Notes under the pieces: model-generated
What the model was told of the DNA's origin: nothing
What the model saw: only the letters and a program-made list of their open reading frames with translations
Databases searched by the model: none
Source: a virus
Taxonomy: Duplodnaviria > Heunggongvirae > Uroviricota > Caudoviricetes
Length of the DNA: 64,000 nucleotides
IMG/VR virus record: IMGVR_UViG_3300032046_000009
Strand: one strand, 5' to 3'
Translations under genes and position numbers: made by a program
Shown: positions 1-64,000 of the stretch, in pieces
Numbering within the stretch: position 1 is the stretch's first letter
Layout: each line of letters opens with the position of its first letter

Positions 1-26
1 TAGAACAGGAACTATGAAGTCAAATA

Positions 27-101
27 GGTAGTATATAAGGGTTTCGGTATAGGGTAGTATATAAACGTTTCGGTATGGCGACCTATATAAAGGTTGTGGT
101 C
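27..101 (-). repeat. three tandem ~25-bp units, each with a TATA-like box
   Basis: units at 27-50, 52-75, 77-101; third matches class I core tatataaaggttgtggt. Confidence 0.6.
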
Positions 102-351
102 AACCGAAAGTTGAACTTCTGGGGGTAACTGTCTGGGGTGTAACGCACATAGGTATATATTAAGTTAAAATTTGTTTTTCCGCTAAGTTTGCAAGTCAAA
201 AAAAGAGGGAGTTTTATCGGTTCTGTTCGAGCAGTTCAAAAAATCGCTTATTAAACAGTTTGCCGAGATTTCCTTTTAATTTCGGTTGTGTCCGAATTCG
301 TCTTTTTTGTTCCATGATTATCACCAAAAAAACAAAAAGGGGGTAGGGGGG

Positions 352-612
352 TTAATAGCCGTATTTGTTGTTTAATTCGGTTCTGAATTGCTCTTTTTCT
401 GTTTCGGTCAAAGCGTCCGTCTTTTCTAGCAGTTTATGTATGACGGTTTCGAAGTCAAATTTCTCCCATGTTCTGTTTACGTAGCATACTTTAGCCTTTT
501 CGTATTCATTGCCATTTTTGAACAGCCTTGCATCATGTCTAAAACCGCTTCTTGTGCTCACAAATTCACAGAGTATTTCTGTGGTTTCATTCACTTTAAA
601 GATTCTTGCCAT
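352..612 (-). CDS. hypothetical small protein
   Basis: track 352..618; ATG 5 nt after leader AAGGACGTG; promoter just upstream. Confidence 0.6.
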   Translation of the reverse strand: MARIFKVNETTEILCEFVSTRSGFRHDARLFKNGNEYEKAKVCYVNRTWEKFDFETVIHKLLEKTDALTETEKEQFRTELNNKYGY

Positions 613-660
613 TTTCACACGTCCTTAATACCTATATGTCAGCGTCCCTTATAAACCTTT
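613..660 (-). promoter_or_regulatory. class I promoter cassette (BRE/TATA + AAGGACGTG leader)
   Basis: minus strand aaaggtttataagggacgctgacatataggtattaaggacgtg; TATA 649-656. Confidence 0.6.
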
Positions 661-943
661 AGGTGTTCGTTAATCCATAGCGATATTTGGCGTTAATGGT
701 TTGAATCACCTTAATAGCTGAGGCTTCAGGTTGAATAACCTGAACTTTACGGTATGCTAAAGCTATAAAGGTCTGACATTCACAGCATAAAACTTCGCAT
801 ACTTCTAAGTTGCTGTCAGGAACCGCTTCCCATGTGGTTTTTAGTTGTGCCTTTTTGTGCTCGCATGGGTTCTTATCTATGTCACGGTATCCGTCCATAA
901 CTTTTAGATAAGCGAAATATTCTTGTTGTTCTAGTTCGTCCAC
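659..943 (-). CDS. hypothetical Cys-containing protein
   Basis: track 659..949; GTG 5 nt after leader; TATA 981-988. Confidence 0.55.
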   Translation of the reverse strand: MDELEQQEYFAYLKVMDGYRDIDKNPCEHKKAQLKTTWEAVPDSNLEVCEVLCCECQTFIALAYRKVQVIQPEASAIKVIQTINAKYRYGLTNT

Positions 944-1033
944 GTTCACACGTCCTTAACTATAGTAATAGCATCGCCTCTTATAAAGGTTTGCCTAAAA
1001 TCGGAAAGTTTATATACTAGAAAAAAGGGTTGT

Positions 1034-1264
1034 TTAGAGTTGCTGTTCTTCAATGGCTTTTTCTCTGAGTCTAGCGATGAGTCTAAGATGTAGCTGTTCG
1101 ATTTGTTCAGGGTAGAGGTAAACAAAAGACTCTTCAATATCGGATTCGCTGAAAGCTATTGCCCCGTTGTCGTATTCGATAAGTTCAACTATGCTTGTGT
1201 TTGCCCCACAGCATCGATGACGCTTATTTACTAACTTAGTTCGACATTTTACATTATCTTTCAC
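1034..1264 (-). CDS. hypothetical protein
   Basis: track 1034..1321 runs through its own TATA (1301-1310); trimmed to GTG after leader. Confidence 0.5.
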   Translation of the reverse strand: MKDNVKCRTKLVNKRHRCCGANTSIVELIEYDNGAIAFSESDIEESFVYLYPEQIEQLHLRLIARLREKAIEEQQL

Positions 1265-1317
1265 TTTTCCACGTCCTTGTAATATAGTATAGCACCGACC
1301 TATATAAACGTTGCTAC

Positions 1318-1497
1318 TCAAAATTGAGTTCTGATGTCGGCGAATCTCGGTTGTCTCAGCCTAAACGCTCTTGTGAATGTAAAACCCTGTCTCGTGAGTT
1401 CAGCCCTCATATTTTCAACATTATGACCGCACAGTAAAAGCGTAGCTGTCCCGTGTGCCTCTGTTCGTGTTCCCGTAACGTAAAATAGCTGTGCCAT
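1318..1497 (-). CDS. hypothetical 59-aa protein (not in track)
   Basis: ATG after GGTGA; TATA 1529-1536; stop TGA inside TTGAGTAGC promoter element. Confidence 0.45.
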   Translation of the reverse strand: MAQLFYVTGTRTEAHGTATLLLCGHNVENMRAELTRQGFTFTRAFRLRQPRFADIRTQF

Positions 1498-1557
1498 ATT
1501 TTCACCAATAGCATATAGGCATCGTAGCTTATAAACCTTTACCTAAAAACCGAAGGT

Positions 1558-1665
1558 TTATAAAGGACGACCACAACAAGCGCAAAACGGTTTTGTGTGA
1601 ATCAAAGTTTTACCGTAACCTATTGATTCTTCAACATATCGCCATATAACCTTATTTTTCTCCAT
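1558..1665 (-). CDS. hypothetical 35-aa protein (not in track)
   Basis: ATG 5 nt after AAGGACGGTG leader; hand translation. Confidence 0.3.
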   Translation of the reverse strand: MEKNKVIWRYVEESIGYGKTLIHTKPFCACCGRPL

Positions 1666-1892
1666 TTTGTCACCGTCCTTAATCAGTTGATTAATTGGTG
1701 AGGCTTACGGATTCGCACCGTCAAACCCGAACCTACGCGAAGTTTGCACCTTCGCACGATTTGAGGCTTCGGTTTATAAGTCCTCGCCTCGCCTCTTCGG
1801 TTGTGCACCGAGTTCGCTACCGAGTAGAGCAAGTCCTCAATAGTATAATAGTACCGTCCTTTATAAAGGTTTCTGTACTAAAGTGTACGCAA

Positions 1893-1945
1893 AGGTTTAT
1901 ATACCCGTGTGCTATAGTAGTATTAGGGACGGTGGCGACACGAAT
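1893..1945 (+). promoter_or_regulatory. plus-strand copy of the class I promoter cassette
   Basis: gcaaaggtttatatacccgtgtgctatagtagtattagggacggtgg read on plus strand. Confidence 0.5.
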
Positions 1946-2086
1946 CGGATATTACATGGACACGAATGCCATGAGTTCGGTTGCACCACGAGTTGAACTT
2001 TTGGTGTTCCGAAAAAATAATAGAAAAAAGGTGTCGGGAGTCCCGTTTAGTGTTTTGCACTTTTTTGGGTTATCCGTCTTTACGCT

Positions 2087-2164
2087 CTACCGTTCATCGA
2101 CTTACACTCCTATCGAACGTTTCGAACCGTTCTACCGTTCATCGGTAAGCACTCCTATCGAGCG
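2087..2164. repeat. 33-bp direct repeat, two copies 45 bp apart
   Basis: ctaccgttcatcgacttacactcctatcgaacg / ctaccgttcatcggtaagcactcctatcgagcg; ggctaattgtccct x2 follows. Confidence 0.7.
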
Positions 2165-2663
2165 TGTGTCAGAAGGCTAATTGTCCCTTTGTTAAGGGCT
2201 AATTGTCCCTCGTCCTTGTGAGGCTTCACGAGTTCGCCGTCTTGGGTCGCCCGCGCCTCAATAATATACTATGTCAGCGTGGTATATAAACCTTTCTCAA
2301 TTTGTGATTATAGAAAGTTGAACTATTGTCCCTTGCTTATAAAGGTTTCGACTTAATCAGTTGATTAAAAAATGCCAAATTCGCCGTTCCGCTTCGCCGT
2401 ACCGTTCCATCAATACCTACGATGTTTCCGAATTTCGTGATGAAAAGTGGGCAACTGTGATTGAAAAGCATGGGAAAAGACCATACCTACACGTCTGTTC
2501 ACGATTCATCACAATGGGAGCTATGGGAAAAAAGCATGGTATTGTGGTGAATAGTGAGCAACTGTGTATTGTGTGGCTAAACGAAAAATTCTCTAAGTTT
2601 TCAGTTAATAGAAAGTTGTACTAAAAAAAGAAGGGAAAGTTGCACCGTCTATATCACGGTGGT

Positions 2664-2897
2664 TTAACTCCACAGGCGCACCACAAGTCTGTTTACCGTT
2701 GCAAACTCTGGGTTGACCACGTTAGTTATCCCTGCAAGTTTAACTATTTCGCCGATTATGGTTATTCTTGCAGTTGTTCCGCAGTTGATACATTCGCTTG
2801 TACGCTGTGGTAGTCTCGCAGTTGCACTTTTTATAGCCTTCACGGATTTAACTATCGTGTGGTGTCTGCATTTGGGACAATTTCCGAAATATTCCAT
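2664..2897 (-). CDS. small Zn-ribbon protein
   Basis: CPKC...CINC; TAATG overlap with upstream gene. Confidence 0.6.
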   Translation of the reverse strand: MEYFGNCPKCRHHTIVKSVKAIKSATARLPQRTSECINCGTTARITIIGEIVKLAGITNVVNPEFATVNRLVVRLWS

Positions 2898-3490
2898 TAT
2901 TCATTCACCTCTTTATTAGTTGTATAGTAGTCTAGTGAGTTAGGGCTGACGGTTGCACTTTTGATTATCTTTATTATTCGTTTCGCTCTTATATAATCTA
3001 TGTGTCCGTGTTTGCCCTTATATACTACAGGAACCGTTAGACTTCGAATCCCGACCCGTTTTAAGAGCCTTCTACGCAATGCGTCACGTCTTACGACTAA
3101 AAGGTAATTCTTGTGCCAATTTGGGCTTATTTCTATGTCAATTTGGGTCTTAGGGTCAAAGAAGTCTAATTTGAAAATGTGCCAGCGGTTGCACCTATCC
3201 TTAACTTTTATGCGTACCTCATGGTTCAACTCTAGGTTAAAGTCGTCCACTAATCTCTTGAATTGTGCCTCTAAATGGGTAAATACGTTAGGATTACGCT
3301 TAGAATTCAATTTCCAGCAATTTCCAAAGCCCTTTCCTTTAGCCTTGCCTTTTTCACAGTCCTTATAGTGTTTAAAGAATTCTAAGAACTGCACTTGTGA
3401 TTCTAGGCTTAAATCGAAGAGTCCGATAACGTCCGTGTCCTCTAGTTGTGTTAAGTGTTCGCATATTACGCTAAGTTGTAAGTGTTCCAC
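2897..3490 (-). CDS. hypothetical protein, weak PD-(D/E)xK / DUF559-like C-terminus
   Basis: 197 aa; GTG 5 nt after leader; D..IEI..H..R..L..G pattern only suggestive. Confidence 0.6.
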   Translation of the reverse strand: MEHLQLSVICEHLTQLEDTDVIGLFDLSLESQVQFLEFFKHYKDCEKGKAKGKGFGNCWKLNSKRNPNVFTHLEAQFKRLVDDFNLELNHEVRIKVKDRCNRWHIFKLDFFDPKTQIDIEISPNWHKNYLLVVRRDALRRRLLKRVGIRSLTVPVVYKGKHGHIDYIRAKRIIKIIKSATVSPNSLDYYTTNKEVNE

Positions 3491-3564
3491 GTTCGCACGT
3501 CCTTCAATACTATAATGTCAGCGTCCTATATAAACCTTCGCATTAAAAAAAGAAGGGAATTGTT

Positions 3565-3858
3565 TCAAACGAAATACGGATGTCCGTTTATGCTTATCAG
3601 TTGACTCTTCTGTGAGCATATCCGCTTTAAATCTTCGCCGTATTTAAGTATTTGTTCAGGAGAAACCACGGTTGAACTTTCGATTATCCAAATTTGCACG
3701 TTGTCCAGATACAATTTTCCGTTGTCCAGCCATAGACCCTCACAGTTGTTAATGATAGTTAAACCGCCGAATGCACCGCACAGTTGAACTTTCACAGCAT
3801 CCAATTTCGTTTTATCTGGGTTCTCAGTTGTGACCACGTAGATTTTTATTTCTACCAT
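3565..3858 (-). CDS. hypothetical protein
   Basis: 97 aa; ATG 5 nt after AAGGACGTG; TATA 3895-3902. Confidence 0.6.
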   Translation of the reverse strand: MVEIKIYVVTTENPDKTKLDAVKVQLCGAFGGLTIINNCEGLWLDNGKLYLDNVQIWIIESSTVVSPEQILKYGEDLKRICSQKSQLISINGHPYFV

Positions 3859-3894
3859 CTTTCCACGTCCTTAATAGTGTAATAGCACCGTGAC

Positions 3895-4416
3895 TTATAA
3901 ACCTTCGCTTTTTTTGGTAAACTTAGCGAATTTTGAGATAACGCTCTGCTGTAGCTCTAGCTGTGCATCTATTGTACATGTCCCGATAAACTCACAATAG
4001 ACCCACTCGTTTATCGTTTCTTGTATCAATTCCAACACTAGAGGGTCTGGATTATTATCAAGCAATTCATTTATTGCTGTTTTCCAAGCATAAACCTCTT
4101 GTTTCAGCAAAAATTCTCTATCGTATGACAGGCAAAATTCGGCAATATCCATATTAGGGTAAAGCGTTTGATATACGATAATATGTCCTATTTCGTGATT
4201 CAGAATTAACGCTTTTACCTTATCAGGTATTGAACCATAACCATTAATATAATTAGTTGAATAGTTCTTAGTTCCAATAATGATTTTTCGCTCAGGGTAA
4301 AATGAAGCCTTCGAATGATTCCAGCTTAGGATATAACTGTACTCGATACGGAAACCTAGTTTTTGCGCTAAGTTTTCAAGTCGTGTCAATTCATCCTTAT
4401 CGTTCAAATGTTCCAC
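3895..4416 (-). CDS. HExxH metallopeptidase-like protein
   Basis: LNHEIGH motif; tandem TATA boxes 4441-4453 and 4479-4486. Confidence 0.6.
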   Translation of the reverse strand: MEHLNDKDELTRLENLAQKLGFRIEYSYILSWNHSKASFYPERKIIIGTKNYSTNYINGYGSIPDKVKALILNHEIGHIIVYQTLYPNMDIAEFCLSYDREFLLKQEVYAWKTAINELLDNNPDPLVLELIQETINEWVYCEFIGTCTIDAQLELQQSVISKFAKFTKKSEGL

Positions 4417-4504
4417 GTCCTTAAAGATGATATAACACCGTCCTTAATAAAGAGTTCTATGGTTTTTCTTGTAATAGGTATATAAACCTTTCGCTCTGTT
4501 CGAA

Positions 4505-4800
4505 CCTGTCCGTGCCAGCGATACCCAAAAGGACTGTATATCAAACCCGTTTGTCAAAAACAAGCCCTGAGCATGTCGTTCGGACGAATACGCTCAATTC
4601 CCTTTATATTTGCTCAACGATATTGAGCGAGCAAGCCCCGTTTAGTCGAATAAGGCTAAATCGTGGAGTTCGGGTCTATGTTAGGCATGGTCAATTCAAC
4701 ATCAGTCCTATGGTAACTATGGTTCGATGACGTTCGTTTAGCTAAATCAGCCTTAGAGCTAGTCATCGCGGCGAGTTCGAATCTATAAGATGCCTCTATT
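4505..4800. ncRNA. candidate noncoding RNA locus, paralog of 19105-19400
   Basis: ORF-poor; shared blocks cccaaaggactgt, cctgagc, aacgatattga, catcagtcctatgg. Confidence 0.4.
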
Positions 4801-5871
4801 AACTGATTCCGCCTCAAATCGGGGTCCGATGATGTGTAGCTAAAGTGTATCTGTGTTCTACAACTAAAAGCAAACGTTTATATAGGACGCTGAGAACGTA
4901 GTATTTGGCGGCGGCGGTTCGCGTTAAGCGTATATTACATAGTTACGCATCTTATGAATTCAGTTGCACTAAAAGTTCAACTTTGGGTTGCCTCTCTCCC
5001 GTGTCTTGCGTCAAGCTACTAGCAGATACGCACAGCCCTATATAAACCTTCCTATTAAAGTGTAGAACAGAGATACAATAGGAACCTTTATATACCTCGC
5101 TATCCTCTTCTCAGCGCGCCTCAAATCGTGCTTCGTTTGGCTAATCCGCCTCGATTCAGCCCTAATTGAACATGGTTGTTCTAGGCAAACATTTATAAGC
5201 AACCATGCCTTTTATATGGTATGTATCGAAAGACGTGATTAAACCCAGAGTTGTACTTTATGGTTCGAATTTTGCTAAGTTTGCACATATATAAGCAACC
5301 GATAGGTTTAAATAGCTACTATATAAGGCTATCGGCGATACGCTTAAATAGGGGGTATATAAACGTTTTGGTCTAGCACAACTTCTAGTGTAACAAAAAG
5401 TGCAACTTTTGGGGTAACGCCTCGGCTAACAGGAAATTGTCCGTAGAATGCAACTGAGAATGTCACATAAGCGCACATAGGCGTTTTTTTGATTCCAATT
5501 ATTTTCTGGTCAGAGCTTCCACGCCGTCCGTTTTACCTGTCGGTTTGCCCTGCTTAATCACCTGATTAAAAGTTCTCCACAGTTCCGCGAGCCTTTCGGA
5601 TAATAAAGTCACCGTTTGCCAAAACGTCTTTTTTTCAGGGCTATTTTGGCATTCAGGGGAGCTAGAGGGGGGGGACTTGTTTATAATGGGGTATTAATCA
5701 GTTGTTTAAAATAGAGCTATAGCACTATGTCAGTCAGCACGTTGTCGTATGCCAACTATTCACTCCATAGACCCTTTACGTATGACAACCCTTTTCTTTA
5801 CGTATGTAAAGGTCATCAGTATCTTTTATCGAGCATTTCTTTTATCCATGTACTCCACTTTTTAGCTATTC

Positions 5872-6040
5872 TGGGGGTCTAGTACCACTTTTAGGGGTCT
5901 TTTGAGGGGTATAGGGAGTCATCTAGGGGGTTAGTGATTAGAGGTCGTTAGGGGTTCGTGGTTAAGGGGGTCGGACGGGGGTTCTCTGGGGTTCGGGAAT
6001 TTACTTAACAATTTCTGTTAATGGTTAGGGGGGTCGGGGT
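5872..6040 (+). repeat. G-tract iteron array (about 10 runs of G4-G6)
   Basis: taggggtc, gaggggta, tagggggtt, ttaggggttc, taagggggtcgg, acgggggttc, ctggggttcgg, ttaggggggtcgggg. Confidence 0.75.
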
Positions 6041-6389
6041 AAAGGGTGCATGTGGCATGAGAGAGCCTGTTACGAGCTACGATTCGTTAATCAGTTGATT
6101 AAAAGTTCGGGTTTGCCTGTGTCGCCTTGCTACGGGCTTGGCAGAACTTGGGTCAGTCTGGGTTGACTAGGTGAAATCAAAAAGTGTTAAGGATTCTTAA
6201 CAAAAATTGTCTAAGTTTGCAGAGGGTAAAAGAGGGGGTTTCGAGAGAGGTTAGAAGGAATGAGTAGAACGGGCGAAGGGAAAGCGCGAGAAAGGACGGT
6301 GAAAAAATGGAACAATATCCCTTCGCCCTTGATAGAGTAGTATGTCAAACGGGTATATAAAGGTTGTGGTAGAAAGACCATGCTCGAAT

Positions 6390-6608
6390 CTAGTGTTCGA
6401 CTTTATAGATTCCATAGAGCAGTACCAATATTCCAACAGGGACACCCAAAAATAGAAGCGGTGAAAATAGCGCACCAAAAGTAGCAGAAAAAGCGAAAAT
6501 GAAAATTCCACCCAGAATTGCCCCTATACTTTGGGTTAGAGGGTCACGTATGACTTCGATGGTTCTTGTGTAGAGCCACTTAAAGAATCCTATTTTTTGC
6601 TTGACCAT
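6390..6608 (-). CDS. small membrane protein
   Basis: track 6390..6617; hydrophobic stretches; ATG 5 nt after AAGTGA; TATA 6643-6650. Confidence 0.55.
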   Translation of the reverse strand: MVKQKIGFFKWLYTRTIEVIRDPLTQSIGAILGGIFIFAFSATFGALFSPLLFLGVPVGILVLLYGIYKVEH

Positions 6609-6671
6609 CTTGTTCACTTGATAATAACAACAACACCGAGCTATATAAAGGTTTCCTAAGAACGTCCATGC

Positions 6672-6809
6672 TCAAAATTCAATGTGAACTTTGAGTATTC
6701 CAGAAAGTATTAGAGCTATTACAACTACGAAAAAGGCTATCGGGGCAAATGCCATGATTATGCCAGCGTTCTCTTTTACTTTCTTAATCACGGTTTTTAG
6801 TGTTATCAT
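6672..6809 (-). CDS. 45-aa membrane protein (not in track)
   Basis: hand translation; one TM; stop TGA in TTTTGAGCATGG element. Confidence 0.4.
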   Translation of the reverse strand: MITLKTVIKKVKENAGIIMAFAPIAFFVVVIALILSGILKVHIEF

Positions 6810-6982
6810 TTTAGACCACTTAGATTAGCGCGGAACACGGACGATTCTCCAATAAGCGTCCATCACTCGTCAGCTAAGGACGTAGTTTGGAAACCTTGTT
6901 TCCGTGCTCATACGAGTAATACAATAATCAAACAACTATATAAAGATTGTGGTAGAAACATCATACTCAAAAAAAGAGAGTT

Positions 6983-7162
6983 TTAGAGAAATTGTTTATT
7001 CTCTGTCCGTATCTGAATGTCAATGTCCGTAACGAGTATTTCAATGCTGTCTATGTTTTGTTGTTTCTTGCGTCTTTTAGTCTTTACGGCATCTTTTAAG
7101 AGCTTTATGACGTATCGAGCTTGTTTCGGGGTTATTTTGACCTTAAACTCTTTGTCTATCAT
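6983..7162 (-). CDS. 59-aa basic protein (not in track)
   Basis: ATG 3 nt after stop of 7166..7513; hand translation. Confidence 0.45.
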   Translation of the reverse strand: MIDKEFKVKITPKQARYVIKLLKDAVKTKRRKKQQNIDSIEILVTDIDIQIRTENKQFL

Positions 7163-7165
7163 GGC

Positions 7166-7513
7166 TTAAGCGTCCTTCAAGTAAAGCGTATATCCGACTG
7201 AGAACCATCCCGTTTGGCAGAAGCCAATAATAACGGTTTCTCCGCGCGTTTCGCACTCTTTTATCTTGTCTTTCAGCAATTCGGTCATTGCTTTCGGGTC
7301 TGTTCCAGATTCACCCATAGTTGCTATCCATCCAGAATGAAGGTGTTCATTTTGAAGCCCTGTGCCTGAACGGGTCGTAATTTTGTCGTCATTTCCTAGT
7401 TCAATAGCGTGGTAGCCCCGTTTCTTTGCCAGCGCGTCTAATCTGTCATAGTCTTGGAAAACATTGCAATGGACGGGTGGGAATTTGTCTTTTGATGTTA
7501 GGAAGTTCTTCAT
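7166..7513 (-). CDS. hypothetical protein
   Basis: 115 aa ORF, co-oriented, 11-nt gap to upstream gene. Confidence 0.65.
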   Translation of the reverse strand: MKNFLTSKDKFPPVHCNVFQDYDRLDALAKKRGYHAIELGNDDKITTRSGTGLQNEHLHSGWIATMGESGTDPKAMTELLKDKIKECETRGETVIIGFCQTGWFSVGYTLYLKDA

Positions 7514-7524
7514 TGCTCAGTCAC

Positions 7525-7914
7525 CTATTGATGTCCGTCTTGAATATTCTGGAAAACTTCAATGAATCCGTGCATGTGAACGGCACACGCGAATAACTCA
7601 TAGATTCCATAGTATGACGCAAAGTTGTCATAACCAACACCCGAATCTACGAAGATTCTGGGTCGCTTTTGGACATTGCCCTTCTCTGTGAGTCCCGCTA
7701 GAACAACGACACGTTTTTCTGGGTTCTTTAGAAGATATTTTTCTAATTGTTCTCTTGCCTCTTTGCCGAAGTTGTCCTCAATGTTCGCTAGGTTCAAGTA
7801 TGTCAGCTTAGAGTATCGTTCAGATGGTTGTGCTGGATATTGGTTTTCGAGCCATGACTCTGAGGGTTTAACGTTCTTCGATGTCAGCTTTTCCTTTAAC
7901 TCTTGTAACTTCAT
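7525..7914 (-). CDS. hypothetical protein
   Basis: 129 aa; AAGGTTGAAACT-ATG leader; TATA 7949-7956. Confidence 0.65.
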   Translation of the reverse strand: MKLQELKEKLTSKNVKPSESWLENQYPAQPSERYSKLTYLNLANIEDNFGKEAREQLEKYLLKNPEKRVVVLAGLTEKGNVQKRPRIFVDSGVGYDNFASYYGIYELFACAVHMHGFIEVFQNIQDGHQ

Positions 7915-7985
7915 AGTTTCAACCTTTGAAGAGTAGTGTTCGCCGTCCTATATAAAGGTTCGCTAAGAACGAACGTGCTCAAAAT
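7915..7985 (-). promoter_or_regulatory. class I promoter cassette with distal TTGAGCACG..TTCTTAGCG element
   Basis: plus strand cgccgtcctatataaaggttcgctaagaacgaacgtgctcaaaa. Confidence 0.6.
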
Positions 7986-8149
7986 TTTAGGGGGGTCTTG
8001 GCTAGTGCGTTTCGCCGTGACCCTAGTTTTATTTAATGTAGAGGTTGAAATTTGCCCTATGTCGTATCGCACCGCATAAGGATTTTTCAACGTGCGGAAT
8101 AGACATATACACACCGAAGTATATAAACTTTCGCTAAGAACAACCATAC

Positions 8150-8533
8150 TCAGAGAGGAATAACACCTAGCCATTTATAAACTTCGGTGTTAATTTCAGC
8201 CATACCCGAACCCGTCCATACGTTGTGAGGAATAGAAGTATGAAGAGACTCTGGAATGAAAATAACGTGTGATTTATCGATGTGGTGTCCTTCTGAACCG
8301 TTAAAAGGTGCGTTTAGAATAATAGAGCCTAATTCTCGGCGTTTAGCTTGAATCCTAGCTTGCGTTTTCTTGTGATAAATTCGATGTTCTCTCTCATATT
8401 TTCTCTCATAGTTTGGGTTTTCTAATCTCCATTTCCTCTTATATAACTTTACCTCTTTCTTATGTTTCAAACGCCAATTCTTGTAATATGTAATACGTTT
8501 TTCTCTTGAATCTGTGAGCGTCATTTGATTCAC
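8150..8533 (-). CDS. His-rich nuclease-like protein, paralog of 9378..9704
   Basis: shared KRRELG and GHHID..VIxIPxxLHxSIxHxVWTGxGMAEIN. Confidence 0.65.
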   Translation of the reverse strand: MNQMTLTDSREKRITYYKNWRLKHKKEVKLYKRKWRLENPNYERKYEREHRIYHKKTQARIQAKRRELGSIILNAPFNGSEGHHIDKSHVIFIPESLHTSIPHNVWTGSGMAEINTEVYKWLGVIPL

Positions 8534-8579
8534 ATTAAACTAAATGTTAAACGTGCTTATAAAGGTTTCGGTAAAAGTT

Positions 8580-8830
8580 AGTTGGAACACGGGGGAGAGT
8601 GTGCCCCCGTGTTCTCGGACGTGGTTTGTGGTTTTTTGTCAGTTGAAGCACAAGTTGGTGGAATGCCCCGTGTACGGGACAAACCTTCGGTCTTGTGCGG
8701 TTCCGTTCTTTGTCGCTTATTTCGAACGTAACCCTAGCGACTATGAAGGGTCGGCAAGTTTGTGAGCGTATAGCTCTTTGGTCTTGCGCGCCCTTTGTTT
8801 AGACGCAAGCGCGTCATGTATTATTGAGAT
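8580..8830 (-). ncRNA. candidate GC-rich structured RNA
   Basis: TATA 8841-8848 fires leftward; no minus ORF; perfect 11-bp hairpin gaacacggggg/cccccgtgttc 8585-8614. Confidence 0.45.
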
Positions 8831-8870
8831 GTCAAACGACTATATAAACTTTTCGGGAGAAAGACCATGT

Positions 8871-9254
8871 TTATTGTCTGGGTTTGTTTGCCCTTTCTCT
8901 AAAATCGTCTGTTTCTTGTTGTGTGAAAACTTTATCAATAGCTGGAAGTCTATCGCTCTTTACATAACCATGTAAAAGGTTTCTCTCTTCTACATATTCA
9001 TTATCGCTTTCAGCGTTCAAGTTGTGAGAAATAGCTGATAAACTTTCGTATGGAAGAATTCGGTTTAATACTTCATAAATTGCAACTTCATTGAATTCGT
9101 GAACGAACAACTCAGCACCAATATCATCAGCGATTATACTGTCAATGGAATAGATAACTTTGGTAATTTTAGTATCATATCTTGAAATAGTCCCAGAAGC
9201 CAAAGCTGTTCCATCGAGTTCAGCGTTATCGAAGTAAATTTTCTCCGTGTTCAT
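8871..9254 (-). CDS. hypothetical protein
   Basis: track 8871..9266; ATG 6 nt after GGTGA beside palindrome 9267-9282. Confidence 0.6.
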   Translation of the reverse strand: MNTEKIYFDNAELDGTALASGTISRYDTKITKVIYSIDSIIADDIGAELFVHEFNEVAIYEVLNRILPYESLSAISHNLNAESDNEYVEERNLLHGYVKSDRLPAIDKVFTQQETDDFRERANKPRQ

Positions 9255-9266
9255 CGCGTTCACCAA

Positions 9267-9282
9267 TTAATCAACTGATTAA
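9267..9282. promoter_or_regulatory. 16-bp palindrome TTAATCAACTGATTAA (between TATA and start)
   Basis: read directly; second copy at 9332-9347 flanks the same promoter. Confidence 0.7.
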
Positions 9283-9331
9283 TCAGTACAGCGCGCTATA
9301 TAAAGTTTCGCCTAGAACGTCCATGTTCGAG

Positions 9332-9347
9332 TTAATCAACTGATTAA
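9332..9347. promoter_or_regulatory. 16-bp palindrome TTAATCAACTGATTAA (promoter-distal copy)
   Basis: read directly. Confidence 0.7.
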
Positions 9348-9377
9348 AAATTCGCTAAAAACCACTTGTCGCCACGT

Positions 9378-9704
9378 TTATGTGGTAAGCCATTCGAAAA
9401 CTTTATCATTTATTTCTGCCATACCCTGACCTGTCCAAACGCAATGATGAATAGAAATATGAAGTTCTCTGGGAATATAGATAACACATTCAAAATCTAT
9501 ATGATGAGCAACAGAGCCAATAAATCTCCCATTAAAAGGGTCAAACCCTAATTCTCGCCGTTTTGCATTCTTCATTTTAGTTCGCTCTGGGTGTTTTTTT
9601 CCCCACATTTTTATTTGTTCTCGTTGTCTCTTTTTTTGTGATTCAGTTTTCTCTTTTATTTCAACGTCAAAATTTCCAATAGACTTTAATCGCATCTGAA
9701 TCAT
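9378..9704 (-). CDS. His-rich nuclease-like protein, paralog of 8150..8533
   Basis: VAHHIDFECVIYIPRELHISIHHCVWTGQGMAEIN; class II TATA 9730-9737. Confidence 0.65.
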   Translation of the reverse strand: MIQMRLKSIGNFDVEIKEKTESQKKRQREQIKMWGKKHPERTKMKNAKRRELGFDPFNGRFIGSVAHHIDFECVIYIPRELHISIHHCVWTGQGMAEINDKVFEWLTT

Positions 9705-9745
9705 CTAAAGATAAAATAGTAGAAGTTGCTTATAAAGGTTATGGT

Positions 9746-9961
9746 TTATGTAAATTGAACCTGTTCTATGTCTTTCTTTTTGATGATTTTTTCGAAACAG
9801 TCAGGGCAGAGCCACGTTAAAGTTATGCCAATTTTTCCTCTTTCTTGTACTTTTCCTTTCAAACGATAAACTTTTAGGCTGTTTTTCCAACAATTAGTGC
9901 AACTATAATAGCTTATTGATGAAATACAAATATTATAATCGGTTTTTGTTAGTTGAATCAT
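9746..9961 (-). CDS. small Zn-ribbon protein, last cassette of array A
   Basis: ATG in JM; ends EQVQFT then TAA (start of JM lost). Confidence 0.65.
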   Translation of the reverse strand: MIQLTKTDYNICISSISYYSCTNCWKNSLKVYRLKGKVQERGKIGITLTWLCPDCFEKIIKKKDIEQVQFT

Positions 9962-10200
9962 GTAAACTCTACCTTCTCTTTGCTGTTGAGAAAATCCTTA
10001 AACCACTTTTCCTTTTCCCATTCTTCAATGGGCGTATGAAAACCTAAAAGCGTCCCATGTTCTTTGTCAAACCTTTTTGAAAAATATCTCTTCCATTCTT
10101 CGTTACAACTTTCGCAGAGAACAGCCAATAATAGTTTAATTGGAAATTGACCGCTAACTATTCTTTTGCATTTTCTACAACGTCCTTTAAATTTTGTCAT
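9958..10200 (-). CDS. small Zn-ribbon protein (family B)
   Basis: JM both ends; CRKC..CESC-x3-W; ends EKVEFT. Confidence 0.7.
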   Translation of the reverse strand: MTKFKGRCRKCKRIVSGQFPIKLLLAVLCESCNEEWKRYFSKRFDKEHGTLLGFHTPIEEWEKEKWFKDFLNSKEKVEFT

Positions 10201-10424
10201 GTAAATTCAACCGTTTCCCGTTCACTCTTCCAATACTCACATGAACAACCTAAACGATAAGAATGTCTAGGACTACCTAACGGAGTTTTCACGTCCCTTA
10301 AAAATCCTGTAGCTTTCCCGTTCGGTTCAGTTAAGTTAGGTTGTGAGCGCATCTCTGTGCATTTATAATAAATCTTGTCGAGATTCCTCTTGTTCGAACA
10401 GTTAAAGCAACCTTTCTCTTTCAA
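10197..10424 (-). CDS. small Cys protein (family C, GCFNC..GCSC)
   Basis: track 10197..10493 trimmed to TTG in JM 10421-10441; ends ETVEFT. Confidence 0.6.
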   Translation of the reverse strand: MKEKGCFNCSNKRNLDKIYYKCTEMRSQPNLTEPNGKATGFLRDVKTPLGSPRHSYRLGCSCEYWKSERETVEFT

Positions 10425-10660
10425 GTGAAATTGACCTTCTCTTTTGTTGTTACTTTGCGTTTTAATAGCCACTTTTTGAAAAAAGACTCCCAAGTATTAT
10501 CTCTTCTATCGTGAAAGAAGTCATGTCGTTCTTGTGATTTTTCCCACAAAATACCATGTGAGTCGCAAAGATAAAGTTTTTCCTCAGTCTGTATATCGTG
10601 ATAATTTGCATAACCTTTTTTACCGCAAATACAACACTTTTTACGGTTTGAATTTATCAT
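10421..10660 (-). CDS. small Zn-ribbon protein (family B)
   Basis: JM both ends; CCICG..CDSHGILW; ends EKVNFT. Confidence 0.7.
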   Translation of the reverse strand: MINSNRKKCCICGKKGYANYHDIQTEEKLYLCDSHGILWEKSQERHDFFHDRRDNTWESFFKKWLLKRKVTTKEKVNFT

Positions 10661-10836
10661 GTGAACTCGACCTGTTCTTTTTCGTTAGCCTTTTTATAAC
10701 AAACATTTAGGGTATTGCCTTTGAATCCTCTTTCTATTGAACATGGTTTGCAATAACACACGTTCGCGCTCAATTTATGCAAACTATCACATATATTATT
10801 GCAAGTGAATCTCTTTCCACAAACTTTACAAATCAT
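10657..10836 (-). CDS. 59-aa 8-Cys protein (family A; not in track)
   Basis: hand translation MICKVCGKRFTCNNIC..CYCKPC..EQVEFT; ATGA overlaps. Confidence 0.6.
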   Translation of the reverse strand: MICKVCGKRFTCNNICDSLHKLSANVCYCKPCSIERGFKGNTLNVCYKKANEKEQVEFT

Positions 10837-11051
10837 GTGAACGTCACCGTTTCCCGTCCCTTTAGACGGTTAATAATCTCTCGCGCCTTCATTTTGTCTA
10901 AGAGTTCCATTATCTCTGGGTTATCGGAAAGTAACTTGTCTATGCGTTCGCCTTGCTCTCTGAGCCTGTCTAGCTCGTACATCATACAATTAAAGCATAA
11001 TTTCTCGTTAATTCGTTGTTTGAACTCGTTTCCACATTTAGAACAAATCAT
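10833..11051 (-). CDS. small Zn-ribbon protein (family B)
   Basis: track 10833..11087 trimmed to ATG in JM; ends ETVTFT. Confidence 0.65.
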   Translation of the reverse strand: MICSKCGNEFKQRINEKLCFNCMMYELDRLREQGERIDKLLSDNPEIMELLDKMKAREIINRLKGRETVTFT

Positions 11052-11194
11052 GTGAAACAGACCTTTTCTCTTCCTTTGTTGTTGCATTGCTTACACATTC
11101 TTGAACCTATCTTCTTTGCATCCGCATAGTTTTTAACGGGAATATTGAGAGGTCTGCCACATTTTGAACACGGTATAACGAGAACGCCCGTCAT
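11048..11194 (-). CDS. 48-aa Zn-ribbon protein (not in track)
   Basis: CSKCG..CKQC; ends EKVCFT; ATGA overlaps. Confidence 0.55.
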   Translation of the reverse strand: MTGVLVIPCSKCGRPLNIPVKNYADAKKIGSRMCKQCNNKGREKVCFT

Positions 11195-11397
11195 GTGAAT
11201 AACACCTTCTCTTTTGGCTCTGGGGTTTTATATAGTTTGGTTCCTCGCGCTTTCATTTGAGAATTAAGTTCTTGACAACATTTATCAATTTCATCATAAT
11301 CAATACTGTTTTCGTGACATTTATCGTGCATCTTGCATTCCGTACACAAATCCTCATAATCGTACTCGATATAACCGTTATCGTCTATTGTTGTCAT
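11191..11397 (-). CDS. acidic Cys-containing small protein
   Basis: track trimmed to ATG in JM 11394; ends EKVLFT. Confidence 0.65.
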   Translation of the reverse strand: MTTIDDNGYIEYDYEDLCTECKMHDKCHENSIDYDEIDKCCQELNSQMKARGTKLYKTPEPKEKVLFT

Positions 11398-11588
11398 GTG
11401 AAACATACCTTCTCCTTTTGTTGTAATTCGATTAAATCTGTATCAGATACAACATACCTTTCGGTTTTATATCTTATATCAATGGTTCTGTTTGACATAA
11501 TTCTTGTAATTTTAACAAATGAACCTTTGGGGCAATGCCTAAAGCCAGCGTATTTTAGCTTTGCCTTATCGCCAACTTGAAACGTCAC
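11394..11588 (-). CDS. small beta-barrel (SH3/KOW-like) protein
   Basis: GTG after GGGTGAT; VGDKA motif; ends EKVCFT. Confidence 0.6.
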   Translation of the reverse strand: MTFQVGDKAKLKYAGFRHCPKGSFVKITRIMSNRTIDIRYKTERYVVSDTDLIELQQKEKVCFT

Positions 11589-11704
11589 GAGAAAATCACC
11601 CGTTCTTTTCTTCTGTCTAGCCAGCGATTAAACTCTGCCGTATGAATGAAACATCTAAGTTTTCCTGTATCTTTGTCGAACACTATTATAGCACAGTCAG
11701 TCAT
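11585..11704 (-). CDS. 39-aa protein (not in track)
   Basis: ATG in JM 11701; ends ERVIFS; GTGA overlap. Confidence 0.45.
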   Translation of the reverse strand: MTDCAIIVFDKDTGKLRCFIHTAEFNRWLDRRKERVIFS

Positions 11705-11994
11705 GTAAACGTCACCTTTTCCCTTTTGTCGTATTCTGTTTTTAAACTGTCCTTTAAAAGCCATCCATTCGGATTTTCTCTCATAAATTGTTCAGCATGA
11801 CTTTTTGCCTCTTCATAAGTGTTAAAGATTCCCTCAGTATCGTATTTTCCTGTTTTATCATCTCTGAGCCAAATCTCTGTGCACTCACATTCATTGGGAG
11901 TATGAGTTTCACAATCTTCATAAACGTCTAAACTAAGAAATTCGGTTCCTATTCTCCACGAATTAGTTCCATCCCAGACCCATTTACCCGTCAT
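11701..11994 (-). CDS. hypothetical small protein
   Basis: track 11701..12042 trimmed to ATG in JM; ends EKVTFT. Confidence 0.65.
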   Translation of the reverse strand: MTGKWVWDGTNSWRIGTEFLSLDVYEDCETHTPNECECTEIWLRDDKTGKYDTEGIFNTYEEAKSHAEQFMRENPNGWLLKDSLKTEYDKREKVTFT

Positions 11995-12188
11995 GTAAAG
12001 TTCACCTTTTCCTTTGCGTCTGGGTATCTTTGCGCTTTGCATTCTTTATGTTTATAGTTAAGAAAAGGCAATAAGCATAGAGGTTTATAGGGGTTCTTTC
12101 TGTGAACCTTATGAGGACATTCTGCCTCATCAATGCAAATAGGGACATCGTGATTTTTCAGAAGAGCCTTTAAGTTTAAATCCGTCAC
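11991..12188 (-). CDS. hypothetical small protein, first gene of array A
   Basis: GTG after GAGGGG; ends EKVNFT. Confidence 0.6.
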   Translation of the reverse strand: MTDLNLKALLKNHDVPICIDEAECPHKVHRKNPYKPLCLLPFLNYKHKECKAQRYPDAKEKVNFT

Positions 12189-12368
12189 GCTTTCAACCCC
12201 TCTCTAAACTTGCCATGTGCGAACGGTTGACCGTGATGTGAGCCTGTCGGCAGACTTGAATAGAAACGTCTAAGTTTTCGGACGTTCAACGGCAGACCCC
12301 CGTGACTTTGCGTTTTGCGAGTTTGCGCTTTATCCTATGAAGTTTTCCCGTATTAATCACCTGATTAA

Positions 12369-12420
12369 CTAGAACAACACCGTGACTTATAAAGGTTGTT
12401 CCAGAAAGACCATTCTCGAA
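12369..12420 (-). promoter_or_regulatory. class I promoter for array A, palindrome 12353-12368 adjacent
   Basis: cgtgacttataaaggttgttccagaaagaccattctcgaa; about 160-nt ORF-free leader follows. Confidence 0.55.
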
Positions 12421-12635
12421 ATACTGTTCCGTATCTTACAACTTTCGAGTTTAAGCCCATATTCAGCCTCTAATTGCTTCGCCCTCTTCGCCAGCCCGTC
12501 CTTATAGGATTTAACGCCCAGAATGAGCAGACAATCTTTCATCCATCCCTCATAAACGATTAGTTTGTCCCCCTCAATTCGAACTCCAAATCCAATATGC
12601 CCAAGTTTTCGAGCTACGTTCTTCAAATCAGTCAT
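12387..12635 (-). CDS. hypothetical small protein
   Basis: 82 aa; ATG in JM 12632. Confidence 0.65.
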   Translation of the reverse strand: MTDLKNVARKLGHIGFGVRIEGDKLIVYEGWMKDCLLILGVKSYKDGLAKRAKQLEAEYGLKLESCKIRNSISRMVFLEQPL

Positions 12636-12853
12636 GTAAATTCAACCCTCTCAGGAACCATGAATTTCACCTTTCGAATTATGTCACCGTGAACGAAATA
12701 CTTTGACCATTTTCGTTTTACCACACACACGGTAAAAACAAGTGGGGTTTTTTTTGTAATTGATTCAACTTCTAGTATCGTGCCTACGGGAACGTAAGGA
12801 TTATTTGATTTAAGCAACCGTACAAAATCGCCAGCTTTTATTATTTGATTCAT
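12632..12853 (-). CDS. small beta-barrel (SH3/KOW-like) protein
   Basis: AGDFV motif; JM both ends; ends ERVEFT. Confidence 0.65.
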   Translation of the reverse strand: MNQIIKAGDFVRLLKSNNPYVPVGTILEVESITKKTPLVFTVCVVKRKWSKYFVHGDIIRKVKFMVPERVEFT

Positions 12854-13005
12854 GTAAATGCAACCTTTTCCTTCGTCCGTTTGACCTCTACGACTGTGAG
12901 AATGCCCCCTTCGTCCATTCCGTTTGATAACAGACAGTCTTTCATGTCGAGCAATGTCGGGGGGTCGTCCCCTTCGTATGTAACTAAGAATTTCTTTTTA
13001 GACAT
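12850..13005 (-). CDS. 51-aa acidic protein (not in track)
   Basis: hand translation; ends EKVAFT; ATGA overlap. Confidence 0.5.
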   Translation of the reverse strand: MSKKKFLVTYEGDDPPTLLDMKDCLLSNGMDEGGILTVVEVKRTKEKVAFT

Positions 13006-13166
13006 TATTTCACGCTCTTGTTCTCTAGTTTGTAAAGGTCTGAATTAAGAAACGCTTCGGAAAATTCACAACCGTTCAGCCAATTTTCTACTAATCCCCG
13101 TCTAACTTCGTTGCGTGTCAAAATTCGGTTATCCGTCCACGAAGGTTGTTTTGTCAAAGTTTTCAC
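13005..13166 (-). CDS. 53-aa protein (not in track)
   Basis: GTG in GGACGTGA; TAATG overlap downstream. Confidence 0.4.
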   Translation of the reverse strand: MKTLTKQPSWTDNRILTRNEVRRGLVENWLNGCEFSEAFLNSDLYKLENKSVK

Positions 13167-13279
13167 GTCCGTTCCTTAAAGATTTTTTTCGCTAACGGGT
13201 GTTCTGAAAACTTTTTGCCACCCTCAGTTTCACTAAAGATTTTACGAAATATTTCGTAGCCCGTTAGTTCTTTACTCAT
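13163..13279 (-). CDS. 38-aa protein (not in track)
   Basis: ATG 3 nt after stop of 13283..13561; GTGA overlap. Confidence 0.4.
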   Translation of the reverse strand: MSKELTGYEIFRKIFSETEGGKKFSEHPLAKKIFKERT

Positions 13280-13282
13280 TTT

Positions 13283-13561
13283 TTAATCTTCCTTAATGTG
13301 TGGATTTAATGCAATTCCGTAGGCAACTAAGACTTCTTTAATTTTGCCTATGTCTTTTGTCGAAACATAAAAAGTGGACTCGGTACTAACCTCATATTCA
13401 AATTGAGAAAGAAGGTTGCATATAAGGTCAATATCTTCCTGTTCTTCTATGTCGAAACCGTCTTTTCTAATGAGCAACAGAGAACATGGTACTTTAAGGT
13501 TTGAGAACAGTTTAGCGTCCTCTTCTATTTCTTTGGTTGAAATTATATTGAATTGAAACAT
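13283..13561 (-). CDS. hypothetical acidic protein
   Basis: 92 aa; GCGTGAAAGAAA-ATG leader. Confidence 0.65.
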   Translation of the reverse strand: MFQFNIISTKEIEEDAKLFSNLKVPCSLLLIRKDGFDIEEQEDIDLICNLLSQFEYEVSTESTFYVSTKDIGKIKEVLVAYGIALNPHIKED

Positions 13562-13593
13562 TTTCTTTCACGCTCGAATTTTTGTCTAAGTTT

Positions 13594-14283
13594 TCAGTCC
13601 TCTTCTTTCTTGTTCTTCTTTGCCTTTTCTGCCTTTTGGTCACAGAGAAAACTTTCGCATTGCCCGTTCAATTCGTCCAGCATATTCACGGTGTCTAACA
13701 TTTCGTTATATCGCTCGTGTCCCTTCATGCTTTCGATGTGTGAATTGCAAATCTCAACTGCTTTTCGACATCTCCAAAGTGTGCTCTGAGCCATGCGTTT
13801 GTCTTTTAACCCGTCCTCTGCCATCTTGACGTGTTCCATTATGAAGTTAAGAATGAACTCTGCTTTCTTGTCTTTGTAGTTTTCGAATCCTTCTGGGGTC
13901 GTGAAAATCGGAATGATTTTTATGCGTCTGTCGATGTCCTCAAATCCTTTGCTCTTTGCCTTTGCCTTTATCTCTTCAATTTCTGCAACAGCTAAGTCCA
14001 GCTTATCGCCGTCCAGAAGCCAACTGCTTTCGAGATGTTTCACAGCGTCCAGCTTGAATTTCAGAGCGAACACAATTGCGTTTCTGAAAATTCGCGCAAG
14101 TTTGTTGAATCGCGTGTTTGCGTCCCGTTGTTCTTTTGTCAACTTTTTCTTTTCCGCGTCCGTCAGATATTTCTCGCTGTAAAGGTCATACTCTATTGTA
14201 TAAATCGTTTCGCCGTGTAGTCCTAACGATTCAAGAGCCTTTTCGTCTATGATGAGTTTGTTTGTCGTTTTTTGGTCAGCCAT
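13594..14283 (-). CDS. hypothetical coiled-coil protein
   Basis: track 13594..14292; ATG after AAGTGATTAAA, i.e. palindrome 14285-14300 supplies the SD. Confidence 0.7.
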   Translation of the reverse strand: MADQKTTNKLIIDEKALESLGLHGETIYTIEYDLYSEKYLTDAEKKKLTKEQRDANTRFNKLARIFRNAIVFALKFKLDAVKHLESSWLLDGDKLDLAVAEIEEIKAKAKSKGFEDIDRRIKIIPIFTTPEGFENYKDKKAEFILNFIMEHVKMAEDGLKDKRMAQSTLWRCRKAVEICNSHIESMKGHERYNEMLDTVNMLDELNGQCESFLCDQKAEKAKKNKKEED

Positions 14284-14284
14284 T

Positions 14285-14300
14285 TTAATCACTTGATTAA
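14285..14300. promoter_or_regulatory. 16-bp palindrome TTAATCACTTGATTAA between TATA and start
   Basis: read directly; TATA 14318-14325. Confidence 0.7.
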
Positions 14301-14352
14301 CTATAAATACAGCGTCCTATATAAACGTTTGCTAGGAATCTCCATTCTCATT

Positions 14353-14706
14353 TTACTTAATCAGGTGATTAAACGATTTATGACTAATAATTCTGTGACA
14401 ATTCGCGCAGACTAATCGAACGTCCTCTGGAATTTTCTCTGCCCTTCTCCAACGAACCAATTCTTTTACTCTTCGATTCGCATTTTTTTGTTGTTCATTG
14501 CAACGAAGCCATGTATCGTTTCCTTCATGGTGAAAATCATAAACACAAGAATCAAAATGTTTATCGCAATGAAAACACTTATCGCCTAACTTTTGAATCG
14601 CCCAGAGTTTTAATTCTTCTAGCCATTTTTGGTGATATATCTTTTGGCATTCAGGACATCTTTGAGATTTTGTATTTGTTTCTTTTTCACAGTCTTGACA
14701 TTTCAT
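14353..14706 (-). CDS. HNH endonuclease
   Basis: CPEC..CFHC..HH..N..CANCH; class II TATA 14741-14750. Confidence 0.7.
   Translation of the reverse strand: MKCQDCEKETNTKSQRCPECQKIYHQKWLEELKLWAIQKLGDKCFHCDKHFDSCVYDFHHEGNDTWLRCNEQQKNANRRVKELVRWRRAEKIPEDVRLVCANCHRIISHKSFNHLIK
14357..14372. promoter_or_regulatory. 16-bp palindrome TTAATCAGGTGATTAA, promoter-distal copy
   Basis: read directly; flanks the same promoter about 72 bp away. Confidence 0.7.
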
Positions 14707-14762
14707 TTGAAACACTAATTAATAGATGGTTAATTAAGTATTTAAGTCTTATGGTTGATTAA

Positions 14763-15050
14763 TTAGGTGAATTGAACACATTCTCTCTCAGGAGCTAAGA
14801 GGTTCCATCTGCCCTTATCATAAATGAATTGTTTTCCTTTGAAAAATAAAAAGTCAAAAGGCAAATCATTTTTACGACAAACTTCGCAAAAATAATGCAA
14901 AAAGTGAGTTTCCCTTATTTTTTGTCTATCGTGTTGTGAAAAACTATCTGTGAAAAAAAGTGTTCCACTTTGTTCTTCCAGAATAGAACCACAAGACGGA
15001 CATTTTCGAGTCAAGCGAATTGAACCGCAAGACGGACAATTTTGAATCAA
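14763..15050 (-). CDS. small double Zn-ribbon protein, terminal cassette
   Basis: TTG in JM 15047; CPSCG x2; ends ECVQFT then TAA. Confidence 0.65.
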   Translation of the reverse strand: MIQNCPSCGSIRLTRKCPSCGSILEEQSGTLFFTDSFSQHDRQKIRETHFLHYFCEVCRKNDLPFDFLFFKGKQFIYDKGRWNLLAPERECVQFT

Positions 15051-15262
15051 GTAAATTGCACCTGTTCTCTAGCTTCGGATTCTGCTAGATAAGTTGTGCA
15101 ACAACAACCATAACGATAATCTTCCGCACCGTCCTTCAAAATCTCCATAAAATTAATTCCATTTCTTCTTTGTCCCTCAATAAGATGACATTTTTTGAAT
15201 CGAGCGCAATTAAAACAACCACGCTCTATCGTTAATTCTTCGTCTTGCCCGATATATGTCAT
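15047..15262 (-). CDS. small Cys protein (family C, GCFNC..GCCC)
   Basis: track trimmed to ATG after GGTGAAAAA; ends EQVQFT. Confidence 0.6.
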   Translation of the reverse strand: MTYIGQDEELTIERGCFNCARFKKCHLIEGQRRNGINFMEILKDGAEDYRYGCCCTTYLAESEAREQVQFT

Positions 15263-15266
15263 TTTT

Positions 15267-15419
15267 TCACCAATGGAAAATTTCCCGTTCAACTTTCTTT
15301 TTCGGTTTCGATTTTCGTTTGTGAGTTTGAGCGTATTTTTTCTGATAGTCTTTTCTTCTCTCGATTAGAAATTCTTGCATTTCTCTTCGCGCTAACGCCT
15401 CTTCAATATAATCAGTCAT
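15267..15419 (-). CDS. 50-aa basic protein (not in track)
   Basis: hand translation; K/R-rich. Confidence 0.45.
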   Translation of the reverse strand: MTDYIEEALARREMQEFLIERRKDYQKKYAQTHKRKSKPKKKVEREIFHW

Positions 15420-15452
15420 TTTGGTTTTCCTCAAAAAAGTGGAATTTTGGGT

Positions 15453-15779
15453 TTACCATTTATCGTGTAGCCATAGCCAAATTGCACGTTGTTCAATTGG
15501 TAACTCTTCGAATTCTTTACAGTAGAAATGACGTATGAATTCGAGAAGTTTTCCATCTGCAATTTTGTGGCATTTTTTGTGAATATAGTGAATCCGTCCG
15601 TGTGCTTCGCAATGTGCAGTTTTGTGTTTCGGGTCTAGGCAAATTTCACAGATACCTTTCGGGGGGTTTTTGGGGTCAAACGGTTTCTGCAAAGTTTTTC
15701 GTGTCGGTTGTGGTGTTGGGGGTTCTTCGCCAGCAGGGTTCGCTACTATAATTTTTCTATTGCAAAAGAATCTATTCAT
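15453..15779 (-). CDS. Cys/His-rich Zn-binding protein
   Basis: CEIC..H..HC..H..H..KKCH; TAAATG junction with MoxR gene. Confidence 0.65.
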   Translation of the reverse strand: MNRFFCNRKIIVANPAGEEPPTPQPTRKTLQKPFDPKNPPKGICEICLDPKHKTAHCEAHGRIHYIHKKCHKIADGKLLEFIRHFYCKEFEELPIEQRAIWLWLHDKW

Positions 15780-16667
15780 TTAGGTATCCTCTTCTTTCTT
15801 TTTCAACTTTTCTACGTCTATCTCAGAGCTATCTTCGAAGAACGACCTAAATAAATTGCGCTCTTCTCTTGCGGTGTAAAGCGAACTTGCTATATCGATT
15901 ATGTCCTCTTCGGACATCTTCGCTTTGTAGAGTTTGCCGTAGTTTATTAGGTTGCCTGTCGTGAGGGGCGTTCTAAGTTTTCCGTTCTCGTATTCGGTTC
16001 GCGTCTTTTTGGCAATTTCTACGAACTTCGCAGAAAAGTCATAGTTTCCAGAGAACTTCTTTACCAATTCGCGTTCTTTCTGGGGGCTAAGGTATTCGAT
16101 TATCAGACCTTCAAATCGTCTAATGGTTGCAATGTTCTCGATGAATGTCCCAGAGTAACCCGATTTTTCTGAGGGGTTATAGCTGATAACGAGATAGTGC
16201 TGTGCTGTCCGTGTGAATTGCTTCTTGTATTCTGGAATATACACGTTTCCCCTAAAGTCTGCCAATGATTCCAGAAGTGAAATTATCGATGGTTCTGCAT
16301 AGTTGAACCCGTCTATGTAAAGCAGACCTTTCTCGCTGTTCAACCATTGAATTATGATTCCATCTCTTGTTTCTGTGCTTCCAGCTTTCAGAGTATCACA
16401 TGCCAGCAAATCCCACTTTGTCACGTCCCGTGTTAAGACAATTTCAAAAAGCGGAACCTCTAACAATTCAGCCAACTTGTGAACAAGAGTTGTTTTGCCC
16501 GTCCCCGTTTCGCCGACTAATCTAAGGTTGCCGACAATTTCAAGAATCGCTCTTGACTTTTCAATGTAGCCATGTTCGTCCACGAACTCGATGCCTTTGA
16601 CGTAGATGCCAGCACCTTCAAGTGCTGATTCGACCTTTGCATGAATCTTTTCAAATTCTGAGTTCAT
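15780..16667 (-). CDS. AAA+ ATPase, MoxR/CbbQ/NorQ-like
   Basis: Walker A GETGTGKTT; Walker B LLYIDGF; VWA partner in the adjacent unit. Confidence 0.8.
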   Translation of the reverse strand: MNSEFEKIHAKVESALEGAGIYVKGIEFVDEHGYIEKSRAILEIVGNLRLVGETGTGKTTLVHKLAELLEVPLFEIVLTRDVTKWDLLACDTLKAGSTETRDGIIIQWLNSEKGLLYIDGFNYAEPSIISLLESLADFRGNVYIPEYKKQFTRTAQHYLVISYNPSEKSGYSGTFIENIATIRRFEGLIIEYLSPQKERELVKKFSGNYDFSAKFVEIAKKTRTEYENGKLRTPLTTGNLINYGKLYKAKMSEEDIIDIASSLYTAREERNLFRSFFEDSSEIDVEKLKKKEEDT

Positions 16668-16805
16668 CTTTATTACCTTACGAGTATAGATGCCAGCGTC
16701 CTATTTAAATGTTTGCTTAGAAAGACCATGTTCATTTTAGTTAATCAACTGATTAAAATTTCTCAAAACCCCTCTCCCGCCCGAACCAAAGGTTGCACCA
16801 AAAGT

Positions 16806-17033
16806 TTAAGTAAATTGCACTTCTTCTCTGCCCGATTCTTGGCAATGAAATTGAACAACGTTAAAAGATTCATAAGTAGAGTCTGCCCCAGACAACTTTG
16901 AAAACTCTTCCGAAACTTTTTTTACACACTCAAGACAATAACAGTCATTCGGATTTTTAAGTCTATCACTTTTGCATTTTCCGTTGCAGAAAAAATTGTT
17001 CTTACAATGTGTGCAATGTCTTTTATATTTCAC
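16806..17033 (-). CDS. 8-Cys small protein (family A)
   Basis: CTHCKNNFFCNGKC..CYCLEC; ends EEVQFT then TAA. Confidence 0.65.
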   Translation of the reverse strand: MKYKRHCTHCKNNFFCNGKCKSDRLKNPNDCYCLECVKKVSEEFSKLSGADSTYESFNVVQFHCQESGREEVQFT

Positions 17034-17039
17034 AAGTTA

Positions 17040-17204
17040 TCACATTCGAGTTTTGTTAAGTTTACTTCGTTTCAATTCGCAATAAAGCATAGTCCACAAG
17101 AATTTTTTGGTTAGCTTTATCTTGTGTTTATTGTATTCGAAGAGGTCTTTAGAAATTTCGTCTGCCAATTTTCTACATTCTTTATCGTCAATTATGCAAA
17201 CCAT
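17040..17204 (-). CDS. 54-aa protein (not in track)
   Basis: ATG 6 nt after VWA gene stop; hand translation. Confidence 0.45.
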   Translation of the reverse strand: MVCIIDDKECRKLADEISKDLFEYNKHKIKLTKKFLWTMLYCELKRSKLNKTRM

Positions 17205-17210
17205 TTTTAC

Positions 17211-18938
17211 TCACTTCTGGGTTTCTACGTTTAGATACACGTTTAGGAATCTCTGAGGTAATTCGGATATTTGGTTTATCCGTGTTCGTGAGCACTTCAA
17301 GTTTTTCACTTTGCTTGCGAAGGTTTCTACATTCTCACAGTCACAGAAACCTATGAAGATACATTCAATTCCAGCTTTCGCATATTGGTCGATTAATTCC
17401 TCTGCTTTCGTTTCTTCATCACCACAGAAGCAGAAATCGGACGCAATGACCAGAATCTTTCGGCGTTCGCCTTTAATCGTATTGAACATTCTCAGGCTTG
17501 CCTCTAATCCAACGGAAACCTCAGTACCGCCAGCATTCACCGAAATAGCTCCAATTCTTGCCCGTGTGTTTTCGAAGGTTTCAAAGAAAGTCTTTACTTT
17601 CTGGGTATCTGCCCCAAAGCACCCAATACTGAACCCGTAATCGTCAACGTAATGTCCAAAGACCTCATTCAGTATAGTGGTTATCTTTTCAGCCTCTATT
17701 CGACTAACTGACCCTGAGAAATCGAACCAAAATTGAATTGCGACTTGTTCCTTCTCAAATTTTGTTGTTGTACGCAGATACACATTGCGAACGGTTCCCC
17801 TAAAGCTGTTTGTGTAGATGCGTGGAACAATTGGACTCATCATTTTTCCGCGTTTCTGGAAAATGTCCCGTTGAACTCTCGGTTTCATTTTCTTCTTTAG
17901 TTGATTCAATAGCTCGGAAATTTCAGGCTTGCATTCGTCCAGAAGTTTCGAATACGCCTCAAAATCTGGGTCTGGGGCTGGAATCTCTTCGCCTGTGCCT
18001 TCGCCAGCACCCGAACCTTTCTGCAAATCTTCTAGGTGTTTCTTCTTGTCCTCTTCTGCCTTTTCTTGCTCTTCCTCTTTTTCTAGTAATTGCCTAAGTC
18101 TGTCCGATATTTTGCCCTTTACGTTGCCCCCTCTTCTAGAAACGACATATTCCTTTGTCGTATAGTCAGCGTTCAAGTGTTTAGCTACCAATTCATAAAT
18201 CGTTTGGCAAGACCTTATTATGTCGAGTTTGACACGTTGATATTTCGTCCCCTCTAGCACTTTAAGGGCTGTTTCACAGTCCTTTCTAGCATCTGGGCTT
18301 AGTTTGTTCCATAACTCTGTGCATTTAGCCTCATATAGACCTTCATTGCACAAAATTGCAACCATGTAAACCCCGTCTTGTTGTCCAGCTTGAATTGTCA
18401 TGTTTGGAATTTCGTTTTCGCCTAAGTTTTCGCCCTTCGGTAAGATGGTTGACATGGCTATTTGTGGCTTTTCAATTGTGTTGTCTATCATGTCTTTTAG
18501 TATCAAATTCGCCAAAAGTAGCCTCTTGCCGACATCAAACCTGTATCTGAGAATTATGAAATGATTCACGCGCTTATCTTCAACTATGTTGCAAACTTCG
18601 TGAGCCAGCTTGTAAAATCCTCTCTGTCGTTTGATTTTTGTTGTCCAATTGTTGAAAAATTCCCAATTCGGTTTTGTTAGAATCAGATGACCGCACTCGT
18701 GAACCATGTCACCGTCTAGGATTTTTCGGAATAGACGGGGCGATGTTTTCACGAAATCGGGATAACTCTGTAAACTCAAAGAAATCTCAAAGTTTTCCAT
18801 ATTGAAAGCAGAAGTTGGTTGTTCTGGAATATACTTGATACGAATCCGTTTGTCCTTCGTAATTGCTATGGCAAGATTCCTCATCTCGTCAAGTATCTTA
18901 GAGAAGTTGTTCGTCTTTGCTTGTTTCTGCTTTGTCAT
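17211..18938 (-). CDS. VWA-domain protein with N-terminal HExxH (CbbO/NorD-like)
   Basis: HECGH; MIDAS DFSGS; VIASDF; acidic linker. Confidence 0.75.
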   Translation of the reverse strand: MTKQKQAKTNNFSKILDEMRNLAIAITKDKRIRIKYIPEQPTSAFNMENFEISLSLQSYPDFVKTSPRLFRKILDGDMVHECGHLILTKPNWEFFNNWTTKIKRQRGFYKLAHEVCNIVEDKRVNHFIILRYRFDVGKRLLLANLILKDMIDNTIEKPQIAMSTILPKGENLGENEIPNMTIQAGQQDGVYMVAILCNEGLYEAKCTELWNKLSPDARKDCETALKVLEGTKYQRVKLDIIRSCQTIYELVAKHLNADYTTKEYVVSRRGGNVKGKISDRLRQLLEKEEEQEKAEEDKKKHLEDLQKGSGAGEGTGEEIPAPDPDFEAYSKLLDECKPEISELLNQLKKKMKPRVQRDIFQKRGKMMSPIVPRIYTNSFRGTVRNVYLRTTTKFEKEQVAIQFWFDFSGSVSRIEAEKITTILNEVFGHYVDDYGFSIGCFGADTQKVKTFFETFENTRARIGAISVNAGGTEVSVGLEASLRMFNTIKGERRKILVIASDFCFCGDEETKAEELIDQYAKAGIECIFIGFCDCENVETFASKVKNLKCSRTRINQISELPQRFLNVYLNVETQK

Positions 18939-19005
18939 TTTTCCACACCTTTATAGATGCCAGCGTAGCTTATAAAGGTTTCCCCAGAACGACCATGCTC
19001 GTTTT
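18939..19005 (-). promoter_or_regulatory. class I promoter cassette, palindrome 19008-19023 upstream
   Basis: aaaggtgtggaaaaatg leader; gcttataaaggtttccccagaacgaccatgctcg. Confidence 0.6.
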
Positions 19006-19104
19006 AGTTAATCAACTGTTTAAAAAAGTGAAAGGTTGCACTCTGAGTGACTTAAATGTTGATGGTCAAAGGCATGGTCGAAACTTTTATTACACCTAGA
19101 GTTT

Positions 19105-19400
19105 AACTGTGCCCCGAAGTAGTGTCCCCCAAAGGACTGTGGATAATGCCCGACTCTCAATTTCATCCCCTGAGCGTTCTCTTCGGGGCAAATCGTTCAA
19201 TAATTTCGAACATATATAAACGATATTGAACGAGTGTCCTTCTTTTGTTCGAAGAGGCTCAAATAATGCTTTTCGACCAATGGAAACGATGTTAAAAAGA
19301 CCATCAGTCCTATGGAATCTGGGTTTCGTTCGGGTTCGTTTTGGAAAATCAGTCTTGGAAAACGGCAACGCGCAGACTTCGAATGTAAAGGCTTCGAGTT
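19105..19400. ncRNA. candidate noncoding RNA locus, paralog of 4505-4800
   Basis: 10-bp long-range pair gccccgaag/cttcggggc (19112-19193); no credible ORF. Confidence 0.4.
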
Positions 19401-19544
19401 TTGAAATTAATCATTTGATTAAATAAGCTCAACAGTTCGCATCGTGCCTCGGCGTGAAGGGGCGTGAAGCAGTTAATCACCTGATTAATTAAATGCGCCT
19501 CGCACCGCGTCCCGTTTGGCAAAAGCGACCATTGTGAAAGCTGT

Positions 19545-19620
19545 GCTGGAAATTGAGCATGGCGTTTTTAGGGAAAGATTTATAAGCTACCGTGTTGTAG
19601 TATTCACAAAGAGGCACAAA
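19545..19620 (+). promoter_or_regulatory. full class I promoter cassette on plus strand
   Basis: ttgagcatggcgtttttagggaaagatttataagctaccg read on plus strand. Confidence 0.55.
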
Positions 19621-19621
19621 T

Positions 19622-19753
19622 ATGTTTCCGTTTGATACTCTGGGTTTCATAATAGGTTTAATTGTTCTTGCAAAAGTAGTTAAAACTTTCAGGCGACCCG
19701 TTGGTTGTCCCGACCCGTCAGAACTTGAGGAAGCACTAGAGGACGAAGGCTAG
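19622..19753 (+). CDS. 43-aa membrane protein (not in track)
   Basis: ATG after AGAGGCAC; one TM; hairpin + T-run 19825-19845 downstream. Confidence 0.45.
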   Translation: MFPFDTLGFIIGLIVLAKVVKTFRRPVGCPDPSELEEALEDEG

Positions 19754-20028
19754 GTCACACTTTCGGTGTAACTTTCCGTCCCCTCGAAAATTAAATTTTT
19801 AGTAGAATCCTGAGTGTCACATAACGCACATAGGCGTTTTTTCTTCCCAATTAGATTTCGGTTTATGGTGAAGCCCTCTGCCAGCCCCCAACGTATTCCC
19901 CAGACTTTTAATCAACTGATTAAAAAAGCACCGACTTCAGGCTTCAGTTCCCATTGGCTTCGCCCTAGCATCCAGAACGTCTTTTTCCCTAGTCTATTTA
20001 CCTGTCAAATGTAGCTAGGGGTAGGGGA

Positions 20029-20154
20029 CTAATCGAACCGAACTTTCTCTTTTTGTTTATACAATAGTTTTAGACATTCGGGACAAAAAAGTGCACGACT
20101 TCCAGCGAAGGGTTTGCAGAACCAAAGTTTTCCACATCTAAAACATTCTATCAT
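20029..20154 (-). CDS. 41-aa Zn-ribbon protein (not in track), last cassette of array E
   Basis: CFRCG..CPEC; ends EKVRFD + TAG; abuts G-rich hub. Confidence 0.5.
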   Translation of the reverse strand: MIECFRCGKLWFCKPFAGSRALFCPECLKLLYKQKEKVRFD

Positions 20155-20165
20155 TTTCTCTTCTG

Positions 20166-20396
20166 TCAATCGAAACTCACCTTTTCTGGAATCCGAAACA
20201 TAAGTTCAGAAATTCTAATATCGACTTTTCTCTTCTTTATCAGACAAACCATTTGCATTGGAAAATTTCTCTCTTTTTTATGTAGTTCCGCAGACCTAGT
20301 TAATCGGTTGCTCAATGCTTGTAAAGTATGAATTTCACTTTTCAATTCGACAAGTGGTTTCTTTTTCCATTGTGCAAGCGGAGATTTATGGGTCAT
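20166..20396 (-). CDS. basic small protein
   Basis: ATG in JM 20393; ends EKVSFD. Confidence 0.65.
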   Translation of the reverse strand: MTHKSPLAQWKKKPLVELKSEIHTLQALSNRLTRSAELHKKERNFPMQMVCLIKKRKVDIRISELMFRIPEKVSFD

Positions 20397-20608
20397 GTGA
20401 ATGACACCGTTTCTTTAGCTTTACAGAATCGTGAACAAACTTCTTTCAAATCTTTTGGGTATTCCCCAACTTCGGATTTCTCAAACTTTCGCGCACAATC
20501 GGAGCAATAACAACCCCCGTATTGCACTTTGCCATGACTAAGACCTAATCTAGCGCACCCATTATTGCACACGAAATGTTTTCCGCATTTTCCACAAATT
20601 TTGTTCAT
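20393..20608 (-). CDS. 8-Cys small protein (family A)
   Basis: CGKCGKHFVCNNGC..CYCSDC; JM both ends. Confidence 0.7.
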   Translation of the reverse strand: MNKICGKCGKHFVCNNGCARLGLSHGKVQYGGCYCSDCARKFEKSEVGEYPKDLKEVCSRFCKAKETVSFT

Positions 20609-20883
20609 GTGAATCGAACAACCTCTCTCATATTAAACCAGAGATTCCAGCAATATTCCCATCTTCCAAAATGTTTCCCATGAAAGATGCCCCATTCGTC
20701 ATAACATCCTCTACAAATCCAGATGTTATGTTTAAATCCGCTATTTACTAAAAAGATTAAAACCGCATCTATCGTTTTGGTATCTTCGTCTTTATGTTCA
20801 AAATTATTAGAATTGCTTACGTGGAACCATTTCTTTTTTGGAAGAGTTACAGTTATTGGTTTTCCACATTTCGAACATTTCAA
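20605..20883 (-). CDS. small Zn-ribbon protein (family B)
   Basis: CSKCG..CRGCYDEW; ends EVVRFT. Confidence 0.7.
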   Translation of the reverse strand: MKCSKCGKPITVTLPKKKWFHVSNSNNFEHKDEDTKTIDAVLIFLVNSGFKHNIWICRGCYDEWGIFHGKHFGRWEYCWNLWFNMREVVRFT

Positions 20884-21089
20884 GTGAACTCTACCTTCTC
20901 TTTGAGTTTGGCTAAATATTCTGGAATATGGTCTGAAATTATTATGTCATTCGGATATTTTTCATGACTCCACTTGACAAAAACCATCCAACATTTTATA
21001 CAAAGAAACGCCCATTTTCCGTTATTCTTTTCTCCGCACACGGGACAAAAATCTGGAAGTTCTTCTTTATCAACGAGTTTGTTTGTCAA
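20880..21089 (-). CDS. small Zn-ribbon protein (family B)
   Basis: track trimmed to TTG in JM 21086; CPVCG..CIKCW. Confidence 0.65.
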   Translation of the reverse strand: MTNKLVDKEELPDFCPVCGEKNNGKWAFLCIKCWMVFVKWSHEKYPNDIIISDHIPEYLAKLKEKVEFT

Positions 21090-21283
21090 GTGAATAACAC
21101 CTTCTCTTTTTCGGGTATTCCCCCATAGCACAATTCAAGTGACCCTATATCTTCAGTAAATTTTGTTCCCCATTTTTTGATTGAACATTCTTTACAATAG
21201 CATAATGTAGCGTCTGGGGAACATTCTTCGTCACAATTACAGAAGAACTTTTTTCCGCAAACTTGGCACGTCATTTCTTTCAA
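21086..21283 (-). CDS. 8-Cys small protein (family A)
   Basis: TTG in JM; CQVCGKKFFCNC..CYCKEC. Confidence 0.7.
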   Translation of the reverse strand: MKEMTCQVCGKKFFCNCDEECSPDATLCYCKECSIKKWGTKFTEDIGSLELCYGGIPEKEKVLFT

Positions 21284-21423
21284 GTGAATTGAACCTCTTC
21301 TTTTTGTTTTCTCACTTCACAAATCGAACGTTGTCTGCAACTCTTTTGACAAAAATCGTCATAATGATTTATCTCCCCGACATCGCAGTAAATTATTTTT
21401 CCAGCGCAGTATATTTCCGTCAT
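21280..21423 (-). CDS. 47-aa Cys-rich protein (not in track)
   Basis: hand translation; ends EEVQFT; JM both ends. Confidence 0.55.
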   Translation of the reverse strand: MTEIYCAGKIIYCDVGEINHYDDFCQKSCRQRSICEVRKQKEEVQFT

Positions 21424-21629
21424 GTGAATTGCACCACTTCTTTTAAGTCAACCTCTTCGCAACCTTCTGGACGACCCGACCCATGATTGCATTTTTCACA
21501 CCAACAAACGCTATATTCGTGAGGACATTTTCCCGTTATTGAAGATTTAGTCCATCCTCTCCCTTTACAAGTGAAAGTTCTACCACAATTACCGCACTTC
21601 TTTGTTAGAGCTAATGGATATTTCTTCAT
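21420..21629 (-). CDS. 8-Cys small protein (family A)
   Basis: CGNCGRTFTCKG..CWCEKC. Confidence 0.7.
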   Translation of the reverse strand: MKKYPLALTKKCGNCGRTFTCKGRGWTKSSITGKCPHEYSVCWCEKCNHGSGRPEGCEEVDLKEVVQFT

Positions 21630-21841
21630 GTAAATTGCACTACCTCTTTATCTACCCTTTTAATAAACTTGTCCCAGAGAAAGGTTGCTTTTGCTTCGGA
21701 TTCTGGAATGTCGGCATCGTTTTTGTGAAGTTCGTAAAAATTATACCATTTTTCTCTGCATTTTTGACAAAGAATATCGTTATTCGTTTGAAAAGATTCA
21801 CCGCATTTTTCACAAATACGATTATAGGATTTTTGTGTCAT
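21626..21841 (-). CDS. small Zn-ribbon protein (family B)
   Basis: CEKCG..CQKCREKW; ends EVVQFT. Confidence 0.7.
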   Translation of the reverse strand: MTQKSYNRICEKCGESFQTNNDILCQKCREKWYNFYELHKNDADIPESEAKATFLWDKFIKRVDKEVVQFT

Positions 21842-21939
21842 GTGAATTGCACTCTCACGGGTTCTTTCTCAATTTCAAAACGGTCATACCATTTTTTGAG
21901 ACTTCTATATTTTGTAAAAATATGTTGTAGATGGTTCAT
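21838..21939 (-). CDS. 33-aa protein
   Basis: track 21838..22041 trimmed to ATG in JM 21936. Confidence 0.45.
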   Translation of the reverse strand: MNHLQHIFTKYRSLKKWYDRFEIEKEPVRVQFT

Positions 21940-22151
21940 GTAAATTGTACAACCTCTTGATAACGATATTTGTTTCGCTCCATTCGTTCTTCGCAAGAAC
22001 GACCATTTTCCCTTACTGTTTTTGCGTGGCATAATCCACATTCACAACCATTACTATGTTTGCTCTTTTCAAGTTTTCCACAATCATTATCACAGTAAAA
22101 AATTCGTCCACACGTTCTACAAGTTCTTTTGAAAAGTTCGGGGACTATCAT
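21936..22151 (-). CDS. 8-Cys small protein (family A)
   Basis: CRTCGRIFYCDNDC..CECGLC. Confidence 0.7.
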   Translation of the reverse strand: MIVPELFKRTCRTCGRIFYCDNDCGKLEKSKHSNGCECGLCHAKTVRENGRSCEERMERNKYRYQEVVQFT

Positions 22152-22528
22152 GTAAACTCAACCTTTTCTTTTGAATGTAAACGTACAAGTTCGCTATATC
22201 CCTCATTTATTTCTAGTGTCATATCTAAAATTTCTGAATATGCCAAGTCGGTTGTGACAGTCCCGTAACAAGTTCCACTAGCAATTACCTTATCGCCCTT
22301 CCAAATCTCATAGTCAAATTGGTAGCTATCATTTTCTTTATCTATCTCTTTGAAAGCTCCAATAGGAAAAATCAGTTCAAACCCCTTATCCCATAATTTC
22401 TCCCGTTTCAAAATGATAAGGATATTTTTCTCTATCGTGTCATCTGAATATTCTTCCATAATATCTGTTAGTTCGGTTTCAAACTCAGGTTCTTTGCGTA
22501 AAGTCCAATTCGAAAAAGTGCCACTCAA
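22148..22528 (-). CDS. acidic hypothetical protein
   Basis: 126 aa; TTG in JM 22525; ends EKVEFT. Confidence 0.65.
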   Translation of the reverse strand: MSGTFSNWTLRKEPEFETELTDIMEEYSDDTIEKNILIILKREKLWDKGFELIFPIGAFKEIDKENDSYQFDYEIWKGDKVIASGTCYGTVTTDLAYSEILDMTLEINEGYSELVRLHSKEKVEFT

Positions 22529-22671
22529 GTAAACTCAACTCGCTCTCTGTTATCTGGAATAAAGCAAGTCCAACTTGTGCAATACCACAATCCTCTTTTT
22601 GAATCCCATACTCTTCCCTCACAATCCAACTCACACTTTTTGCAATAATCAGGTTGTTCGTTTCGATTCAT
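22525..22671 (-). CDS. 48-aa Zn-ribbon protein
   Basis: track trimmed to ATG in JM 22668; CKKCELDC. Confidence 0.55.
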   Translation of the reverse strand: MNRNEQPDYCKKCELDCEGRVWDSKRGLWYCTSWTCFIPDNRERVEFT

Positions 22672-22895
22672 GTAAATTCTACCTGTTCTTTGTCTATAAT
22701 TCCTATGAACTTGTGATACTCTTCTTTCCAAACTTTATTTTGAAGTTGGAAACCTTCTAATATCTGAATCTTTTTCTCATAAATTTTTATCCAAACTGTT
22801 CTGCACCCCATACAAATAATTCTCATAGTTTCTTTAGATTCTCCTATCTTAACTTCTCGTCCCTGAATTTCTTTGTGACATTTAGCGCACTTCAA
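22668..22895 (-). CDS. small Zn-ribbon protein (family B)
   Basis: track trimmed to TTG in JM 22892; CAKCH..CMGCRTVW. Confidence 0.65.
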   Translation of the reverse strand: MKCAKCHKEIQGREVKIGESKETMRIICMGCRTVWIKIYEKKIQILEGFQLQNKVWKEEYHKFIGIIDKEQVEFT

Positions 22896-23050
22896 GTGAA
22901 CAATACCTTCTCTCTGATTTTGATTTCTCTGCACAAAATTTTGTAAGGATAATTTTCTCTGTCAGCACCACATGAATGACTTTTACAAGTTTTATAGCAG
23001 AAGTTAGCACAACCGTTGCAATGACACTTTTCACAATCGGGGTTATTCAT
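22892..23050 (-). CDS. 52-aa Cys-rich protein (not in track)
   Basis: 10 Cys; ends EKVLFT; JM both ends. Confidence 0.55.
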   Translation of the reverse strand: MNNPDCEKCHCNGCANFCYKTCKSHSCGADRENYPYKILCREIKIREKVLFT

Positions 23051-23313
23051 GTAAATTGCACTCGTTCTTTTTTAGGTTTGTCTATACTCTTATCCCAGAA
23101 GTTAGGAAGTTCGCCTAGAAAAACAGCCCAACTTGCGTGATGTCCATTTATGCCCTGAGTATATTTTCTTTCAATATCCCTTCCATATTTGTGATGAAAT
23201 TTGTGCCACATCGCAAGACAATCTTTGCACAAAGAAACGTCTATCATATCATCGTCCCGATTATATTCAGGAACCCATGCACCACATTTTAGACAATCCG
23301 TTTTCAACATCAT
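23047..23313 (-). CDS. small Zn-ribbon protein (family B)
   Basis: CLKCG..CKDCLAMW; ends ERVQFT. Confidence 0.7.
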   Translation of the reverse strand: MMLKTDCLKCGAWVPEYNRDDDMIDVSLCKDCLAMWHKFHHKYGRDIERKYTQGINGHHASWAVFLGELPNFWDKSIDKPKKERVQFT

Positions 23314-23576
23314 GTGAAGTCCACTTTCTCAGGTTTCATTGTTACCTGTAATTCAAAATCATCGTATGCAAGAAGGTCTTTGCCAACACGAACAAGATAT
23401 TGAACGTGTGTAGAATTTACGTCTTTAATGTCTGTTATAGAGCCTATTTTGTCAATGAACCCTATCTTGCCTTTGTTTTCCCCCCTCAATATTTTTACGT
23501 CATCGTCTAGTTTAAGTTTTGTTCGTTGCTTAACAAGTTTGTCTATCTGAGCGCGAAACGCTTTACTTCCTTCCAT
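23310..23576 (-). CDS. small beta-barrel (KOW/SH3-like) protein, first gene of array E
   Basis: track 23310..23585; GENKGKIGFI; ends EKVDFT. Confidence 0.6.
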   Translation of the reverse strand: MEGSKAFRAQIDKLVKQRTKLKLDDDVKILRGENKGKIGFIDKIGSITDIKDVNSTHVQYLVRVGKDLLAYDDFELQVTMKPEKVDFT

Positions 23577-23585
23577 TGCAGACAC

Positions 23586-23645
23586 TCAGTTATGTCTATG
23601 TGTTCGTCCTATATAAATGTATGCCTAGAACGAACGTACTCAGCA
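23586..23645 (-). promoter_or_regulatory. class I promoter for array E
   Basis: gttcgtcctatataaatgtatgcctagaacgaacgtactcagc. Confidence 0.6.
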
Positions 23646-23876
23646 AACGTAACCTCTAAGTCTTTCCTTCCTTTTTTCGGGGTTCTCAACCATTTCTTCC
23701 GAAAACGCCAACTCGGAAACGGCTTGTTTCTCCGCATTAAATTGTCGTGTGAATATCGGGGTCGGATTATCGCAGATGAAAAGAATCGCCGTTCCCTTCA
23801 TTCGTCTAAGTTCTGCATTCGGGTCTTTCTTTTTCTTTTGGGCTTCAATGTAAATCGAAGATTCAAGCGTTGGCAT
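23640..23876 (-). CDS. hypothetical small protein
   Basis: 78 aa; stop TGA in TGAGTACG promoter element. Confidence 0.6.
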   Translation of the reverse strand: MPTLESSIYIEAQKKKKDPNAELRRMKGTAILFICDNPTPIFTRQFNAEKQAVSELAFSEEMVENPEKRKERLRGYVC

Positions 23877-24033
23877 CGTCTATTTTCTCCATTGCTTTTC
23901 TTAATTCGATAACTATTTCTGTTGCATCTTCTTTTGAATAGCCTAGAACTCTGAGTCTTTCGTAAACTCTTGACCGAAAGTCTATCTTTCGAACTAGGTC
24001 TTTTACTTGTTCATCTGTTGCTTGTTTTGGCAT
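23863..24033 (-). CDS. 56-aa protein (not in track)
   Basis: hand translation MPKQATDEQ..; 14-nt overlap downstream. Confidence 0.45.
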   Translation of the reverse strand: MPKQATDEQVKDLVRKIDFRSRVYERLRVLGYSKEDATEIVIELRKAMEKIDDANA

Positions 24034-24034
24034 T

Positions 24035-24169
24035 TTACTTTTCTCCTAGAAACTTCTCAACTTTTTTTACAATCTCCGAAGCAACTATTTCTGAATCGAC
24101 ATCTTCTCCGTAGTATTTCAATTGTTTGTCCAATTCCTTTAAGACAACATCATAAAGGGTTTTTGGCAT
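24035..24169 (-). CDS. 44-aa protein (not in track)
   Basis: hand translation MPKTLYDVV.. Confidence 0.45.
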   Translation of the reverse strand: MPKTLYDVVLKELDKQLKYYGEDVDSEIVASEIVKKVEKFLGEK

Positions 24170-24170
24170 T

Positions 24171-24335
24171 TCATTCACCGCTAAGTTTTGCTTCCTGATT
24201 CCATGCTAAGTTGAAGAGAATCTTTTCGTCCCTGTCCAACTTTTTCTCTGCCTGTATGTAGGCTGTTTGCTTGTCCTTCGCTTTCTCAACCCAATTGCGT
24301 TTACTCGTAACTATTTTGAATTTCGGTTCAGGCAT
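24171..24335 (-). CDS. 54-aa protein (not in track)
   Basis: hand translation MPEPKFKIV..; TAATG overlap upstream. Confidence 0.45.
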   Translation of the reverse strand: MPEPKFKIVTSKRNWVEKAKDKQTAYIQAEKKLDRDEKILFNLAWNQEAKLSGE

Positions 24336-24544
24336 TAACCTTCGTCCTCTTCGAATGTTCGAGTTATATTTCCCTGTTTATCTAGGTAGCCAGCTTCGAT
24401 TAATTGGTGAGCCATGCGTCCGTAGGTTCCCTGTAAACTCCAAGCGTGTCCGTTTTTCACTAGCATCGAGAAAAGTTCCAGAGTTTTCTGTTCGTCTAGT
24501 TCGCCTGATTCGTAGGCGATAATCAAATCAACTTCGGAGTCCAT
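24335..24544 (-). CDS. hypothetical acidic protein
   Basis: track 24335..24556; ATG chosen; TATA 24576-24583. Confidence 0.6.
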   Translation of the reverse strand: MDSEVDLIIAYESGELDEQKTLELFSMLVKNGHAWSLQGTYGRMAHQLIEAGYLDKQGNITRTFEEDEG

Positions 24545-24605
24545 TTTTATCAACAAGAGTATATTAGCATCGTCCTATATAAACCTTAGCCCAGAACTAC
24601 CATAC

Positions 24606-24893
24606 TCAAGTGAACTGAACTACTTCTTTTATAGCGTTCCTTATATCGCCTAGTGAAGTAATTTTAATATCCAAAATCATCTCATCTGCCATCTGTTGAA
24701 AGTGTTCTATCTCGCTTTCGTGTATCTCTTCAAATGAACATTTAGATATATGTTCTCCGTCATCGTAGTCATCTTCAAAAAACATAGAGCAAAGAGCACA
24801 TTCCTCTGAACCCCCACTTATACCCCCTCTAAATTTTACTGCAAGAGGGTCATTAGAATACGCAAGCCATCTTAAACTAACTTTACGTGTCAT
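24606..24893 (-). CDS. acidic small protein, last cassette of array G
   Basis: ends EVVQFT; its TTGA continues as TTGAGTATGG promoter element. Confidence 0.65.
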   Translation of the reverse strand: MTRKVSLRWLAYSNDPLAVKFRGGISGGSEECALCSMFFEDDYDDGEHISKCSFEEIHESEIEHFQQMADEMILDIKITSLGDIRNAIKEVVQFT

Positions 24894-25105
24894 GTGAACT
24901 CAACCCTCTCTTTTCTTTTTTCTTTCAAAATTAGCTTTTTGAAACATTCGGGACAAAGCCACCAAAACTTGTGAGCAAATTTTACTCTTCCCCCATTGCC
25001 TATTTCTCTAATACTACTTGCGAACTTCTCACAATTATAACAAGTAAGTTTCTCTCTATAATCTGGGGGGTCATAATCTTCTTCTAGCGGAATTTTTTCG
25101 GTCAA
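24890..25105 (-). CDS. small Zn-ribbon protein (family B-like)
   Basis: track trimmed to TTG in JM 25102; CYNC..CPEC. Confidence 0.65.
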   Translation of the reverse strand: MTEKIPLEEDYDPPDYREKLTCYNCEKFASSIREIGNGGRVKFAHKFWWLCPECFKKLILKEKRKERVEFT

Positions 25106-25266
25106 GTGAAACACACAACTTCCTTTTTAGGCTTTTTGCCACTAACATCGCACACAGAATACATGTCACACTTTTGGCATCTGTCTTGTAAATAGTTTGT
25201 GCATATCAAAACTTTCAGAGTAGTTACGCCCGTTTTTATGTTAGCTTGCAGTTGCATTCTTCTCAA
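25102..25266 (-). CDS. 54-aa Cys protein (not in track)
   Basis: TTG in JM; ends EVVCFT. Confidence 0.5.
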   Translation of the reverse strand: MRRMQLQANIKTGVTTLKVLICTNYLQDRCQKCDMYSVCDVSGKKPKKEVVCFT

Positions 25267-25391
25267 GTGAAGGACACCTTTTCTTTATTCTCCAAGATGT
25301 AAATTAATGCCTGAGCAATTATTTGCTGATTCTGTTGGACATTTCCTGTTGGAACAGATTTTAGATTTTTGATTATCTGTTCTCGATTCAA
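25263..25391 (-). CDS. 42-aa protein (not in track)
   Basis: TTG in JM; ends EKVSFT. Confidence 0.45.
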   Translation of the reverse strand: MNREQIIKNLKSVPTGNVQQNQQIIAQALIYILENKEKVSFT

Positions 25392-25537
25392 GTGAATTGC
25401 ACTTCCTCTTGTTCTTCTAAATATGGAATCCCATGAACTATTTTTTGAACCAGATAACGATAACCGTTTTTGTGAAAGACATCTCCAACTTTCAACTCTT
25501 CTCTGTTGGCTTGTCCTCTGGGTATTATTTTGTTCAA
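25388..25537 (-). CDS. 49-aa beta-barrel-like protein (not in track)
   Basis: VGDVF motif; ends EEVQFT. Confidence 0.5.
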   Translation of the reverse strand: MNKIIPRGQANREELKVGDVFHKNGYRYLVQKIVHGIPYLEEQEEVQFT

Positions 25538-25707
25538 GTGAACATCACTATTTCCCTTTCATTTGGTTGCTTGACTTTAAGACATTCTACAAGTCTTTCT
25601 TTCTTTTTCACCCAACAATCAGGACATAAACATTGGTTCATCTTTCTATTTTTCGCATCACATGATTGCTTGCAATTAAACTCTTTTTTACAATTTTTAC
25701 ACTTCAA
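25534..25707 (-). CDS. 57-aa 8-Cys protein (family A; not in track)
   Basis: MKCKNCKKEFNCKQSC..CLCPDC; ends EIVMFT. Confidence 0.6.
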   Translation of the reverse strand: MKCKNCKKEFNCKQSCDAKNRKMNQCLCPDCWVKKKERLVECLKVKQPNEREIVMFT

Positions 25708-25931
25708 GTAAACTTCACCCTTTCCTTTACTTTCTCTTTATCCCATTTTGCGAAAAGGTCTATTCCTTGTTTCCAAGTTATACAACTGCTTCCTGTCGTC
25801 TTAATGGATTTTTCGCTGTGTTTTCCTATATTCTCATATCTCGTTCCATATTGTTCTCCTTTCGTATCACAATATCCTTTTTTTCGGTTGTTAAACAAAC
25901 AGTTGAAACAGCCCTGTGTTGGTAAACTCAA
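25704..25931 (-). CDS. small Cys protein (family C)
   Basis: TTG start; GCFNC..GSSC; ends ERVKFT. Confidence 0.7.
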   Translation of the reverse strand: MSLPTQGCFNCLFNNRKKGYCDTKGEQYGTRYENIGKHSEKSIKTTGSSCITWKQGIDLFAKWDKEKVKERVKFT

Positions 25932-26251
25932 CTGAATTGCACCTTAACCTTTGGTTCTTTACCGTCTTTAGTGAATGGTTTATTAGGGTCAATTATGTTT
26001 ATCGTAAATTGTTCTGAACTATTGTGGTATTCCCAATAAAAACAACCGTCAGCTAAATCTTTGAGAATATAGTCTATACAATCATCGTTACAAACTACGT
26101 CCTCAAAATCTGTGCCATTATATTCTTTCTTAACTTTCTCTTTCACTTGTTCAAGAGTCAAATCTAGCAAACCGCGTTTTCTCAGTTGTTCGACTAACTC
26201 TTCCGCGTCCCCAACTTGAAAATCATCTAAGATTTTTAATCCGACAATCAT
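25928..26251 (-). CDS. acidic hypothetical protein
   Basis: 107 aa; ends VKVQFS. Confidence 0.7.
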   Translation of the reverse strand: MIVGLKILDDFQVGDAEELVEQLRKRGLLDLTLEQVKEKVKKEYNGTDFEDVVCNDDCIDYILKDLADGCFYWEYHNSSEQFTINIIDPNKPFTKDGKEPKVKVQFS

Positions 26252-26469
26252 GTGAATTTCACCATTTCTGGTTCTACGTCCTCAACTTTTCTGTAACCGC
26301 ATTTTTTAATTCCTTTCGCGGTATCTAAGCGTTGTTTTCTCGTACATTCTTCACAATAACATTCATGTATCTTTTTGTGAAATTGTGAAACTCGAATGCC
26401 GACAGAACACATATCATTACCATTACAGTAAAATTCTTTTTTGCAATTCGCACATCTGACCTTAATCAT
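26248..26469 (-). CDS. 8-Cys small protein (family A)
   Basis: CANCKKEFYCNG..CYCEEC; ends EMVKFT. Confidence 0.7.
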   Translation of the reverse strand: MIKVRCANCKKEFYCNGNDMCSVGIRVSQFHKKIHECYCEECTRKQRLDTAKGIKKCGYRKVEDVEPEMVKFT

Positions 26470-26611
26470 TCTGTTGTTCTCCCTTTCAATGCTAAAACTA
26501 TTAATGGGTCATTGAGAAGGAAAAAAAGGAAAAGAAGAAATTCAGAATGGGTGTAATAGGCAATAATATTGCCCGTAACCAAAACCCATTTCTGATAAAC
26601 TTTCCAGAAAT

Positions 26612-27469
26612 TCATAGGAAAACTCTCTCGGCATGAATCCTTGTGTTAATGGTTTTGTCGTTAAATTCATAAGGTTTACCGTTCTGTTCGAACTTTGGAA
26701 ACGAAATTTTCATAGAGTTTTCGCCCTCTCTGTCAACCCAGAGAAATTCGCCTTTTCGCAAACTCATAACTACATTTGCTATTCTCTGTCCCTTCTCTGA
26801 ACCAAATGCCCTTTTCAATTTCGAGATGTCGTTATCGCCAGCGAGAGAACCTATCAGTAGATATTTTGTGCGCTCAACTATCTGAGTAGAAATGTCACTC
26901 AGACGTTGACCTATTCCTATGAAGAATTGACTATAATTTCTTGATTCGCTCCAAATCTTCAACCAGAAGTCAGATTTCTTGTAAGAACCAAACAAGTTCT
27001 GAATCTCTTCCAGAACGTAGATTCTCTGGATTTCTGCCGTCCCGTTGTTCTTGTTCATTGATTCTCTCTGAATGTAATAGTCTTGTCCGACTAAGTTTTC
27101 GACTAGGCTAACATTTTTTGCAGTTGATAAGAATCCCAAATCAAGCAAAACTGTTTTCTCGTCCTCTGGAATGCTCGGTTTCTTTGTTATGTCAACGTAG
27201 GGTATTTCATCAAATGTGAGTTTCCATGTATTAGCACTATCGCCTATTCGAATTACTATTTTTCCCTCTTTATATCTTTGTGAGTTTCGAATGTATCTTA
27301 CTATGTGCTTCACGGCGTTTGTCTTGCCCGTTCCCCCTAGCCCAATAACAAGCAATCTTCCGTTATCGACTAGGTTCTTCACTATCATTTCAAGTATTGC
27401 ATCGCTCATTTCTTGAACCTTATCGGGTTCAGATATTTCAACCGCGATTTTATTTTCTGTTTCGGTCAT
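26612..27469 (-). CDS. P-loop NTPase (FtsK/HerA/Zot-like)
   Basis: Walker A GLGGTGKTN; Walker B-like IYVLEE; ATG after AGGTGA. Confidence 0.65.
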   Translation of the reverse strand: MTETENKIAVEISEPDKVQEMSDAILEMIVKNLVDNGRLLVIGLGGTGKTNAVKHIVRYIRNSQRYKEGKIVIRIGDSANTWKLTFDEIPYVDITKKPSIPEDEKTVLLDLGFLSTAKNVSLVENLVGQDYYIQRESMNKNNGTAEIQRIYVLEEIQNLFGSYKKSDFWLKIWSESRNYSQFFIGIGQRLSDISTQIVERTKYLLIGSLAGDNDISKLKRAFGSEKGQRIANVVMSLRKGEFLWVDREGENSMKISFPKFEQNGKPYEFNDKTINTRIHAERVFL

Positions 27470-27478
27470 TCCATTCAC

Positions 27479-27736
27479 CTAAAGTGGTGTTGCCATACTG
27501 CTTAATAGTACATTCATAAACTCTATGAATGCCAAAGCTAACAACAAACCCCCGAAAATCCAAAAACACGCAAGTTTCTTCGAACGGAACATTGAAAACT
27601 CTTCCATACGTTTATCTCGAACAAGCATTGCTCTACGTTGTCTTTCTTTTAGCTTTTGAACTGCCGTTTCAATATCCATTTCGTTTTCTGGATTAACACT
27701 CAAATCACGCATTAATGTTTCTTTTTTCTTTGTCAT
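27479..27736 (-). CDS. small membrane protein
   Basis: 85 aa; C-terminal TM; TATA 27771-27778. Confidence 0.65.
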   Translation of the reverse strand: MTKKKETLMRDLSVNPENEMDIETAVQKLKERQRRAMLVRDKRMEEFSMFRSKKLACFWIFGGLLLALAFIEFMNVLLSSMATPL

Positions 27737-27799
27737 CTAATCTACCCTGAATTATTAATAGCATCGACCCTTATAAACCTTTGCCCTAAAACCCCATAC

Positions 27800-28090
27800 T
27801 CAAGTGAAGGACACCTTTTCTGCCCCATTCTTTGCCTTTTCCTCTTCTTGGCGTTTGTCATCTAAATCTCCTAGATAACAGTCAATAGTATCCCAAGTTA
27901 CACCTATTGTTGCGTCATGTCTATGTTCCATTATGTCAATAATTTCCTCTGCTTCATTTTTGGTAATTTTCATACCCCTGTCTTTTGCCCGTCCCAGAAC
28001 GTCCTCAACATTCCAAATTATTAGACAGATATGTTCGTTTGGCTTGTTATAATTCTGAATGTGCTTTATTGCATCTTCTCTTGTTGTCAT
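27800..28090 (-). CDS. acidic small protein, monocistronic cassette
   Basis: own promoter (TATA 28115-28122) yet ends EKVSFT. Confidence 0.65.
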   Translation of the reverse strand: MTTREDAIKHIQNYNKPNEHICLIIWNVEDVLGRAKDRGMKITKNEAEEIIDIMEHRHDATIGVTWDTIDCYLGDLDDKRQEEEKAKNGAEKVSFT

Positions 28091-28434
28091 ATTAGGATAT
28101 ATTATCAGCGTCCCTTATAAACTTTTGCCTAGAACATCCATGCCAATATAACCGTCTGTCCAAGCCCTTGTGCCATCAAAAGCCACTTTTTTAAACAGTT
28201 GATTAACTCGACTTTGGAAAAAATTCCACGGTCTTTCCAATAAATTAATTAATCAACTGATTAAAATTTCTCAAATTTGCCGTTCCGCCCACAGTAGTAG
28301 TGTTTAAGAAGGGTTCATATATAAAACCAGAAGAGTTTGTTATGTTTTAAAGTTACAGAAAATTAAAGCAGTATGCCCTAAAATGGATAACTAGATTAAA
28401 AAAGAGAAATATAGAGAGCAATTAAAAAAATGCT

Positions 28435-29115
28435 CTATTGTTTGGTATTTTTGTTTTTGGTTTCTTTGACGCAAACACACTTTCGATTGTTGAGCAATGC
28501 CCCAATTATCAGTCCTAGTATGAAAGTCAGTATGATTATCAAGAGCCAACATGGGTTACAGTCTTTCTTGTTGTCGGTGATATAGACGTAGAATGGCTTG
28601 TCAACGTAAACAACTCTGTTCACGTAAAGGACTTTCTCGATGTACTTGATGACTTCTTTTGGCACTTCGATATAGACCGTGTTGTTGCAGTATTTGATTA
28701 TTTCGACTTCCTTGATGACTTCGACAGGCACTTCCTTAATGACTTCTTTGATGACCTCTATTGGCACTTCAACGTAAACGACTGTTTCAACAACTTTGTC
28801 AACATAGACAATCTTTTCAACTATTCTGTCAATGTAAACAGTCTTTTCCACTATTCTGTCTTTGTAAACGATTTTCTCAACAACTCTGTCAACGTACACT
28901 ATTCTGTCCACGTAAACAGGAACTTCAACCGTTTGGTTGACGTAAACAATTCTGTCCACGTAGATTATTTTGGTCTTGTTGTTACAAGAGTTGCCATCGT
29001 CACCGTCATTGCAATTTGGCTTATCATTGTCGTCAGAAGCAAATGCTGGAACTATCACTATTGGTATCACTAACGCAATCAAAAGCGCGATTATTATCAA
29101 ATTTCTTTTTTTCAT
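28435..29115 (-). CDS. repeat-rich type I membrane protein
   Basis: N-terminal signal/TM, C-terminal TM; VYVDRIVEKIVY-type repeats, about 33-bp DNA period. Confidence 0.7.
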   Translation of the reverse strand: MKKRNLIIIALLIALVIPIVIVPAFASDDNDKPNCNDGDDGNSCNNKTKIIYVDRIVYVNQTVEVPVYVDRIVYVDRVVEKIVYKDRIVEKTVYIDRIVEKIVYVDKVVETVVYVEVPIEVIKEVIKEVPVEVIKEVEIIKYCNNTVYIEVPKEVIKYIEKVLYVNRVVYVDKPFYVYITDNKKDCNPCWLLIIILTFILGLIIGALLNNRKCVCVKETKNKNTKQ

Positions 29116-29202
29116 TTTTCTCGACCTTACTAGAATACTATAACAATCCTCTATATAAATGTTTACTAAGAAAACCCATATACAAAAAAAGAAAGGAAGA
29201 TT

Positions 29203-30099
29203 TTATGGAGTTGTCGAATTGGTTGGCAGTTGGAAGAACGGAATTATACCGCTTCCGTAATAGGTCGGCAGTTTGCCGTCCCATTGTTGCAGATAGAGAT
29301 ATTGAAGATATTCTGGGCTAACATTTAGTTTCTGTGCGATTAATTGCAATGCTTCCGCGTCTGCATTGGCTTTTGCCAAAGTTGCGTATGCGTATGCGTC
29401 TGCTTCAATTCTTGTCATGTTTGCTTGTGCTTGTTGCTTGAGAATTTCCTGTTCCTGTTGATAGCGAACTATTTCTAAGTTGTTCTTTTCTGTGATTGCT
29501 TGCTGTTCGGCTGTTACTTTGTTCTCAATGGCTTCGTTGAACTTTGTTGAGAATGCGAAGTTCTCTAGCTGAACGTCAACGACTGTTATGTGATAATCCT
29601 TTATTCGTGAGCGAAGTGTGTCTAAAAAGAGAACTTTTACTGCATCTCGTTTTTGGAGAAGTTCTTCTGCTTTGAAAGTAGAGATTGAACCTTTTAGACT
29701 TTCTTGCATGTTGTTGATTATAACCCGTGATTCCCAATCTGTGCGGAGTGTTCTGTAAATATCCTCTGCAAATCCAGACTCAATTCGATAGTTTATTGCA
29801 ACTGTGGTTGTGACTTCTTGCATGTCGTTAGTTCCACAAGACATGTTTGCTAGTTCTGCTTTATGAATCTGCAAGTCAATGTTCACTATGTCTTGTCCAA
29901 ACCAAATGTTGACCCAATGAATGCCTTCACCCGTTGTGCCTGTAATTTGCCCGAATTGAGTAGAAACGCCTATGTAACCGCTTGGAACAGTCCTGATTCC
30001 TAGAACGCCTGTCAACACTAGAAATGCGGAAATGATGACAACAATAGCAATTCGAATAATGCTCCATTCGCCGTTTTTATTCTTTAGTATATTTCTCAT
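29203..30099 (-). CDS. SPFH/band-7 (prohibitin/HflC-like) membrane protein
   Basis: N-terminal TM, SPFH core, Ala/Gln-rich coiled tail. Confidence 0.8.
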   Translation of the reverse strand: MRNILKNKNGEWSIIRIAIVVIISAFLVLTGVLGIRTVPSGYIGVSTQFGQITGTTGEGIHWVNIWFGQDIVNIDLQIHKAELANMSCGTNDMQEVTTTVAINYRIESGFAEDIYRTLRTDWESRVIINNMQESLKGSISTFKAEELLQKRDAVKVLFLDTLRSRIKDYHITVVDVQLENFAFSTKFNEAIENKVTAEQQAITEKNNLEIVRYQQEQEILKQQAQANMTRIEADAYAYATLAKANADAEALQLIAQKLNVSPEYLQYLYLQQWDGKLPTYYGSGIIPFFQLPTNSTTP

Positions 30100-30167
30100 T
30101 TATTCTCGACCTTACTGAAAGTAAGTTATCAGCGTCACTTATAAACCTTCGCTAAGAAAGTCCATGT

Positions 30168-30437
30168 TCAAGTAAATTGAACACGTTCGGGTTCGTTCCA
30201 GATTTCAACTCGTCTTTGCCAAGCTAAACGGCGAACCCCTAAATTAAGTGAAATAGAAGGATAATAAGATTCTCCGCTATGAAGTAGTGCCACGTTGTTG
30301 TGAACAATCGCACCATTATATAGTGCAAGAGAATGTATAAACGCATCTCTGTGAAGTTTCTCGTGTTCCTCTCTAGCAAGAAGAATAAATTTTGTTTTGC
30401 ATCCACATTGCAGATATTGTTTTACTTTTTCACTCAC
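30168..30437 (-). CDS. hypothetical small protein, terminal cassette
   Basis: GTG after AGGTG in degenerate palindrome 30440-30455; ends ERVQFT. Confidence 0.6.
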   Translation of the reverse strand: MSEKVKQYLQCGCKTKFILLAREEHEKLHRDAFIHSLALYNGAIVHNNVALLHSGESYYPSISLNLGVRRLAWQRRVEIWNEPERVQFT

Positions 30438-30455
30438 GGTTAAACACCTGATTAA

Positions 30456-30596
30456 TTAGTCAGAGGGAAATTTAGGAACGACAAAAAGAATTTCTTCGCC
30501 TTTCTCGGCTAGTTTCCACGCCTCTCGCTCCGCGTCTGCTTTTCTTTTAGCCTTAACTTCAAATTTACGTTTGCTAGTTACAACTGTCCACTTCAA
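30456..30596 (-). CDS. 46-aa basic protein (not in track)
   Basis: TTG in JM 30593; hand translation. Confidence 0.45.
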   Translation of the reverse strand: MKWTVVTSKRKFEVKAKRKADAEREAWKLAEKGEEILFVVPKFPSD

Positions 30597-30817
30597 GTGA
30601 ACATCACCTTTTCGCTAATAAAGCCTTTCCAGCGTTTGTTTGATTCCTCTCTCATTTCTCTAAGTTTTTGTTCTACGTTATCTCTGGAATAATCTATGTT
30701 AGTTTTCAAAGGATGAGTTTTCATATACGTCTGCCATTCTTTATTGCATTCAAAACAAGTGTCCGAAGGATTAAAGATTCTCCGTCCGCATCGAATACAA
30801 TGTCTTTCTTTAGTCAT
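30593..30817 (-). CDS. small Zn-ribbon protein (family B)
   Basis: CIRCG..CFECNKEW; ends EKVMFT. Confidence 0.7.
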   Translation of the reverse strand: MTKERHCIRCGRRIFNPSDTCFECNKEWQTYMKTHPLKTNIDYSRDNVEQKLREMREESNKRWKGFISEKVMFT

Positions 30818-30978
30818 TGATTCAACCTATTCCTTGCTAACCAAAGTTCTGATATTTGTAATTGCCCTTCACGTTCGCCTTTTACTCTGCTATCGCACCA
30901 CTTTCTAAATTCCATTTCGTCAACTAAGAAGCATCGTTCACGAAGAAGTTTCAATGCTCGGCGTTCGTCTTGATTCAT
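30814..30978 (-). CDS. 54-aa protein (not in track)
   Basis: ATGA overlaps at both ends. Confidence 0.5.
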   Translation of the reverse strand: MNQDERRALKLLRERCFLVDEMEFRKWCDSRVKGEREGQLQISELWLARNRLNQ

Positions 30979-31187
30979 AGTTTTCGCTCTCTAGTGTTTC
31001 TCCATTTGTGGTATCCTCTCGTGTGCGCTAAACACAAACAAGAATCTGGTACTCTTGCTGTTTGACCGCATTTGACACACGACCCATATAGCGCACGTTT
31101 TCGAAATTCCTCTTCGGATATTCCCAGATAATCCCAAATGGCAAGATGTTTTCGTAATTGTCCCCTATTCATACATCTTACGTTCAT
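30975..31187 (-). CDS. 70-aa Zn-ribbon protein
   Basis: track 30975..31241 trimmed to ATGA-coupled ATG; CVKCG..CLCLAH. Confidence 0.55.
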   Translation of the reverse strand: MNVRCMNRGQLRKHLAIWDYLGISEEEFRKRALYGSCVKCGQTARVPDSCLCLAHTRGYHKWRNTRERKL

Positions 31188-31336
31188 GCTAAACGCCCCA
31201 GATGTTGAATGAATTGCTGTCCCTGTGGTGAAGTAACCCAACTAAGAAACCATATCCAAGTTCCAAAGCTAGACATACCAATCCACACCCAATTTCGCCA
31301 ATCTCGGATTTCTTTCTTCCAATTTATTTTGTTCAT
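31184..31336 (-). CDS. 50-aa Trp-rich membrane protein (not in track)
   Basis: TAATG and ATGA overlaps. Confidence 0.5.
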   Translation of the reverse strand: MNKINWKKEIRDWRNWVWIGMSSFGTWIWFLSWVTSPQGQQFIQHLGRLA

Positions 31337-31599
31337 TATTGGTTCCCTTCCATATTGTAAAGTTGTGCTAGTGGAGATTTCTCAGTTGGCAACATTATGT
31401 GAGATGTGTGTAACCAATGAACGTGAGGATGACACTTCATAGATTCAAGACAACTTTCATAATGAGCCTTATCGCCAACAATTTCTCTTTTCGACCAAGC
31501 CCTCAAATTTCCCATACCTTCACCGTAATATCTAGCTTGCATACTGCAAACTGAGCATCGCCCGTTAGAACCCCAATGATGTTCTCGACATTCGCTCAT
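31336..31599 (-). CDS. Cys/His-rich small protein
   Basis: 87 aa; ATGA overlap. Confidence 0.6.
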   Translation of the reverse strand: MSECREHHWGSNGRCSVCSMQARYYGEGMGNLRAWSKREIVGDKAHYESCLESMKCHPHVHWLHTSHIMLPTEKSPLAQLYNMEGNQ

Positions 31600-31817
31600 C
31601 TGAAAACACCTTTGCTTTCTAGGTATAGGTCTGAATATTCTATTAGTTCACCTATATTCATTATCAGTATTCGAATGGTTTCTTGAGCAATCATTTTTTC
31701 TAAATCCCTTTCGATTCGTTTATCTTGTGTTCGAATTATTTTCAGTCTTTCTTTGAGCATTTTACGGGGAACTTCACGACAACCGTTGCACTCGTGACAG
31801 TTACAACCGCTATTCAT
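31596..31817 (-). CDS. small Cys protein
   Basis: CNCHECNGC at N-terminus. Confidence 0.6.
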   Translation of the reverse strand: MNSGCNCHECNGCREVPRKMLKERLKIIRTQDKRIERDLEKMIAQETIRILIMNIGELIEYSDLYLESKGVFR

Positions 31818-32067
31818 AGTTCCAATACCTCAGTTTGTAGTTGTCAAGCCAAACTCTAAGTTGCCAATACCGATATTGTAATTCTAGTTTGATTTTTGTT
31901 AATACCTGATGTCGTCTATGCCTTTCGCTTAGATAATTCTCATAATCAGAGCATCCCGTTGCATAAGCACATTTCGGACAAACCTTTTTTGGGTTAACCG
32001 TTTCCCCTATTTGACATTCTATTTCACTCTTTGGAGTTTCCCGATTTCTAAGTCTAACGTGTGCCAT
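31810..32067 (-). CDS. small Zn-ribbon protein
   Basis: CPKC..C; TAATG overlap. Confidence 0.6.
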   Translation of the reverse strand: MAHVRLRNRETPKSEIECQIGETVNPKKVCPKCAYATGCSDYENYLSERHRRHQVLTKIKLELQYRYWQLRVWLDNYKLRYWNYE

Positions 32068-32243
32068 TATCTTATTTCTCCTTTATAGCCACACTTTTTA
32101 CATGTTGCGTGAAAATCTGTCCGACCCTCTGACTTTACTATTCCCTCAATATGCCTGTACGCTTCTGCCTTTGCTTTCTTCGATAACTTTGAACGATTCA
32201 CATCGTATGCGATTTTTGAACTTCCGCAATTAGGACACTTCAT
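32067..32243 (-). CDS. 58-aa Zn-ribbon protein
   Basis: track 32067..32258; ATG just after upstream TAA; CPNCG..CKKCG. Confidence 0.6.
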   Translation of the reverse strand: MKCPNCGSSKIAYDVNRSKLSKKAKAEAYRHIEGIVKSEGRTDFHATCKKCGYKGEIR

Positions 32244-32244
32244 T

Positions 32245-32514
32245 TTAATCGCTTCCATTGTAGAGTTTCCAAATGTCTTTGCCGAAGATTTCCATAACTA
32301 ACTCGAAAGCATAGTGGTCATTATCGTTATCTTCACACCAATCTTCGCCGAGTTTTTCGTCCATGATTTTTTTGGCGAATGCGTAAACTTTACGGAAATA
32401 TTCTATCTTTTCTTTGTCTGTAAAAGATTCAAAAGTTCTGAGTTGTTTTGATTCTTTTTCCATCTCTGCAATCTTCGTCAATTCGCTTTCGAGTTTTCGT
32501 TTTCTTGTTTCCAT
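32245..32514 (-). CDS. acidic hypothetical protein
   Basis: 89 aa. Confidence 0.65.
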   Translation of the reverse strand: METRKRKLESELTKIAEMEKESKQLRTFESFTDKEKIEYFRKVYAFAKKIMDEKLGEDWCEDNDNDHYAFELVMEIFGKDIWKLYNGSD

Positions 32515-32516
32515 CT

Positions 32517-32624
32517 TCAGTCACTATCTATGTTTGTTTCTTCGACAACTATTTCTTTATCCTTCTCAACGATTTCGCAAACTTTTCCGAATTGAGTTGT
32601 GTAGCCCAATATCTTCTTTGTCAT
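32517..32624 (-). CDS. 35-aa protein (not in track)
   Basis: first ORF after TATA-like 32659-32668; GTGGTTGAA-ATG leader. Confidence 0.4.
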   Translation of the reverse strand: MTKKILGYTTQFGKVCEIVEKDKEIVVEETNIDSD

Positions 32625-32689
32625 TTCAACCACTTTATACTTATGTTATAACAGCGTAACTAATAAAGGTTTCCCTAGAAAGACCATAC

Positions 32690-32806
32690 TCAATCACGTT
32701 TGAACGGTTCTGGGGGTTTGTGCTTCTCATACTTCAAGTGAGCGAATATAACCACACCGAGAAAGTAGAGAGCCATCAAGCCGTAGAATTGAAGTTCGGT
32801 CAACAT
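32690..32806 (-). CDS. 38-aa membrane protein (not in track)
   Basis: palindrome 32808-32823 supplies AAGTGATTAAT-ATG; stop in TTGAGTATGG. Confidence 0.45.
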   Translation of the reverse strand: MLTELQFYGLMALYFLGVVIFAHLKYEKHKPPEPFKRD

Positions 32807-32811
32807 ATTAA

Positions 32812-33756
32812 TCACTTGATTAATTGAAGTATCCCATCTTTACTTATTTGGAGTTTGTGGTATCGCATATCAGCCTTGCCTAGCCGACACTTGAGAACCC
32901 GTATGAAGTGTAGAAGTTCGCCTTGTTTTGCTTCGGTGTCGATTTTCATTTGAGCGTCCCAACTTGAGAGTTTCTTAAAGTTGATTTCAAACTCCACGTC
33001 TAGCAAATGGCTTAATGCAATGCCCCCTGCAAGTCCGTGTTGGTCAACTGATTCCTCATTTGCTTTCTGTGAGATAAAGATTCCTGTCACGCCTTTCTTC
33101 TGATTATAGCGGACAAATTCGCCTAAGTGGAATTTCAGTCCAGCACGATAATCATCTAGGAGAGTTAACGAATCGACAATTAGAAACTCAGCCTTTTCCT
33201 GTTCTACGAGTACGCGATAAGTTGAAACAAGTGTATTCCATTCTCTAAGTTCGCCGTGTGCAATAACGTCCAGCACAAAAAGATTCTGCTTTATGTTTTC
33301 CCAACTCAGTCCCAGAAAAGTTGCCATCTGTTTCATTCGACTCTGCAAATCAAATCTGTCGTTGTCAGCTTGGAAAATATCTTCGCTAGTTGTGAAAATA
33401 ACTTTGTTTCCGTCACTAGCTAATCTGAGCGCAACTTCCTGAGCGATTAAAGACTTGCCGACATCTGGGTTTCCGACCACACCTATCTGTGCAACTTTCG
33501 GAATGCCCCCCATAGGTTTATCGTCTTTGTCTAAGAAGAAATTGTCTAGGAAGGTTCTGCTTTTGAATAATGCTATTTGTGTCTTTATCTTTGCATCGTT
33601 CGGTCTAGTGGTCAGAAAGTCTTTAGTAAGTTGAATTGGTTTGTTAAAACTCTCTAGCGTTCCATCATTCTGAGCCTTAGCGATTATCTCTTCCATTCTC
33701 TCCATTACAGATTTAGCTCTTTCCTCTAGTTCTTTTTTACTTTGTTCTTCGCTCAT
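32812..33756 (-). CDS. RecA-superfamily ATPase (KaiC/RadB/DnaB-C-like)
   Basis: Walker A GNPDVGKS; Walker B FLIVDSLT. Confidence 0.7.
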   Translation of the reverse strand: MSEEQSKKELEERAKSVMERMEEIIAKAQNDGTLESFNKPIQLTKDFLTTRPNDAKIKTQIALFKSRTFLDNFFLDKDDKPMGGIPKVAQIGVVGNPDVGKSLIAQEVALRLASDGNKVIFTTSEDIFQADNDRFDLQSRMKQMATFLGLSWENIKQNLFVLDVIAHGELREWNTLVSTYRVLVEQEKAEFLIVDSLTLLDDYRAGLKFHLGEFVRYNQKKGVTGIFISQKANEESVDQHGLAGGIALSHLLDVEFEINFKKLSSWDAQMKIDTEAKQGELLHFIRVLKCRLGKADMRYHKLQISKDGILQLIK

Positions 33757-33758
33757 TT

Positions 33759-33968
33759 TTATTCCTCTGTCTTTACTATCGCTTGAAGGATAATTTCTCG
33801 AAGTTTTACAACAGCCAGCGCAGTTGCTTTCGGTCTTGAACGCTGTGCATCGCCAGCACTTATAGAAACGGTTACTCTATGTCCACAATCATATTCAATC
33901 GACAAGTAACCTAATTCTTTCAGCGCGTCTAGTATTCCCTGTGCTTGTGCTTTTTGTTTTTCAGACAT
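33759..33968 (-). CDS. hypothetical small protein
   Basis: track 33759..33977; ATG after AAGGTGATTGAA. Confidence 0.6.
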   Translation of the reverse strand: MSEKQKAQAQGILDALKELGYLSIEYDCGHRVTVSISAGDAQRSRPKATALAVVKLREIILQAIVKTEE

Positions 33969-33973
33969 TTCAA

Positions 33974-34165
33974 TCACCTTAAATTAGTGAATTTAAAGAA
34001 TCTCCAATGAATCTTCTTGTCCTCAAAGTCTATCTGCAAATAGATAAAATGTTCTATCTTTGGGTTTGGAACTATGCCTATCTGGAAATAGAAAGCTAGA
34101 TTAGAAAGCATCGCGTAGAATCTTTCGCCTAAATGGAAAGTACCTACGAATTTTATTTCGGACAT
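33974..34165 (-). CDS. hypothetical small protein
   Basis: track 33974..34174; ATG after GTTGATTGAA. Confidence 0.55.
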   Translation of the reverse strand: MSEIKFVGTFHLGERFYAMLSNLAFYFQIGIVPNPKIEHFIYLQIDFEDKKIHWRFFKFTNLR

Positions 34166-34175
34166 TTCAATCAAC

Positions 34176-34409
34176 TCAAGTGAATTGAACCTTTTCTTTT
34201 CCCGTCAACTTCTTTAACTCTTTTCTTAAACCTTCGTTTTCCTCTTTCAAGTCTAAGTATCGTAATTCGAAATGGTGAAGATAATTCGTAAGTGTTTCCA
34301 TTCTGTCGCGGTAAGTACGAATCGTTTCGCTCTCTAATCTCATTGCGTCCTCTAAAATTTTCGCTGTTGGACAACTATCGCATTTATCTTTCTTTCCCCA
34401 TCCGAACAT
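34176..34409 (-). CDS. coiled-coil small protein
   Basis: 77 aa; ends EKVQFT. Confidence 0.65.
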   Translation of the reverse strand: MFGWGKKDKCDSCPTAKILEDAMRLESETIRTYRDRMETLTNYLHHFELRYLDLKEENEGLRKELKKLTGKEKVQFT

Positions 34410-34410
34410 T

Positions 34411-34728
34411 TCAATCGTCCTCTATTTCTTTGATTTCGATTTTGCCTTTTTGTATTTTGTTCTTTACCGAGTAAACTGTGACTAGAACCCAATATGCAAC
34501 TGTTGGAAGAGCGAAGAAAAATGAAACCCAATAATTTCCCAAACCCTGTCCGATAAAGACAATATACGCTCCCTGAACGCAAGCCATCGCCGACAAAGTT
34601 AGCAATGCCCCTAGCCAATCGTAGCCTTTCAAGATGTTTCGGTTCTTCAATACTGCCCTAATCAGCGCAGATGTGCCAAGCAGAAAGAGAATGTTAGAAA
34701 TGTTGAAAAGCATTGAGGGGTCTATCAT
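34411..34728 (-). CDS. three-TM small membrane protein
   Basis: 105 aa, three hydrophobic segments; ATGA overlap. Confidence 0.6.
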   Translation of the reverse strand: MIDPSMLFNISNILFLLGTSALIRAVLKNRNILKGYDWLGALLTLSAMACVQGAYIVFIGQGLGNYWVSFFFALPTVAYWVLVTVYSVKNKIQKGKIEIKEIEDD

Positions 34729-34994
34729 TCTCTTTTCCCCTTTGCCTTTCCGCTTAGATATTCTTCTTTTGAAAAAATAAGAGCCAAACTAACATCGTGA
34801 ACTAATTCAATCGTTTTCACTACTCTTCCGTTGTTTTCAAGATATTTTATCTTCTCGCGTATCGCTTTTCGCAACTCTTTAGGAGTTTTCCCTTCTGCAT
34901 AAGCAGTATAATGATACTCTGCTCCCCGTTGCTTCTCTTCTGGAACTATGAAACCTATTTTTGCATTCCATTTGTCGTGTTTTTCTACTTGCAT
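34725..34994 (-). CDS. hypothetical protein
   Basis: track 34725..35054 trimmed to ATG 2 nt after upstream TAG. Confidence 0.55.
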   Translation of the reverse strand: MQVEKHDKWNAKIGFIVPEEKQRGAEYHYTAYAEGKTPKELRKAIREKIKYLENNGRVVKTIELVHDVSLALIFSKEEYLSGKAKGKRE

Positions 34995-34995
34995 T

Positions 34996-35154
34996 CTAAT
35001 CTTCTCTACGTTTTCGTTTGTTCTTTTTTCCACCCAAATTCGGGTTTGGAACAAGCATCGTGACTAACGTATCGTAGCCATGTCTTTGTTGAATTTGTGT
35101 TATCCAAATCTTCTCGGACTTGGTATCTATCTTTTTCGTATCTCTGTCAACCAT
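34996..35154 (-). CDS. 52-aa basic protein (not in track)
   Basis: AGTGATTGAA-ATG leader; TATA 35191-35198. Confidence 0.45.
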   Translation of the reverse strand: MVDRDTKKIDTKSEKIWITQIQQRHGYDTLVTMLVPNPNLGGKKNKRKRRED

Positions 35155-35223
35155 TTCAATCACTTTACTTCTATACTATCTCAATGTGACTTATAAACTT
35201 TGCGTTAGAACGTCCATGCTCGA

Positions 35224-35421
35224 TTAATCGTGCATCACGGGGATTCCTTTTGCTCTAAGTTTTGCTTTACGTCTTGCAACCTCTTCAAAATCGTCCGCGC
35301 CAGCGTCATAACCCTCTGAAAATCCAGCTTCATGTGCTTCCCATTCTTTTTCTTCGGACGTTTGTTTTATTTTCTTTCCTTCTAAAAAAAGGTGAAGTTT
35401 TTTGGTTTTTATCGTGTTCAT
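35224..35421 (-). CDS. acidic small protein
   Basis: 65 aa; ATGA overlap. Confidence 0.6.
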   Translation of the reverse strand: MNTIKTKKLHLFLEGKKIKQTSEEKEWEAHEAGFSEGYDAGADDFEEVARRKAKLRAKGIPVMHD

Positions 35422-35825
35422 CGAGATAGCAATGCTCCTATCAAAGCTCCTATGAACACCGTGACTACGAGTGTTGAAACGGCAAAAAGAATTATTCCGA
35501 TAATCAGGCAGTAAATCAATGGGGCATAGATTAGCAAGTTTGTGAAGGTTGCTGTTTGTGCAGTTGTAAAGTTTCCCAGACTAATCAGTAATTGATTTAG
35601 TTGTATCGCCCAGACCCAATAGAGATATATGCCAACGTAGGGAATAAGCGAAGCCAGCATTATGAGTTCAGTCAGGAAAACCATAACGAAGCCGACTATG
35701 AATCCTTGTATGCTTGACGTAATTAGAAAGCCGACAGCACCGACTATGAGTGCGATAATCAGCGAAGTTATCCACGAAGTTCCATAGGTTTTTACTACGA
35801 CTTGAGTTGATTTCTTGTCGTTCAT
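35418..35825 (-). CDS. multi-pass membrane protein
   Basis: track 35418..35834; ATG after GTGATTGAA; about 4 TM. Confidence 0.65.
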   Translation of the reverse strand: MNDKKSTQVVVKTYGTSWITSLIIALIVGAVGFLITSSIQGFIVGFVMVFLTELIMLASLIPYVGIYLYWVWAIQLNQLLISLGNFTTAQTATFTNLLIYAPLIYCLIIGIILFAVSTLVVTVFIGALIGALLSR

Positions 35826-35889
35826 TTCAATCACTACACACTAAGATAGCAATGTCCCTTATAAACTTTCCCTAAGAATTGCCATGCTC

Positions 35890-36300
35890 AGTTTCGAAGT
35901 TAGTTCGAAAAAGTATATGAATTAAATTTAAGATTTAATGGGACTGTTATATAATTTTTCATGGTCTTTTCCCATAGGTTATAAACTATTCCATAAATCC
36001 TAAATATAATCCTTGATAGATTTCGGAGTTAGTTCGAAACATCAAAAAGTCCATACTTTTACCATAGACTATTCGAACAATTTTCGAAAAGAAAATATAA
36101 TTATTTAGGATTTTATGGATTAAAATAACTATCCGATTGCCCAGAGAAGCCATAAGAATGCCCCGTTTGACAAAAGGACATAGATATAAAAAATATTAAA
36201 ATTATATTTTAGAATTTTAATCAGGTGATTAACCGTGGTCGTATATTGCATGGACAATATAGGATAATTAATCAACTGATTAAAAATTCGAAAAATCGGG
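35890..36300. other. AT-rich ORF-free region with TTCGAA repeats and an inverted repeat
   Basis: tttcgaagttagttcgaaa / tttcggagttagttcgaaac; IR ccataaatcctaaatataat vs ataattatttaggattttatgg. Confidence 0.5.
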
Positions 36301-36486
36301 TGAGTCGCGCTCGCGCAAAATTTTGAGCATTCGAAAAAAAACTAACGTAGAAAAATTGAAAATGAAACATCCAAAACGGAACAGCCGTTAGGGGGTTTCG
36401 CTTCGTCCACTTGAACGGGACGGGCACGATTAGGCTAGAAGTACGTGTTTCTTTCTACACGCATTTTAATTCTATATACCAATTCA

Positions 36487-36582
36487 TTAAATATATATAA
36501 TGGAAACAGTAATCGTTGTTTCAAGTCCTATTCTAGCATTCAGACGATTCGTTGTGGTGTAGTTTTCCATGCTATCACCCAT
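36487..36582 (-). CDS. 31-aa micro-ORF (not in track)
   Basis: ATG about 27 nt from TATA 36609-36616; weak. Confidence 0.3.
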   Translation of the reverse strand: MGDSMENYTTTNRLNARIGLETTITVSIIYI

Positions 36583-36639
36583 AGCTGAGAAGTAGTATGT
36601 GCAAACTACTATATAAAGGTTGTGGTAGAAGAACCATGC

Positions 36640-36786
36640 TCAAGTAAAGGTTACTTTCTCCACGTCCATTTTGTGCATACAGTCATAACAAAGCCACTTT
36701 CTTCCTTTAAGAACTACCACAATCTGTTTTCTTCCGCATCCGTCACACGTTAATCCTGTATAAGCCATAGTGATTTTGGCATTCAT
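36640..36786 (-). CDS. 48-aa Zn-ribbon protein (not in track), last cassette of array M
   Basis: CDGCG..CYDC; ends EKVTFT; TTGAGCATGG follows. Confidence 0.55.
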   Translation of the reverse strand: MNAKITMAYTGLTCDGCGRKQIVVVLKGRKWLCYDCMHKMDVEKVTFT

Positions 36787-37076
36787 GTAAATGCAACCTT
36801 CTCTTTTCTGGTTTCTATGTTTTTCAAAAACTCTTCAAAATATTTGTTCCAAATTTCGCTGAATTCTTTCCACGCTTTTTCACCCTCATCGTTATCATTT
36901 CCAAATTTTGCACTATTGTTATAATTTTTACGAGCATCATTTAATCTTTGTATTCTACTTCCTTTGTCAAGAAAGTGTGTCCATTTTGAAAAACAATCTT
37001 TACATATAGTATATGGGGCAATAGAATGGCATGTCTTTTCCTCATTACAAACAGAACAAATTTTCAGGTCTGTCAA
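36783..37076 (-). CDS. small Zn-ribbon protein (family B)
   Basis: TTG start; CSVC..CKDCFSKW; ends EKVAFT. Confidence 0.7.
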   Translation of the reverse strand: MTDLKICSVCNEEKTCHSIAPYTICKDCFSKWTHFLDKGSRIQRLNDARKNYNNSAKFGNDNDEGEKAWKEFSEIWNKYFEEFLKNIETRKEKVAFT

Positions 37077-37213
37077 GTAAACTCAACTCTTTCTTTCTGT
37101 TGAATATAAAATCCGTCAGCTATACAGAAATATTGTTTCTTCTCATCGTCCCATTCTTTGCCCCAACAATCCATTTGACAACCTTTGCACTTATGTTCTG
37201 GAAGTTCGGTCAT
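37073..37213 (-). CDS. 46-aa Cys protein (not in track)
   Basis: CKGCQMDC; ends ERVEFT. Confidence 0.55.
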   Translation of the reverse strand: MTELPEHKCKGCQMDCWGKEWDDEKKQYFCIADGFYIQQKERVEFT

Positions 37214-37368
37214 GTAAACTGTACCTTCTCCTTTGTATCCTTTATTGGTTTTCCCATGACAATCATTTTATCTCCTCTAATAGCAACCAAGAACCCGTCT
37301 TTCTCCATTATTTCTATGGCTTTCTGAATGTCAGCGTAGTCTATACTCATAGTGATTCTTTTGCTCAA
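37210..37368 (-). CDS. 52-aa protein (not in track)
   Basis: TTG in JM 37365; ends EKVQFT. Confidence 0.5.
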   Translation of the reverse strand: MSKRITMSIDYADIQKAIEIMEKDGFLVAIRGDKMIVMGKPIKDTKEKVQFT

Positions 37369-37688
37369 GTAAAACTCACAACCTCTGGAAGTGTATCAAA
37401 TGGTTCGCTAGTTCTGCCACAAATTTTTACCCACTCATTTTCGTTGTGCATGTGAAAATGTTCTCTAATTGGTTTGCCGTTTGTTGAGCCGAAATGATAC
37501 CATCCATCATTTTCAAGTTTCCACGAATTTAGTTGGTAAACTTGCCCGTCTGAATCTTCTTGAAAAATACTGCAACTACATTTGAAAGTGTCTCCAACTT
37601 TGGCTTTCAGTTTTTCGTCTTGAGTTACGCTTTGGTTGTTCGGTTGATGAAACATTTTTTGTTTGCAGAAGGGACAATAGTAAGTCAA
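37365..37688 (-). CDS. Zn-ribbon protein
   Basis: TTG start; CPFC..CSC; ends EVVSFT. Confidence 0.7.
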   Translation of the reverse strand: MTYYCPFCKQKMFHQPNNQSVTQDEKLKAKVGDTFKCSCSIFQEDSDGQVYQLNSWKLENDGWYHFGSTNGKPIREHFHMHNENEWVKICGRTSEPFDTLPEVVSFT

Positions 37689-37921
37689 GTGAACTCGACC
37701 TTTTCCTTATCAACATACTCTATTCTGAAAACTTTACCACATTTCTTGCAAGTTACTTTAAGAGGATAAGGGTCGTGTCCTTCAACAACTTTATATCCCA
37801 TTAAGAATTTATGTCCGTTCGGAACCCATTTTATGTCTTTTTGCTCAAAAGCAAATCCCCATTCATTCCATCCGTTTCCACATTTAGGACATTTTACGTT
37901 TTGTCTATTTTTCGGTTTCAA
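37685..37921 (-). CDS. small Zn-ribbon protein
   Basis: TTG start; CPKCG..CKKCG; ends EKVEFT. Confidence 0.7.
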   Translation of the reverse strand: MKPKNRQNVKCPKCGNGWNEWGFAFEQKDIKWVPNGHKFLMGYKVVEGHDPYPLKVTCKKCGKVFRIEYVDKEKVEFT

Positions 37922-38121
37922 GTAAATTGCACCCTTATTCTATCATCCACTTTAGGTTTCAAGTCGAAAATCTCTCGCTGTATATTCTTATATCTGAGCC
38001 ATTTATTTTCTTGTTTAAAATGTTCTTCACAAAGAAAAATTATTTCTACTCTGTTCACCTTTTTGTAAACGTGAACTTCTTTTACAGCTTCTTTATTGCA
38101 CATCGGAATTTGGCATTTCAA
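37918..38121 (-). CDS. small Cys protein
   Basis: TTG start; ends IRVQFT. Confidence 0.65.
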   Translation of the reverse strand: MKCQIPMCNKEAVKEVHVYKKVNRVEIIFLCEEHFKQENKWLRYKNIQREIFDLKPKVDDRIRVQFT

Positions 38122-38393
38122 GTGAATTGCACCTTCACAAAATCGTCCGCGAACTCTTTGGCTAATTCGTTTGCTTCACCTATTCCCTTTGAAAATATTA
38201 TAGACGCGCCCCATCTTTTCTTTTCAATTTTGATATTTGGGTCTTTCTCTTTAAGAAATTTCAACCACTTCCAAAAACAACCACAATCAGCACCAATATA
38301 AAATACAGGATTTAGTTTAAGAATGTTGGTTGTCCCCGTTTCCCTAAACATCGTGGCTTTTCCGTTTTCCTTTCCGCATTTAGCACAAATCAT
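38118..38393 (-). CDS. small Zn-ribbon protein (family B)
   Basis: track trimmed to ATG in JM 38390; CAKCG..CGCFWKW. Confidence 0.65.
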   Translation of the reverse strand: MICAKCGKENGKATMFRETGTTNILKLNPVFYIGADCGCFWKWLKFLKEKDPNIKIEKKRWGASIIFSKGIGEANELAKEFADDFVKVQFT

Positions 38394-38578
38394 GTGAACA
38401 GCACCTTTTCTTTGACAAACTCGTAATTTTGGCAACAACAGCCAGCACGATAAGGTATATTATTTCTACCTTTCTGAATTTCTTTTGGGTCTATTCCTTT
38501 TTCACTATCTATGGAACCACGACAATTTTTGTATTTCTTACAGTTGAAGCAACCACGATTAATTGATAAACCACTCAA
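38390..38578 (-). CDS. small Cys protein (family C)
   Basis: track trimmed to TTG in JM 38575; GCFNC..GCCC. Confidence 0.65.
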   Translation of the reverse strand: MSGLSINRGCFNCKKYKNCRGSIDSEKGIDPKEIQKGRNNIPYRAGCCCQNYEFVKEKVLFT

Positions 38579-38763
38579 GTAAAGTTCACCTTTTCCTTTA
38601 CCTCTATGCAAGTATGTCTAGGTTGTGGTTCTCCACTATTACTAACTGCTGTCCAGAGGCAATGTTCACAGCAGAAGTTTTGTTCACCAATATCGTGAGC
38701 GTCCCCGTATTGTTCATAAGACCGTCCGCAAACGTCACACTTAACAATTTGCCAAGTCGTCAA
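38575..38763 (-). CDS. small Zn-ribbon protein
   Basis: TTG start; CDVCG..CCEHC; ends EKVNFT. Confidence 0.65.
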   Translation of the reverse strand: MTTWQIVKCDVCGRSYEQYGDAHDIGEQNFCCEHCLWTAVSNSGEPQPRHTCIEVKEKVNFT

Positions 38764-38999
38764 GTGAACACAACCTTCTCTCTAGTATAGTCTGCAATTT
38801 TCCCCTTAAATACTTCCCAAGTTGGGTTTATTTTCTTAGGATATTTAGCAACAAAAAATGTATTATGGTCAGCAAAAAACTCTAGCCATTTTCTTAGACA
38901 AGAACCACAAAGAATAGCGTCTATAGAATGAGGATATTTTAGTTTATCTTCTGTCACCGTGAAAACTCGTCCACATTTCTCACAGTTTCTTTTAGTCAA
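38760..38999 (-). CDS. small Zn-ribbon protein (family B)
   Basis: track trimmed to TTG 38997-38999; CEKCG..CGSCLRKW. Confidence 0.6.
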   Translation of the reverse strand: MTKRNCEKCGRVFTVTEDKLKYPHSIDAILCGSCLRKWLEFFADHNTFFVAKYPKKINPTWEVFKGKIADYTREKVVFT

Positions 39000-39225
39000 A
39001 GCTAACAACTTCTGGACGTTCCTCTTCTGCAAGAACTTCCTTTGCACTTCCTTCCATGTTTCCTAAAATATAAGTGAATCCTTTTTCTTTACCTTCCGTA
39101 CAAAGTTCATACCATCTTGCAAGTCGTCTGAGATGTTCTTCACTTTTAAAATGAGTATCAACGCCTCTCTTTGTTGCAAAGTTTTTCTTGCACAAACCAC
39201 AACGCGCGTAGAATTTCTTAGGCAT
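38992..39225 (-). CDS. C2H2 zinc-finger protein
   Basis: C-x2-C-x12-H-x5-H (CGLCKKNF..HFKSEEH); ends EVVSFD. Confidence 0.65.
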   Translation of the reverse strand: MPKKFYARCGLCKKNFATKRGVDTHFKSEEHLRRLARWYELCTEGKEKGFTYILGNMEGSAKEVLAEEERPEVVSFD

Positions 39226-39315
39226 TAATCAAGTTCTCCTAAGTCGAATGGATTCCCGTGAGGCATCGGTCTAGTCGGGCGTTCATCGTCCTCAATGAAA
39301 GGACGCGGAATGAAT

Positions 39316-39972
39316 CTATGCTTCACCATTTATTATCTCCTTCAATTCCTTTATTCTTCTTCTATCGTAATATGTGTTTCGTTCATAATAGTTGACGTTT
39401 ACTTTTACGAATTGTCCCTTATCTTTTTTTGCTTTCCTGACTTGTTCCAAATCATCGGCTAGTTCTTTCTTCCAATATTCCAATTCCCGTTCAGCCCAGA
39501 ACTTTGTCAAATCCCATCTTTTACTTTTCGGATAATAGACATACAACATACTTCGCATGGGATTTTCTTCATGCTGTTTCTTGTCATAAGTTGAATAACC
39601 AGAGTGCATATAGAAAGATTCGAGTTTTTCTCTTTCCATGAATTGATGAATTGTATTTAGGTAATGTTCGACAGTTTCCATGTATTCGGGTGTTTGAGCG
39701 TCAATCTCCCCTCTGAGAGAAAGAAGGCATGACCAATATTGGTGTGACCAAATCCATCTACCTGTCGGATACCACGGATAAGGTATGTCCGAGTTCTCGA
39801 AAGACTTCTTTACTAACGCTAGAAAAACTTCACCGAGTTCATCAAGAACGTCATAATATTCATCTGTTGTACCTTTTCTACTCACACGAAACGGGTGTCG
39901 AATAGCTAAATGGTGAAGGTCTTGCAACCGTTCCATTGTAACTATAATTTTCTTTCTCTTTTCCTCAATCAT
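39316..39972 (-). CDS. hypothetical protein
   Basis: 218 aa; TAATG overlap. Confidence 0.7.
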   Translation of the reverse strand: MIEEKRKKIIVTMERLQDLHHLAIRHPFRVSRKGTTDEYYDVLDELGEVFLALVKKSFENSDIPYPWYPTGRWIWSHQYWSCLLSLRGEIDAQTPEYMETVEHYLNTIHQFMEREKLESFYMHSGYSTYDKKQHEENPMRSMLYVYYPKSKRWDLTKFWAERELEYWKKELADDLEQVRKAKKDKGQFVKVNVNYYERNTYYDRRRIKELKEIINGEA

Positions 39973-40193
39973 TATTCATCCTTCCCTGTATCAAGAAAGT
40001 GCATTGCTTCCATGACGCTAACGTATTGGTTTGTTCTCGTTAGAATCTTGAAAAATTCGGAGTCAAGATATTCAGTTAAGACTTTTGGGTGTTTCTTTGC
40101 AACCCATTGAATGAGACATTGAGCATTATCGAGATTGGTTTTCGGTCTGTTCCTGATTCCTATCTGCTTCATTGTATCTCTAACTTTTCCCAT
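39972..40193 (-). CDS. hypothetical small protein, first gene of array M
   Basis: 73 aa; TATA 40227-40234. Confidence 0.65.
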   Translation of the reverse strand: MGKVRDTMKQIGIRNRPKTNLDNAQCLIQWVAKKHPKVLTEYLDSEFFKILTRTNQYVSVMEAMHFLDTGKDE

Positions 40194-40265
40194 TAATCGG
40201 TCACTACCTAGAGATATAGCTTTCCCCTATATAAAGGTTTAGTAAGAACTCCCATGCTCAAAACC
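40194..40265 (-). promoter_or_regulatory. class I promoter for array M
   Basis: ttcccctatataaaggtttagtaagaactcccatgctcaaaa. Confidence 0.6.
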
Positions 40266-40481
40266 CTATGAGTATCGCTGGTTTGCATGGACTTCTCCAT
40301 GCCGAAGGTCATAAAAGGAACTATTTTAATCAGTTGATTAAACATTCGGTTTCCATGACCAGCAGGGTTGGGAGCTTTTTTGGCACTTCGAAAAATTTCG
40401 AAAGCCATTCTCTCCATACAAACATCCCCAACCAGCAAAAAAGTGATGGTCATTTGCGAGACCTGTAAAAATTATCTGCCT

Positions 40482-40614
40482 CGAAATTTGCTCGTTTTCG
40501 GAAATTCGACTCAGTTCGAAACTCACCCTATGGGAAATTTTCTCGGTGGGAAAGGGCGGGAGCCAAATCGCCCCGAAATTTGCTCGTATTGCCGAGTTCG
40601 ATTCAGTTCGGGGG
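40482..40614. repeat. about 41-bp direct repeat, two copies
   Basis: cgaaatttgctcgttttcggaaattcgactcagttcgaaac / cgaaatttgctcgtattgccgagttcgattcagttcggggg. Confidence 0.7.
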
Positions 40615-41088
40615 TCAGATGGCTTTTTTCCACCCCCTCGGCTCCATGCCCCAAACTTTTAATCAGTTGATTAATAACTACCGAAAGGTTTATATGGTGC
40701 AACTCGTATTATATAAGGAAGAGTTGAACTTTCAATGACACAGAAAGTTACACTAACCGTAACCTCGAAAGTGACCCAGACGGAAACACGGAAAAGGGTA
40801 ACGCAGAAAAACCTTTAGGAAAAAACCATCGGTCACACTTTTTGAAACCACATACCCACACATAGGCGGCGCGCAGGCGAAAATTTGATTTTGGTCGGCG
40901 AACTTTGTGATTTCTGTTATGATTGTTATTTTGGTATTATTTTTATTTCCTATTTCCTGAGCATTTCGATTTAGATTTACTAAGGATTCGAGAAAAGAAA
41001 ATAACTGAAAACGTCTTTTTTTCAGGGAGTTTTGAACGTCTAGGGGAGCTAGGGGTAGGGGACTATCCCAGAGAAAGTTGGTATATGC

Positions 41089-41277
41089 TCAGAAGGAAGC
41101 GGGTGGCGGGGAAGCTGTTGTAATAAAGTCTGGGCACTTGCCATTCTCCTTTATTGCCTGAACGATAAGGTCGTTTACTGGAATACGCTTGCAGTATTCT
41201 TCCCTTAAACATTCCTTACATTTTGCACGTTCCTTTATCTCTTCAAATGGTATCTTATTCACCACCCTTATTGCCAT
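41089..41277 (-). CDS. small Cys protein, last gene of array N
   Basis: 62 aa; CKEC..C..C; abuts G-rich hub. Confidence 0.55.
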   Translation of the reverse strand: MAIRVVNKIPFEEIKERAKCKECLREEYCKRIPVNDLIVQAIKENGKCPDFITTASPPPASF

Positions 41278-41552
41278 ATTTCCCTTAATATTTCGTGGTA
41301 GTACAATCCAAGACTCTCTAAGTATTTGTCATATTGTTTAGGTCTTGTTTTTGTCATATTTGTAATTATCCAATGAAGAAACTCGTGATTAAGAACGCAA
41401 CACATATCTTCTACATTAAGCCACTTTTCTTGGTCAGTAATCTCCACTTTAGCCGAACCTTTTTTAACCCAAATTTTTGCTCGTCTATGATTTTTAGGCG
41501 TACTTTTTCGCACCTTAATAATGAGGTTTTCAAGATTTATTTCTTCGGTCAA
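41268..41552 (-). CDS. small HExxH metallopeptidase-like protein
   Basis: track trimmed to TTG in JM 41549; NHEFLH. Confidence 0.6.
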   Translation of the reverse strand: MTEEINLENLIIKVRKSTPKNHRRAKIWVKKGSAKVEITDQEKWLNVEDMCCVLNHEFLHWIITNMTKTRPKQYDKYLESLGLYYHEILREIWQ

Positions 41553-41788
41553 GTGAATTGTACCTTCTCTATCCATTCAGCCAAAAACTTGGCGTAAATT
41601 TTTTCCCATAATTCAGACCATTTAGGAGTTCTCGCTACATCATGAAGTTTGGAAAGAAATGGTTGTATAAAATTACCCCATTCTGTACTACATTCTCTGC
41701 AAAGAAAATGTTCAAATTTGCCTAAAACCAATTCAGATTCTTTTCCACAACGGTCACATTTTCTACCTTTAAGCCAATTAGCTCTCAT
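41549..41788 (-). CDS. small Zn-ribbon protein (family B)
   Basis: CDRCG..CRECSTEW; ends EKVQFT. Confidence 0.7.
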   Translation of the reverse strand: MRANWLKGRKCDRCGKESELVLGKFEHFLCRECSTEWGNFIQPFLSKLHDVARTPKWSELWEKIYAKFLAEWIEKVQFT

Positions 41789-41964
41789 GTGAATTGCACT
41801 ACCTCTCTCGGTATTATCACTTTTAAATCCCCACGTTTTATTTCCCTTTCAATTGGAATTTTGATACTTTTACCACCATGAGTGCAAAAAATTTCTCCAT
41901 GTTTGTTAGTCCGTAATATGCATCCTTTGGTAAGTGTGCAACAAGTACATTTATATTCAGTCAA
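41785..41964 (-). CDS. 59-aa Cys-rich protein (not in track)
   Basis: TTG in JM 41961; ends EVVQFT. Confidence 0.55.
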   Translation of the reverse strand: MTEYKCTCCTLTKGCILRTNKHGEIFCTHGGKSIKIPIEREIKRGDLKVIIPREVVQFT

Positions 41965-42251
41965 GTAAACTGCACCTTTATTCTCTTTAATTCTTTCGGC
42001 ACATCTTTAGGCGTTCCCCACATATCCCTTTCATCATAAAATCTCCATTTGTCATTAAGAAGATGTTCCCATTTATTATCATAGAAAATCTTTGGAGTCC
42101 CATCTTCATTTTTGAATGCCTCGCTAATAATATTGTGCCCGCACTCACAAGCATAGAAACTCGCGCCTAAATCTCCAAACCAACCTATGCCATTTCGTTT
42201 TCCAGTAAATATCAGTTCACTTTTACAGAACGGACAAATCCAAACAGTCAT
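41961..42251 (-). CDS. Zn-ribbon protein
   Basis: CPFC..CECG; ends IKVQFT. Confidence 0.7.
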   Translation of the reverse strand: MTVWICPFCKSELIFTGKRNGIGWFGDLGASFYACECGHNIISEAFKNEDGTPKIFYDNKWEHLLNDKWRFYDERDMWGTPKDVPKELKRIKVQFT

Positions 42252-42499
42252 GTGAACTGCACTACCTCTGGGTCCTCTGGTACTATAAAAACTTTGTTGC
42301 TATGCTCAAAATATGTCCCATCTGTTTTTCTATTCCAAATACACGTCAATGATTCTTTGTCGAAAAGATGTACTCTTCGAACAAACTGAGCATGACAATC
42401 TTTACATTCCATACATACTTCTTTCTTTTCTATATTTCGTGAATGGCACATAGGGCATTTAGTGAAGTTGAATTTTAAACCAAAAGTATTGAGAGCTAT
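42248..42499 (-). CDS. Lar-like Zn-ribbon protein with ATA in the JM start slot
   Basis: homology to 44551..44823 (KCPMC.SRN) extends upstream of track ATG to JM 42496, which reads ACATAG. Confidence 0.5.
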   Translation of the reverse strand: MALNTFGLKFNFTKCPMCHSRNIEKKEVCMECKDCHAQFVRRVHLFDKESLTCIWNRKTDGTYFEHSNKVFIVPEDPEVVQFT

Positions 42500-42726
42500 G
42501 TGAATTCCACCTTCTCCTTTGCATCAATTCCAAAATCCATTCTACTTCTACAACGCTCTTTTCCAGAGACAATTTCTCTGCCACCCTTCTCTCTCTCAAA
42601 TTCTTGAATGCAAGCCCCACAATAGCAAGCAGTTTCTTGTTTAGCTTTAAGTTCTATTCCACATTCTCCGTGACACATAAAACTGCAATGGCAATAACAA
42701 CACTTTTTATGATACCATCGTTTCAT
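42496..42726 (-). CDS. 8-Cys small protein (family A)
   Basis: CCYCHCSFMCHGEC..CYCGAC; ends EKVEFT + TAG. Confidence 0.7.
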   Translation of the reverse strand: MKRWYHKKCCYCHCSFMCHGECGIELKAKQETACYCGACIQEFEREKGGREIVSGKERCRSRMDFGIDAKEKVEFT

Positions 42727-42971
42727 GTAAACTGCACCTTTACTGGTCTATTTATTCTCTTTGTTCTTACTTTTAGTCCTAAGTAATTTGAAAAATACAT
42801 ACCGAACTCATAAGCATGTTCTTCACAAAATTCATCGTGGCATATATGTGTTATTTTTGTAGCAAATTCACGAGTGCTCCCTTCGCTTCGCACCATTTTG
42901 TATGACAAAATAATCTCTGATTCTTTTCTACAATCAACCGCGAGACAACAGGTTAAAACACGACCATTCAA
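42723..42971 (-). CDS. small protein (family E), paralog of 44306..44554
   Basis: track trimmed to TTG in JM 42968; AYEFGMYFSNYLGLKV. Confidence 0.6.
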   Translation of the reverse strand: MNGRVLTCCLAVDCRKESEIILSYKMVRSEGSTREFATKITHICHDEFCEEHAYEFGMYFSNYLGLKVRTKRINRPVKVQFT

Positions 42972-43096
42972 GTAAACTGCACCTTTTCCCTTCTGTGTTT
43001 GTTCTGTCTCCAAATTGCAACAACAAGCATCCAATCTATTACTCTAGCTTTGTATTGAATTTCTGTATCCCAATTATCAAATAACTTTGACTTCAC
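42968..43096 (-). CDS. 42-aa protein (not in track)
   Basis: GTG in JM variant ACGTGA; ends EKVQFT. Confidence 0.4.
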   Translation of the reverse strand: MKSKLFDNWDTEIQYKARVIDWMLVVAIWRQNKHRREKVQFT

Positions 43097-43446
43097 GTAA
43101 ATTGCACCTTTTCTCTAGTGATTCCTTCTCTGGAAGCCCAACGTATATTAGATGCGATTCCATTTACACGACATTGAGTTTGTGATAAAAATTCAATCTC
43201 AGTTATTAGTATTTCCCCTGTAGTAGTTTCAATCATTGGTTTTGAATCCTTCATTGATGTACTTTCTATATGAAGCCTGAACATTTTGTTATTATCACAA
43301 TCTTTACATAATTTCTGTGCGTTATCTATTTTAAGTTCGATTTCCCAAATGTCGCCACCATTCACTTTTACTGTCATATCGACTGATGAAATCCCCTCAT
43401 ATTTCTTGTTACCCTGAACTAGATATGCCCGTAAAAATTTGCTCAT
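43093..43446 (-). CDS. hypothetical protein
   Basis: track trimmed to ATG in JM 43443; ends EKVQFT. Confidence 0.6.
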   Translation of the reverse strand: MSKFLRAYLVQGNKKYEGISSVDMTVKVNGGDIWEIELKIDNAQKLCKDCDNNKMFRLHIESTSMKDSKPMIETTTGEILITEIEFLSQTQCRVNGIASNIRWASREGITREKVQFT

Positions 43447-43658
43447 GTAAACTTCACCTTTACAGGTCTCTTTAATTCTTCTCTCCATTCAGTAGCAATT
43501 CTTTTCCATTTTGAAAGACGTAAAGTTTTATTACGGTCTTTGATATATATTCTTACTCTTTTTATCATTTTGCGTTTTTGTCTTTTTGCCTCTAATACCA
43601 TTGCAATAATTAGACCACAAATTGTACTTATCATTCCAATAATTAGTAGTTCAGTCAT
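43443..43658 (-). CDS. small membrane protein with basic tail
   Basis: N-terminal TM; ends VKVKFT. Confidence 0.65.
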   Translation of the reverse strand: MTELLIIGMISTICGLIIAMVLEAKRQKRKMIKRVRIYIKDRNKTLRLSKWKRIATEWREELKRPVKVKFT

Positions 43659-43882
43659 GTAAATTGCACTACCTCTCGTTCTAATTCTGGATGACTTTCT
43701 GGTTTAGCTATTATCTGTCCGCAATTGTGACATTGAACAACTTTGTTATAAGAATTCCATTTTATTGCTCCATTATATCCACAACCGAAACAAATATTAG
43801 AATGTATAGACCTATGTTCTCGCGTAGTCAAACGAACCAAACCACAATCTTTATCATAATGCAAAACTTTGAGTTGTTTCAT
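43655..43882 (-). CDS. small Zn-ribbon protein
   Basis: CFGCG..CHNCG; ends EVVQFT. Confidence 0.65.
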   Translation of the reverse strand: MKQLKVLHYDKDCGLVRLTTREHRSIHSNICFGCGYNGAIKWNSYNKVVQCHNCGQIIAKPESHPELEREVVQFT

Positions 43883-44061
43883 GTGAATTGAACCTTCTCC
43901 CGTTCATTCATAATTGACACATAAACCGTACAATGTTCTCTTATTCTGCAAGATTTTATGCAATATTCTTTGTTAAGCGAATTATGTACTGTGCATCCCG
44001 AAATACTCCATTTAACGTTCAGTTTAGAAGGATGCGTTAAAAGAACTGGTTCAGCACTCAT
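43879..44061 (-). CDS. small Cys protein
   Basis: 60 aa; ends EKVQFT. Confidence 0.6.
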   Translation of the reverse strand: MSAEPVLLTHPSKLNVKWSISGCTVHNSLNKEYCIKSCRIREHCTVYVSIMNEREKVQFT

Positions 44062-44309
44062 GTAAACTGCACCACTTCTCGTTCTTCATATTTCCCACTC
44101 ATAAAGTTTTCCCAAGAATTAGTCCACGCACTTTGGAATTTAATAGAATCAACATTCTTTACTTCCTTATCATAAACTTTTCCCCACGCCGCACGACAAT
44201 TTGGGCAAAGATAAACAGTTTCCAAATTTTGTCCATTTTTATCAATTGGATGTACTCTTACTAACGCATCAGACATATTATTGCACTTGTCACATGGTCT
44301 CTTCATCAT
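44058..44309 (-). CDS. small Zn-ribbon protein (family B)
   Basis: CDKC..CPNCRAAW; ends EVVQFT. Confidence 0.7.
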   Translation of the reverse strand: MMKRPCDKCNNMSDALVRVHPIDKNGQNLETVYLCPNCRAAWGKVYDKEVKNVDSIKFQSAWTNSWENFMSGKYEEREVVQFT

Positions 44310-52234: not shown

Positions 52235-52652
52235 ATTTTTTTGGCTTCCTTTTATGTAGTTTCTCTCGTAAATCTTTTAAATCAAATTGTGACGGTTTGG
52301 AAACACAGAGAGAACCAATATCGCTTACTTCTTCTGAAAAACCAAATCGCCGCATTATTCGATAAATTAATGCATGTTCCAACTCGTGGCTAATTACATC
52401 ATCAACGGTTTTCAATTGGAACAAACGTTTCAAATACATTTTGTTCAACCTAATAAGGTTGTAATAAGGTGAATATTCCCCACTAATACGACTATCGAGA
52501 TTAGAAGCCCTCAAAAATACATCGTTAAAATCCACGGCATATTCTTCTCTATATTTCTTGAAGCAACATACGCACAATTCACATTTATCTATCTGTGTAT
52601 CGGGGTTATATTTTTCTTTAAGACTCTTTTTAGCTTTTTTAAGCCAGTTCAT
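52227..52652 (-). CDS. SprT-like HExxH metallopeptidase-like protein
   Basis: VISHELEHALIY. Confidence 0.6.
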   Translation of the reverse strand: MNWLKKAKKSLKEKYNPDTQIDKCELCVCCFKKYREEYAVDFNDVFLRASNLDSRISGEYSPYYNLIRLNKMYLKRLFQLKTVDDVISHELEHALIYRIMRRFGFSEEVSDIGSLCVSKPSQFDLKDLREKLHKRKPKKYA

Positions 52653-52870
52653 TTTCTTCCCTCATTTATGTGCCAAGTTGAACAGTCTATTAGAGTATGC
52701 CCATTTTCACTATATACTTCAACGTCTGCCGCAAAGTGACTGTGCCATCTCTTCTTTTTATCCTGATGCCAACCACGATGACAAACATTACAAGTATAAA
52801 GGTCGGCATCTAGTTGAACGTTATGTCTGGGATTTACTAATTCTCCTTTTCTGCAATGTGGACATATCAT
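52649..52870 (-). CDS. small Zn-ribbon protein
   Basis: CPHC..CNVCH. Confidence 0.65.
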   Translation of the reverse strand: MICPHCRKGELVNPRHNVQLDADLYTCNVCHRGWHQDKKKRWHSHFAADVEVYSENGHTLIDCSTWHINEGRK

Positions 52871-52983
52871 TTTCTCATTACCTTTACAACTTTAAGATAC
52901 CTATAGACTCTGTTATATTCTCGCCTTGCTTCCAAATATTCTTTAAGACTTTCTGAAATTATTCGTAATTCTTCATCGGTCAT
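52867..52983 (-). CDS. 38-aa protein (not in track)
   Basis: ATGA overlap downstream. Confidence 0.45.
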   Translation of the reverse strand: MTDEELRIISESLKEYLEARREYNRVYRYLKVVKVMRK

Positions 52984-53012
52984 TTCTTTCTACTCTCCAT
53001 ATATCACTATCA

Positions 53013-53297
53013 TCATCTTTTTAAATAAGAAATTTTATTATCTTCGAGAAGTTTTTGGAGATAATGTTCGTAATGTAATCCACATTTGGCACATTCTGTA
53101 ACCCAATCATAATCACTTTGCCATTTATGTTCTGGGCAATGTTCTTCACAATAGTATTTGTCTTCGTAAAGATGACAAAGATTCATAACAAGCCGTGCAT
53201 TACAAATAGTACAATTTCGAAAGGATTCTATCTCTTTCTTTTTCTGTTCCCATTCCTCATTAGAAAGATTTAATATTCCTTCAAATGTAGCTTTCAT
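53013..53297 (-). CDS. Cys/His-rich protein
   Basis: track 53013..53336 trimmed to ATGA-coupled ATG. Confidence 0.6.
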   Translation of the reverse strand: MKATFEGILNLSNEEWEQKKKEIESFRNCTICNARLVMNLCHLYEDKYYCEEHCPEHKWQSDYDWVTECAKCGLHYEHYLQKLLEDNKISYLKR

Positions 53298-53410
53298 TTT
53301 TTCTTCTCCGTCCATTCTCTGCAACTTCCCCACCATCTATGGGTGCATTCTTCATTTCCACAGGTTGCACAACAATTATACGGTCTAAAGTTAACGGGAT
53401 ACCTTCTCAT
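53294..53410 (-). CDS. 38-aa Cys protein (not in track)
   Basis: ATGA overlaps both ends; CCATCG..C. Confidence 0.45.
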   Translation of the reverse strand: MRRYPVNFRPYNCCATCGNEECTHRWWGSCREWTEKKK

Positions 53411-54525
53411 TTCTTTCTTCGCTCCATGTAATCTTCATAGAATGTGAACAAGTTTCCACGACTTGAGTAGAGATGTTTTCGGCATTCTTCTGAAACGGCT
53501 TTAGCAATAAGTGGCATATCATGTTTTGGTGTACCATCTAATCCAAAGTCCGCTTCGACATGGCTTATTGCACCCATGATTTCGCTCTCTGGAATTTGTG
53601 GTAACTTTGGCGGTCCCTCTCGTATCCGTTCGACTATTGGCTTTGGAATATCTAGTTTCACTTTTGCTTGAATATACTCTCCTTCTTTATCGAATGTTTT
53701 CAGTACCATACCTTCATCTTTGCCGTAATCCTTTTCGGTGTTACAGTATTCCAGAACGTGATTAGAAAACTTTATCAAATCCTTTATTGTTCTGTGTCTT
53801 GTTGATGCGTAAAGCTGGACAACTGGAATTTTAGAGTGATAACAATATTGATATACCTGTGTATAAGGAAGGAAATTCTTGAGTGCGGTATCGTAGATGT
53901 CAACAACGAACAGGATAGGCTTTTCATACCTTCTTATCCCTGTGACGCTTGCACCTTTGGCACATTCTTCTACAATTACTCTGAATGTTGGATTAGCTTC
54001 GATTAGTGCTACGATTTTCTCATAATCCTCTACACAATCTTTTCTTACTCTGGCTTGAATATCCTTAGCGGCTATCTCTTGATTATGACTTGATATGACA
54101 AACTCGAACTGTTTCCGCGTATGTGGTTTCTTTCTCTTCCATATGGTAACATTTTCACCATCTTCTTTTATTGTCCATTGAAGTCTAAGTCCGAGCAATG
54201 ACCTTCTAAGTCTGGCATTAGTTGTCAAAATAGGAATATGAGGGTAGTGTTCCCACGGAAGTTCTTTTTGGCGTTTCTTTGTTCCAGTAAAGAATGGAGA
54301 TATACATATGGCTGGTTTATCGAAATCAACCTTAACAGATTCCTTAACCAACTTTCTCAGTTTTGCATTATTACATCTAGTATCAATCAATTCTTTAGCT
54401 TTAGGGTCCCATTCGAATCCTTCTGGAATCTTTCGTGGTTTTCTCATCTTCTTTCCTAATTTCTCCAACCTTTTGAATACTTTGGAAGGTTTCCAGATTT
54501 CGTCTGGATTATCTGCGCCTGTCAT
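53407..54525 (-). CDS. ATP-dependent RNA/DNA ligase (nucleotidyltransferase superfamily)
   Basis: motif I KEDGEN, motif IV EGMVLK, motif V AKVK. Confidence 0.7.
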   Translation of the reverse strand: MTGADNPDEIWKPSKVFKRLEKLGKKMRKPRKIPEGFEWDPKAKELIDTRCNNAKLRKLVKESVKVDFDKPAICISPFFTGTKKRQKELPWEHYPHIPILTTNARLRRSLLGLRLQWTIKEDGENVTIWKRKKPHTRKQFEFVISSHNQEIAAKDIQARVRKDCVEDYEKIVALIEANPTFRVIVEECAKGASVTGIRRYEKPILFVVDIYDTALKNFLPYTQVYQYCYHSKIPVVQLYASTRHRTIKDLIKFSNHVLEYCNTEKDYGKDEGMVLKTFDKEGEYIQAKVKLDIPKPIVERIREGPPKLPQIPESEIMGAISHVEADFGLDGTPKHDMPLIAKAVSEECRKHLYSSRGNLFTFYEDYMERRKK

Positions 54526-55238
54526 TACTTCTCAGCCTTTTGTGCTTTCTCAAGTTTCTTTTTCAGTTCGGCTATGTGAGCGTCTTTCTTCTTTACTTCT
54601 TCTATGATTTTTGCAGTTTCGGGGTCAATCAATGGTATCATTTCTTCTTTTGTGGGTATCATAGTTTCTGGTTTCTTAAATTGTTCGGCTAGTTTTGCTT
54701 GGCGTTCAGCTTCCATTGCGGCACGTTCTTTCTTCTGTAGTTCATATGCTTCCGCTTTTCTAGTTTCCTGATAGTCTGTCTGGGTTTTTCTGAAAATTTC
54801 ATATTTGTAAATATCAGCGTTACTTATCGAATCTGGAACCACCTTTATGTCATCAGGCACACCCATTGCAATTTTTCGTTCACGATTCTTGGTAGCTTGT
54901 TCGCTTCTAATTTGCCAATTACGACATTTCTGGCACATTGATTTCTCTGGAATCATAACATTGTCAACCTCTGTGTTCGGTTCCTTTATTAGTCTTTTTC
55001 CTTTTTCTTCGAGACTTCGAGTTGAACCCTCAATTTTTGTGCCCATACTATTCCATTCGGTTGGAACAGTTTTACGAAATACCTTCTTACATTTAGGGCA
55101 ACCAAAAATATTCCCATCAATAGACTTCGCCAATTCTGTTTTGTCGTCAGGGCAAGTATGTTTCTTGAAGACGTAAACCTTCAACATTGTTACGAAATAA
55201 TCTTGTCCACATGATGAACATTTCTGTTTTTGTTTCAT
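54525..55238 (-). CDS. Zn-ribbon protein with coiled-coil tail
   Basis: CSSCG, CPKC, CQKC; TATA 55274-55281. Confidence 0.7.
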   Translation of the reverse strand: MKQKQKCSSCGQDYFVTMLKVYVFKKHTCPDDKTELAKSIDGNIFGCPKCKKVFRKTVPTEWNSMGTKIEGSTRSLEEKGKRLIKEPNTEVDNVMIPEKSMCQKCRNWQIRSEQATKNRERKIAMGVPDDIKVVPDSISNADIYKYEIFRKTQTDYQETRKAEAYELQKKERAAMEAERQAKLAEQFKKPETMIPTKEEMIPLIDPETAKIIEEVKKKDAHIAELKKKLEKAQKAEK

Positions 55239-55303
55239 ATTTCAATCACTATAAAGGTATTACGCACTCGTCCTATTTAAACTTTGCGTCAGAAACTCCA
55301 TGC

Positions 55304-55483
55304 TCAACTTCTAATCAATGAGAGGGTCAACCATTCATTGACGAGAACCATAATGTCATCTGGGTATTTTGGAAACTCTGGAATATCTAAAAATAGAAAC
55401 AACTCGATAAAGAAGTAAGGCTTTCGGTCTGTCCAATAAATTCTTTGAACCATCGAAGGACGTATTCTAAGTTCTTTTATCAA
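55304..55483 (-). CDS. 59-aa protein (not in track)
   Basis: TTG in JM variant TTCGATTGA; stop in TTGAGCATGG. Confidence 0.5.
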   Translation of the reverse strand: MIKELRIRPSMVQRIYWTDRKPYFFIELFLFLDIPEFPKYPDDIMVLVNEWLTLSLIRS

Positions 55484-55659
55484 TCGAACTTCACCTTTTC
55501 AGACTCTACACGAACTTTATAACAGTCATCAAATGCATGGGGATTCTCAATATACGAACGAGTTTTCTTCCAACATTTTCTACAGAAACATTCTTTGGTT
55601 CTACAGTCTTTAAACTTGGCATCACATTCGAATTCGATACCGCAATTAAGGCATTTCAA
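55480..55659 (-). CDS. 59-aa 8-Cys protein (family A; not in track)
   Basis: MKCLNCGIEFEC..CFCRKC; ends EKVKFD. Confidence 0.6.
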   Translation of the reverse strand: MKCLNCGIEFECDAKFKDCRTKECFCRKCWKKTRSYIENPHAFDDCYKVRVESEKVKFD

Positions 55660-55805
55660 TCGAATTGGACCTTCTCTATTTTATGAAAATAGTTGTAATA
55701 TTCGTGAGCAAGTCGTACAAACCATCTCATACATGCTCTATGATTACTACCACATTGAGTGGTCGGTGGTGGTATTATACATCCCCATGTATTTTTTGGT
55801 TTCAT
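55656..55805 (-). CDS. 49-aa protein (not in track)
   Basis: ATG in JM 55802; ends EKVQFD. Confidence 0.5.
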   Translation of the reverse strand: MKPKNTWGCIIPPPTTQCGSNHRACMRWFVRLAHEYYNYFHKIEKVQFD

Positions 55806-55948
55806 GTGAACGTAACCTTTTCTTCTTCTACAAATTTAATTGCCATCATAATAAAACGAGTGTACCATCCTAAAGCCGCTCTGCATTTGTTATTTCCAAG
55901 TCGAAATTTGTGATTATGGATTTGCCTATATAATTTTGTTTGAGCCAT
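55802..55948 (-). CDS. 48-aa protein (not in track)
   Basis: ends EKVTFT; 23-nt overlap with upstream gene. Confidence 0.4.
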   Translation of the reverse strand: MAQTKLYRQIHNHKFRLGNNKCRAALGWYTRFIMMAIKFVEEEKVTFT

Positions 55949-56618
55949 CCCGCCATTCCCTCAGTCCGTAACTTTTGTTTGCCTTAATGAACACGAGTGG
56001 ACCGTGGGTATAACTCATTTCCTTAACTTCTCTTTGCAATCTTGGAATCAGATTAAGTTTATCTTGAACGGTCCATTCTGATTTTTGAGCGGCTTGAATA
56101 TCTTTCTTAATAAGGGCATCAGCCATAATGTTGACACAGCATATCTCACCACATTGTATAAGTCTGTCAGTCACGACATGAGTTAATTCGTTAAGTTCTT
56201 CTCCTGTAAAATCATTCACCGTAAAGTGTGAATTAACATTAATCATATGTGGTTGGTCTTTGAAAATAATTTTCGTCCTATATTGCCATTTCTTCCACCA
56301 CGACTGAACCCAAAAATGAACAAATTCCTCTGTGTCTTTTATATCTTGCAAATTTTTGGTTACGCCAAAATTTTCTACAATTAATGATATAATCTCTTCC
56401 ATGATTACTTGTTGCGAAGGTAGAAACTCTTGAGATATTTGTTTATCAACACTCATATGGTTTCTGTCAAGATATTCAGTATAATTCTTAAAGTCTTCAA
56501 TGCAGATTTCATAAACCTTTCGGTCTTCGCCAGTAAGACTTAGCAATGGACAAATTTCAGCTAGATTATTGAAAATTAACGTGTTAATCCAAAATCTCAT
56601 ATCTATATTAAGAGCCAT
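55926..56618 (-). CDS. hypothetical protein
   Basis: 230 aa; TATA 56658-56665. Confidence 0.7.
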   Translation of the reverse strand: MALNIDMRFWINTLIFNNLAEICPLLSLTGEDRKVYEICIEDFKNYTEYLDRNHMSVDKQISQEFLPSQQVIMEEIISLIVENFGVTKNLQDIKDTEEFVHFWVQSWWKKWQYRTKIIFKDQPHMINVNSHFTVNDFTGEELNELTHVVTDRLIQCGEICCVNIMADALIKKDIQAAQKSEWTVQDKLNLIPRLQREVKEMSYTHGPLVFIKANKSYGLREWRDGSNKII

Positions 56619-56792
56619 TATACATCAATACTCCAACTACTATAATCTCTCCGTCCCTTATAAACCTTACGCTAGAATAACCATGCTCAATTTAAAGGTT
56701 ATGATGCCAGTTAATCAACTGATTAAAATATTGGTTTTGATAACCTTCTCCGCCGTTTTCCCATGCTTTCAACATGCTTTATAATATAGTTA

Positions 56793-57068
56793 TCAAACTT
56801 TAGTTCTGATTTTTTTCTGCTTGGCGTGAAACTTTTTGTGACATTTTGTGTGAGCCAATACTAGATATTCAGGAGAATAAGAAACATGGTGAATATCAAC
56901 TTTGTCCCTTCCATCAATCGGAAAATCGGATGCATCAAAAGGCAAACCACAAAAGTAGCATATTGTTGGATTAGACCTTTGCATTATAGAAATTATGTTT
57001 ATCATGCGTTCTTTAAAAAGAAATGTGCGATAGGACTTAGAAATCTTCTTCGTCTTTTTGCTCTTCAA
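56793..57068 (-). CDS. HNH endonuclease
   Basis: CYFCG..DIHH..H..CH..H. Confidence 0.65.
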   Translation of the reverse strand: MKSKKTKKISKSYRTFLFKERMINIISIMQRSNPTICYFCGLPFDASDFPIDGRDKVDIHHVSYSPEYLVLAHTKCHKKFHAKQKKIRTKV

Positions 57069-57297
57069 GTTTCTTACCTCTAAGTTTGTATTCGGTTTCT
57101 ACTGGATTTTCTCCGAACCTAGCTTTATCGGAAAGTATTTCTTCCATAGTTGATTTGGGACTATCACCAGTTTCCCAATCCTTATCTGCAATACGCTCCC
57201 AGCATTTGGCACATACACCTATTTGACCCTTCTTTTTCCAAGTTATATAAACAATGGCTGGGTCTTCGAGAGTCTTGCACCGAACGTGAAGTTTCAT
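57037..57297 (-). CDS. small Zn-binding protein
   Basis: track 57037..57315 trimmed to ATG 1 nt after upstream TGA. Confidence 0.55.
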   Translation of the reverse strand: MKLHVRCKTLEDPAIVYITWKKKGQIGVCAKCWERIADKDWETGDSPKSTMEEILSDKARFGENPVETEYKLRGKKLEEQKDEEDF

Positions 57298-57298
57298 T

Positions 57299-57475
57299 TC
57301 ATTTACTTGGCACATTGAGTTCTTTTTCTCCTAAAGTCCATTCTAACAAATCTATGTAACTTTTCAAAATATGGAACATCGCCCACTCGTGGTCAACTTT
57401 AGCTTTTTCTCTCAACTTCTTGAAAGAATCAATCATCATATGAATTTCTTCAACAGTTTTTCTCTTATACGCCAT
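57299..57475 (-). CDS. 58-aa protein (not in track)
   Basis: hand translation MAYKRKTVEE.. Confidence 0.45.
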   Translation of the reverse strand: MAYKRKTVEEIHMMIDSFKKLREKAKVDHEWAMFHILKSYIDLLEWTLGEKELNVPSK

Positions 57476-57821
57476 AATGAAGTTGCTCCTGTAGTTTGAC
57501 TAAGAAACTAATCCAATTCTCATGATTCTTCATTGAACGAGTTGCACAATGAGAAAGTTCCTCAACCAAGACAGCACTCATGAATTGACTTATTCCGACC
57601 ATATCCTCTGGACAGTCATGCATCTTCTTAGCCATATAAAGATTCATCGTCACCAAGTTAATAGGCTTTGCATAGAATGTATTTCCAGATTGAAGTCTTT
57701 TGTTCCAGACCCAGATAATATAGGGGTCTTCATCTATATCAGGTTCTTTGAATATATACTTGTCTTTTATTCGTATTGTCTTTATCTGTGGTGCATTAGG
57801 AAAATTCAATTCAAGAGGCAT
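57465..57821 (-). CDS. hypothetical protein
   Basis: track 57465..57863 trimmed to MPLELNF. Confidence 0.6.
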   Translation of the reverse strand: MPLELNFPNAPQIKTIRIKDKYIFKEPDIDEDPYIIWVWNKRLQSGNTFYAKPINLVTMNLYMAKKMHDCPEDMVGISQFMSAVLVEELSHCATRSMKNHENWISFLVKLQEQLHYGV

Positions 57822-58125
57822 TTTTTTCTTCCTTCTCTTTTGGTACTTCTTGCATAGGACCACCTTGCCATTCTACTTTATCCTTCTTTGGTCGCCCACG
57901 CTTTCGTTTCTCAAGAGTTTCCCCAATTTCCATCTGAATGTCTTTGTCTGCTTTCCACTCAGTTTTTGGATAAATTTTAGCAAAACATTCTCTATTAAAA
58001 GTAGCCAAGCAAACTCTGAATGTGCATTTACATTTAGGACATTCAAGTAAACCTTCTGGACCTTTATTCTCTTCTTTGAGTTGAAGTTCTGCGTTACAAT
58101 GTGGACAATGAATGGTTACTGGCAT
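57811..58125 (-). CDS. Zn-ribbon protein with basic tail
   Basis: track trimmed to TAATG-coupled ATG; CPHC..CPKC. Confidence 0.6.
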   Translation of the reverse strand: MPVTIHCPHCNAELQLKEENKGPEGLLECPKCKCTFRVCLATFNRECFAKIYPKTEWKADKDIQMEIGETLEKRKRGRPKKDKVEWQGGPMQEVPKEKEEKNAS

Positions 58126-58514
58126 TATTGTATCAATCCTTCCTTTGCTAATTTCTTTGCTTCTCTCCAATTCGTTTTGAGCAATTTTCGTTTGCATTCC
58201 GCACAATTATCTACGCTGTCGTCATTTCCTAACTCATAAGTGTTTCCTAGATATAGCCAACGTCCGCAAAGCGCACGATGTTCCTTGACATAATGTGCCT
58301 TTTTGCTATTAAGAAACCAAACCCATCCTTCCTTAAGTGGTGCTGGTTGTCTCCAATCGTCACCAACCCGATAACCACATTTACGACATTCCATCTTTGT
58401 ATAAGTTTCTGAAACATATGTAAGTTTGACTTCTATTGAGCCGCACTTCGGACATTTCTCTTGATTGATAGGAAGAACTGGCTTGATTGTTGGTACTTTC
58501 GGTATTTCTGGCAT
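58125..58514 (-). CDS. Zn-ribbon protein
   Basis: CPKCG..CRKCG..CAEC. Confidence 0.65.
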   Translation of the reverse strand: MPEIPKVPTIKPVLPINQEKCPKCGSIEVKLTYVSETYTKMECRKCGYRVGDDWRQPAPLKEGWVWFLNSKKAHYVKEHRALCGRWLYLGNTYELGNDDSVDNCAECKRKLLKTNWREAKKLAKEGLIQ

Positions 58515-58681
58515 TATTCATTAACCTCTACTGATTTGGCTCCCATAACGATATAGGCTTTGAATGCTTCATTTATTTCCCTAAGAGCTTGTTCCATTAT
58601 CCAAAGATTATAGGATTCGCCTATTTTTCTTTGTGCCCATCTTCTCAAGCTCTCGTAATCCCTTATAGTTATTTTACCCAT
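58514..58681 (-). CDS. 55-aa protein (not in track)
   Basis: TAATG overlap; TATA 58715-58722. Confidence 0.5.
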   Translation of the reverse strand: MGKITIRDYESLRRWAQRKIGESYNLWIMEQALREINEAFKAYIVMGAKSVEVNE

Positions 58682-58744
58682 TTTTAGGTCACTATCCTAT
58701 TATATCAGTCGTCCTATATAAATCTTGCGTAAAAAACACCATGC

Positions 58745-59680
58745 TCAATATTTGAAATCTTTCACATAGGTAGCCCACGGACGGTTTTTTGCCGTTTCAT
58801 TAGACATAGCACCCAAATGAGCGAACTTTATTCTGAAATCAAGATGAACTGAATATCCCAAACTACCAGCTAAAAGACAAAATCCAAAGTCTTCGCTTGC
58901 CCCCTCTTCTTGTTTAGCCAAATCATGGCGTATAGGAACAAAATTCAATCTTTTATCATTAAGAATTTTTCTGCTTAACGCCAAAGCACCAGCACTTGTG
59001 CAAGTCGCTTTGTATATCTTTCCCTCGTCATAATCTTGATATTTAAAGCCGAGAACATTAAGATTAAGTTGTCTGGCTTTTCTTATCTCTTTTGCAATTC
59101 CTCGTTTTATAATCGGAACAGTCCCTTTCGGCATGTCCTTAATAGGAGCATCAATAGACCATACGGTTGCTACCATAGTTTCTTGTGGAAAATCCCTAGT
59201 ATATGACCCGCCACAAATATCGAGATTATTGTCGTAATAAATATTATCCAAAAACCTTTGAATAAAATCTTTATCCTGTGGGATACAGTCATCATCGAGA
59301 AATATCGCTATGTTTGCACCAAATGTTCTTGCCCGTGTTAAAAGCAGTTGACGAACATTAGCTATTGGCTCATAAGGTTGTCCCTTAGCGGCATCTTCTT
59401 TGAACCAAATACGAATAACTTCGTGTGGCAACTGAAACTTTTCAATCAGTTCAAGAGTATTATCTACGCTATTGTTTTCGCAGAAGATGACTTTTTCAGG
59501 CTGTGGGTCTAAGCGATAAAGTGCTCGTTCGAAAACTTTCCAGCAACGTCTTGTAGTATTGTAAATAGGCACAAGAAGAACTACATCTTTAGCTACTTTC
59601 CCTAAAAATGGGGTATCATCTCTAACCCAAAGAAGAGTGAAAGAAACTTTGAAGCCCTCAATTTCTATTAGTGGCAACAT
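58745..59680 (-). CDS. family 2 glycosyltransferase
   Basis: LLVPIYN..NNSVDNT..FLDDDC. Confidence 0.7.
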   Translation of the reverse strand: MLPLIEIEGFKVSFTLLWVRDDTPFLGKVAKDVVLLVPIYNTTRRCWKVFERALYRLDPQPEKVIFCENNSVDNTLELIEKFQLPHEVIRIWFKEDAAKGQPYEPIANVRQLLLTRARTFGANIAIFLDDDCIPQDKDFIQRFLDNIYYDNNLDICGGSYTRDFPQETMVATVWSIDAPIKDMPKGTVPIIKRGIAKEIRKARQLNLNVLGFKYQDYDEGKIYKATCTSAGALALSRKILNDKRLNFVPIRHDLAKQEEGASEDFGFCLLAGSLGYSVHLDFRIKFAHLGAMSNETAKNRPWATYVKDFKY

Positions 59681-59915
59681 TGATTATTTTTCTTCCCCAT
59701 TGTATTCTATTCCATCCACGTTCATTGAAATAGGTAATAGCATAACAAAGTCCTTCTATCCCAATTGCTACGCCTAAAGATTCCGCTGGACGTTGGAAGA
59801 TAAGGTCGAGAACTATGAAGTCAAATACTACTTCCAACATCTTTGCGGTTACACCTTTAAGGACTGTACGCAAACGACTTTCGCAGACCTTATGCTCGTG
59901 GTCGCATTTGGACAT
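59658..59915 (-). CDS. hypothetical protein
   Basis: track 59658..59966 trimmed to MSKCDHEH. Confidence 0.5.
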   Translation of the reverse strand: MSKCDHEHKVCESRLRTVLKGVTAKMLEVVFDFIVLDLIFQRPAESLGVAIGIEGLCYAITYFNERGWNRIQWGRKIINVATNRN

Positions 59916-60276
59916 TAGATTGCCTCTGTTTCTTCTTCGCTTGGAATGGTTTCTTTGCGCCAGCATCTCTAACTAATTCTTCTGCCGTCTTTGGTTTAGT
60001 CTTGTATGAGATGACTTCTGCACCAACTTTGAATTTCTGCCACGGATGGTCTTGGCATATGAAATATTTGGTGAGTCCTTCTCGGCATTTAGGCATGAAA
60101 TCTTTGCGGCATTTCAAGCATTTACGCATACCTTTCTTTTTCTCGGTCAAGATGAATGGCTTAGATTGACTTCTTTTACAGTTAGGGCATTCGGATAATC
60201 CCAAGTTAGTTATGAGTTTTCTGGTTCGCAGTAATCTAATACATTTTGGTTCTGGACATCTAGGGTTCAAACTCAT
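59890..60276 (-). CDS. basic multi-Zn-ribbon protein
   Basis: CPEPKC, CPNC, CLKC. Confidence 0.65.
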   Translation of the reverse strand: MSLNPRCPEPKCIRLLRTRKLITNLGLSECPNCKRSQSKPFILTEKKKGMRKCLKCRKDFMPKCREGLTKYFICQDHPWQKFKVGAEVISYKTKPKTAEELVRDAGAKKPFQAKKKQRQSNVQMRPRA

Positions 60277-60285
60277 TCACCACCT

Positions 60286-60516
60286 TTATTCTTCGCTCCA
60301 TTGATTGAAATGCGGTATTACCAATTGTATTGGTTTCTGCGATAATTCAATGGCTTTTTTATTATCCACTAGCCAGCTAAGAACTTTTAGATAGATAGTC
60401 TCATATGGGGTTCTCGGCATCTTCTTCTCTTGTAACTTACAAAGCAAATAGTATGCTTCTCGGTCAACAAGATAAGTTTTTTCTCCGATGTAAACCATTG
60501 ACATATAATCTGGCAT
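60286..60516 (-). CDS. hypothetical small protein
   Basis: 76 aa. Confidence 0.6.
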   Translation of the reverse strand: MPDYMSMVYIGEKTYLVDREAYYLLCKLQEKKMPRTPYETIYLKVLSWLVDNKKAIELSQKPIQLVIPHFNQWSEE

Positions 60517-60524
60517 AAAACCAT

Positions 60525-60794
60525 CTACTTCGTTTGTCTATTGGCGTATGTGAGAATCCCATGTAATTTGCCATTCCCGTTGTTGATTGTGCAGTAGAGA
60601 CATTCCTCAATAACGAATAGCTTTCCGTCAATATGTTGTGTGTACTTCATACGTTTATGTCGTCCACAAGTAAGACACGGTTCTTCAACATTAACTACAA
60701 CGATTCGCCCATCCATTTCCTTGATTTTTCGTTTCTCGTCTTCGCTTATGTTTTCTAAAGGAATCCGCATACAACTTCGGATTTGTTTTATCAT
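60525..60794 (-). CDS. small Zn-ribbon protein
   Basis: track start lies beside TATA 60831-60838; trimmed to MIKQIR. Confidence 0.6.
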   Translation of the reverse strand: MIKQIRSCMRIPLENISEDEKRKIKEMDGRIVVVNVEEPCLTCGRHKRMKYTQHIDGKLFVIEECLYCTINNGNGKLHGILTYANRQTK

Positions 60795-60865
60795 TTTTTT
60801 CTTACCTTGAATATATACACGCATTCGTCCTATATAAACCTTGCCCTAGAAAGACCATGCTCAAC
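60795..60865 (-). promoter_or_regulatory. class I promoter cassette
   Basis: cattcgtcctatataaaccttgccctagaaagaccatgctcaac. Confidence 0.6.
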
Positions 60866-61019
60866 TTTCGAGTCTCTGTTCTTTTCCAAGATGTCTCAGA
60901 ATAATAAATTGATGATGAAATCCCTCAACTGGTGGAATAAGATTTTCGCCCTTCATTTTCCATTCTATACTATATCTATCGGTTGCATGAATCCAAAGTC
61001 CATCATATTCGAAACTCAT
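60861..61019 (-). CDS. 52-aa protein (not in track)
   Basis: stop TGA in TTGAGCATGG. Confidence 0.45.
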   Translation of the reverse strand: MSFEYDGLWIHATDRYSIEWKMKGENLIPPVEGFHHQFIILRHLGKEQRLES

Positions 61020-61020
61020 A

Positions 61021-61422
61021 TTACCATCTTGGTCTATTTCTCTTTGTTACAGGTTCTAGGCAAGTGCCATTTACTCCATACAAAGAAATGAAGTGAGCTA
61101 TGAAAGTTCCTCTATATCCTTTAATGTTAAAGTCTGCATTCCAATCTTTGCGATACTTTATTAGGATTTTGATAATCTCAACTTCTGTGAATTCATGAAT
61201 ATATGTTCCTAAATCCTGAGAATATCTGGGAGCAATTTCTACTGTTTCTGTTGCAAAACAAACCCCAGTTTCGGAAAGATAAACTGGGCGAACATGGTCA
61301 TTGCATAAATGTCGAGAACGACAATGTTTACATATATCATGTTTCCATTCACTACATTCATGAACACATGTAAATTTGAAACCTAATAGGTCATGCTTTG
61401 TATATACCTTTCGTTCACTCAA
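61021..61422 (-). CDS. Cys/His-rich hypothetical protein
   Basis: 133 aa; TTG start. Confidence 0.65.
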   Translation of the reverse strand: MSERKVYTKHDLLGFKFTCVHECSEWKHDICKHCRSRHLCNDHVRPVYLSETGVCFATETVEIAPRYSQDLGTYIHEFTEVEIIKILIKYRKDWNADFNIKGYRGTFIAHFISLYGVNGTCLEPVTKRNRPRW

Positions 61423-61735
61423 TCAATATACCCTCGGACCTTAATTCTCTAATTACATCGTCACGAGAAATTGGTAGAAGTATTCTCTTATAATAGAGTG
61501 CCCAATCGAACATAACGTGCATCTTTGCTACTTCAATAAATCTTTCACGTTGTTTTATATCTGGGTAATCCTCTGGGTTGTATTTATCATAAATTGCAAT
61601 TGTATAGTGTGTATCTATCCAATGAGTACGTCCGTTAGTTCCATTATATGTTCCATCTATCCACTTATGAACTTCGGGATAAGATTCTCCAAAAATTTTC
61701 CAATCAATATCTTCATGAATTTTCGGGTTAGGCAT
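61415..61735 (-). CDS. hypothetical protein
   Basis: 106 aa; class II TATA 61771-61780. Confidence 0.65.
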   Translation of the reverse strand: MPNPKIHEDIDWKIFGESYPEVHKWIDGTYNGTNGRTHWIDTHYTIAIYDKYNPEDYPDIKQRERFIEVAKMHVMFDWALYYKRILLPISRDDVIRELRSEGILIE

Positions 61736-61813
61736 ATTTTCTCACTAAGGGATAACATAGAGTAAAGGAAGTATTTAAATCTTGCGGAAAAAGAGGGAGA
61801 GTGAAGGTAGTTC

Positions 61814-62677
61814 TTATTCTTGATGAGAACTGCCTTTTGGTGCGGGGAAGGACATTTTTCGTTCTTCCTCTTCCATTTTCGCCTTACGAAGTTCTGCACA
61901 TTTCTTGCTGTCGGTTGTCTTGTCGTAAACAAACTGGAAAAAGTTTTCTTCTAGGAAACGGTAGATACTATCAATCGGTATGAAAAATCCCATCCAAGTG
62001 ATTATGTCCACACCGAAACCAAGTTGCACACTTGCTACTCTAGCGGTATTTCCTATATATTCATAGGTATCTTCCAGAAAAACTGGACCGCCTGAGTTGC
62101 CAAAGATGATGTTGGCAGAAGTCATCCAGTATTCTTTTGCTTCTATTTGGTCGCCTTTGCTTGTCAAACTTCCAAAAGTGAAAAACGGATTATGTGCCAT
62201 CGAACAACCACAGCTTATCATTGATGTGCCGAGTTTTATATCATCTCCTTTTTCTCTTGGAAAGAGTTTTGCAACATGTTCTACTTTATCAGAGCATTTT
62301 ACCTTGAGTAAAGCGACATCAAGTGGTTTATCATAAGCAACTATTTCGGCATCCAAAGTTGTGCCACCTATGCATCGACTCAACTTTTCGTATTTGAAAA
62401 GTTCCACACGCACAAGTTCGTTAGCTTCAACCGTGATGTCTTTCTTGGAAATGCTAGACCACTTTTTGACGAACTTGATTGCTTCTTCAACAACGTGGTG
62501 GCAAGTTACAACATATGATTCATACTCTTTGTCTTCGTCTGGTTTGTCGATAGTCTCTGGTGTTACAGCCGAGTAGATAACTACGCCAGTTCCAGCGGCA
62601 TGTTCCGTCAAAACTCTAACAATAGGATAAAGGATATTCCGATGAATTTCTTTTAGTTTTTCAGCAGATATTCCCAT
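61814..62677 (-). CDS. trypsin-like (S1) serine protease
   Basis: His TCHHVV, Asp DVALLKV, Ser GNSGGPVF; ATG 5 nt after AGGTGA. Confidence 0.8.
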   Translation of the reverse strand: MGISAEKLKEIHRNILYPIVRVLTEHAAGTGVVIYSAVTPETIDKPDEDKEYESYVVTCHHVVEEAIKFVKKWSSISKKDITVEANELVRVELFKYEKLSRCIGGTTLDAEIVAYDKPLDVALLKVKCSDKVEHVAKLFPREKGDDIKLGTSMISCGCSMAHNPFFTFGSLTSKGDQIEAKEYWMTSANIIFGNSGGPVFLEDTYEYIGNTARVASVQLGFGVDIITWMGFFIPIDSIYRFLEENFFQFVYDKTTDSKKCAELRKAKMEEEERKMSFPAPKGSSHQE

Positions 62678-62734
62678 CATAGTCACCTATAAAGTAATAG
62701 ACAACCCAAGTATATAAGTGTTATGGTTTATGGT

Positions 62735-63079
62735 TTAACCAAAACTTTGTCCTATATGGTCAATTACACCAGACCAACCACCATCGCCATCTTCATCCTC
62801 TTCTTCTTCTTCCTCATCTGGACCCATTAATTCATTCCAAATATTGTTTTCGCTTTTCTCTCCATCTTCGGGCGGTGGGGGCAAGACATCCTCTTCCATT
62901 CTTTCTAAAATATGAAAAGCGCAAAGATAAATTTGAACCATCTCATACATTCCTCTACGTTCACGTTTCACAAGAACAGGATACAAACTTTCAGTTGATT
63001 TACCACAAACATCACACTTCGGACCAATAGCTTTCTCTTTTGCTTCTTCTTCCTCTGGGCAATAATCGTCTTCTGACAT
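62735..63079 (-). CDS. acidic Zn-ribbon protein
   Basis: track 62735..63091; CDVCG..C; poly-E tail. Confidence 0.6.
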   Translation of the reverse strand: MSEDDYCPEEEEAKEKAIGPKCDVCGKSTESLYPVLVKRERRGMYEMVQIYLCAFHILERMEEDVLPPPPEDGEKSENNIWNELMGPDEEEEEEDEDGDGGWSGVIDHIGQSFG

Positions 63080-63121
63080 AATCAACACCAAGAAAGATAA
63101 AGTAGAAGTAGTATTTAAAGG

Positions 63122-63691
63122 TTATGGATGTGGTCTCTGAGCAGTTTCCGAAGCGTGTTTCTCGCGTTTTCGTTTGTTGAAATCATGACGTACATTAATG
63201 TTAATCATGTAAAGGGCTTGCAATATCTTGCCTTTAGAATCACAAACTCTACAAGTGAAATATTTCATACATTTTTCCTTTCTAAAGAGGCGGCAAACTG
63301 GAAACATATGACTATCCATATACCAAAAGAATCCTTTCTCTATGGTGTTCTCAAGAATAGAACGAACATTATCATCCCATCGTATAACTACTTCGTCAGA
63401 ATCTATAGCAAAAACCCAATCTCCTTCTGCCACATTTTCTATAGAAGCATCTCTGCATTTTTGTTCACTCATTGGGGACGATAACATAATATAGTCTGCT
63501 TTCGTCTTAGAGGTTTTAGAGAAATTTTCTATTATTTGTTTCGTATCGTCAGAAGAATGCAAAGTTGACGGGTTAATCAGCCAACAAGTATCGTAACAAT
63601 GAATCTCATCAACTTTTCCATCCACACTTCTTAGCGTTTCGAGTAGCATATCTCCGCAATTGTAAACTGGTATCACACAAATTATTCGCAT
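63122..63691 (-). CDS. family 2 glycosyltransferase
   Basis: IPVYNCGDMLLETLRSV..DSDE; paralog of 49519..50175. Confidence 0.75.
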   Translation of the reverse strand: MRIICVIPVYNCGDMLLETLRSVDGKVDEIHCYDTCWLINPSTLHSSDDTKQIIENFSKTSKTKADYIMLSSPMSEQKCRDASIENVAEGDWVFAIDSDEVVIRWDDNVRSILENTIEKGFFWYMDSHMFPVCRLFRKEKCMKYFTCRVCDSKGKILQALYMININVRHDFNKRKREKHASETAQRPHP

Positions 63692-63963
63692 TTATATCTA
63701 TCTCTTGGAAATGGGGTTGCATGTGGTCCGTAGTTCCGAACTATGCATTCCACTTCCTTCCAGCCTAACATTTTGCAAGCTCTCAATCTGTGAACACCTT
63801 CTACAACTTCATAGTAATCTTTTACTCGATGAATTTCTATCGGATTTTTCAAACCATTTTTTGAGATGTCTTCAGCTAATTCTTCTACACGCCGTTTAGC
63901 CGCTTTGAATCTACTATAATACAAGTCAAAGTCATCACGAATTTCATCAATTTTGACTAACAT
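63682..63963 (-). CDS. ParB/Srx-like N-terminal domain protein
   Basis: GLKNPIEI..VVEGVHRLRAC; paralog of 49268..49537. Confidence 0.7.
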   Translation of the reverse strand: MLVKIDEIRDDFDLYYSRFKAAKRRVEELAEDISKNGLKNPIEIHRVKDYYEVVEGVHRLRACKMLGWKEVECIVRNYGPHATPFPRDRYKCE

Positions 63964-63967
63964 TTTA

Positions 63968-64000
63968 TCACTTCGACTTTGGTGGACGTGGACTAGCCTG
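63968..64000 (-). CDS. 3' end of a gene continuing beyond the window
   Basis: open frame ..QASPRPPKSK then TGA, followed by GAAGTGATAAA-ATG. Confidence 0.35.
   Translation of the reverse strand, partial: QASPRPPKSK

What the first reader, a model, noticed from the sequence alone, without database searches (positions are those of the whole stretch)
10421..55659. Nearly half of junction starts are TTG, and one slot holds ATA
By eye about 35 junctions read CACTTGA (TTG start) against about 39 reading CACATGA. Two read ACGTGA (GTG), at 11585 and 43093. I would expect such a TTG share to be unusually high for a prokaryotic gene set. At 42496-42499 the slot reads ACATAG. The N-terminal homology of the downstream Lar-like ORF to its paralog 44551..44823 (KCPMC.SRN) runs right up to that ATA. 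This implies either non-canonical or termination-coupled initiation, or a freshly inactivated start.
Basis: partly seen in the sequence, partly recalled or inferred. Interest (0 to 1): 0.55.

Follow-up and report, generated by a model that had tools for sequence, protein, structure and literature searches.

The report
TTG and ATA starts at phage gene junctions
In an uncultured phage, about 70 tiny genes are joined by one repeated stop/start overlap where TTG starts genes nearly as often as ATG and, in one conserved case, ATA sits in the start position, which makes it a natural test bed for how ribosomes start translation between overlapping genes.

Summary
All genes lie on the minus strand. 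83 ORFs end with the peptide E-x-V-x-F-T, encoded as GTN NNN TTY ACN TGA. The last base of the Thr codon is the first base of the next gene's start. At 71 junctions that a downstream gene uses, the start is ATG 39, TTG 29, GTG 2 and ATA 1.

The TTG starts look genuine:
- 12 TTG genes contain no ATG at all.
- Zinc-knuckle cysteines sit 2 residues after the TTG.
- Orthologs in related phages align from residue 1 and swap ATG and TTG freely.

C never occurs in the slot and G is rare. Both are depleted against internal Thr codon usage (p=2e-7). SD-favouring codons (AAG, GTG) are enriched only where a gene follows. Five related metagenomic phages with more than three such junctions have 27-60% TTG (40% pooled).

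The ACATAG slot is not a fresh lesion. Three diverged genomes carry it behind three different upstream genes. The 13 codons after it evolve under purifying selection and include the first zinc-ligand cysteine.

Best reading: SD-led 4-nt overlap junctions where ATG and TTG are nearly interchangeable and ATA is a conserved weak start. Coupling itself is inferred, not shown. This is a new variant of a known kind.

The parts
9746..55948 (-). Region holding six chains of small genes (33-126 codons at the junctions counted) linked by 4-nt stop/start overlaps inside the motif GAR-AAG-GTN-NNN-TTY-ACN-TGA. The longest run is about 21 genes (45906 down to 41268).
42496..42499 (-). The ATAG slot. ATA sits in the start position and overlaps the TAG stop of the upstream gene 42496-42726. 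It follows the strongest SD of the set (AAAGGAGAAGGTGG, -10.5 kcal/mol against a mean of -7.3).
42248..42499 (-). Lar-like zinc-ribbon ORF read from the ATA slot (83 codons). The only canonical in-frame start is the Met inside the K-C-P-M-C knuckle at 42451, which would remove the first Cys.
44551..44823 (-). Paralog of the ATA-slot gene, with ATG in the slot. It matches Pfam Lar_restr_allev above the cutoff (31.8 vs 28.6 bits).
43093..43096 (-). GTGA junction (ACG TGA), one of only two GTG slots.
11585..11588 (-). GTGA junction. It reads TCG TGA (Ser), not ACG TGA.
25102..25931 (-). Run of six consecutive TTG-slot genes (slots 25931, 25707, 25537, 25391, 25266, 25105). Four of them have no in-frame ATG.
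36783..38763 (-). Run of TTG slots at 38763, 38578, 38121, 37921, 37688, 37368 and 37076, interrupted by ATG slots at 38393 and 37213.
41961..41964 (-). Example of a TTGA slot whose 59-codon ORF has no ATG anywhere. It starts L-T-E-Y-K-C-T-C-C.
42968..42971 (-). TTGA slot whose ortholog in L022 has ATGA at the same position (LNGRVLTCC vs MNGRVLTCC).
24606..24609 (-). Chain-end ACT TGA. The peptide motif is kept and no downstream gene uses the slot. Similar ends lie at 27803, 30171, 34179, 36643, 9749, 14766, 16809, 20032, 38995 and 47415.
44823..44987 (-). One-gene cassette (164 nt) bounded by two junction motifs. It is absent from six otherwise near-identical loci (L008, L009, L010, L011, L015, L016).

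Best explanation
Each junction is a compact translation signal written into the last six codons of the upstream gene. GAR-AAG-GTG supplies a Shine-Dalgarno sequence (AAGGTG) 8 nt before the start. That sequence and spacing match the free-standing genes of this phage. The start codon overlaps the upstream TGA by the usual 4 nt.

The upstream protein must end in Thr, so the first base of the start is the Thr wobble base. Only A or T is accepted there, and G only rarely. Every such gene therefore starts on ATG or TTG, and lineages drift between the two at about the rate of a synonymous change. ATG is mildly favoured and TTG is a working start.

I infer that TTG is tolerated because the ribosome that terminates on TGA is already on the SD and start, that is, termination-reinitiation on top of SD-driven de novo initiation. 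The ATA slot works the same way with a near-cognate codon. It gives a low but selected level of the Lar-like protein and is helped by the strongest SD in the set.

Shown: junction anatomy, the two layers of constraint, TTG as the real N-terminal codon position, and conservation of the ATA slot and the coding sequence after it. Inferred: coupling, and actual initiation at ATA.
For: TTG genes are real and start at the slot.
- 12 of 29 have no in-frame ATG, and 21 of 29 have none within 12 codons.
- Only 1 of 29 has an upstream in-frame ATG, against 7 of 39 ATG slots.
- Many begin L-K-C-x-x-C, so a later start would delete the zinc knuckle.
- TTG and ATG paralogs align in register, for example 25707 vs 10836 from residue 3 in both.

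Orthologs support this. In pairs of at least 50% identity that align from residue 1, 6 switch between ATG and TTG, 7 keep the same codon and 1 switches GTG/ATG. Residue 2 onward is conserved, for example LNNPDCEKCHC vs MNNPDCEKCHC.

Selection acts on the slot base.
- ACC 0 and ACG 1 of 66 Thr-coded used slots, against 27% C+G internally (p=3e-8).
- ACA exceeds ACT relative to internal usage (p=0.0055).
- The one ACC is at an unused end, and 6 of 8 Thr-coded unused ends read ACT.

The SD layer is real. In the motif Lys is AAG 40 of 44 (background 22%). Val is GTG 43/71 at used junctions against 2/11 at chain ends (background 14%, Fisher p=0.019). The peptide motif is kept at both. Free-standing genes show the same AAGGTG / TAAGGT at 7-9 nt before ATG.

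The feature belongs to the clade, not to this window alone. The five related loci with more than three such junctions have 27-60% TTG:
- L017: 12 ATG / 9 TTG / 3 GTG.
- L022: 11 / 8 / 0.
- L025: 11 / 9 / 0.
- L020: 4 / 6 / 0, with the motif changed to E-K-V-L-L-T.
- L050: 9 / 4 / 2.
- Pooled with the window and the three junctions of the 807-nt fragment L027, this gives 88 ATG / 65 TTG / 8 GTG = 40% TTG.

The ATA slot is conserved.
- ACATAG is identical in 10 loci of this phage and present in L022 and L050 behind three different upstream genes.
- Orthologs in L025, L026 and L027 have ACATGA with M-S-L-N-T-F aligned to I-A-L-N-T-F.
- Codons 2-14 between the window and L022 give pN 0.16 against pS 0.61.
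- The Lar Pfam match and the confident part of the AF2 model (pLDDT about 80 for residues 11-40) include the C-P-M-C knuckle at 15-18. The 67-aa product from the internal Met has no Pfam hit.
Against: - There are no expression data, so no N-terminus or ribosome position has been observed.
- Coupling is not demonstrated. Every junction carries its own good SD and junctions are no more structured than gene interiors. Independent de novo initiation could explain everything except perhaps the ATA.
- The ATA gene sits 17th in a chain of about 21, and four more genes follow. A strict ribosome relay would starve them, which argues that de novo initiation contributes.
- TTG junctions have only a non-significant trend to stronger SDs (p=0.12).
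- GTG is rarer than its Thr codon predicts (p=0.0036). My model does not explain this.
- The pN/pS evidence for the ATA gene rests on 13 codons.
- L022 has an in-frame ATG 15 codons upstream of the slot that could serve there. The L050 slot frame is open for at least 20 codons upstream and I did not check it for start codons. The window itself has no upstream in-frame ATG, GTG or TTG.
- An ATT two codons upstream of the ATA in the window is an alternative near-cognate start.
Confidence: 0.65

Rival explanations
1. Host preference only. The junctions are ordinary, independently initiated SD sites. The unknown host, for example a low-GC Gram-positive-like organism, reads UUG almost as well as AUG, so the A/T choice follows Thr codon usage. 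No termination-reinitiation is involved.
For: - Each junction has an SD identical in sequence and spacing to those of free-standing genes.
- There is no inhibitory RNA structure that upstream translation would need to open.
- Chains continue normally after the ATA gene.
- From my own knowledge, low-GC Firmicutes use TTG more often than GTG.
Against: - Genes of the same phage that do not start at a motif junction are mostly ATG. Even under a longest-ORF rule that inflates TTG and GTG they are 72 ATG, 24 TTG and 24 GTG.
- The metagenome gene calls on locus L007 give 38 ATG, 1 TTG and 1 GTG among starts that are not at a motif slot. That set includes slot genes the caller had truncated to an internal ATG.
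- GTG equals TTG away from the junctions but is 2 against 29 at them. The excess is therefore junction-specific, not genome-wide.
- This reading does not explain a conserved ATA.
Confidence: 0.25
2. The ATA-slot gene is a decaying pseudogene, or is expressed only as the 67-aa product from the internal Met at 42451. On this reading ATA is a dead start.
For: - ATA initiates at only about 0.1-3% of AUG in E. coli (10.1101/063800).
- The metagenome gene calls give the 67-aa ORF.
- The ATA gene's own Pfam Lar score is below the cutoff (14.4 vs 28.6 bits).
Against: - ACATAG persists in three genomes whose synonymous sites are about 60% diverged.
- All three keep an intact frame and a conserved I-A-L-N-T-[FY]-x-L-K-[FL]-N-F-x-K-C peptide, and the window vs L022 comparison gives pN/pS about 0.26.
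- The internal-Met product lacks the first Cys of the zinc knuckle and has no Pfam hit.
- The downstream C-terminal motif and the next junction are intact.
Confidence: 0.2
3. TTG slots are annotation illusions. The real starts are internal or upstream ATGs, as standard gene callers predict.
For: - The metagenome gene calls on locus L007 accept only 2 TTG slots and place ATG starts inside several TTG-slot ORFs.
- 8 TTG-slot ORFs have an in-frame ATG within 12 codons, and one (41552) has an ATG 8 codons upstream.
Against: - 12 TTG ORFs have no ATG at all.
- Those gene calls leave uncalled stretches where these ORFs lie.
- Conservation begins at residue 1-2 in orthologs and paralogs.
- C is never found and G only once in the Thr wobble position at used slots, which is unexplained if the slot were not a start.
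Confidence: 0.07
4. Recoding rather than initiation at the ATA junction. The peptidyl-tRNA-Thr slips from ACA to the overlapping AUA (+2) at the slow TAG stop, which makes a fusion of the upstream protein with the Lar-like protein.
For: - All three ATA genomes keep ACA-TAG exactly.
- By inference only, tRNA-Thr(UGU) could re-pair with AUA at positions 1 and 3.
Against: - There is no slippery sequence and no downstream stimulatory structure.
- The three upstream partners are different proteins, so no fusion product would be conserved.
- From my own knowledge, +2 shifts are very rare.
- ATG-slot orthologs show that the protein works on its own.
Confidence: 0.03

Closest known systems
Translational coupling at -4 nt (NTGA) stop/start overlaps in bacteria and archaea (termination-reinitiation; Huber et al. 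2019, PMC6728339; review PMC12548453)
   Same: Co-directional genes, a 4-nt overlap of start and TGA, and an SD inside the 3' end of the upstream gene. This is the most common overlap type in prokaryotes.
   Different: - One stereotyped sequence about 20 nt long, encoding a fixed C-terminal hexapeptide, is reused at about 70 consecutive junctions.
- TTGA makes up 41% of the junctions, whereas in a bacterial survey it is mentioned only among rare motif combinations.
- GTG is rarer than TTG.
- One junction holds ATA.
- Dependence on upstream translation has not been tested here.
Near-cognate AUN start codons in bacteria (infC and pcnB AUU in E. coli; 10.1101/063800)
   Same: An AUN codon in the start position behind a good SD, conserved across relatives, which implies deliberately low or regulated expression.
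   Different: - The codon here is AUA, in a phage gene.
- It sits inside a stop/start overlap (A-TAG).
- No autoregulatory logic is known, and IF3 dependence is untested.
TURBS-dependent termination-reinitiation in caliciviruses and influenza B (as summarised in PMC6728339)
   Same: A stop/start overlap plus an upstream rRNA-complementary tether inside the upstream ORF. From my own knowledge, not checked here, the restart codon there tolerates non-AUG substitutions.
   Different: That is a eukaryotic 40S/18S system with an element of about 70 nt. Here the tether is a plain 5-6 nt bacterial SD. This is an analogy of mechanism, not homology.
Restriction alleviation protein Lar (Pfam PF14354)
   Same: The paralog 44551-44823 passes the Pfam cutoff. 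The ATA-slot gene shares its zinc-ribbon core (43% identity).
   Different: The ATA-slot gene alone scores below the cutoff. Both carry the extra C-terminal E-V-V-x-F-T tail. Function is untested.

Membership tests
-4 nt NTGA overlap gene pairs with translational coupling (termination-reinitiation) | Co-directional neighbours whose start codon (NTG) overlaps the upstream TGA by 4 nt | tested here: met
   70 of the 71 used motif junctions read ATGA, TTGA or GTGA with gap -4. The 71st reads ATAG.
-4 nt NTGA overlap gene pairs with translational coupling (termination-reinitiation) | SD motif inside the 3' end of the upstream gene at a working distance from the start | tested here: met
   AAGGTG lies 8 nt before the start. 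AAG and GTG codons are enriched only at used junctions. Free-standing genes have the same SD and spacing.
-4 nt NTGA overlap gene pairs with translational coupling (termination-reinitiation) | Translation of the downstream gene depends on translation and termination of the upstream gene | not testable with these tools
   This needs reporter constructs or ribosome profiling. No inhibitory RNA structure was found at the junctions.
Canonical bacterial start codon set (AUG, GUG, UUG) | The start position holds ATG, GTG or TTG | tested here: not met
   This applies to the 42499 slot only. It holds ATA, there is no canonical in-frame start upstream, and the first one downstream is the Met inside C-P-M-C. 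The other 70 used slots meet the feature.
Conserved near-cognate (AUN) start codons, infC type | The AUN codon in the start position is conserved among diverged relatives, with the coding sequence intact right after it | tested here: met
   ACATAG is present in the window, L022 and L050. For codons 2-14, pN is 0.16 and pS 0.61.
Conserved near-cognate (AUN) start codons, infC type | Initiation at the AUN codon shown experimentally and modulated by IF3 | not testable with these tools
   No expression data are available.
Lar_restr_allev (Pfam PF14354) | Score at or above the Pfam gathering cutoff (28.6 bits) | tested here: not met
   The ATA-slot protein scores 14.4 bits (residues 14-56). Its paralog 44551-44823 scores 31.8 bits and passes.

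The most novel reading that the evidence does not exclude
The chains are translated as a ribosome relay. A terminating ribosome is held at the junction by the built-in SD, and possibly by the conserved nascent C-terminal peptide E-K-V-x-F-T. It then restarts on whatever sits in the slot, AUG, UUG or even AUA, with relaxed start-codon proofreading. One loading event could then serve up to about 20 cistrons. The universal junction would also act as an in-frame recombination adaptor that lets gene cassettes be swapped between phages without breaking expression.
Probability: 0.15. Interest if true: 0.85.

Novelty: new variant of a known kind. Interest (0 to 1): 0.55.

Why it matters
- Start-codon choice at overlapping genes has rarely been studied in a natural series. 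This phage clade offers about 70 junctions per genome that are almost identical apart from the start codon (A, T, rarely G, never C, once ATA). Evolutionary swaps between ATG and TTG are recorded in its relatives. That makes it a ready-made design for testing whether termination-reinitiation relaxes start-codon discrimination in bacteria.
- The ACATAG slot, conserved in three genomes, is a strong candidate for a natural AUA-initiated bacterial-type gene.
- There is a practical consequence. The gene calls attached to the metagenome contigs truncate or miss most TTG-slot genes (2 TTG starts accepted on L007). Small phage proteins of this clade are therefore under-represented or N-terminally wrong in public protein sets.

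Tried and rejected
- Megablast of 6 kb of the window against 50,697 phage records found no match. tblastn with the SPFH protein found only relatives at 32% identity or less.
- Scanning IMG/VR for the degenerate junction 21-mer gave 0 hits.
- Host identification failed. A protein scan of GTDB genomes with the VWA homolog P0011 found nothing. A DNA-motif scan gave 21 single hits and one double hit in unrelated taxa, which is uninformative. The window has no tRNA and no Rfam family.
- ATG and TTG slots are not clustered along the chains (31 runs vs 34.3 expected, p=0.24).
- TTG junctions do not have significantly stronger SDs than ATG junctions (-8.07 vs -7.31 kcal/mol, p=0.12). Gene length does not differ either.
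- Junctions show no difference from gene interiors in folding energy or in SD/start accessibility, so coupling by RNA unfolding has no support.
- Upstream in-frame ATGs do not explain the TTG slots (1/29).
- Other 'ATA' slots in relatives turned out to be ordinary TAATG (-1) overlaps or to have an ATG 3 codons upstream.
- Literature searches for the peptide motif and for phage ATA starts found nothing relevant.
- -1 or +2 frameshifting at the junction was considered and judged unlikely, because there is no slippery site or stimulatory structure.

Full report
**What the window is.** All substantial ORFs lie on the minus strand. The DNA is 35-42% G+C. It has no close relative among 50,697 deposited phage genomes. 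Exact-protein look-ups place it on metagenome contigs, for example ENA ERZ27247683 k141_72449 (86 kb) and several JGI and Logan samples. Larger ORFs encode an SPFH protein, a MoxR-type AAA_5 ATPase next to a VWA-related protein, a KaiC-like ATPase, an RNA ligase, a GT2 glycosyltransferase and a trypsin-like peptidase. It is an uncultured, probably large, phage. No tRNA or Rfam family is present, and attempts to name the host failed.

**The junction.** On the minus strand, 83 ORFs of at least 35 codons end with GTN NNN TTY NNN + stop, against 8 on the plus strand.
- The encoded C-terminus is E-[K/R/V/..]-V-x-F-T. The last residue is Thr 74 times, Asp 6, Ser 2 and Ala 1.
- In 75 of the 83 the stop is TGA.
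- The base before TGA, the wobble base of the last codon, is the first base of the next gene's start: ACA TGA gives ATG, ACT TGA gives TTG, ACG TGA gives GTG.
- The proteins themselves are diverse. Many are cysteine-rich zinc ribbons of several families and some are unrelated, including a membrane-type sequence. Only a minority hit each other by BLASTP once the tail is removed.

**Checking the counts.**
- Where the slot opens an ORF of at least 33 codons, the slot codon is ATG 39, TTG 29, GTG 2 and ATA 1.
- Five further ACT TGA ends (36643, 34179, 30171, 27803, 24609) are chain ends. The slot frame closes after 2-22 codons and an intergenic region follows.
- Small corrections: the literal CAC prefix holds for only about half the junctions, since the rest read TTT AC. 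The GTG slot at 11585-11588 follows TCG, not ACG.

**Are the TTG codons real starts?**
- Twelve TTG-slot ORFs contain no in-frame ATG at all, and 21 of 29 have none within the first 12 codons.
- Only one TTG slot has an upstream in-frame ATG, against 7 of 39 ATG slots.
- Many TTG proteins begin L-K-C-x-x-C, so any later start would delete the first zinc knuckle.
- Paralogs with TTG and ATG align in register at the N-terminus.
- Using the VWA-like protein I found a clade of related metagenomic phages and fetched their DNA.
- Among ortholog pairs of at least 50% identity that align from residue 1, six differ ATG vs TTG, seven share the codon and one differs GTG vs ATG. Residues 2 onward are conserved, for example LNNPDCEKCHC / MNNPDCEKCHC and LNGRVLTCC / MNGRVLTCC.
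- The slot is therefore the N-terminal codon in both states, and the A/T choice flips about as readily as a synonymous site.

**Is it more than chance?**
- Inside the same genes, Thr codons run ACA 32%, ACT 41%, ACC 11% and ACG 16%. At used slots they are ACA 40, ACT 25, ACG 1 and ACC 0 (chi-square p=2e-7; C+G depletion p=3e-8; ACA enriched over ACT p=0.0055; G depleted relative to T p=0.0036).
- CTG is therefore excluded, GTG is unexpectedly avoided, ATG is mildly preferred and TTG is tolerated.
- At the 11 unused ends the last codon is ACT 6 times, ACA once and ACC once, plus Asp codons.
- Genes that do not start at a motif junction are mostly ATG. Under a longest-ORF rule that inflates non-ATG starts they are 72 ATG, 24 TTG and 24 GTG.
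- The metagenome gene calls on L007 give 38 ATG, 1 TTG and 1 GTG among starts not at a motif slot. That set includes slot genes the caller had truncated to an internal ATG.
- The TTG excess, and the reversal of the usual GTG>TTG order, belong to the junction and not to the genome.
- For scale, E. coli uses 83/14/3% AUG/GUG/UUG (10.1101/063800). In a bacterial survey ATGA made up 24% of unidirectional overlaps and GTGA 3.8%, and TTGA appears only among rare motif combinations (10.64898/2026.09.10.750558).

**Two layers of constraint.**
- The peptide is conserved at the amino-acid level. Wobble positions vary, and in the more distant relative L020 the motif has become E-K-V-[L/M]-L-T.
- Codon choice is also skewed toward an SD. 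Lys is AAG 40 of 44 (background 22%) and Val is GTG 55% (background 14%).
- The chain ends give a natural control. They keep the peptide, but Val is GTG in only 2 of 11 against 43 of 71 at used junctions (p=0.019). The preceding codon ends in G in 4 of 11 against 53 of 71 (p=0.029).
- AAGGTG-N8-start is therefore selected only when a gene follows. It matches the SD and spacing of free-standing genes here, for example ctataAAGGTGtggaaaaATG.
- The peptide must serve some other purpose. In the one AF2 model made, the tail is low-confidence and probably disordered.

**Clade level.** Pooling the window with L017, L020, L022, L025, L050 and L027 gives 88 ATG, 65 TTG and 8 GTG at such junctions, or 40% TTG. 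L018 has only a few motif junctions, and L021 (42% identity at the VWA protein) has none.

**The ATA slot.**
- Minus-strand 42501-42496 reads ACATAG. The upstream gene ends ...K-V-E-F-T-TAG, and ATA occupies the start position.
- The same sequence is present in all 10 loci of this phage from at least 8 samples.
- The slot-frame ORF has no upstream start codon. Its first canonical start is the Met inside K-C-P-M-C. Starting there would remove the first zinc ligand. That 67-aa product has no Pfam hit, while the full 83-aa product aligns to Lar_restr_allev from residue 14 (14.4 bits, below the cutoff). The paralog at 44551-44823 passes at 31.8 bits.
- A homolog search found four orthologs:
  - L025/L026 and L027 have ACATGA with M-S-L-N-T-F... 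aligned to I-A-L-N-T-F....
  - L022 (80% aa identity) and L050 both have ACATAG.
- The three ATAG genomes have three different upstream genes. In L050 the cassette 42496-42726 is simply absent, so the ATAG travels with the downstream gene.
- Between the window and L022, codons 2-14 give pN=0.16 and pS=0.61. For codons 15-60 the values are 0.06 and 0.68.
- The segment upstream of the internal Met is therefore still evolving as coding sequence after substantial divergence. This is not a fresh lesion.
- In the window the ATA follows the strongest SD of all junctions (AAAGGAGAAGGTGG, -10.5 vs a mean of -7.3 kcal/mol).
- Caveats: the test covers only 13 codons. L022 has an in-frame ATG 15 codons upstream. 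In L050 the slot frame is open for at least 20 codons upstream and I did not check it for start codons. In the window an ATT lies two codons upstream of the ATA.

**Mechanism.**
- Shown: the anatomy (SD, 8-nt spacer, start overlapping the stop), selection on the slot base, the genuine N-terminal position of TTG, and conservation of the ATA slot.
- Inferred: TTG is nearly as acceptable as ATG, and ATA is viable, because the terminating ribosome is already positioned on the SD and start. That is termination-reinitiation, as established for -4 overlaps (PMC6728339, PMC12548453).
- Against a strict relay: each junction has a full SD. Junctions are not more structured than gene interiors. Four further genes follow the ATA gene in the same chain. 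A mixture of reinitiation and de novo initiation is the most economical reading.
- Unexplained: the avoidance of GTG.

**Comparison with what is known.** -4 overlaps with internal SDs are commonplace, and TTG is a canonical start. Three things are unusual here:
- a single stereotyped junction, embedded in a conserved C-terminal hexapeptide, reused at about 70 consecutive genes;
- 40% TTG with almost no GTG, across a clade;
- a conserved AUA in a start slot.

I found no description of this in the searchable literature. I file it as a new variant of a known kind.

Noticed in passing
window 9746-55948 (-), all 83 motif ends; chain ends at 9749, 14766, 16809, 20032, 24609, 27803, 30171, 34179, 36643, 38995, 47415: About 80 otherwise diverse small proteins share the C-terminal peptide E-x-V-x-F-T. 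It is kept even where no gene follows and the SD codon bias is lost, so the peptide itself appears to be selected (a tag, a docking strand or a nascent-chain effect?). In relative L020 it is E-K-V-L-L-T. The tail is low-confidence in the AF2 model.
   Followed up: partly
window 44823-44987 (-); window 42496-42726 (-) vs L050; order of orthologs in L025: Whole single-gene cassettes are gained or lost exactly between two junction motifs. A 164-nt cassette is absent from L008, L009, L010, L011, L015 and L016. The 42496-42726 gene is absent from L050. Gene order is also shuffled between relatives: orthologs of window genes 21 kb apart lie 1 kb apart in L025. The junction may act as an in-frame recombination adaptor.
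   Followed up: partly
window, 24 sites, e.g. 24575-24585, 27769-27779, 45938-45948, 56656-56666, 60830-60840 (-): The motif GGTTTATAWAG occurs 24 times at up to 1 mismatch, against 2.8 expected. At chain ends it lies in the gap just downstream of the last gene, preceded there by TGAGTATGG-like sequence. It is probably a phage promoter. Many free-standing genes have ...TATAG close to their start.
   Followed up: partly
window, 25 sites, e.g. 9267-9282, 9332-9347, 19407-19488, 36217-36283, 40326-40341, 40659-40674: The 16-bp palindrome TTAATCA-NN-TGATTAA occurs 25 times against 0.09 expected, often in pairs between gene chains. It is probably an operator for a dimeric DNA-binding protein, or a terminator stem. 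Locus L008 lacks the ~0.3 kb lying between the copies at 40326 and 40659.
   Followed up: partly
L007 (= window 31961-52251) gene calls: The public gene calls for this phage accept only 2 of the TTG slots in the stretch. They either truncate the other TTG-slot genes to internal ATGs or leave them uncalled. The ATA gene is called as a 67-aa fragment (cluster P0078).
   Followed up: yes
window about 33700-35900 (-) and about 350-4500 (-): Two further stereotyped start contexts appear. One is ...(A)AGGTGATTGAAATG, repeated before about six genes around 33.7-35.9 kb. The other is TTAAGGACGTG, which sits before or overlaps starts in the first 4.5 kb, a region that also differs in GC skew.
   Followed up: no
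L025 11142 / L026 8184: A junction reads ACG TAA, with GTA in the slot and a 90-codon motif-ending ORF. That ORF has no canonical start until codon 86. Upstream in-frame starts exist, so it may use a longer overlap. It is a second possible non-canonical slot.
   Followed up: partly
relatives of window 17211-18938 (P0005, P0020, P0059): Some homologs of the VWA-like protein are about 900 aa and carry LAGLIDADG/intein Pfam domains (PF14528, PF14890). This suggests intein insertions in this gene in some clade members. The window's copy (575 aa) lacks them.
   Followed up: no

What the first reader, a model, noticed from the sequence alone, without database searches (positions are those of the whole stretch)
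15780..18938. MoxR/CbbQ-like AAA+ ATPase next to an HExxH-VWA protein on a virus-like element
The two genes are adjacent but in separate units, each with its own class I promoter and an upstream palindrome. Two micro-genes lie between them. The ATPase has GETGTGKTT and LLYIDGF. The partner combines an N-terminal HECGH with a C-terminal MIDAS VWA domain (DFSGS). MoxR-VWA pairs such as CbbQ/CbbO and NorQ/NorD are established chaperone or remodeller pairs, and similar pairs have been linked to conflict systems. Here the context is an element packed with small putative effectors, and the role is unknown.
Basis: partly seen in the sequence, partly recalled or inferred. Interest (0 to 1): 0.55.

Follow-up and report, generated by a model that had tools for sequence, protein, structure and literature searches.

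The report
Viral CobS/CobT-like ATPase, zincin-VWA module
These are real genes: a divergent copy of the AAA+ ATPase plus metallopeptidase-VWA pair already known from many tailed viruses (often labelled CobS/CobT), here on an uncultured, probably archaeal virus-like element, with a third conserved partner gene and an ATPase lacking its usual catalytic glutamate.

Summary
On the minus strand, 15780-16667 encodes a 295-aa AAA_5 ATPase. Its closest solved relatives are midasin, CbbQ, NorQ and CobS. 17211-18938 encodes a 575-aa protein with an invariant HExxH...NxxED zincin-like N-domain and a complete MIDAS VWA domain. That VWA domain is structurally closest to NorD and midasin MIDAS.

The pair is not new in kind. 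The same architecture is described in jumbo phages (MoxR with metallopeptidase-vWA) and as the viral "cobST" cluster of bacterial and archaeal tailed viruses. Foldseek links the N-domain to halovirus and phage "CobT" proteins.

Four things are new here:
- A third gene, X (13594-14283, about 229 aa, no known family), is linked to the pair in all 12 lineages inspected.
- The Walker B catalytic Glu is replaced by Gly (DG) in 113 of 120 homologues, while the other nucleotide-site residues stay invariant.
- Inteins sit in the two most conserved partner motifs in relatives.
- X, the AAA gene and the VWA gene each carry the same 74-nt palindrome plus BRE/TATA-like promoter.

It fails every tested cobaltochelatase feature and matches no defence-system model. 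The most likely role is a nucleotide-gated chaperone-adaptor with a peptidase, acting on an unknown client. I rate it a new variant of a known kind, of moderate interest.

The parts
17211..18938 (-). Gene for the 575-aa zincin-VWA protein (viral 'CobT-like' partner)
18153..18938 (-). N-terminal zincin-like domain (residues 1-262), with HECGH at 18687-18701 and NIVED at 18576-18590
17952..18005 (-). Conserved linear motif GEGTGEEIPAPDPDFEAY in a low-confidence linker
   Evidence: G316, I319, P322 and Y329 are invariant. The motif is recognisable in a distant phage partner, L043. It is an intein insertion site in P0005, P0020 and P0059.
17214..17756 (-). VWA domain with complete MIDAS: DFSGS at 17709-17723, T472 at 17523-17525, S500-D501 at 17436-17441 (D501 is the MIDAS residue)
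15780..16667 (-). Gene for the 295-aa AAA_5 (CbbQ/NorQ/CobS-type) ATPase. Walker A at 16488-16514. Walker B LLYIDGF at 16305-16325, with Gly in place of the catalytic Glu. Sensor 1 N164, R183/R184 and R223 are present.
   Evidence: Pfam AAA_5 1e-13 and phrog_249 9e-28. PDB hits. Walker B is DG in 113 of 120 homologues, while distant phage CobS-likes have DE.
13594..14283 (-). Gene X: a third conserved module gene, 229 aa from ATG 14283 (232 aa from GTG 14292), of unknown family
   Evidence: Present next to the pair in all 12 lineages inspected, in three gene orders. 94 homologues sharing contigs with the pair. No Pfam, PHROG or PDB match.
18952..19025 (-). Promoter-like region upstream of the VWA gene (palindrome plus BRE/TATA-like box)
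   Evidence: Member of the repeat finder family D10.
16685..16758 (-). Promoter-like region upstream of the AAA gene
   Evidence: D10 reference copy. ACGCTGGCATCTATA occurs exactly only here and upstream of the VWA gene.
14301..14374 (-). Promoter-like region upstream of gene X
   Evidence: Third and last member of 74-nt repeat family D10. Sequence shown.
16806..17033 (-). 75-aa Cys-rich micro-ORF between the two genes. Not part of the module.
   Evidence: Paralogues elsewhere in the window and in related elements. It ends with the element-wide junction motif. In L007 the gap holds a LAGLIDADG gene instead.
17040..17204 (-). 54-aa ORF directly after the VWA stop codon. Doubtful gene.
   Evidence: No homologue outside identical contigs. 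Not called on public contigs.

Best explanation
**Shown.** This is a divergent member of the virus-borne MoxR-class AAA+ and zincin-VWA pair. That pair is often annotated CobS/CobT, 'porphyrin biosynthesis' or 'peptidase'. Here it is extended to a conserved three-gene module: AAA, X and zincin-VWA. It sits on an uncultured element of about 150 kb with archaeal-type promoters.

**Inferred mechanism**, by analogy with NorQ/NorD, CbbQ/CbbO, midasin and ATV p618/p892:
- The ATPase forms a ring that docks the partner.
- The partner's MIDAS site captures an acidic residue of a client protein.
- The tethered HExxH/Glu zincin domain then binds or cleaves that client.
- Because the Walker B Glu is Gly while Walker A, sensor 1 and the arginines are invariant, nucleotide binding probably gates assembly or release. 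Rapid hydrolysis is unlikely to drive unfolding.
- X is either the dedicated client or a third subunit.
- Context in this window and in cultured relatives points to an intracellular role during replication or host takeover rather than to cobalamin synthesis. In cultured relatives the neighbours are replication and nucleotide-metabolism genes.
For: **Identity.**
- AAA_5 and phrog_249 hits. PDB relatives are midasin, CbbQ, NorQ and CobS.
- The VWA fold is closest to NorD in the NorQ-NorD complex and to MDN1/Rea1 MIDAS.
- The MIDAS and HExxH...NxxED residues are invariant.
- The N-domain matches zincins weakly. It matches viral CobT/VWFA proteins of HHTV-2, HCTV-2 and phage Cantare with probability 1.0.
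- Cultured phage partners have the same layout: Ochrobactrum phage OC 'CobT' has HESAH-71, NVCED-107 and DYSGS-481. So do phage metagenome loci L043, L063 and L037.

**Published descriptions.** PMC7824862 section 3.4.5, PMC8651126, PMC7911831 and PMC4124505.

**Module.** All three genes are present in all 12 lineages inspected. They share a 74-nt promoter family, D10.

**Importance.** Canonical inteins sit in the NxxED and GTGxEIP motifs in relatives.

**Walker B.** DG in 113 of 120 homologues.

**Context.** In Cantare the pair sits among dNMP kinase, ThyX and MazG genes. In phage OC it sits beside the sliding clamp and clamp loader genes.
Against: - No biochemical data exist for any member of this clade.
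- No complex model could be run.
- The client is unknown and X has no recognisable fold or family.
- Five of 120 homologues keep DE, so hydrolysis may still matter. A Gly at this position does not prove loss of activity.
- That the host is archaeal is inferred only from BRE/TATA-like boxes, inteins and one MAG label.
Confidence: 0.55

Rival explanations
1. Virion-assembly chaperone with a processing protease. The pair folds or assembles and trims structural proteins, as shown for ATV p618/p892 in tail development and proposed for group 2.2 jumbo phages.
For: This function is published for the same architecture (PMC7824862; PMC4124505). The element has many unannotated genes that could be structural.
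Against: No structural genes lie near the module in the window. In cultured phages and in Hardycor1 the pair sits in replication, nucleotide-metabolism or accessory regions.
Confidence: 0.2
2. Anti-defence or host-takeover effector. The MIDAS-zincin partner captures and cleaves a host protein such as an immune or stress factor, under control of the AAA ring.
For: The conserved peptidase motif is coupled to a protein-binding MIDAS. The module sits among many small accessory genes. MoxR-vWA modules occur in conflict systems (PMC7159879, listed).
Against: No PADLOC match. bpMoxR scored below its cut-off. A very wide spread across unrelated tailed viruses, and strong conservation with inteins, fit a core function better than an arms-race effector.
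Confidence: 0.15
3. True cobaltochelatase CobS/CobT subunits that hijack a host CobN to raise cobalamin synthesis.
For: This is the proposal for viral cobST clusters in PMC8651126. The ATPase has weak CobS similarity (TIGR01650 1e-5; PDB CobS 1.9e-5). One distant phage partner hits CobT_C.
Against: TIGR01650 scores 24.9 bits against a cut-off of 558.55. There is no CobT N-domain or CobT_C hit for the window protein. No CobN-sized ORF exists, since the largest ORF in 64 kb is this 575-aa protein. The ATPase is closer to CbbQ and NorQ than to CobS. The catalytic Glu is missing. The invariant HExxH zincin-like domain is unexplained by a chelatase role.
Confidence: 0.05
4. Decaying ATPase. The AAA gene is a catalytically dead remnant kept only as a scaffold, or is on its way to loss.
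For: Walker B is DG in most members, NN or NG in two, and GE plus Walker A GKD in the L010 lineage.
Against: The ATPase is the best conserved of the three proteins (63% mean column identity). Walker A, sensor 1, R183/R184 and R223 are invariant in the 24 aligned sequences.
Confidence: 0.05

Closest known systems
Viral 'cobST' cluster of tailed viruses (T4-like Kyanoviridae, haloarchaeal Druskaviridae/Saparoviridae, Hardycor1, HCTV-2, HHTV-2, phage Cantare)
   Same: An AAA_5 ATPase lies next to a 550-800-aa protein with an N-terminal HExxH...NxxED domain and a C-terminal MIDAS VWA. Both sit on virus genomes in accessory or replication regions.
   Different: Only about 25% identity for the ATPase, and no BLAST-level match for the partner. 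Walker B is DG here but DE in all distant phage copies that could be aligned, apart from EE in L063. Gene X was not detected in any of the distant phage loci.
MoxR AAA+ and metallopeptidase-vWA pair of group 2.2 jumbo phages (Iyer et al. 2021, PMC7824862)
   Same: The same two-gene architecture with the peptidase fused to the N-terminus of vWA.
   Different: That pair was proposed to act in virion assembly. Here there is no structural context, an altered Walker B and a third gene.
ATV p618 (MoxR) / p892 (VWA) of Acidianus two-tailed virus
   Same: An archaeal-virus AAA+/VWA pair whose proteins interact. The VWA protein stimulates the ATPase.
   Different: p618 is 618 aa with extra domains. p892 is reported without a peptidase domain. 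Sequence relationship was not tested here.
NorQ/NorD and CbbQ/CbbO
   Different: NorD and CbbO lack the zincin-like N-domain found here (from general knowledge, not tested). Their clients are cNOR and Rubisco. The CbbQ_C match here is below threshold (16.6 against 20.6 bits).
Cellular aerobic cobaltochelatase CobN-CobS-CobT
   Same: An AAA+ protein plus a VWA protein, and the source of the annotation name.
   Different: Fails the CobS equivalog model. No CobT or CobT_C domain in the window protein. No CobN.
Midasin/Rea1 (AAA_5 ring with a MIDAS domain)
   Different: Midasin is a single giant eukaryotic polypeptide with six fused AAA modules. It acts in ribosome biogenesis.

Membership tests
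MoxR-group AAA+ (AAA_5; CbbQ/GvpN/NorQ-type) | Single AAA+ module matching AAA_5 above the curated threshold | tested here: met
   PF07728 scores 51.8 bits against a cut-off of 22. AAA_3 (MoxR proper/RavA type) scores only 20.4 against 27.
MoxR-group AAA+ (AAA_5; CbbQ/GvpN/NorQ-type) | Genomic pairing with a VWA/MIDAS protein | tested here: met
   Linked in all 12 lineages inspected.
MoxR-group AAA+ (AAA_5; CbbQ/GvpN/NorQ-type) | Canonical Walker B hhhhDE | tested here: not met
   LLYIDG. DG in 113 of 120 homologues, and the Gly aligns to the Glu of midasin and phage CobS-like DE motifs.
MoxR-group AAA+ (AAA_5; CbbQ/GvpN/NorQ-type) | CbbQ/NirQ/NorQ C-terminal domain | tested here: inconclusive
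   PF08406 scores 16.6 bits against a cut-off of 20.6. Some homologues carry a precomputed PF08406 hit.
Viral CobT-like zincin-VWA proteins | N-terminal HExxH...NxxED helical domain | tested here: met
   Invariant motifs. The same motifs occur in L043, L063, L037 and phage OC CobT. Foldseek probability 1.0 to viral CobT/VWFA proteins.
Viral CobT-like zincin-VWA proteins | C-terminal VWA with DxSxS...T...D MIDAS | tested here: met
   Homologues pass PF00092. The window protein itself gives no Pfam hit.
Zincin (gluzincin-type) metallopeptidase | HExxH on the active-site helix, a Glu ligand on the next helix, and the zincin fold | tested here: inconclusive
Aerobic cobaltochelatase CobS/CobT/CobN | CobS equivalog score | tested here: not met
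   TIGR01650 scores 24.9 bits against a cut-off of 558.55.
Aerobic cobaltochelatase CobS/CobT/CobN | CobT N-terminal and CobT_C domains in the partner | tested here: not met
   No Pfam hit at E up to 0.1 for the window protein.
Aerobic cobaltochelatase CobS/CobT/CobN | CobN subunit available | tested here: not met
   The largest ORF in the 64-kb window is the 575-aa VWA protein itself. Host CobN is not testable because the host is unknown.
vWA-MoxR conflict systems / known anti-phage defence systems | Match to bpMoxR or to PADLOC models | tested here: not met
   PF20030 scores 17.2 bits against a cut-off of 27. PADLOC gives only P-loop-level hits at E of 5e-4 or weaker.

The most novel reading that the evidence does not exclude
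The clade may have turned a MoxR-type motor into a three-component, nucleotide-gated switch. On this reading the AAA ring binds ATP but cannot hydrolyse it on its own, because Walker B is DG. Hydrolysis or release would be triggered only when the zincin-VWA partner or the clade-specific protein X engages. That would be analogous to Torsin needing a cofactor to complete its active site. X would be the dedicated client or activator whose processing licenses a step of the viral cycle.
Probability: 0.15. Interest if true: 0.6.

Novelty: new variant of a known kind. Interest (0 to 1): 0.38.

Why it matters
The AAA+/zincin-VWA pair is among the most widespread unexplained gene pairs in tailed viruses of bacteria and archaea. 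It is routinely mislabelled as cobalamin or porphyrin biosynthesis.

This clade gives three handles on its real function:
- an obligate third partner, X;
- a natural Walker B Glu-to-Gly change with a minority of DE relatives, which makes a ready-made mutant series;
- intein insertion sites that mark the functionally critical motifs.

It also warns against reading viral "CobS/CobT" genes as auxiliary metabolic genes in metagenome surveys.

Tried and rejected
- **GTDB genome scan with the ATPase profile.** No relative found, so there is no host or provirus assignment.
- **GenBank phages.** No DNA match, no protein match for the partner, and only about 25% identity hits for the ATPase.
- **RNA and promoter scans.** Rfam and tRNA scans of the window were empty. 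Sigma-70 promoters and intrinsic terminators were at or below chance. There are no Borg-like tandem repeats.
- **PADLOC.** Nothing significant.
- **Profile searches against PDB.** The N-domain gave no hit even at E of 10. X gave only a chance ParM hit.
- **Family searches for X.** Pfam and PHROG scans of 24 X homologues gave scattered noise only.
- **Glu supplied in trans.** If the missing Glu came from the partner or X, lineages that keep DE might have lost a conserved acidic residue there. The partners in L072 and L073 show no such change. That is no support, though with only two sequences the power is low.
- **Virus hallmark genes.** Scans of ORFs of 150 aa or more in the window found only a weak terminase-like PHROG hit for 26612-27478. 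Genes called on the related contigs that extend beyond window position 1 (L074, L075) carry no precomputed Pfam hit.
- **Structure limits.** The afdb50 fold library was unavailable. Both structure-prediction jobs went to the partner, so there is no model for the ATPase, X or the complex.
Full report
**Observation**

The two ORFs exist on the minus strand exactly as described: 15780-16667 (295 aa) and 17211-18938 (575 aa). Translation of the motif coordinates confirms GETGTGKTT, LLYIDGF, HECGH and DFSGS. They are genuine genes. Searches of public metagenome proteins found 185 homologues of the ATPase and 77 of the partner, all unannotated or labelled "MoxR-like ATPase". An identical ATPase lies on contigs of 86 and 152 kb.

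The genes are 543 nt apart. That gap holds a 54-aa ORF and a 75-aa ORF.
- The 75-aa ORF belongs to a multi-copy Cys-rich family spread over the window and over related elements.
- The 54-aa ORF has no homologue.
- In a relative (L007) the same gap holds a free-standing LAGLIDADG gene instead.

So the micro-ORFs are not part of the system.

**Promoters**

Both genes are preceded by about 75 nt of near-identical sequence. The elements, in order, are:
- the palindrome TTAATCAGTTGATTAA;
- CATGGnnnTTCT;
- AAAC-TTTAWAWA, which reads like an archaeal BRE/TATA (my inference);
- GACGCTGGCATCTATA, followed by a short leader.

The palindrome occurs 25 times in the window against 0.4 expected. The promoter core occurs at least 22 times (family D1). 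The 74-nt extended version forms a family of exactly three copies (D10). Those copies lie upstream of the VWA gene, the AAA gene and a third gene at 13594-14283. No sigma-70 signal exceeds chance.

**The ATPase**

- It passes Pfam AAA_5 (51.8 bits against 22) but not AAA_3.
- It matches the phage family phrog_249, "porphyrin biosynthesis", at 9e-28.
- It scores far below the CobS equivalog cut-off: 24.9 against 558.55 bits.
- Its solved relatives are midasin AAA modules (2e-20), CbbQ (3.7e-12), NorQ (6.7e-10) and CobS (1.9e-5).

Walker A, sensor 1 N164, R183/R184 and R223 are invariant in 24 diverse homologues.

The Walker B motif is LLYIDG. The Gly aligns with the catalytic Glu of midasin and of every distant phage CobS-like protein that could be aligned; L063 reads EE rather than DE but keeps the Glu. 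Among 120 homologues the counts are DG 113, DE 5, NN 1 and NG 1. One distant lineage (L010) has GE plus a GKD Walker A. The clade has therefore given up the standard hydrolytic residue while keeping the nucleotide pocket under strong selection.

**The partner protein**

In 20 sequences down to 29% identity, these residues are invariant:
- H80, E81, H84;
- N117, E120, D121, R123;
- G316, I319, P322, Y329;
- the MIDAS residues D406, S408, S410 and D501. T472 is at least 90% conserved.

VWA domain:
- The family profile hits integrin I-domains (1.5e-5).

N-domain:
- It has no Pfam or PDB sequence match.
- Modelled alone it reaches pLDDT 84.8.
- Against viral models it matches, with probability 1.0, the N-terminal parts of proteins named CobT or VWFA-domain protein. 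These come from uncultured Caudovirales, Haloarcula viruses HHTV-2 and HCTV-2, and Brevibacterium phage Cantare.
- A profile of the N-domain finds only 95 cluster representatives among 1.84 billion proteins. The distant ones again combine it with VWA or CobT_C.

**Relatives and linkage**

I inspected twelve distinct lineages: the window, L007, L010, L012, L013, L014, L069, L070, L071, L072, L073, plus identical copies. All hold the ATPase, the partner and the third gene X. Three gene orders occur:
- VWA-AAA-...-X (window, L007);
- AAA-X-VWA (most lineages);
- X-AAA-VWA as a tight operon (L071).

X has 94 homologues that share contigs with the pair. It has no detectable family or solved relative. 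X was not detected in any of the distant phage CobS-like loci.

In relatives the partner carries canonical inteins at two sites:
- HEI^C...N^CNIVEDKR;
- GEG^S...HN^TGEEIPAP.

These are the two most conserved non-MIDAS motifs. Inteins characteristically sit in critical sites of important genes (established knowledge), which argues for their importance.

**Comparison with what is known**

The architecture is already published.
- Iyer et al. describe a MoxR AAA+ and vWA pair with an N-terminal metallopeptidase on the vWA protein in group 2.2 jumbo phages. They propose virion assembly with processing (PMC7824862).
- Liu et al. describe a cobST cluster widespread in bacterial and archaeal tailed viruses. 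They note that cobT is usually annotated as a peptidase, and they propose hijacking of host CobN (PMC8651126).
- Hardycor1 and other haloviruses carry the pair in the replication/accessory module, amid CxxC proteins (PMC7911831).
- ATV p618/p892 is the one experimentally studied viral case (PMC4124505).

Cultured examples checked here show the same layout:
- Ochrobactrum phage OC "CobT" has HESAH-71, NVCED-107 and DYSGS-481. It lies next to a CobS-like ATPase and the clamp and clamp-loader genes.
- Cantare gp55/gp56 lie among dNMP kinase, ThyX and MazG.

**Mechanism**

Shown: the domain composition, the conserved sites, the three-gene linkage and the shared promoters.

Inferred: an AAA ring docks the partner. 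The MIDAS site captures an acidic residue of a client. The zincin domain binds or cleaves that client. Nucleotide binding, rather than fast hydrolysis, gates the cycle. X is the client or a third subunit.

The cobaltochelatase reading fails every membership feature that could be tested. The defence-system reading has no support. A test for a trans-supplied glutamate, by comparing DE and DG lineages, found nothing.

**Verdict**

This is a real and well-conserved system. It is a new variant of a known viral AAA+/zincin-VWA pair, distinguished by gene X and the DG Walker B. The element is uncultured:
- no GTDB relative was found;
- no GenBank phage shows more than about 25% identity to the ATPase, and none matches the partner or the DNA;
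- three relatives are in IMG/VR.

It is probably archaeal. Interest is moderate.

Noticed in passing
window 9700-56000, minus strand (e.g. 20029-21629, 41549-45906): 81 of 287 minus-strand ORFs of at least 35 aa end in ...(K/R)E(K/V)VxFT*. The DNA is GARAAGGTNNNNTTYAC(A/T)TGA, and in most of them the next ORF starts at the ATG or TTG overlapping the stop. This looks like a stereotyped Shine-Dalgarno-plus-start junction for translational coupling in long arrays of tiny genes. About half of the starts are TTG. Only 6 plus-strand ORFs show the same ending.
   Followed up: partly
window, 25 sites (e.g. 1680, 9268/9333, 14286/14358, 19408/19474/19909, 36218/36269, 56712): The palindrome TAATCANNTGATTA occurs 25 times against 0.4 expected, often in pairs 50-70 nt apart. 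The same palindrome is abundant in related elements: L014 has 19, L070 has 13 and L007 has 5. It is probably the operator of an element-encoded regulator.
   Followed up: partly
window, at least 22 sites (repeat finder D1/D2, e.g. 24562-24614, 27756-27808, 60817-60869): A shared promoter core, read on the minus strand as GAGCATGGnnnTTCTAGGnAAAGGTTTATAWAGGACG, resembles an archaeal BRE/TATA.
   Followed up: partly
window 10660-10869, 20396-20632, 21939-22157, 26251-26508, 42499-42747, 55483-55680 and others: A multi-copy family of small Cys-rich (CxxC...CxC..C) proteins, also present in related elements.
   Followed up: partly
window 19023-20028: About 1 kb upstream of the VWA promoter has no convincing minus-strand ORF, higher G+C and three palindromes. 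It holds one copy of a 57-nt repeat ending in GCTAGGGGTAGGGGACT. The three copies are at 5621-5677, 19974-20030 and 41008-41064 (D16). A 43-aa ORF at 19622-19753 on the plus strand, which looks to me like a membrane protein, was called on the public contig. This may be a regulatory or non-coding RNA region. Rfam found nothing.
   Followed up: no
L007 8820-9347; proteins P0011, P0018, P0019, P0005, P0020, P0059: Mobile elements target this module. There are two different inteins in the partner gene. A free-standing LAGLIDADG gene lies between the VWA and AAA genes in L007. In the window an HNH endonuclease gene (14353-14715, phrog_2255 1e-8) lies between the AAA gene and X.
   Followed up: partly
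L010 4030-4989: The ATPase of the most distant lineage has Walker A GETGCGKD and Walker B LLHLGE. These are different degenerate substitutions from the DG of the main clade.
   Followed up: no
window 28435-29115: A 226-aa ORF contains a 30-nt tandem repeat (28769-28896, 4.3 copies; family D7). It has a marginal Pfam IMCp hit and lies next to an SPFH/Band 7 gene at 29203-30099 (2e-29).
   Followed up: no
window 32812-33756, 53407-54525, 49519-50175, 58745-59680, 63122-63691, 61814-62686: Other recognisable genes of the element are a KaiC/RecA-like ATPase, an RNA ligase, three family-2 glycosyltransferases and a trypsin-like peptidase. The KaiC-like ATPase and the RNA ligase also lie near the module in L071.
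   Followed up: no

What the first reader, a model, noticed from the sequence alone, without database searches (positions are those of the whole stretch)
35890..36300. AT-rich, ORF-free block with TTCGAA repeats and a ~20-bp inverted repeat: candidate origin or unwinding element
This stretch is visibly the most AT-rich in the window. It contains direct repeats tttcgaagttagttcgaaa (35892-) and tttcggagttagttcgaaac (36021-). There are further ttcgaa words. An inverted repeat pairs ccataaatcctaaatataat (35991-) with ataattatttaggattttatgg (36097-). Two palindrome copies follow at 36227 and 36268. Gene orientation does not switch here, so this rests on composition and repeat structure only.
Basis: inference. 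Interest (0 to 1): 0.5.

Follow-up and report, generated by a model that had tools for sequence, protein, structure and literature searches.

The report
Conserved protein-binding array beside viral promoter
The AT-rich gap is real, and related uncultivated (probably archaeal) viruses keep the same layout of short DNA-binding motifs joined to a promoter, so it is most likely a transcription control region; a replication origin remains possible but has no positive evidence.

Summary
Window 35890-36300 is non-coding and is the most AT-rich and least stable duplex in the 64 kb. It holds 7 TTCGAA words where 0.5 are expected.

- The two palindromes (36217 and 36268, not 36227) belong to a dispersed family, TTAATCAnnTGATTAA. 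It has 25 copies where 1.1 are expected. Several copies (about ten) adjoin copies of a 45-nt promoter module that occurs about 31 times in the window.
- The TTCGAA words form three 17-bp dyads (TTCGAA-N5-TTCGAA). Each dyad is paired with a CCATAAAATCCTAAAT box, giving three ~50-bp composite units: A and C direct, B inverted.
- Unit A abuts a canonical promoter, in the position the dispersed palindrome occupies at other promoters.

The array, or its core (units B and A plus the promoter), recurs in four related metagenomic viruses. Three of them (L171, L173, L174) carry the whole collinear ~800-bp block; the fourth (L009) keeps only the core. The TTCGA half-sites are kept almost throughout (one lost in L174, single-base variants elsewhere) while their spacers vary. 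The first downstream gene differs among them.

GC skew is the same on both sides (-0.153 and -0.153). No initiator gene lies nearby. The AT tract is lost in one relative.

Best reading: a multi-operator transcription control hub (about 0.45). A replication origin is not excluded (about 0.3).

The parts
36596..36648 (-). Canonical promoter module (TTGAGCATGG..TTCT..TTTATATA) directly after the stop of the 48-aa zinc-ribbon gene. It fires into non-coding DNA.
   Evidence: Member of the repeat finder families D1 and D3. PWM score 44.7. Conserved in L171, L173 and L174.
36338..36590 (-). Putative ~250-nt non-coding transcription unit ending in a T8 run (36338-36345). The conserved core is CCCGTCCCGTTCAAGTGGACGAAGC...GGATGTTTCATTTTCAATTTTTCTA.
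   Evidence: A 25-aa micro-ORF here has a non-coding codon score of -0.23. Fold z-scores are -1.8 to -2.5. It is 77-87% identical in three relatives. RNAalifold covariation is about 0, so RNA structure is unproven. No Rfam match.
36287..36335 (.). Two single TTCGAA words (36287, 36330) flanking a short GC hairpin, CGCGCTCGCGC (36306-36316), with T-runs. This is the terminator/boundary context also seen before other copies of the palindrome.
   Evidence: Repeat family D17. Invariant columns.
36268..36283 (.). Palindrome A, TTAATCAACTGATTAA. It belongs to a dispersed 16-bp palindrome family, part of which adjoins promoter modules.
   Evidence: 25 copies (up to 2 mismatches) against 1.1 expected. 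Positions relative to promoters. Conserved in L171, L173 and L174.
36242..36261 (.). TATATTG-N6-CAATATA palindrome between palindromes A and B. It may be a TATA-like element.
   Evidence: Partly conserved. Function inferred only.
36217..36232 (.). Palindrome B, TTAATCAGGTGATTAA, 51 bp from palindrome A. The same 51-bp spacing occurs in L171 and L173.
36180..36216 (.). Extreme AT tract. It lies within the least stable 50-bp duplex window of the whole 64 kb (36172-36221).
   Evidence: -0.976 kcal/mol per step against a mean of -1.279, 4 sd. Conserved in L173 and L174 but deleted or replaced in L171.
36137..36179 (-). Conserved block GTCCTTTTGTCAAACGGGGCATTCTTATGGCTTCTCTGGGCAA, role unknown.
   Evidence: Many invariant columns across four viruses.
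36071..36118 (-). Composite unit C: box CCATAAAATCCTAAATA (36102-36118) followed by dyad TTCGAA-N5-TTCGAA (36072-36088).
35991..36040 (+). Composite unit B, inverted relative to A and C: box CCATAAATCCTAAATA (35991-36006) followed by dyad TTCGGA-N5-TTCGAA (36022-36038).
   Evidence: the repeat finder I1 (47-nt arms, 70% complementary with unit A) and I8..
35961..35975 (.). Central palindrome ATGGGAAAAGACCAT (read on the minus strand) between units B and A.
   Evidence: 15 of 15 positions invariant in the window, L171, L173 and L174. A related GAAAAAAGACCAT occurs in L009. CCAT/ATGG words: 8 in 269 bp against 2.0 expected.
35892..35941 (-). Composite unit A: box CCATTAAATCTTAAATT (35925-35941) followed by dyad TTCGAA-N5-TTCGAA (35893-35909). 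It abuts the promoter module.
   Evidence: The same dyad-promoter junction occurs in L009, L171 and L173.
35844..35896 (-). Canonical promoter module (TGAGCATGGcaaTTCTTAGGgaaagTTTATAAGGGAC; TATA at 35859-35865) driving the operon that starts with the 135-aa membrane protein.
   Evidence: Repeat family D1. PWM score 49.6..
35418..35825 (-). First gene of the downstream operon: a 135-aa predicted multi-pass membrane protein with SD GTGAT then ATG at 35825. The operon runs on to the KaiC-like ATPase at 32812-33756.
   Evidence: ATPase fold.

Best explanation
The block is the core of a conserved ~800-bp non-coding control region of an uncultivated, probably archaeal, virus.

Read in the direction of transcription (minus strand), the region runs as follows:
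1. A canonical promoter drives a ~250-nt non-coding transcript that ends at a T8 run.
2. Two copies of the genome-wide palindrome TTAATCAnnTGATTAA follow, 51 bp apart.
3. Next come an AT tract and a conserved 43-nt block.
4. Then come three ~50-bp composite binding units. Each has a CCATAAAATCCTAAAT box about one helical turn from a 17-bp dyad, TTCGAA-N5-TTCGAA.
5. The units are arranged C (direct), B (inverted), the invariant palindrome ATGGGAAAAGACCAT, then A (direct).
6. Unit A directly abuts the canonical promoter of the operon that begins at 35825.

Proposed mechanism (inferred): a dimeric sequence-specific protein binds the three dyads, and a second specificity probably reads the CCAT boxes. 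Bound at unit A, in the slot used by the global palindrome at other promoters, it switches this one promoter. Units B and C act as auxiliary operators through cooperative binding or looping. The low-stability AT DNA makes such bending easy.

Shown: the motifs, their statistics, their position relative to the promoter, and their conservation.
Inferred: that they bind protein, and that the output is transcriptional control.
For: 1. The dyad is locus-specific. TTCGAANNNNNTTCGAA with up to 1 mismatch occurs three times in 64 kb, all at 35893-36088.

2. Promoter grammar.
- About 31 copies of a 45-nt module, TTGAGCATGGtnnTTCTnnGnnAAngTTTATATAGGACGnTG, occur in the window, 29 of them on the gene strand.
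- At seven promoters the 16-bp palindrome lies upstream of the module: four copies abut it and three lie 16-60 nt away. At three promoters a copy lies at or just after the start site.
- At 35844-35896 the TTCGAA dyad occupies the upstream slot.
- The junction TTCGAAAC-(4-6 nt)-(C)ATGG...TTTATA recurs in L009, L171 and L173.

3. Footprint pattern across five viruses.
- The TTCGA half-sites are kept almost throughout (one half-site of dyad 2 is lost in L174, and single-base variants occur in the window, L173, L171 and L009).
- The 5-nt spacers are free. For dyad 1 they read CTAAC, CCAAC, ACTGC and CGTTGC, and in L174 the spacing is shortened to 10 bp (TTTTG).
- The same holds for dyads 2 and 3.

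4. The array is as conserved as coding DNA. It is 82% and 87% identical to the window in L173 and L174, where the adjacent gene is 76% and 74% identical.

5. The promoter association is kept while the AT tract is not. L171 and L009 lack an outstanding stability minimum but keep the dyads and the promoter.

6. There is no skew shift and no strand switch.
Against: - No regulator has been identified. No HTH, RHH or Lrp-type protein was detected among the neighbouring genes.
- The gene immediately downstream differs between relatives: a membrane protein, a 210-aa protein, a 129-aa protein and a 57-aa protein. That is odd for a dedicated operator-target pair and fits an autonomous cis element better.
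- Long spacers are conserved as well as the sites, namely block 36137-36179 and the centre at 35961-35975.
- The units spread over 230 bp at irregular distances (centres 50 and 129 bp apart), wider than most operator sets.
- The region is the thermodynamic minimum of the window and of L173 and L174.
- A distant relative, L013 (ATPase 38% identical), has all six TTCGAA words of a 12.8-kb locus inside one ORF-free AT-rich 785-bp gap. That looks iteron-like.
Confidence: 0.45

Rival explanations
1. Replication origin. The three composite units are initiator-binding iterons in mixed orientation. The AT tract at 36172-36221 (and the unstable DNA around it) is the unwinding element. The upstream promoter and its ~250-nt non-coding transcript activate the origin or prime synthesis, as at transcription-primed phage origins.
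For: - This is the least stable duplex in the 64 kb, with four of the four lowest 50-bp windows here. It is also the lowest-GC 400 bp.
- The iterated dyads are unique to the locus.
- The inverted arrangement gives an ssDNA fold z-score of -4.6.
- The whole non-coding block is conserved as a module while the flanking first gene varies.
- An HNH homing endonuclease is inserted in L174 without disrupting the units.
- L013 has an iteron-like TTCGAAA/TATGGTAAA cluster in one ORF-free gap.
- The layout of AT tract, then iterons, then a promoter carrying an inverted copy resembles iteron plasmids and lambda ori (own knowledge).
Against: - GC skew is identical on both sides (-0.153 and -0.153, p=0.99) and has no turning point.
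- All genes for more than 50 kb on both sides run the same way. A bidirectional origin here would put half of them head-on to the fork (inference).
- No initiator, helicase, primase or polymerase was recognised in the window.
- The nearby ATPase is a single-domain KaiC-like RecA fold, not an evident helicase.
- The AT tract and unit C's box are lost in L171, and the array is not the stability minimum in L171 or L009.
- There are only three units, irregularly spaced.
Confidence: 0.3
2. Another cis-acting DNA site that doubles as an operator: a centromere-like partition site, a packaging (pac) recognition site, or a site-specific recombination site with several protein-binding subsites.
For: - Repeated sites in both orientations, fused to a promoter, occur in plasmid centromeres such as R1 parC and in the pNOB8 AspA site (own knowledge).
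- The block is modular and mosaic. Against L171 the array is 69% identical while the adjacent gene is 92.5% identical.
- The composite units have two motif classes.
Against: - No ParA/ParM-type ATPase, integrase, resolvase or adjacent terminase was found.
- The only terminase-like hit is weak (E=6e-6) and 9 kb away.
- No contig ends or duplications map to the array.
Confidence: 0.1
3. The conserved feature is an RNA. The array is transcribed, for example from a TATA-like element between the two palindromes, and the inverted boxes and dyads form a long structured leader or non-coding RNA.
For: - The inverted repeats give a strong single-strand fold (z=-4.6 as DNA).
- The whole block is conserved, including the spacers.
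- A TATATTG element lies between palindromes A and B, in an arrangement like other promoters flanked by the palindrome.
Against: - The box C / box B stem is not maintained. L173 changes give one wobble and one mismatch, and L171 lacks box C.
- T5-T6 runs directly downstream of the putative start would be expected to stop an archaeal RNA polymerase (own knowledge).
- No Rfam family matches apart from spurious miRNA hairpin hits far below threshold.
- RNAalifold on the neighbouring conserved core shows no covariation.
Confidence: 0.08
4. Chance low-complexity AT-rich spacer with no function.
For: AT-rich DNA yields many short repeats and inverted repeats. Several of the 25 inverted pairs are probably noise.
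Against: - TTCGAA: 7 observed against 0.48 expected, and 0 of 5000 random placements reached 7.
- The dyad occurs only here.
- The array is collinear and conserved in three related viruses (its core in a fourth), with half-sites largely kept and spacers variable.
Confidence: 0.03

Closest known systems
Multi-operator control regions bound by dimeric regulators. Examples: the three regularly spaced 15-bp palindromic boxes of Sulfolobus Ss-LrpB; the repeated F55 sites at SSV1 early promoters; lambda OR/OL. (Own knowledge.)
   Same: Several copies of a dyad-symmetric 17-bp site. Half-sites are conserved and the central spacer is free. The sites sit directly upstream of a TATA-type promoter, with additional copies further upstream that could act cooperatively.
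   Different: - No regulator gene has been identified.
- Sites are 50 and 129 bp apart rather than tightly or regularly spaced.
- Each dyad is coupled to a second box (CCATAAAATCCTAAAT).
- The first regulated gene is not conserved among relatives.
Iteron-plus-AT-tract origins of phages and plasmids (lambda ori, P1, F, R6K, pPS10). (Own knowledge.)
   Same: Dyad-containing repeats next to the least stable AT tract of the region. An inverted copy overlaps or abuts a promoter. The element is unique in the sequence available.
   Different: - No rep/initiator gene downstream.
- Three irregularly spaced units instead of four or five phased iterons.
- No skew change.
- The AT tract is dispensable in one relative.
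Archaeal chromosomal origins: inverted ORB or mini-ORB elements flanking an unwinding element next to orc1/cdc6. (Own knowledge.)
   Same: Inverted repeats (units C and B) face each other across about 30 bp of AT-rich DNA. The host is probably archaeal.
   Different: No orc1/cdc6 gene adjacent or anywhere in the window. The motif sequence does not resemble published ORB consensus sequences as I recall them. This was not tested with a model.
Transcription-activated phage origins (T7 phi1.1A/B promoters plus AT-rich region; T4 oriF/oriG middle promoter plus unwinding element). (Own knowledge.)
   Same: A canonical promoter drives a short non-coding transcript that ends just before an easily melted tract.
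   Different: There is no evidence that the transcript persists as an R-loop or primer. The virus's polymerase and primase are unknown.
Virus-specific promoter motif families, such as phage-encoded promoter consensus sequences repeated throughout a genome. (Own knowledge.)
   Same: The 45-nt module (about 31 copies) and the 16-bp palindrome (25 copies) behave like a genome-wide promoter/operator vocabulary shared with relatives (L010, L011, L016).
   Different: The module is unusually long. It carries a conserved GAGCATGG..TTCT element upstream of the BRE/TATA. The factor that reads it is unknown.

Membership tests
Replication origin (iteron/DUE type) | Local minimum of duplex stability (unwinding element) | tested here: met
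   The lowest 50-bp, 100-bp and 200-bp nearest-neighbour stability in the 64 kb lies inside 35908-36221. It is not the minimum in relatives L171 and L009.
Replication origin (iteron/DUE type) | Array of repeated initiator-binding sites adjacent to the unwinding element | tested here: inconclusive
   Three composite units lie next to the AT tract. There are only three, irregularly spaced, and the binder is unknown.
Replication origin (iteron/DUE type) | Nucleotide-skew polarity change or cumulative-skew extreme at the site | tested here: not met
   GC skew is -0.153 at 10-35 kb and -0.153 at 37-64 kb (p=0.99). There is no turning point at 36 kb. Only the 64-kb window was tested, not the whole genome.
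Replication origin (iteron/DUE type) | Linked initiator or replisome gene | tested here: not met
   No Rep, Orc1/Cdc6, MCM, primase or polymerase by Pfam or PHROGs among about 50 window proteins. The nearby ATPase is KaiC-like.
Replication origin (iteron/DUE type) | Copy-number (marker-frequency) peak or autonomous replication activity | not testable with these tools
   This needs read mapping of the source metagenomes or an experiment.
Archaeal ORB-type origin | ORB or mini-ORB consensus repeats, inverted around an unwinding element, next to orc1/cdc6 | tested here: not met
   An inverted arrangement is present, but there is no orc1/cdc6 gene. The ORB consensus comparison was made from memory only.
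Transcriptional operator array | Dyad-symmetric sites with conserved half-sites and a free spacer | tested here: met
   Alignments of five viruses.
Transcriptional operator array | Fixed position next to a core promoter | tested here: met
   Dyad 1 abuts the promoter module in the window, L009, L171 and L173. In L174 it lies 12 nt from the TATA box.
Transcriptional operator array | A cognate DNA-binding regulator, and an effect on transcription | not testable with these tools
   No candidate was recognised by Pfam or PHROGs in the neighbouring genes. Binding and expression assays are needed.
Dispersed TTAATCAnnTGATTAA palindrome family (this virus group) | 16-bp palindrome, over-represented genome-wide, with a subset of copies next to promoter modules | tested here: met
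   The 36217 and 36268 copies are exact matches. There are 25 copies against 1.1 expected, and about ten of them adjoin promoter modules. The family also occurs in L010, L011 and L016.
Known RNA families (Rfam 15) | Covariance-model match at or above the gathering score | tested here: not met
   No hit at gathering thresholds in the window. Only two miRNA-hairpin hits far below threshold in 35700-36900.

The most novel reading that the evidence does not exclude
The block is the replication origin of a so far undescribed lineage of large (about 80-150 kb) archaeal viruses. It would use a new two-part iteron (a CCATAAAATCCTAAAT box plus a TTCGAA-N5-TTCGAA dyad) around an invariant ATGGGAAAAGACCAT centre. 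An adjacent promoter-driven ~250-nt non-coding transcript would serve as activator or primer. The element would move between genomes as a module.
Probability: 0.3. Interest if true: 0.5.

Novelty: new member of a known kind. Interest (0 to 1): 0.3.

Why it matters
Almost nothing is known about cis-acting elements in uncultivated archaeal viruses from sediments. This locus supplies a concrete, conserved set of DNA words with exact coordinates:
- a 45-nt promoter module;
- a genome-wide 16-bp palindrome;
- a locus-specific composite dyad array.

These can be used to annotate transcription units in related metagenomic viruses. They can also be used to search for the cognate DNA-binding proteins among the many tiny zinc-ribbon genes, and to test by read-depth analysis whether the array is the origin. 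If it is only a control region, it is an ordinary though well-defined example of viral promoter/operator grammar.

Tried and rejected
1. Phage database searches by DNA (2.5 kb) and by the ATPase protein gave no match.
2. tRNA/tmRNA and Rfam searches found nothing.
3. An exact 18-mer dyad search in IMG/VR gave one high-GC coding chance hit, L001.
4. A degenerate dyad search in metagenome contigs gave 33 single hits. None had the palindromes, modules or TTCGAA clustering, so all were treated as chance.
5. Protein-guided scans of metagenome contigs and genome contigs with the ATPase alignment confirmed no relatives.
6. A search for the 16-mer palindrome in IMG/VR was swamped by chance hits. Only UViG_3300035660_000003 was hit repeatedly, and its sampled ~45 kb has no TTCGAA cluster.
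7. A composite-unit pattern search in IMG/VR gave 0 hits.
8. A search for the host through the CRISPR repeat of relative L015 gave two chance hits.
9. MITE idea (17-bp terminal inverted repeats around 35991-36118): no other copies in the window or loci.
10. A second canonical promoter at the TATA-like 35979-35985 was not found by the PWM, and its spacing to ATGG is wrong.
11. TTTTACCATA as a second shared word with L013 is not enriched window-wide (10 against 9.2), so the support is only weak.
12. The KaiC-like ATPase as a replicative helicase: the fold matches KaiC C1 and PH0284, not DnaB or gp4.
13. The bacterial sigma-70 promoter and terminator scan was uninformative here.
Full report
CONTEXT

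The window has 38% GC and is packed with small genes, almost all on the minus strand. It has no tRNA genes, no Rfam hits and no similarity to deposited phages.

Identical copies occur on metagenome contigs of 86-151 kb from sediment-type samples. Three related contigs of 79-112 kb are listed in IMG/VR as viral.

Four things point to an archaeal virus, though the host is not proven:
- Genes are preceded by TTTATA-type boxes about 30-40 nt upstream of GTGAT-type ribosome-binding sites.
- Many products are tiny zinc ribbons.
- Pfam families typical of archaea appear, namely DUF7417 and the TFIIB zinc ribbon.
- The closest cellular homologue of the best-conserved protein is from a Bathyarchaeota MAG, at 42% identity.

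CHECKING THE OBSERVATION

Every quoted string is present at the stated coordinates, except that the first palindrome is at 36217 rather than 36227.

The 400 bp starting at 35891 have 27.5% GC, the window minimum; the next lowest is 30.0%. With nearest-neighbour energies, the four least stable 50-bp windows of the entire 64 kb all fall between 35909 and 36512. The minimum is at 36172-36221, 4 sd from the mean.

TTCGAA occurs 7 times in 456 bp against 0.48 expected from the region's own dinucleotide content. None of 5000 random placements of the window's 55 copies gave 7 in 450 bp.

Three mechanical ORFs of 48-55 aa cross the block. Their codon-usage scores (-0.27, -0.10, 0.01) lie below all called small genes (mean 0.28, minimum 0.095) and within or near the antisense-ORF range (mean -0.22, maximum -0.06). 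Gene callers on identical contigs left the stretch empty.

WHAT THE PALINDROMES ARE

TTAATCAnnTGATTAA is not special to this locus. It occurs 25 times in the window with up to 2 mismatches (20 exact) against 1.1 expected. It is also frequent in relatives L010 and L011 and present in L009 and L016.

Repeat finding and a PWM scan revealed a ~45-nt promoter module, TTGAGCATGGtnnTTCTnnGnnAAngTTTATATAGGACGnTG. It has about 31 copies, 29 of them on the gene strand.

At seven promoters the palindrome lies upstream of this module. Four copies abut it (9332, 14357, 16741, 19008) and three lie 16-60 nt away (56711, 28191, 40326). At three promoters a copy lies at or just after the start site (9267, 14285, 12353). 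The remaining copies are not next to a detected module.

The copies at 36217 and 36268 are therefore part of the virus's general regulatory vocabulary.

WHAT THE TTCGAA WORDS ARE

They form three 17-bp dyads, TTCGAA-N5-TTCGAA, at 35893, 36022 (TTCGGA) and 36072. With up to 1 mismatch this dyad occurs nowhere else in the 64 kb.

Each dyad lies 11-15 nt from a CCAT(A/T)AA(A)TC(C/T)TAAAT box, at 35925-35941, 35991-36006 and 36102-36118. This gives three ~50-bp composite units:
- unit A, 35892-35941, minus strand;
- unit B, 35991-36040, plus strand, inverted;
- unit C, 36071-36118, minus strand.

As single-stranded DNA, 35985-36125 folds with z=-4.6.

Between B and A lies ATGGGAAAAGACCAT (35961-35975). 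CCAT/ATGG words are enriched fourfold, 8 against 2.0 expected.

POSITION RELATIVE TO TRANSCRIPTION SIGNALS

Two canonical modules bracket the gap.

The module at 36596-36648 fires into DNA with no credible ORF. A 25-aa micro-ORF there scores -0.23. That stretch ends in a T8 run at 36338-36345, so it is a putative ~250-nt non-coding transcript. Its structure is only modestly better than shuffles (z -1.8 to -2.5).

The module at 35844-35896 drives the operon that begins with a 135-aa membrane protein and runs on to a KaiC-like ATPase. Dyad 1 abuts this module (TTCGAAAC-TGAGCATGG), in the slot taken by the global palindrome at other promoters.

RELATIVES

Through the ATPase I recovered L009 (79% identity), L010 (63%), and L011 to L013 (38-45%).

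Through the membrane protein I recovered L171 (89%), L173 (72%) and L174 (69%).

L171, L173 and L174 carry the same collinear non-coding block end to end:
1. promoter module;
2. non-coding stretch with an invariant CCCGTCCCGTTCAAG(T/C)GGACGAAGC core;
3. T-run;
4. GC hairpin;
5. two palindromes, 51 bp apart in L171 and L173;
6. AT tract;
7. a conserved 43-nt block (window 36137-36179);
8. units C and B;
9. the invariant ATGGGAAAAGACCAT;
10. unit A;
11. TATA box.

L009 keeps a shorter version: one palindrome, then inverted unit B, GAAAAAAGACCAT, unit A and the promoter.

Across these viruses the TTCGA half-sites are kept almost throughout, while the 5-nt spacers differ freely. The exceptions are single-base variants in the window, L173, L171 and L009, and the loss of one half-site of dyad 2 in L174. 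This is the classic footprint of a site read by a dimeric protein.

Nucleotide identity of the array to the window is 82% (L173), 87% (L174) and 69% (L171). The adjacent membrane gene is 76%, 74% and 92.5% identical. The array is thus about as constrained as coding DNA and is exchanged as a module.

The first gene after the array varies: the membrane protein in the window and L173, a 210-aa protein in L171, a 129-aa protein in L174, and a 57-aa Cys-rich protein in L009. L174 has an HNH endonuclease gene inserted between the palindromes.

The distant L013 has all six TTCGAA words of a 12.8-kb locus inside one ORF-free AT-rich 785-bp gap, together with TATGGTAAA repeats in both orientations. L010 has an AT-rich gap with two palindromes but no TTCGAA dyads.

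ORIGIN OR CONTROL REGION?

For an origin:
- the stability minimum;
- locus-specific repeats in mixed orientation;
- modular conservation independent of the downstream gene;
- an adjacent promoter-driven non-coding transcript.

Against an origin:
- GC skew is -0.153 on both sides (p=0.99) with no turning point. The only inflection in the window is at about 6-9.5 kb.
- All genes for tens of kilobases on both sides are co-oriented.
- None of about 50 proteins tested resembles an initiator or a replisome component.
- The nearby ATPase models as a single-domain KaiC/PH0284-type RecA fold (pLDDT 83).
- The AT tract and box C are lost in L171, and the array is not the stability minimum in L171 or L009. 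The features conserved wherever the array occurs are the dyads, the central palindrome and the promoter junction.

I therefore favour a multi-operator control hub for the promoter at 35844-35896 (0.45). An origin, possibly doubling as a promoter region as in several phages, remains a live rival (0.3). Lesser rivals are another cis site such as a centromere, pac or recombination site (0.1), a structured RNA (0.08) and chance (0.03).

The RNA reading is weakened because the box C/box B pairing is not maintained in L173 and is absent in L171. RNAalifold on the neighbouring conserved core also shows no covariation.

NOVELTY AND SCORE

The kind of element is well known: a virus-specific promoter/operator or iteron array. 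The particular motifs and the virus lineage are undescribed as far as these tools show. The one literature search made was on Bathyarchaeia viruses; the paper read (PMC10541130) does not mention origins or promoters.

Interest is modest at 0.3. It would rise to about 0.5 if read-depth or skew on complete genomes showed the array to be the origin.

Noticed in passing
window, 25 sites, e.g. 9267, 9332, 14285, 14357, 16741, 19008, 36217, 36268, 56711: The dispersed 16-bp palindrome TTAATCAnnTGATTAA has 25 copies against 1.1 expected. Copies are often in pairs 51-72 bp apart that bracket a promoter. Some copies double as the ribosome-binding site (..AAGTGATTAAaATG at 14285 and 32808). It is shared with relatives L010, L011 and L016.
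   Followed up: partly
window, about 31 sites, e.g. 16688-16740, 18955-19007, 24562-24614, 60817-60869; plus-strand copies at 5161-5213 and 19548-19600: A 45-nt conserved promoter module, TTGAGCATGGtnnTTCTnnGnnAAngTTTATATAGGACGnTG. The conserved GAGCATGG..TTCT element upstream of the TATA box suggests a dedicated transcription factor.
   Followed up: partly
window, 41 minus-strand gene junctions, e.g. 36640, 36783, 37210, 37685, 38118, 38390, 38575: Stereotyped gene junctions, ARGTnnnnTTYAC(A/T)TGA. Many small (often zinc-ribbon) proteins end in ..(E/K)KVxFT*, and the next gene's ATG or TTG overlaps the stop. There are 41 on the gene strand against 2 on the other strand. This suggests translational coupling or cassette-like paralogue expansion.
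   Followed up: partly
L015 1212-1781 (ENA ERZ25039512 contig_103589): A related virus (ATPase 79-80% identical) carries a CRISPR mini-array directly upstream of its ATPase gene. It has 8 exact 37-nt repeats, GTTGCATTGACGAATGACTGATAATACCTATTGAAAC, with spacers of about 40 nt. A 20-mer of the repeat found no host array among GTDB species genomes.
   Followed up: partly
window 4730-6250, 19030-20040, 40270-41090; L009 8041-8400; L010 7571-7980: A second class of long (0.6-1.5 kb) GC-richer non-coding regions. Each begins with a CCCCTACCCCTAGCT-like element and ..GAAAAAAAGACGTTTT, contains TTAATCA palindromes, and shares segments such as AAAAAACGCCTATGTGCG(C)TTATGTGACA(C/T)TC at about 5450 and 19830. 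These may be non-coding RNA genes.
   Followed up: no
window 46025-46453 (+); L174 2798-3214: HNH endonuclease genes. The window copy is the only clear plus-strand gene in a >50-kb minus-strand block. In L010, L013 and L015 its homologue sits directly after the ATPase. In L174 a different HNH gene is inserted between the two palindromes of the array.
   Followed up: partly
window 36338-36590 (-): A canonical promoter followed by about 250 nt without a credible ORF and a T8 run. The core is strongly conserved in L171, L173 and L174. It is a putative non-coding RNA with no Rfam family and no covariation signal from four sequences.
   Followed up: partly
window 40387-40402 and 40515: The only other close TTCGAA pair in the window (TTCGAAAAATTTCGAA, 10-bp spacing). 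It lies in another long non-coding region between palindromes 40326 and 40659, upstream of the promoter module at 40214-40266.
   Followed up: no
window 28589-28980: Imperfect 30-nt tandem repeats (about 4-7 copies) inside the 226-aa ORF 28435-29115. They imply a repetitive protein next to the Band-7/SPFH gene.
   Followed up: no
window 1-9500: The left end differs from the rest of the window. GC skew is near zero or positive, coding density is lower, and plus-strand ORFs and promoter modules occur. The only cumulative-skew inflection in the window is at about 6-9.5 kb.
   Followed up: no
L003 (ENA ERZ27247725 k141_946335), end of the 137-kb contig, equivalent to window ~25.5 kb: One near-identical 137-kb assembly ends inside the non-coding gap at window 25114-25928. 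This may be an assembly break at a repeat or a genome end.
   Followed up: no
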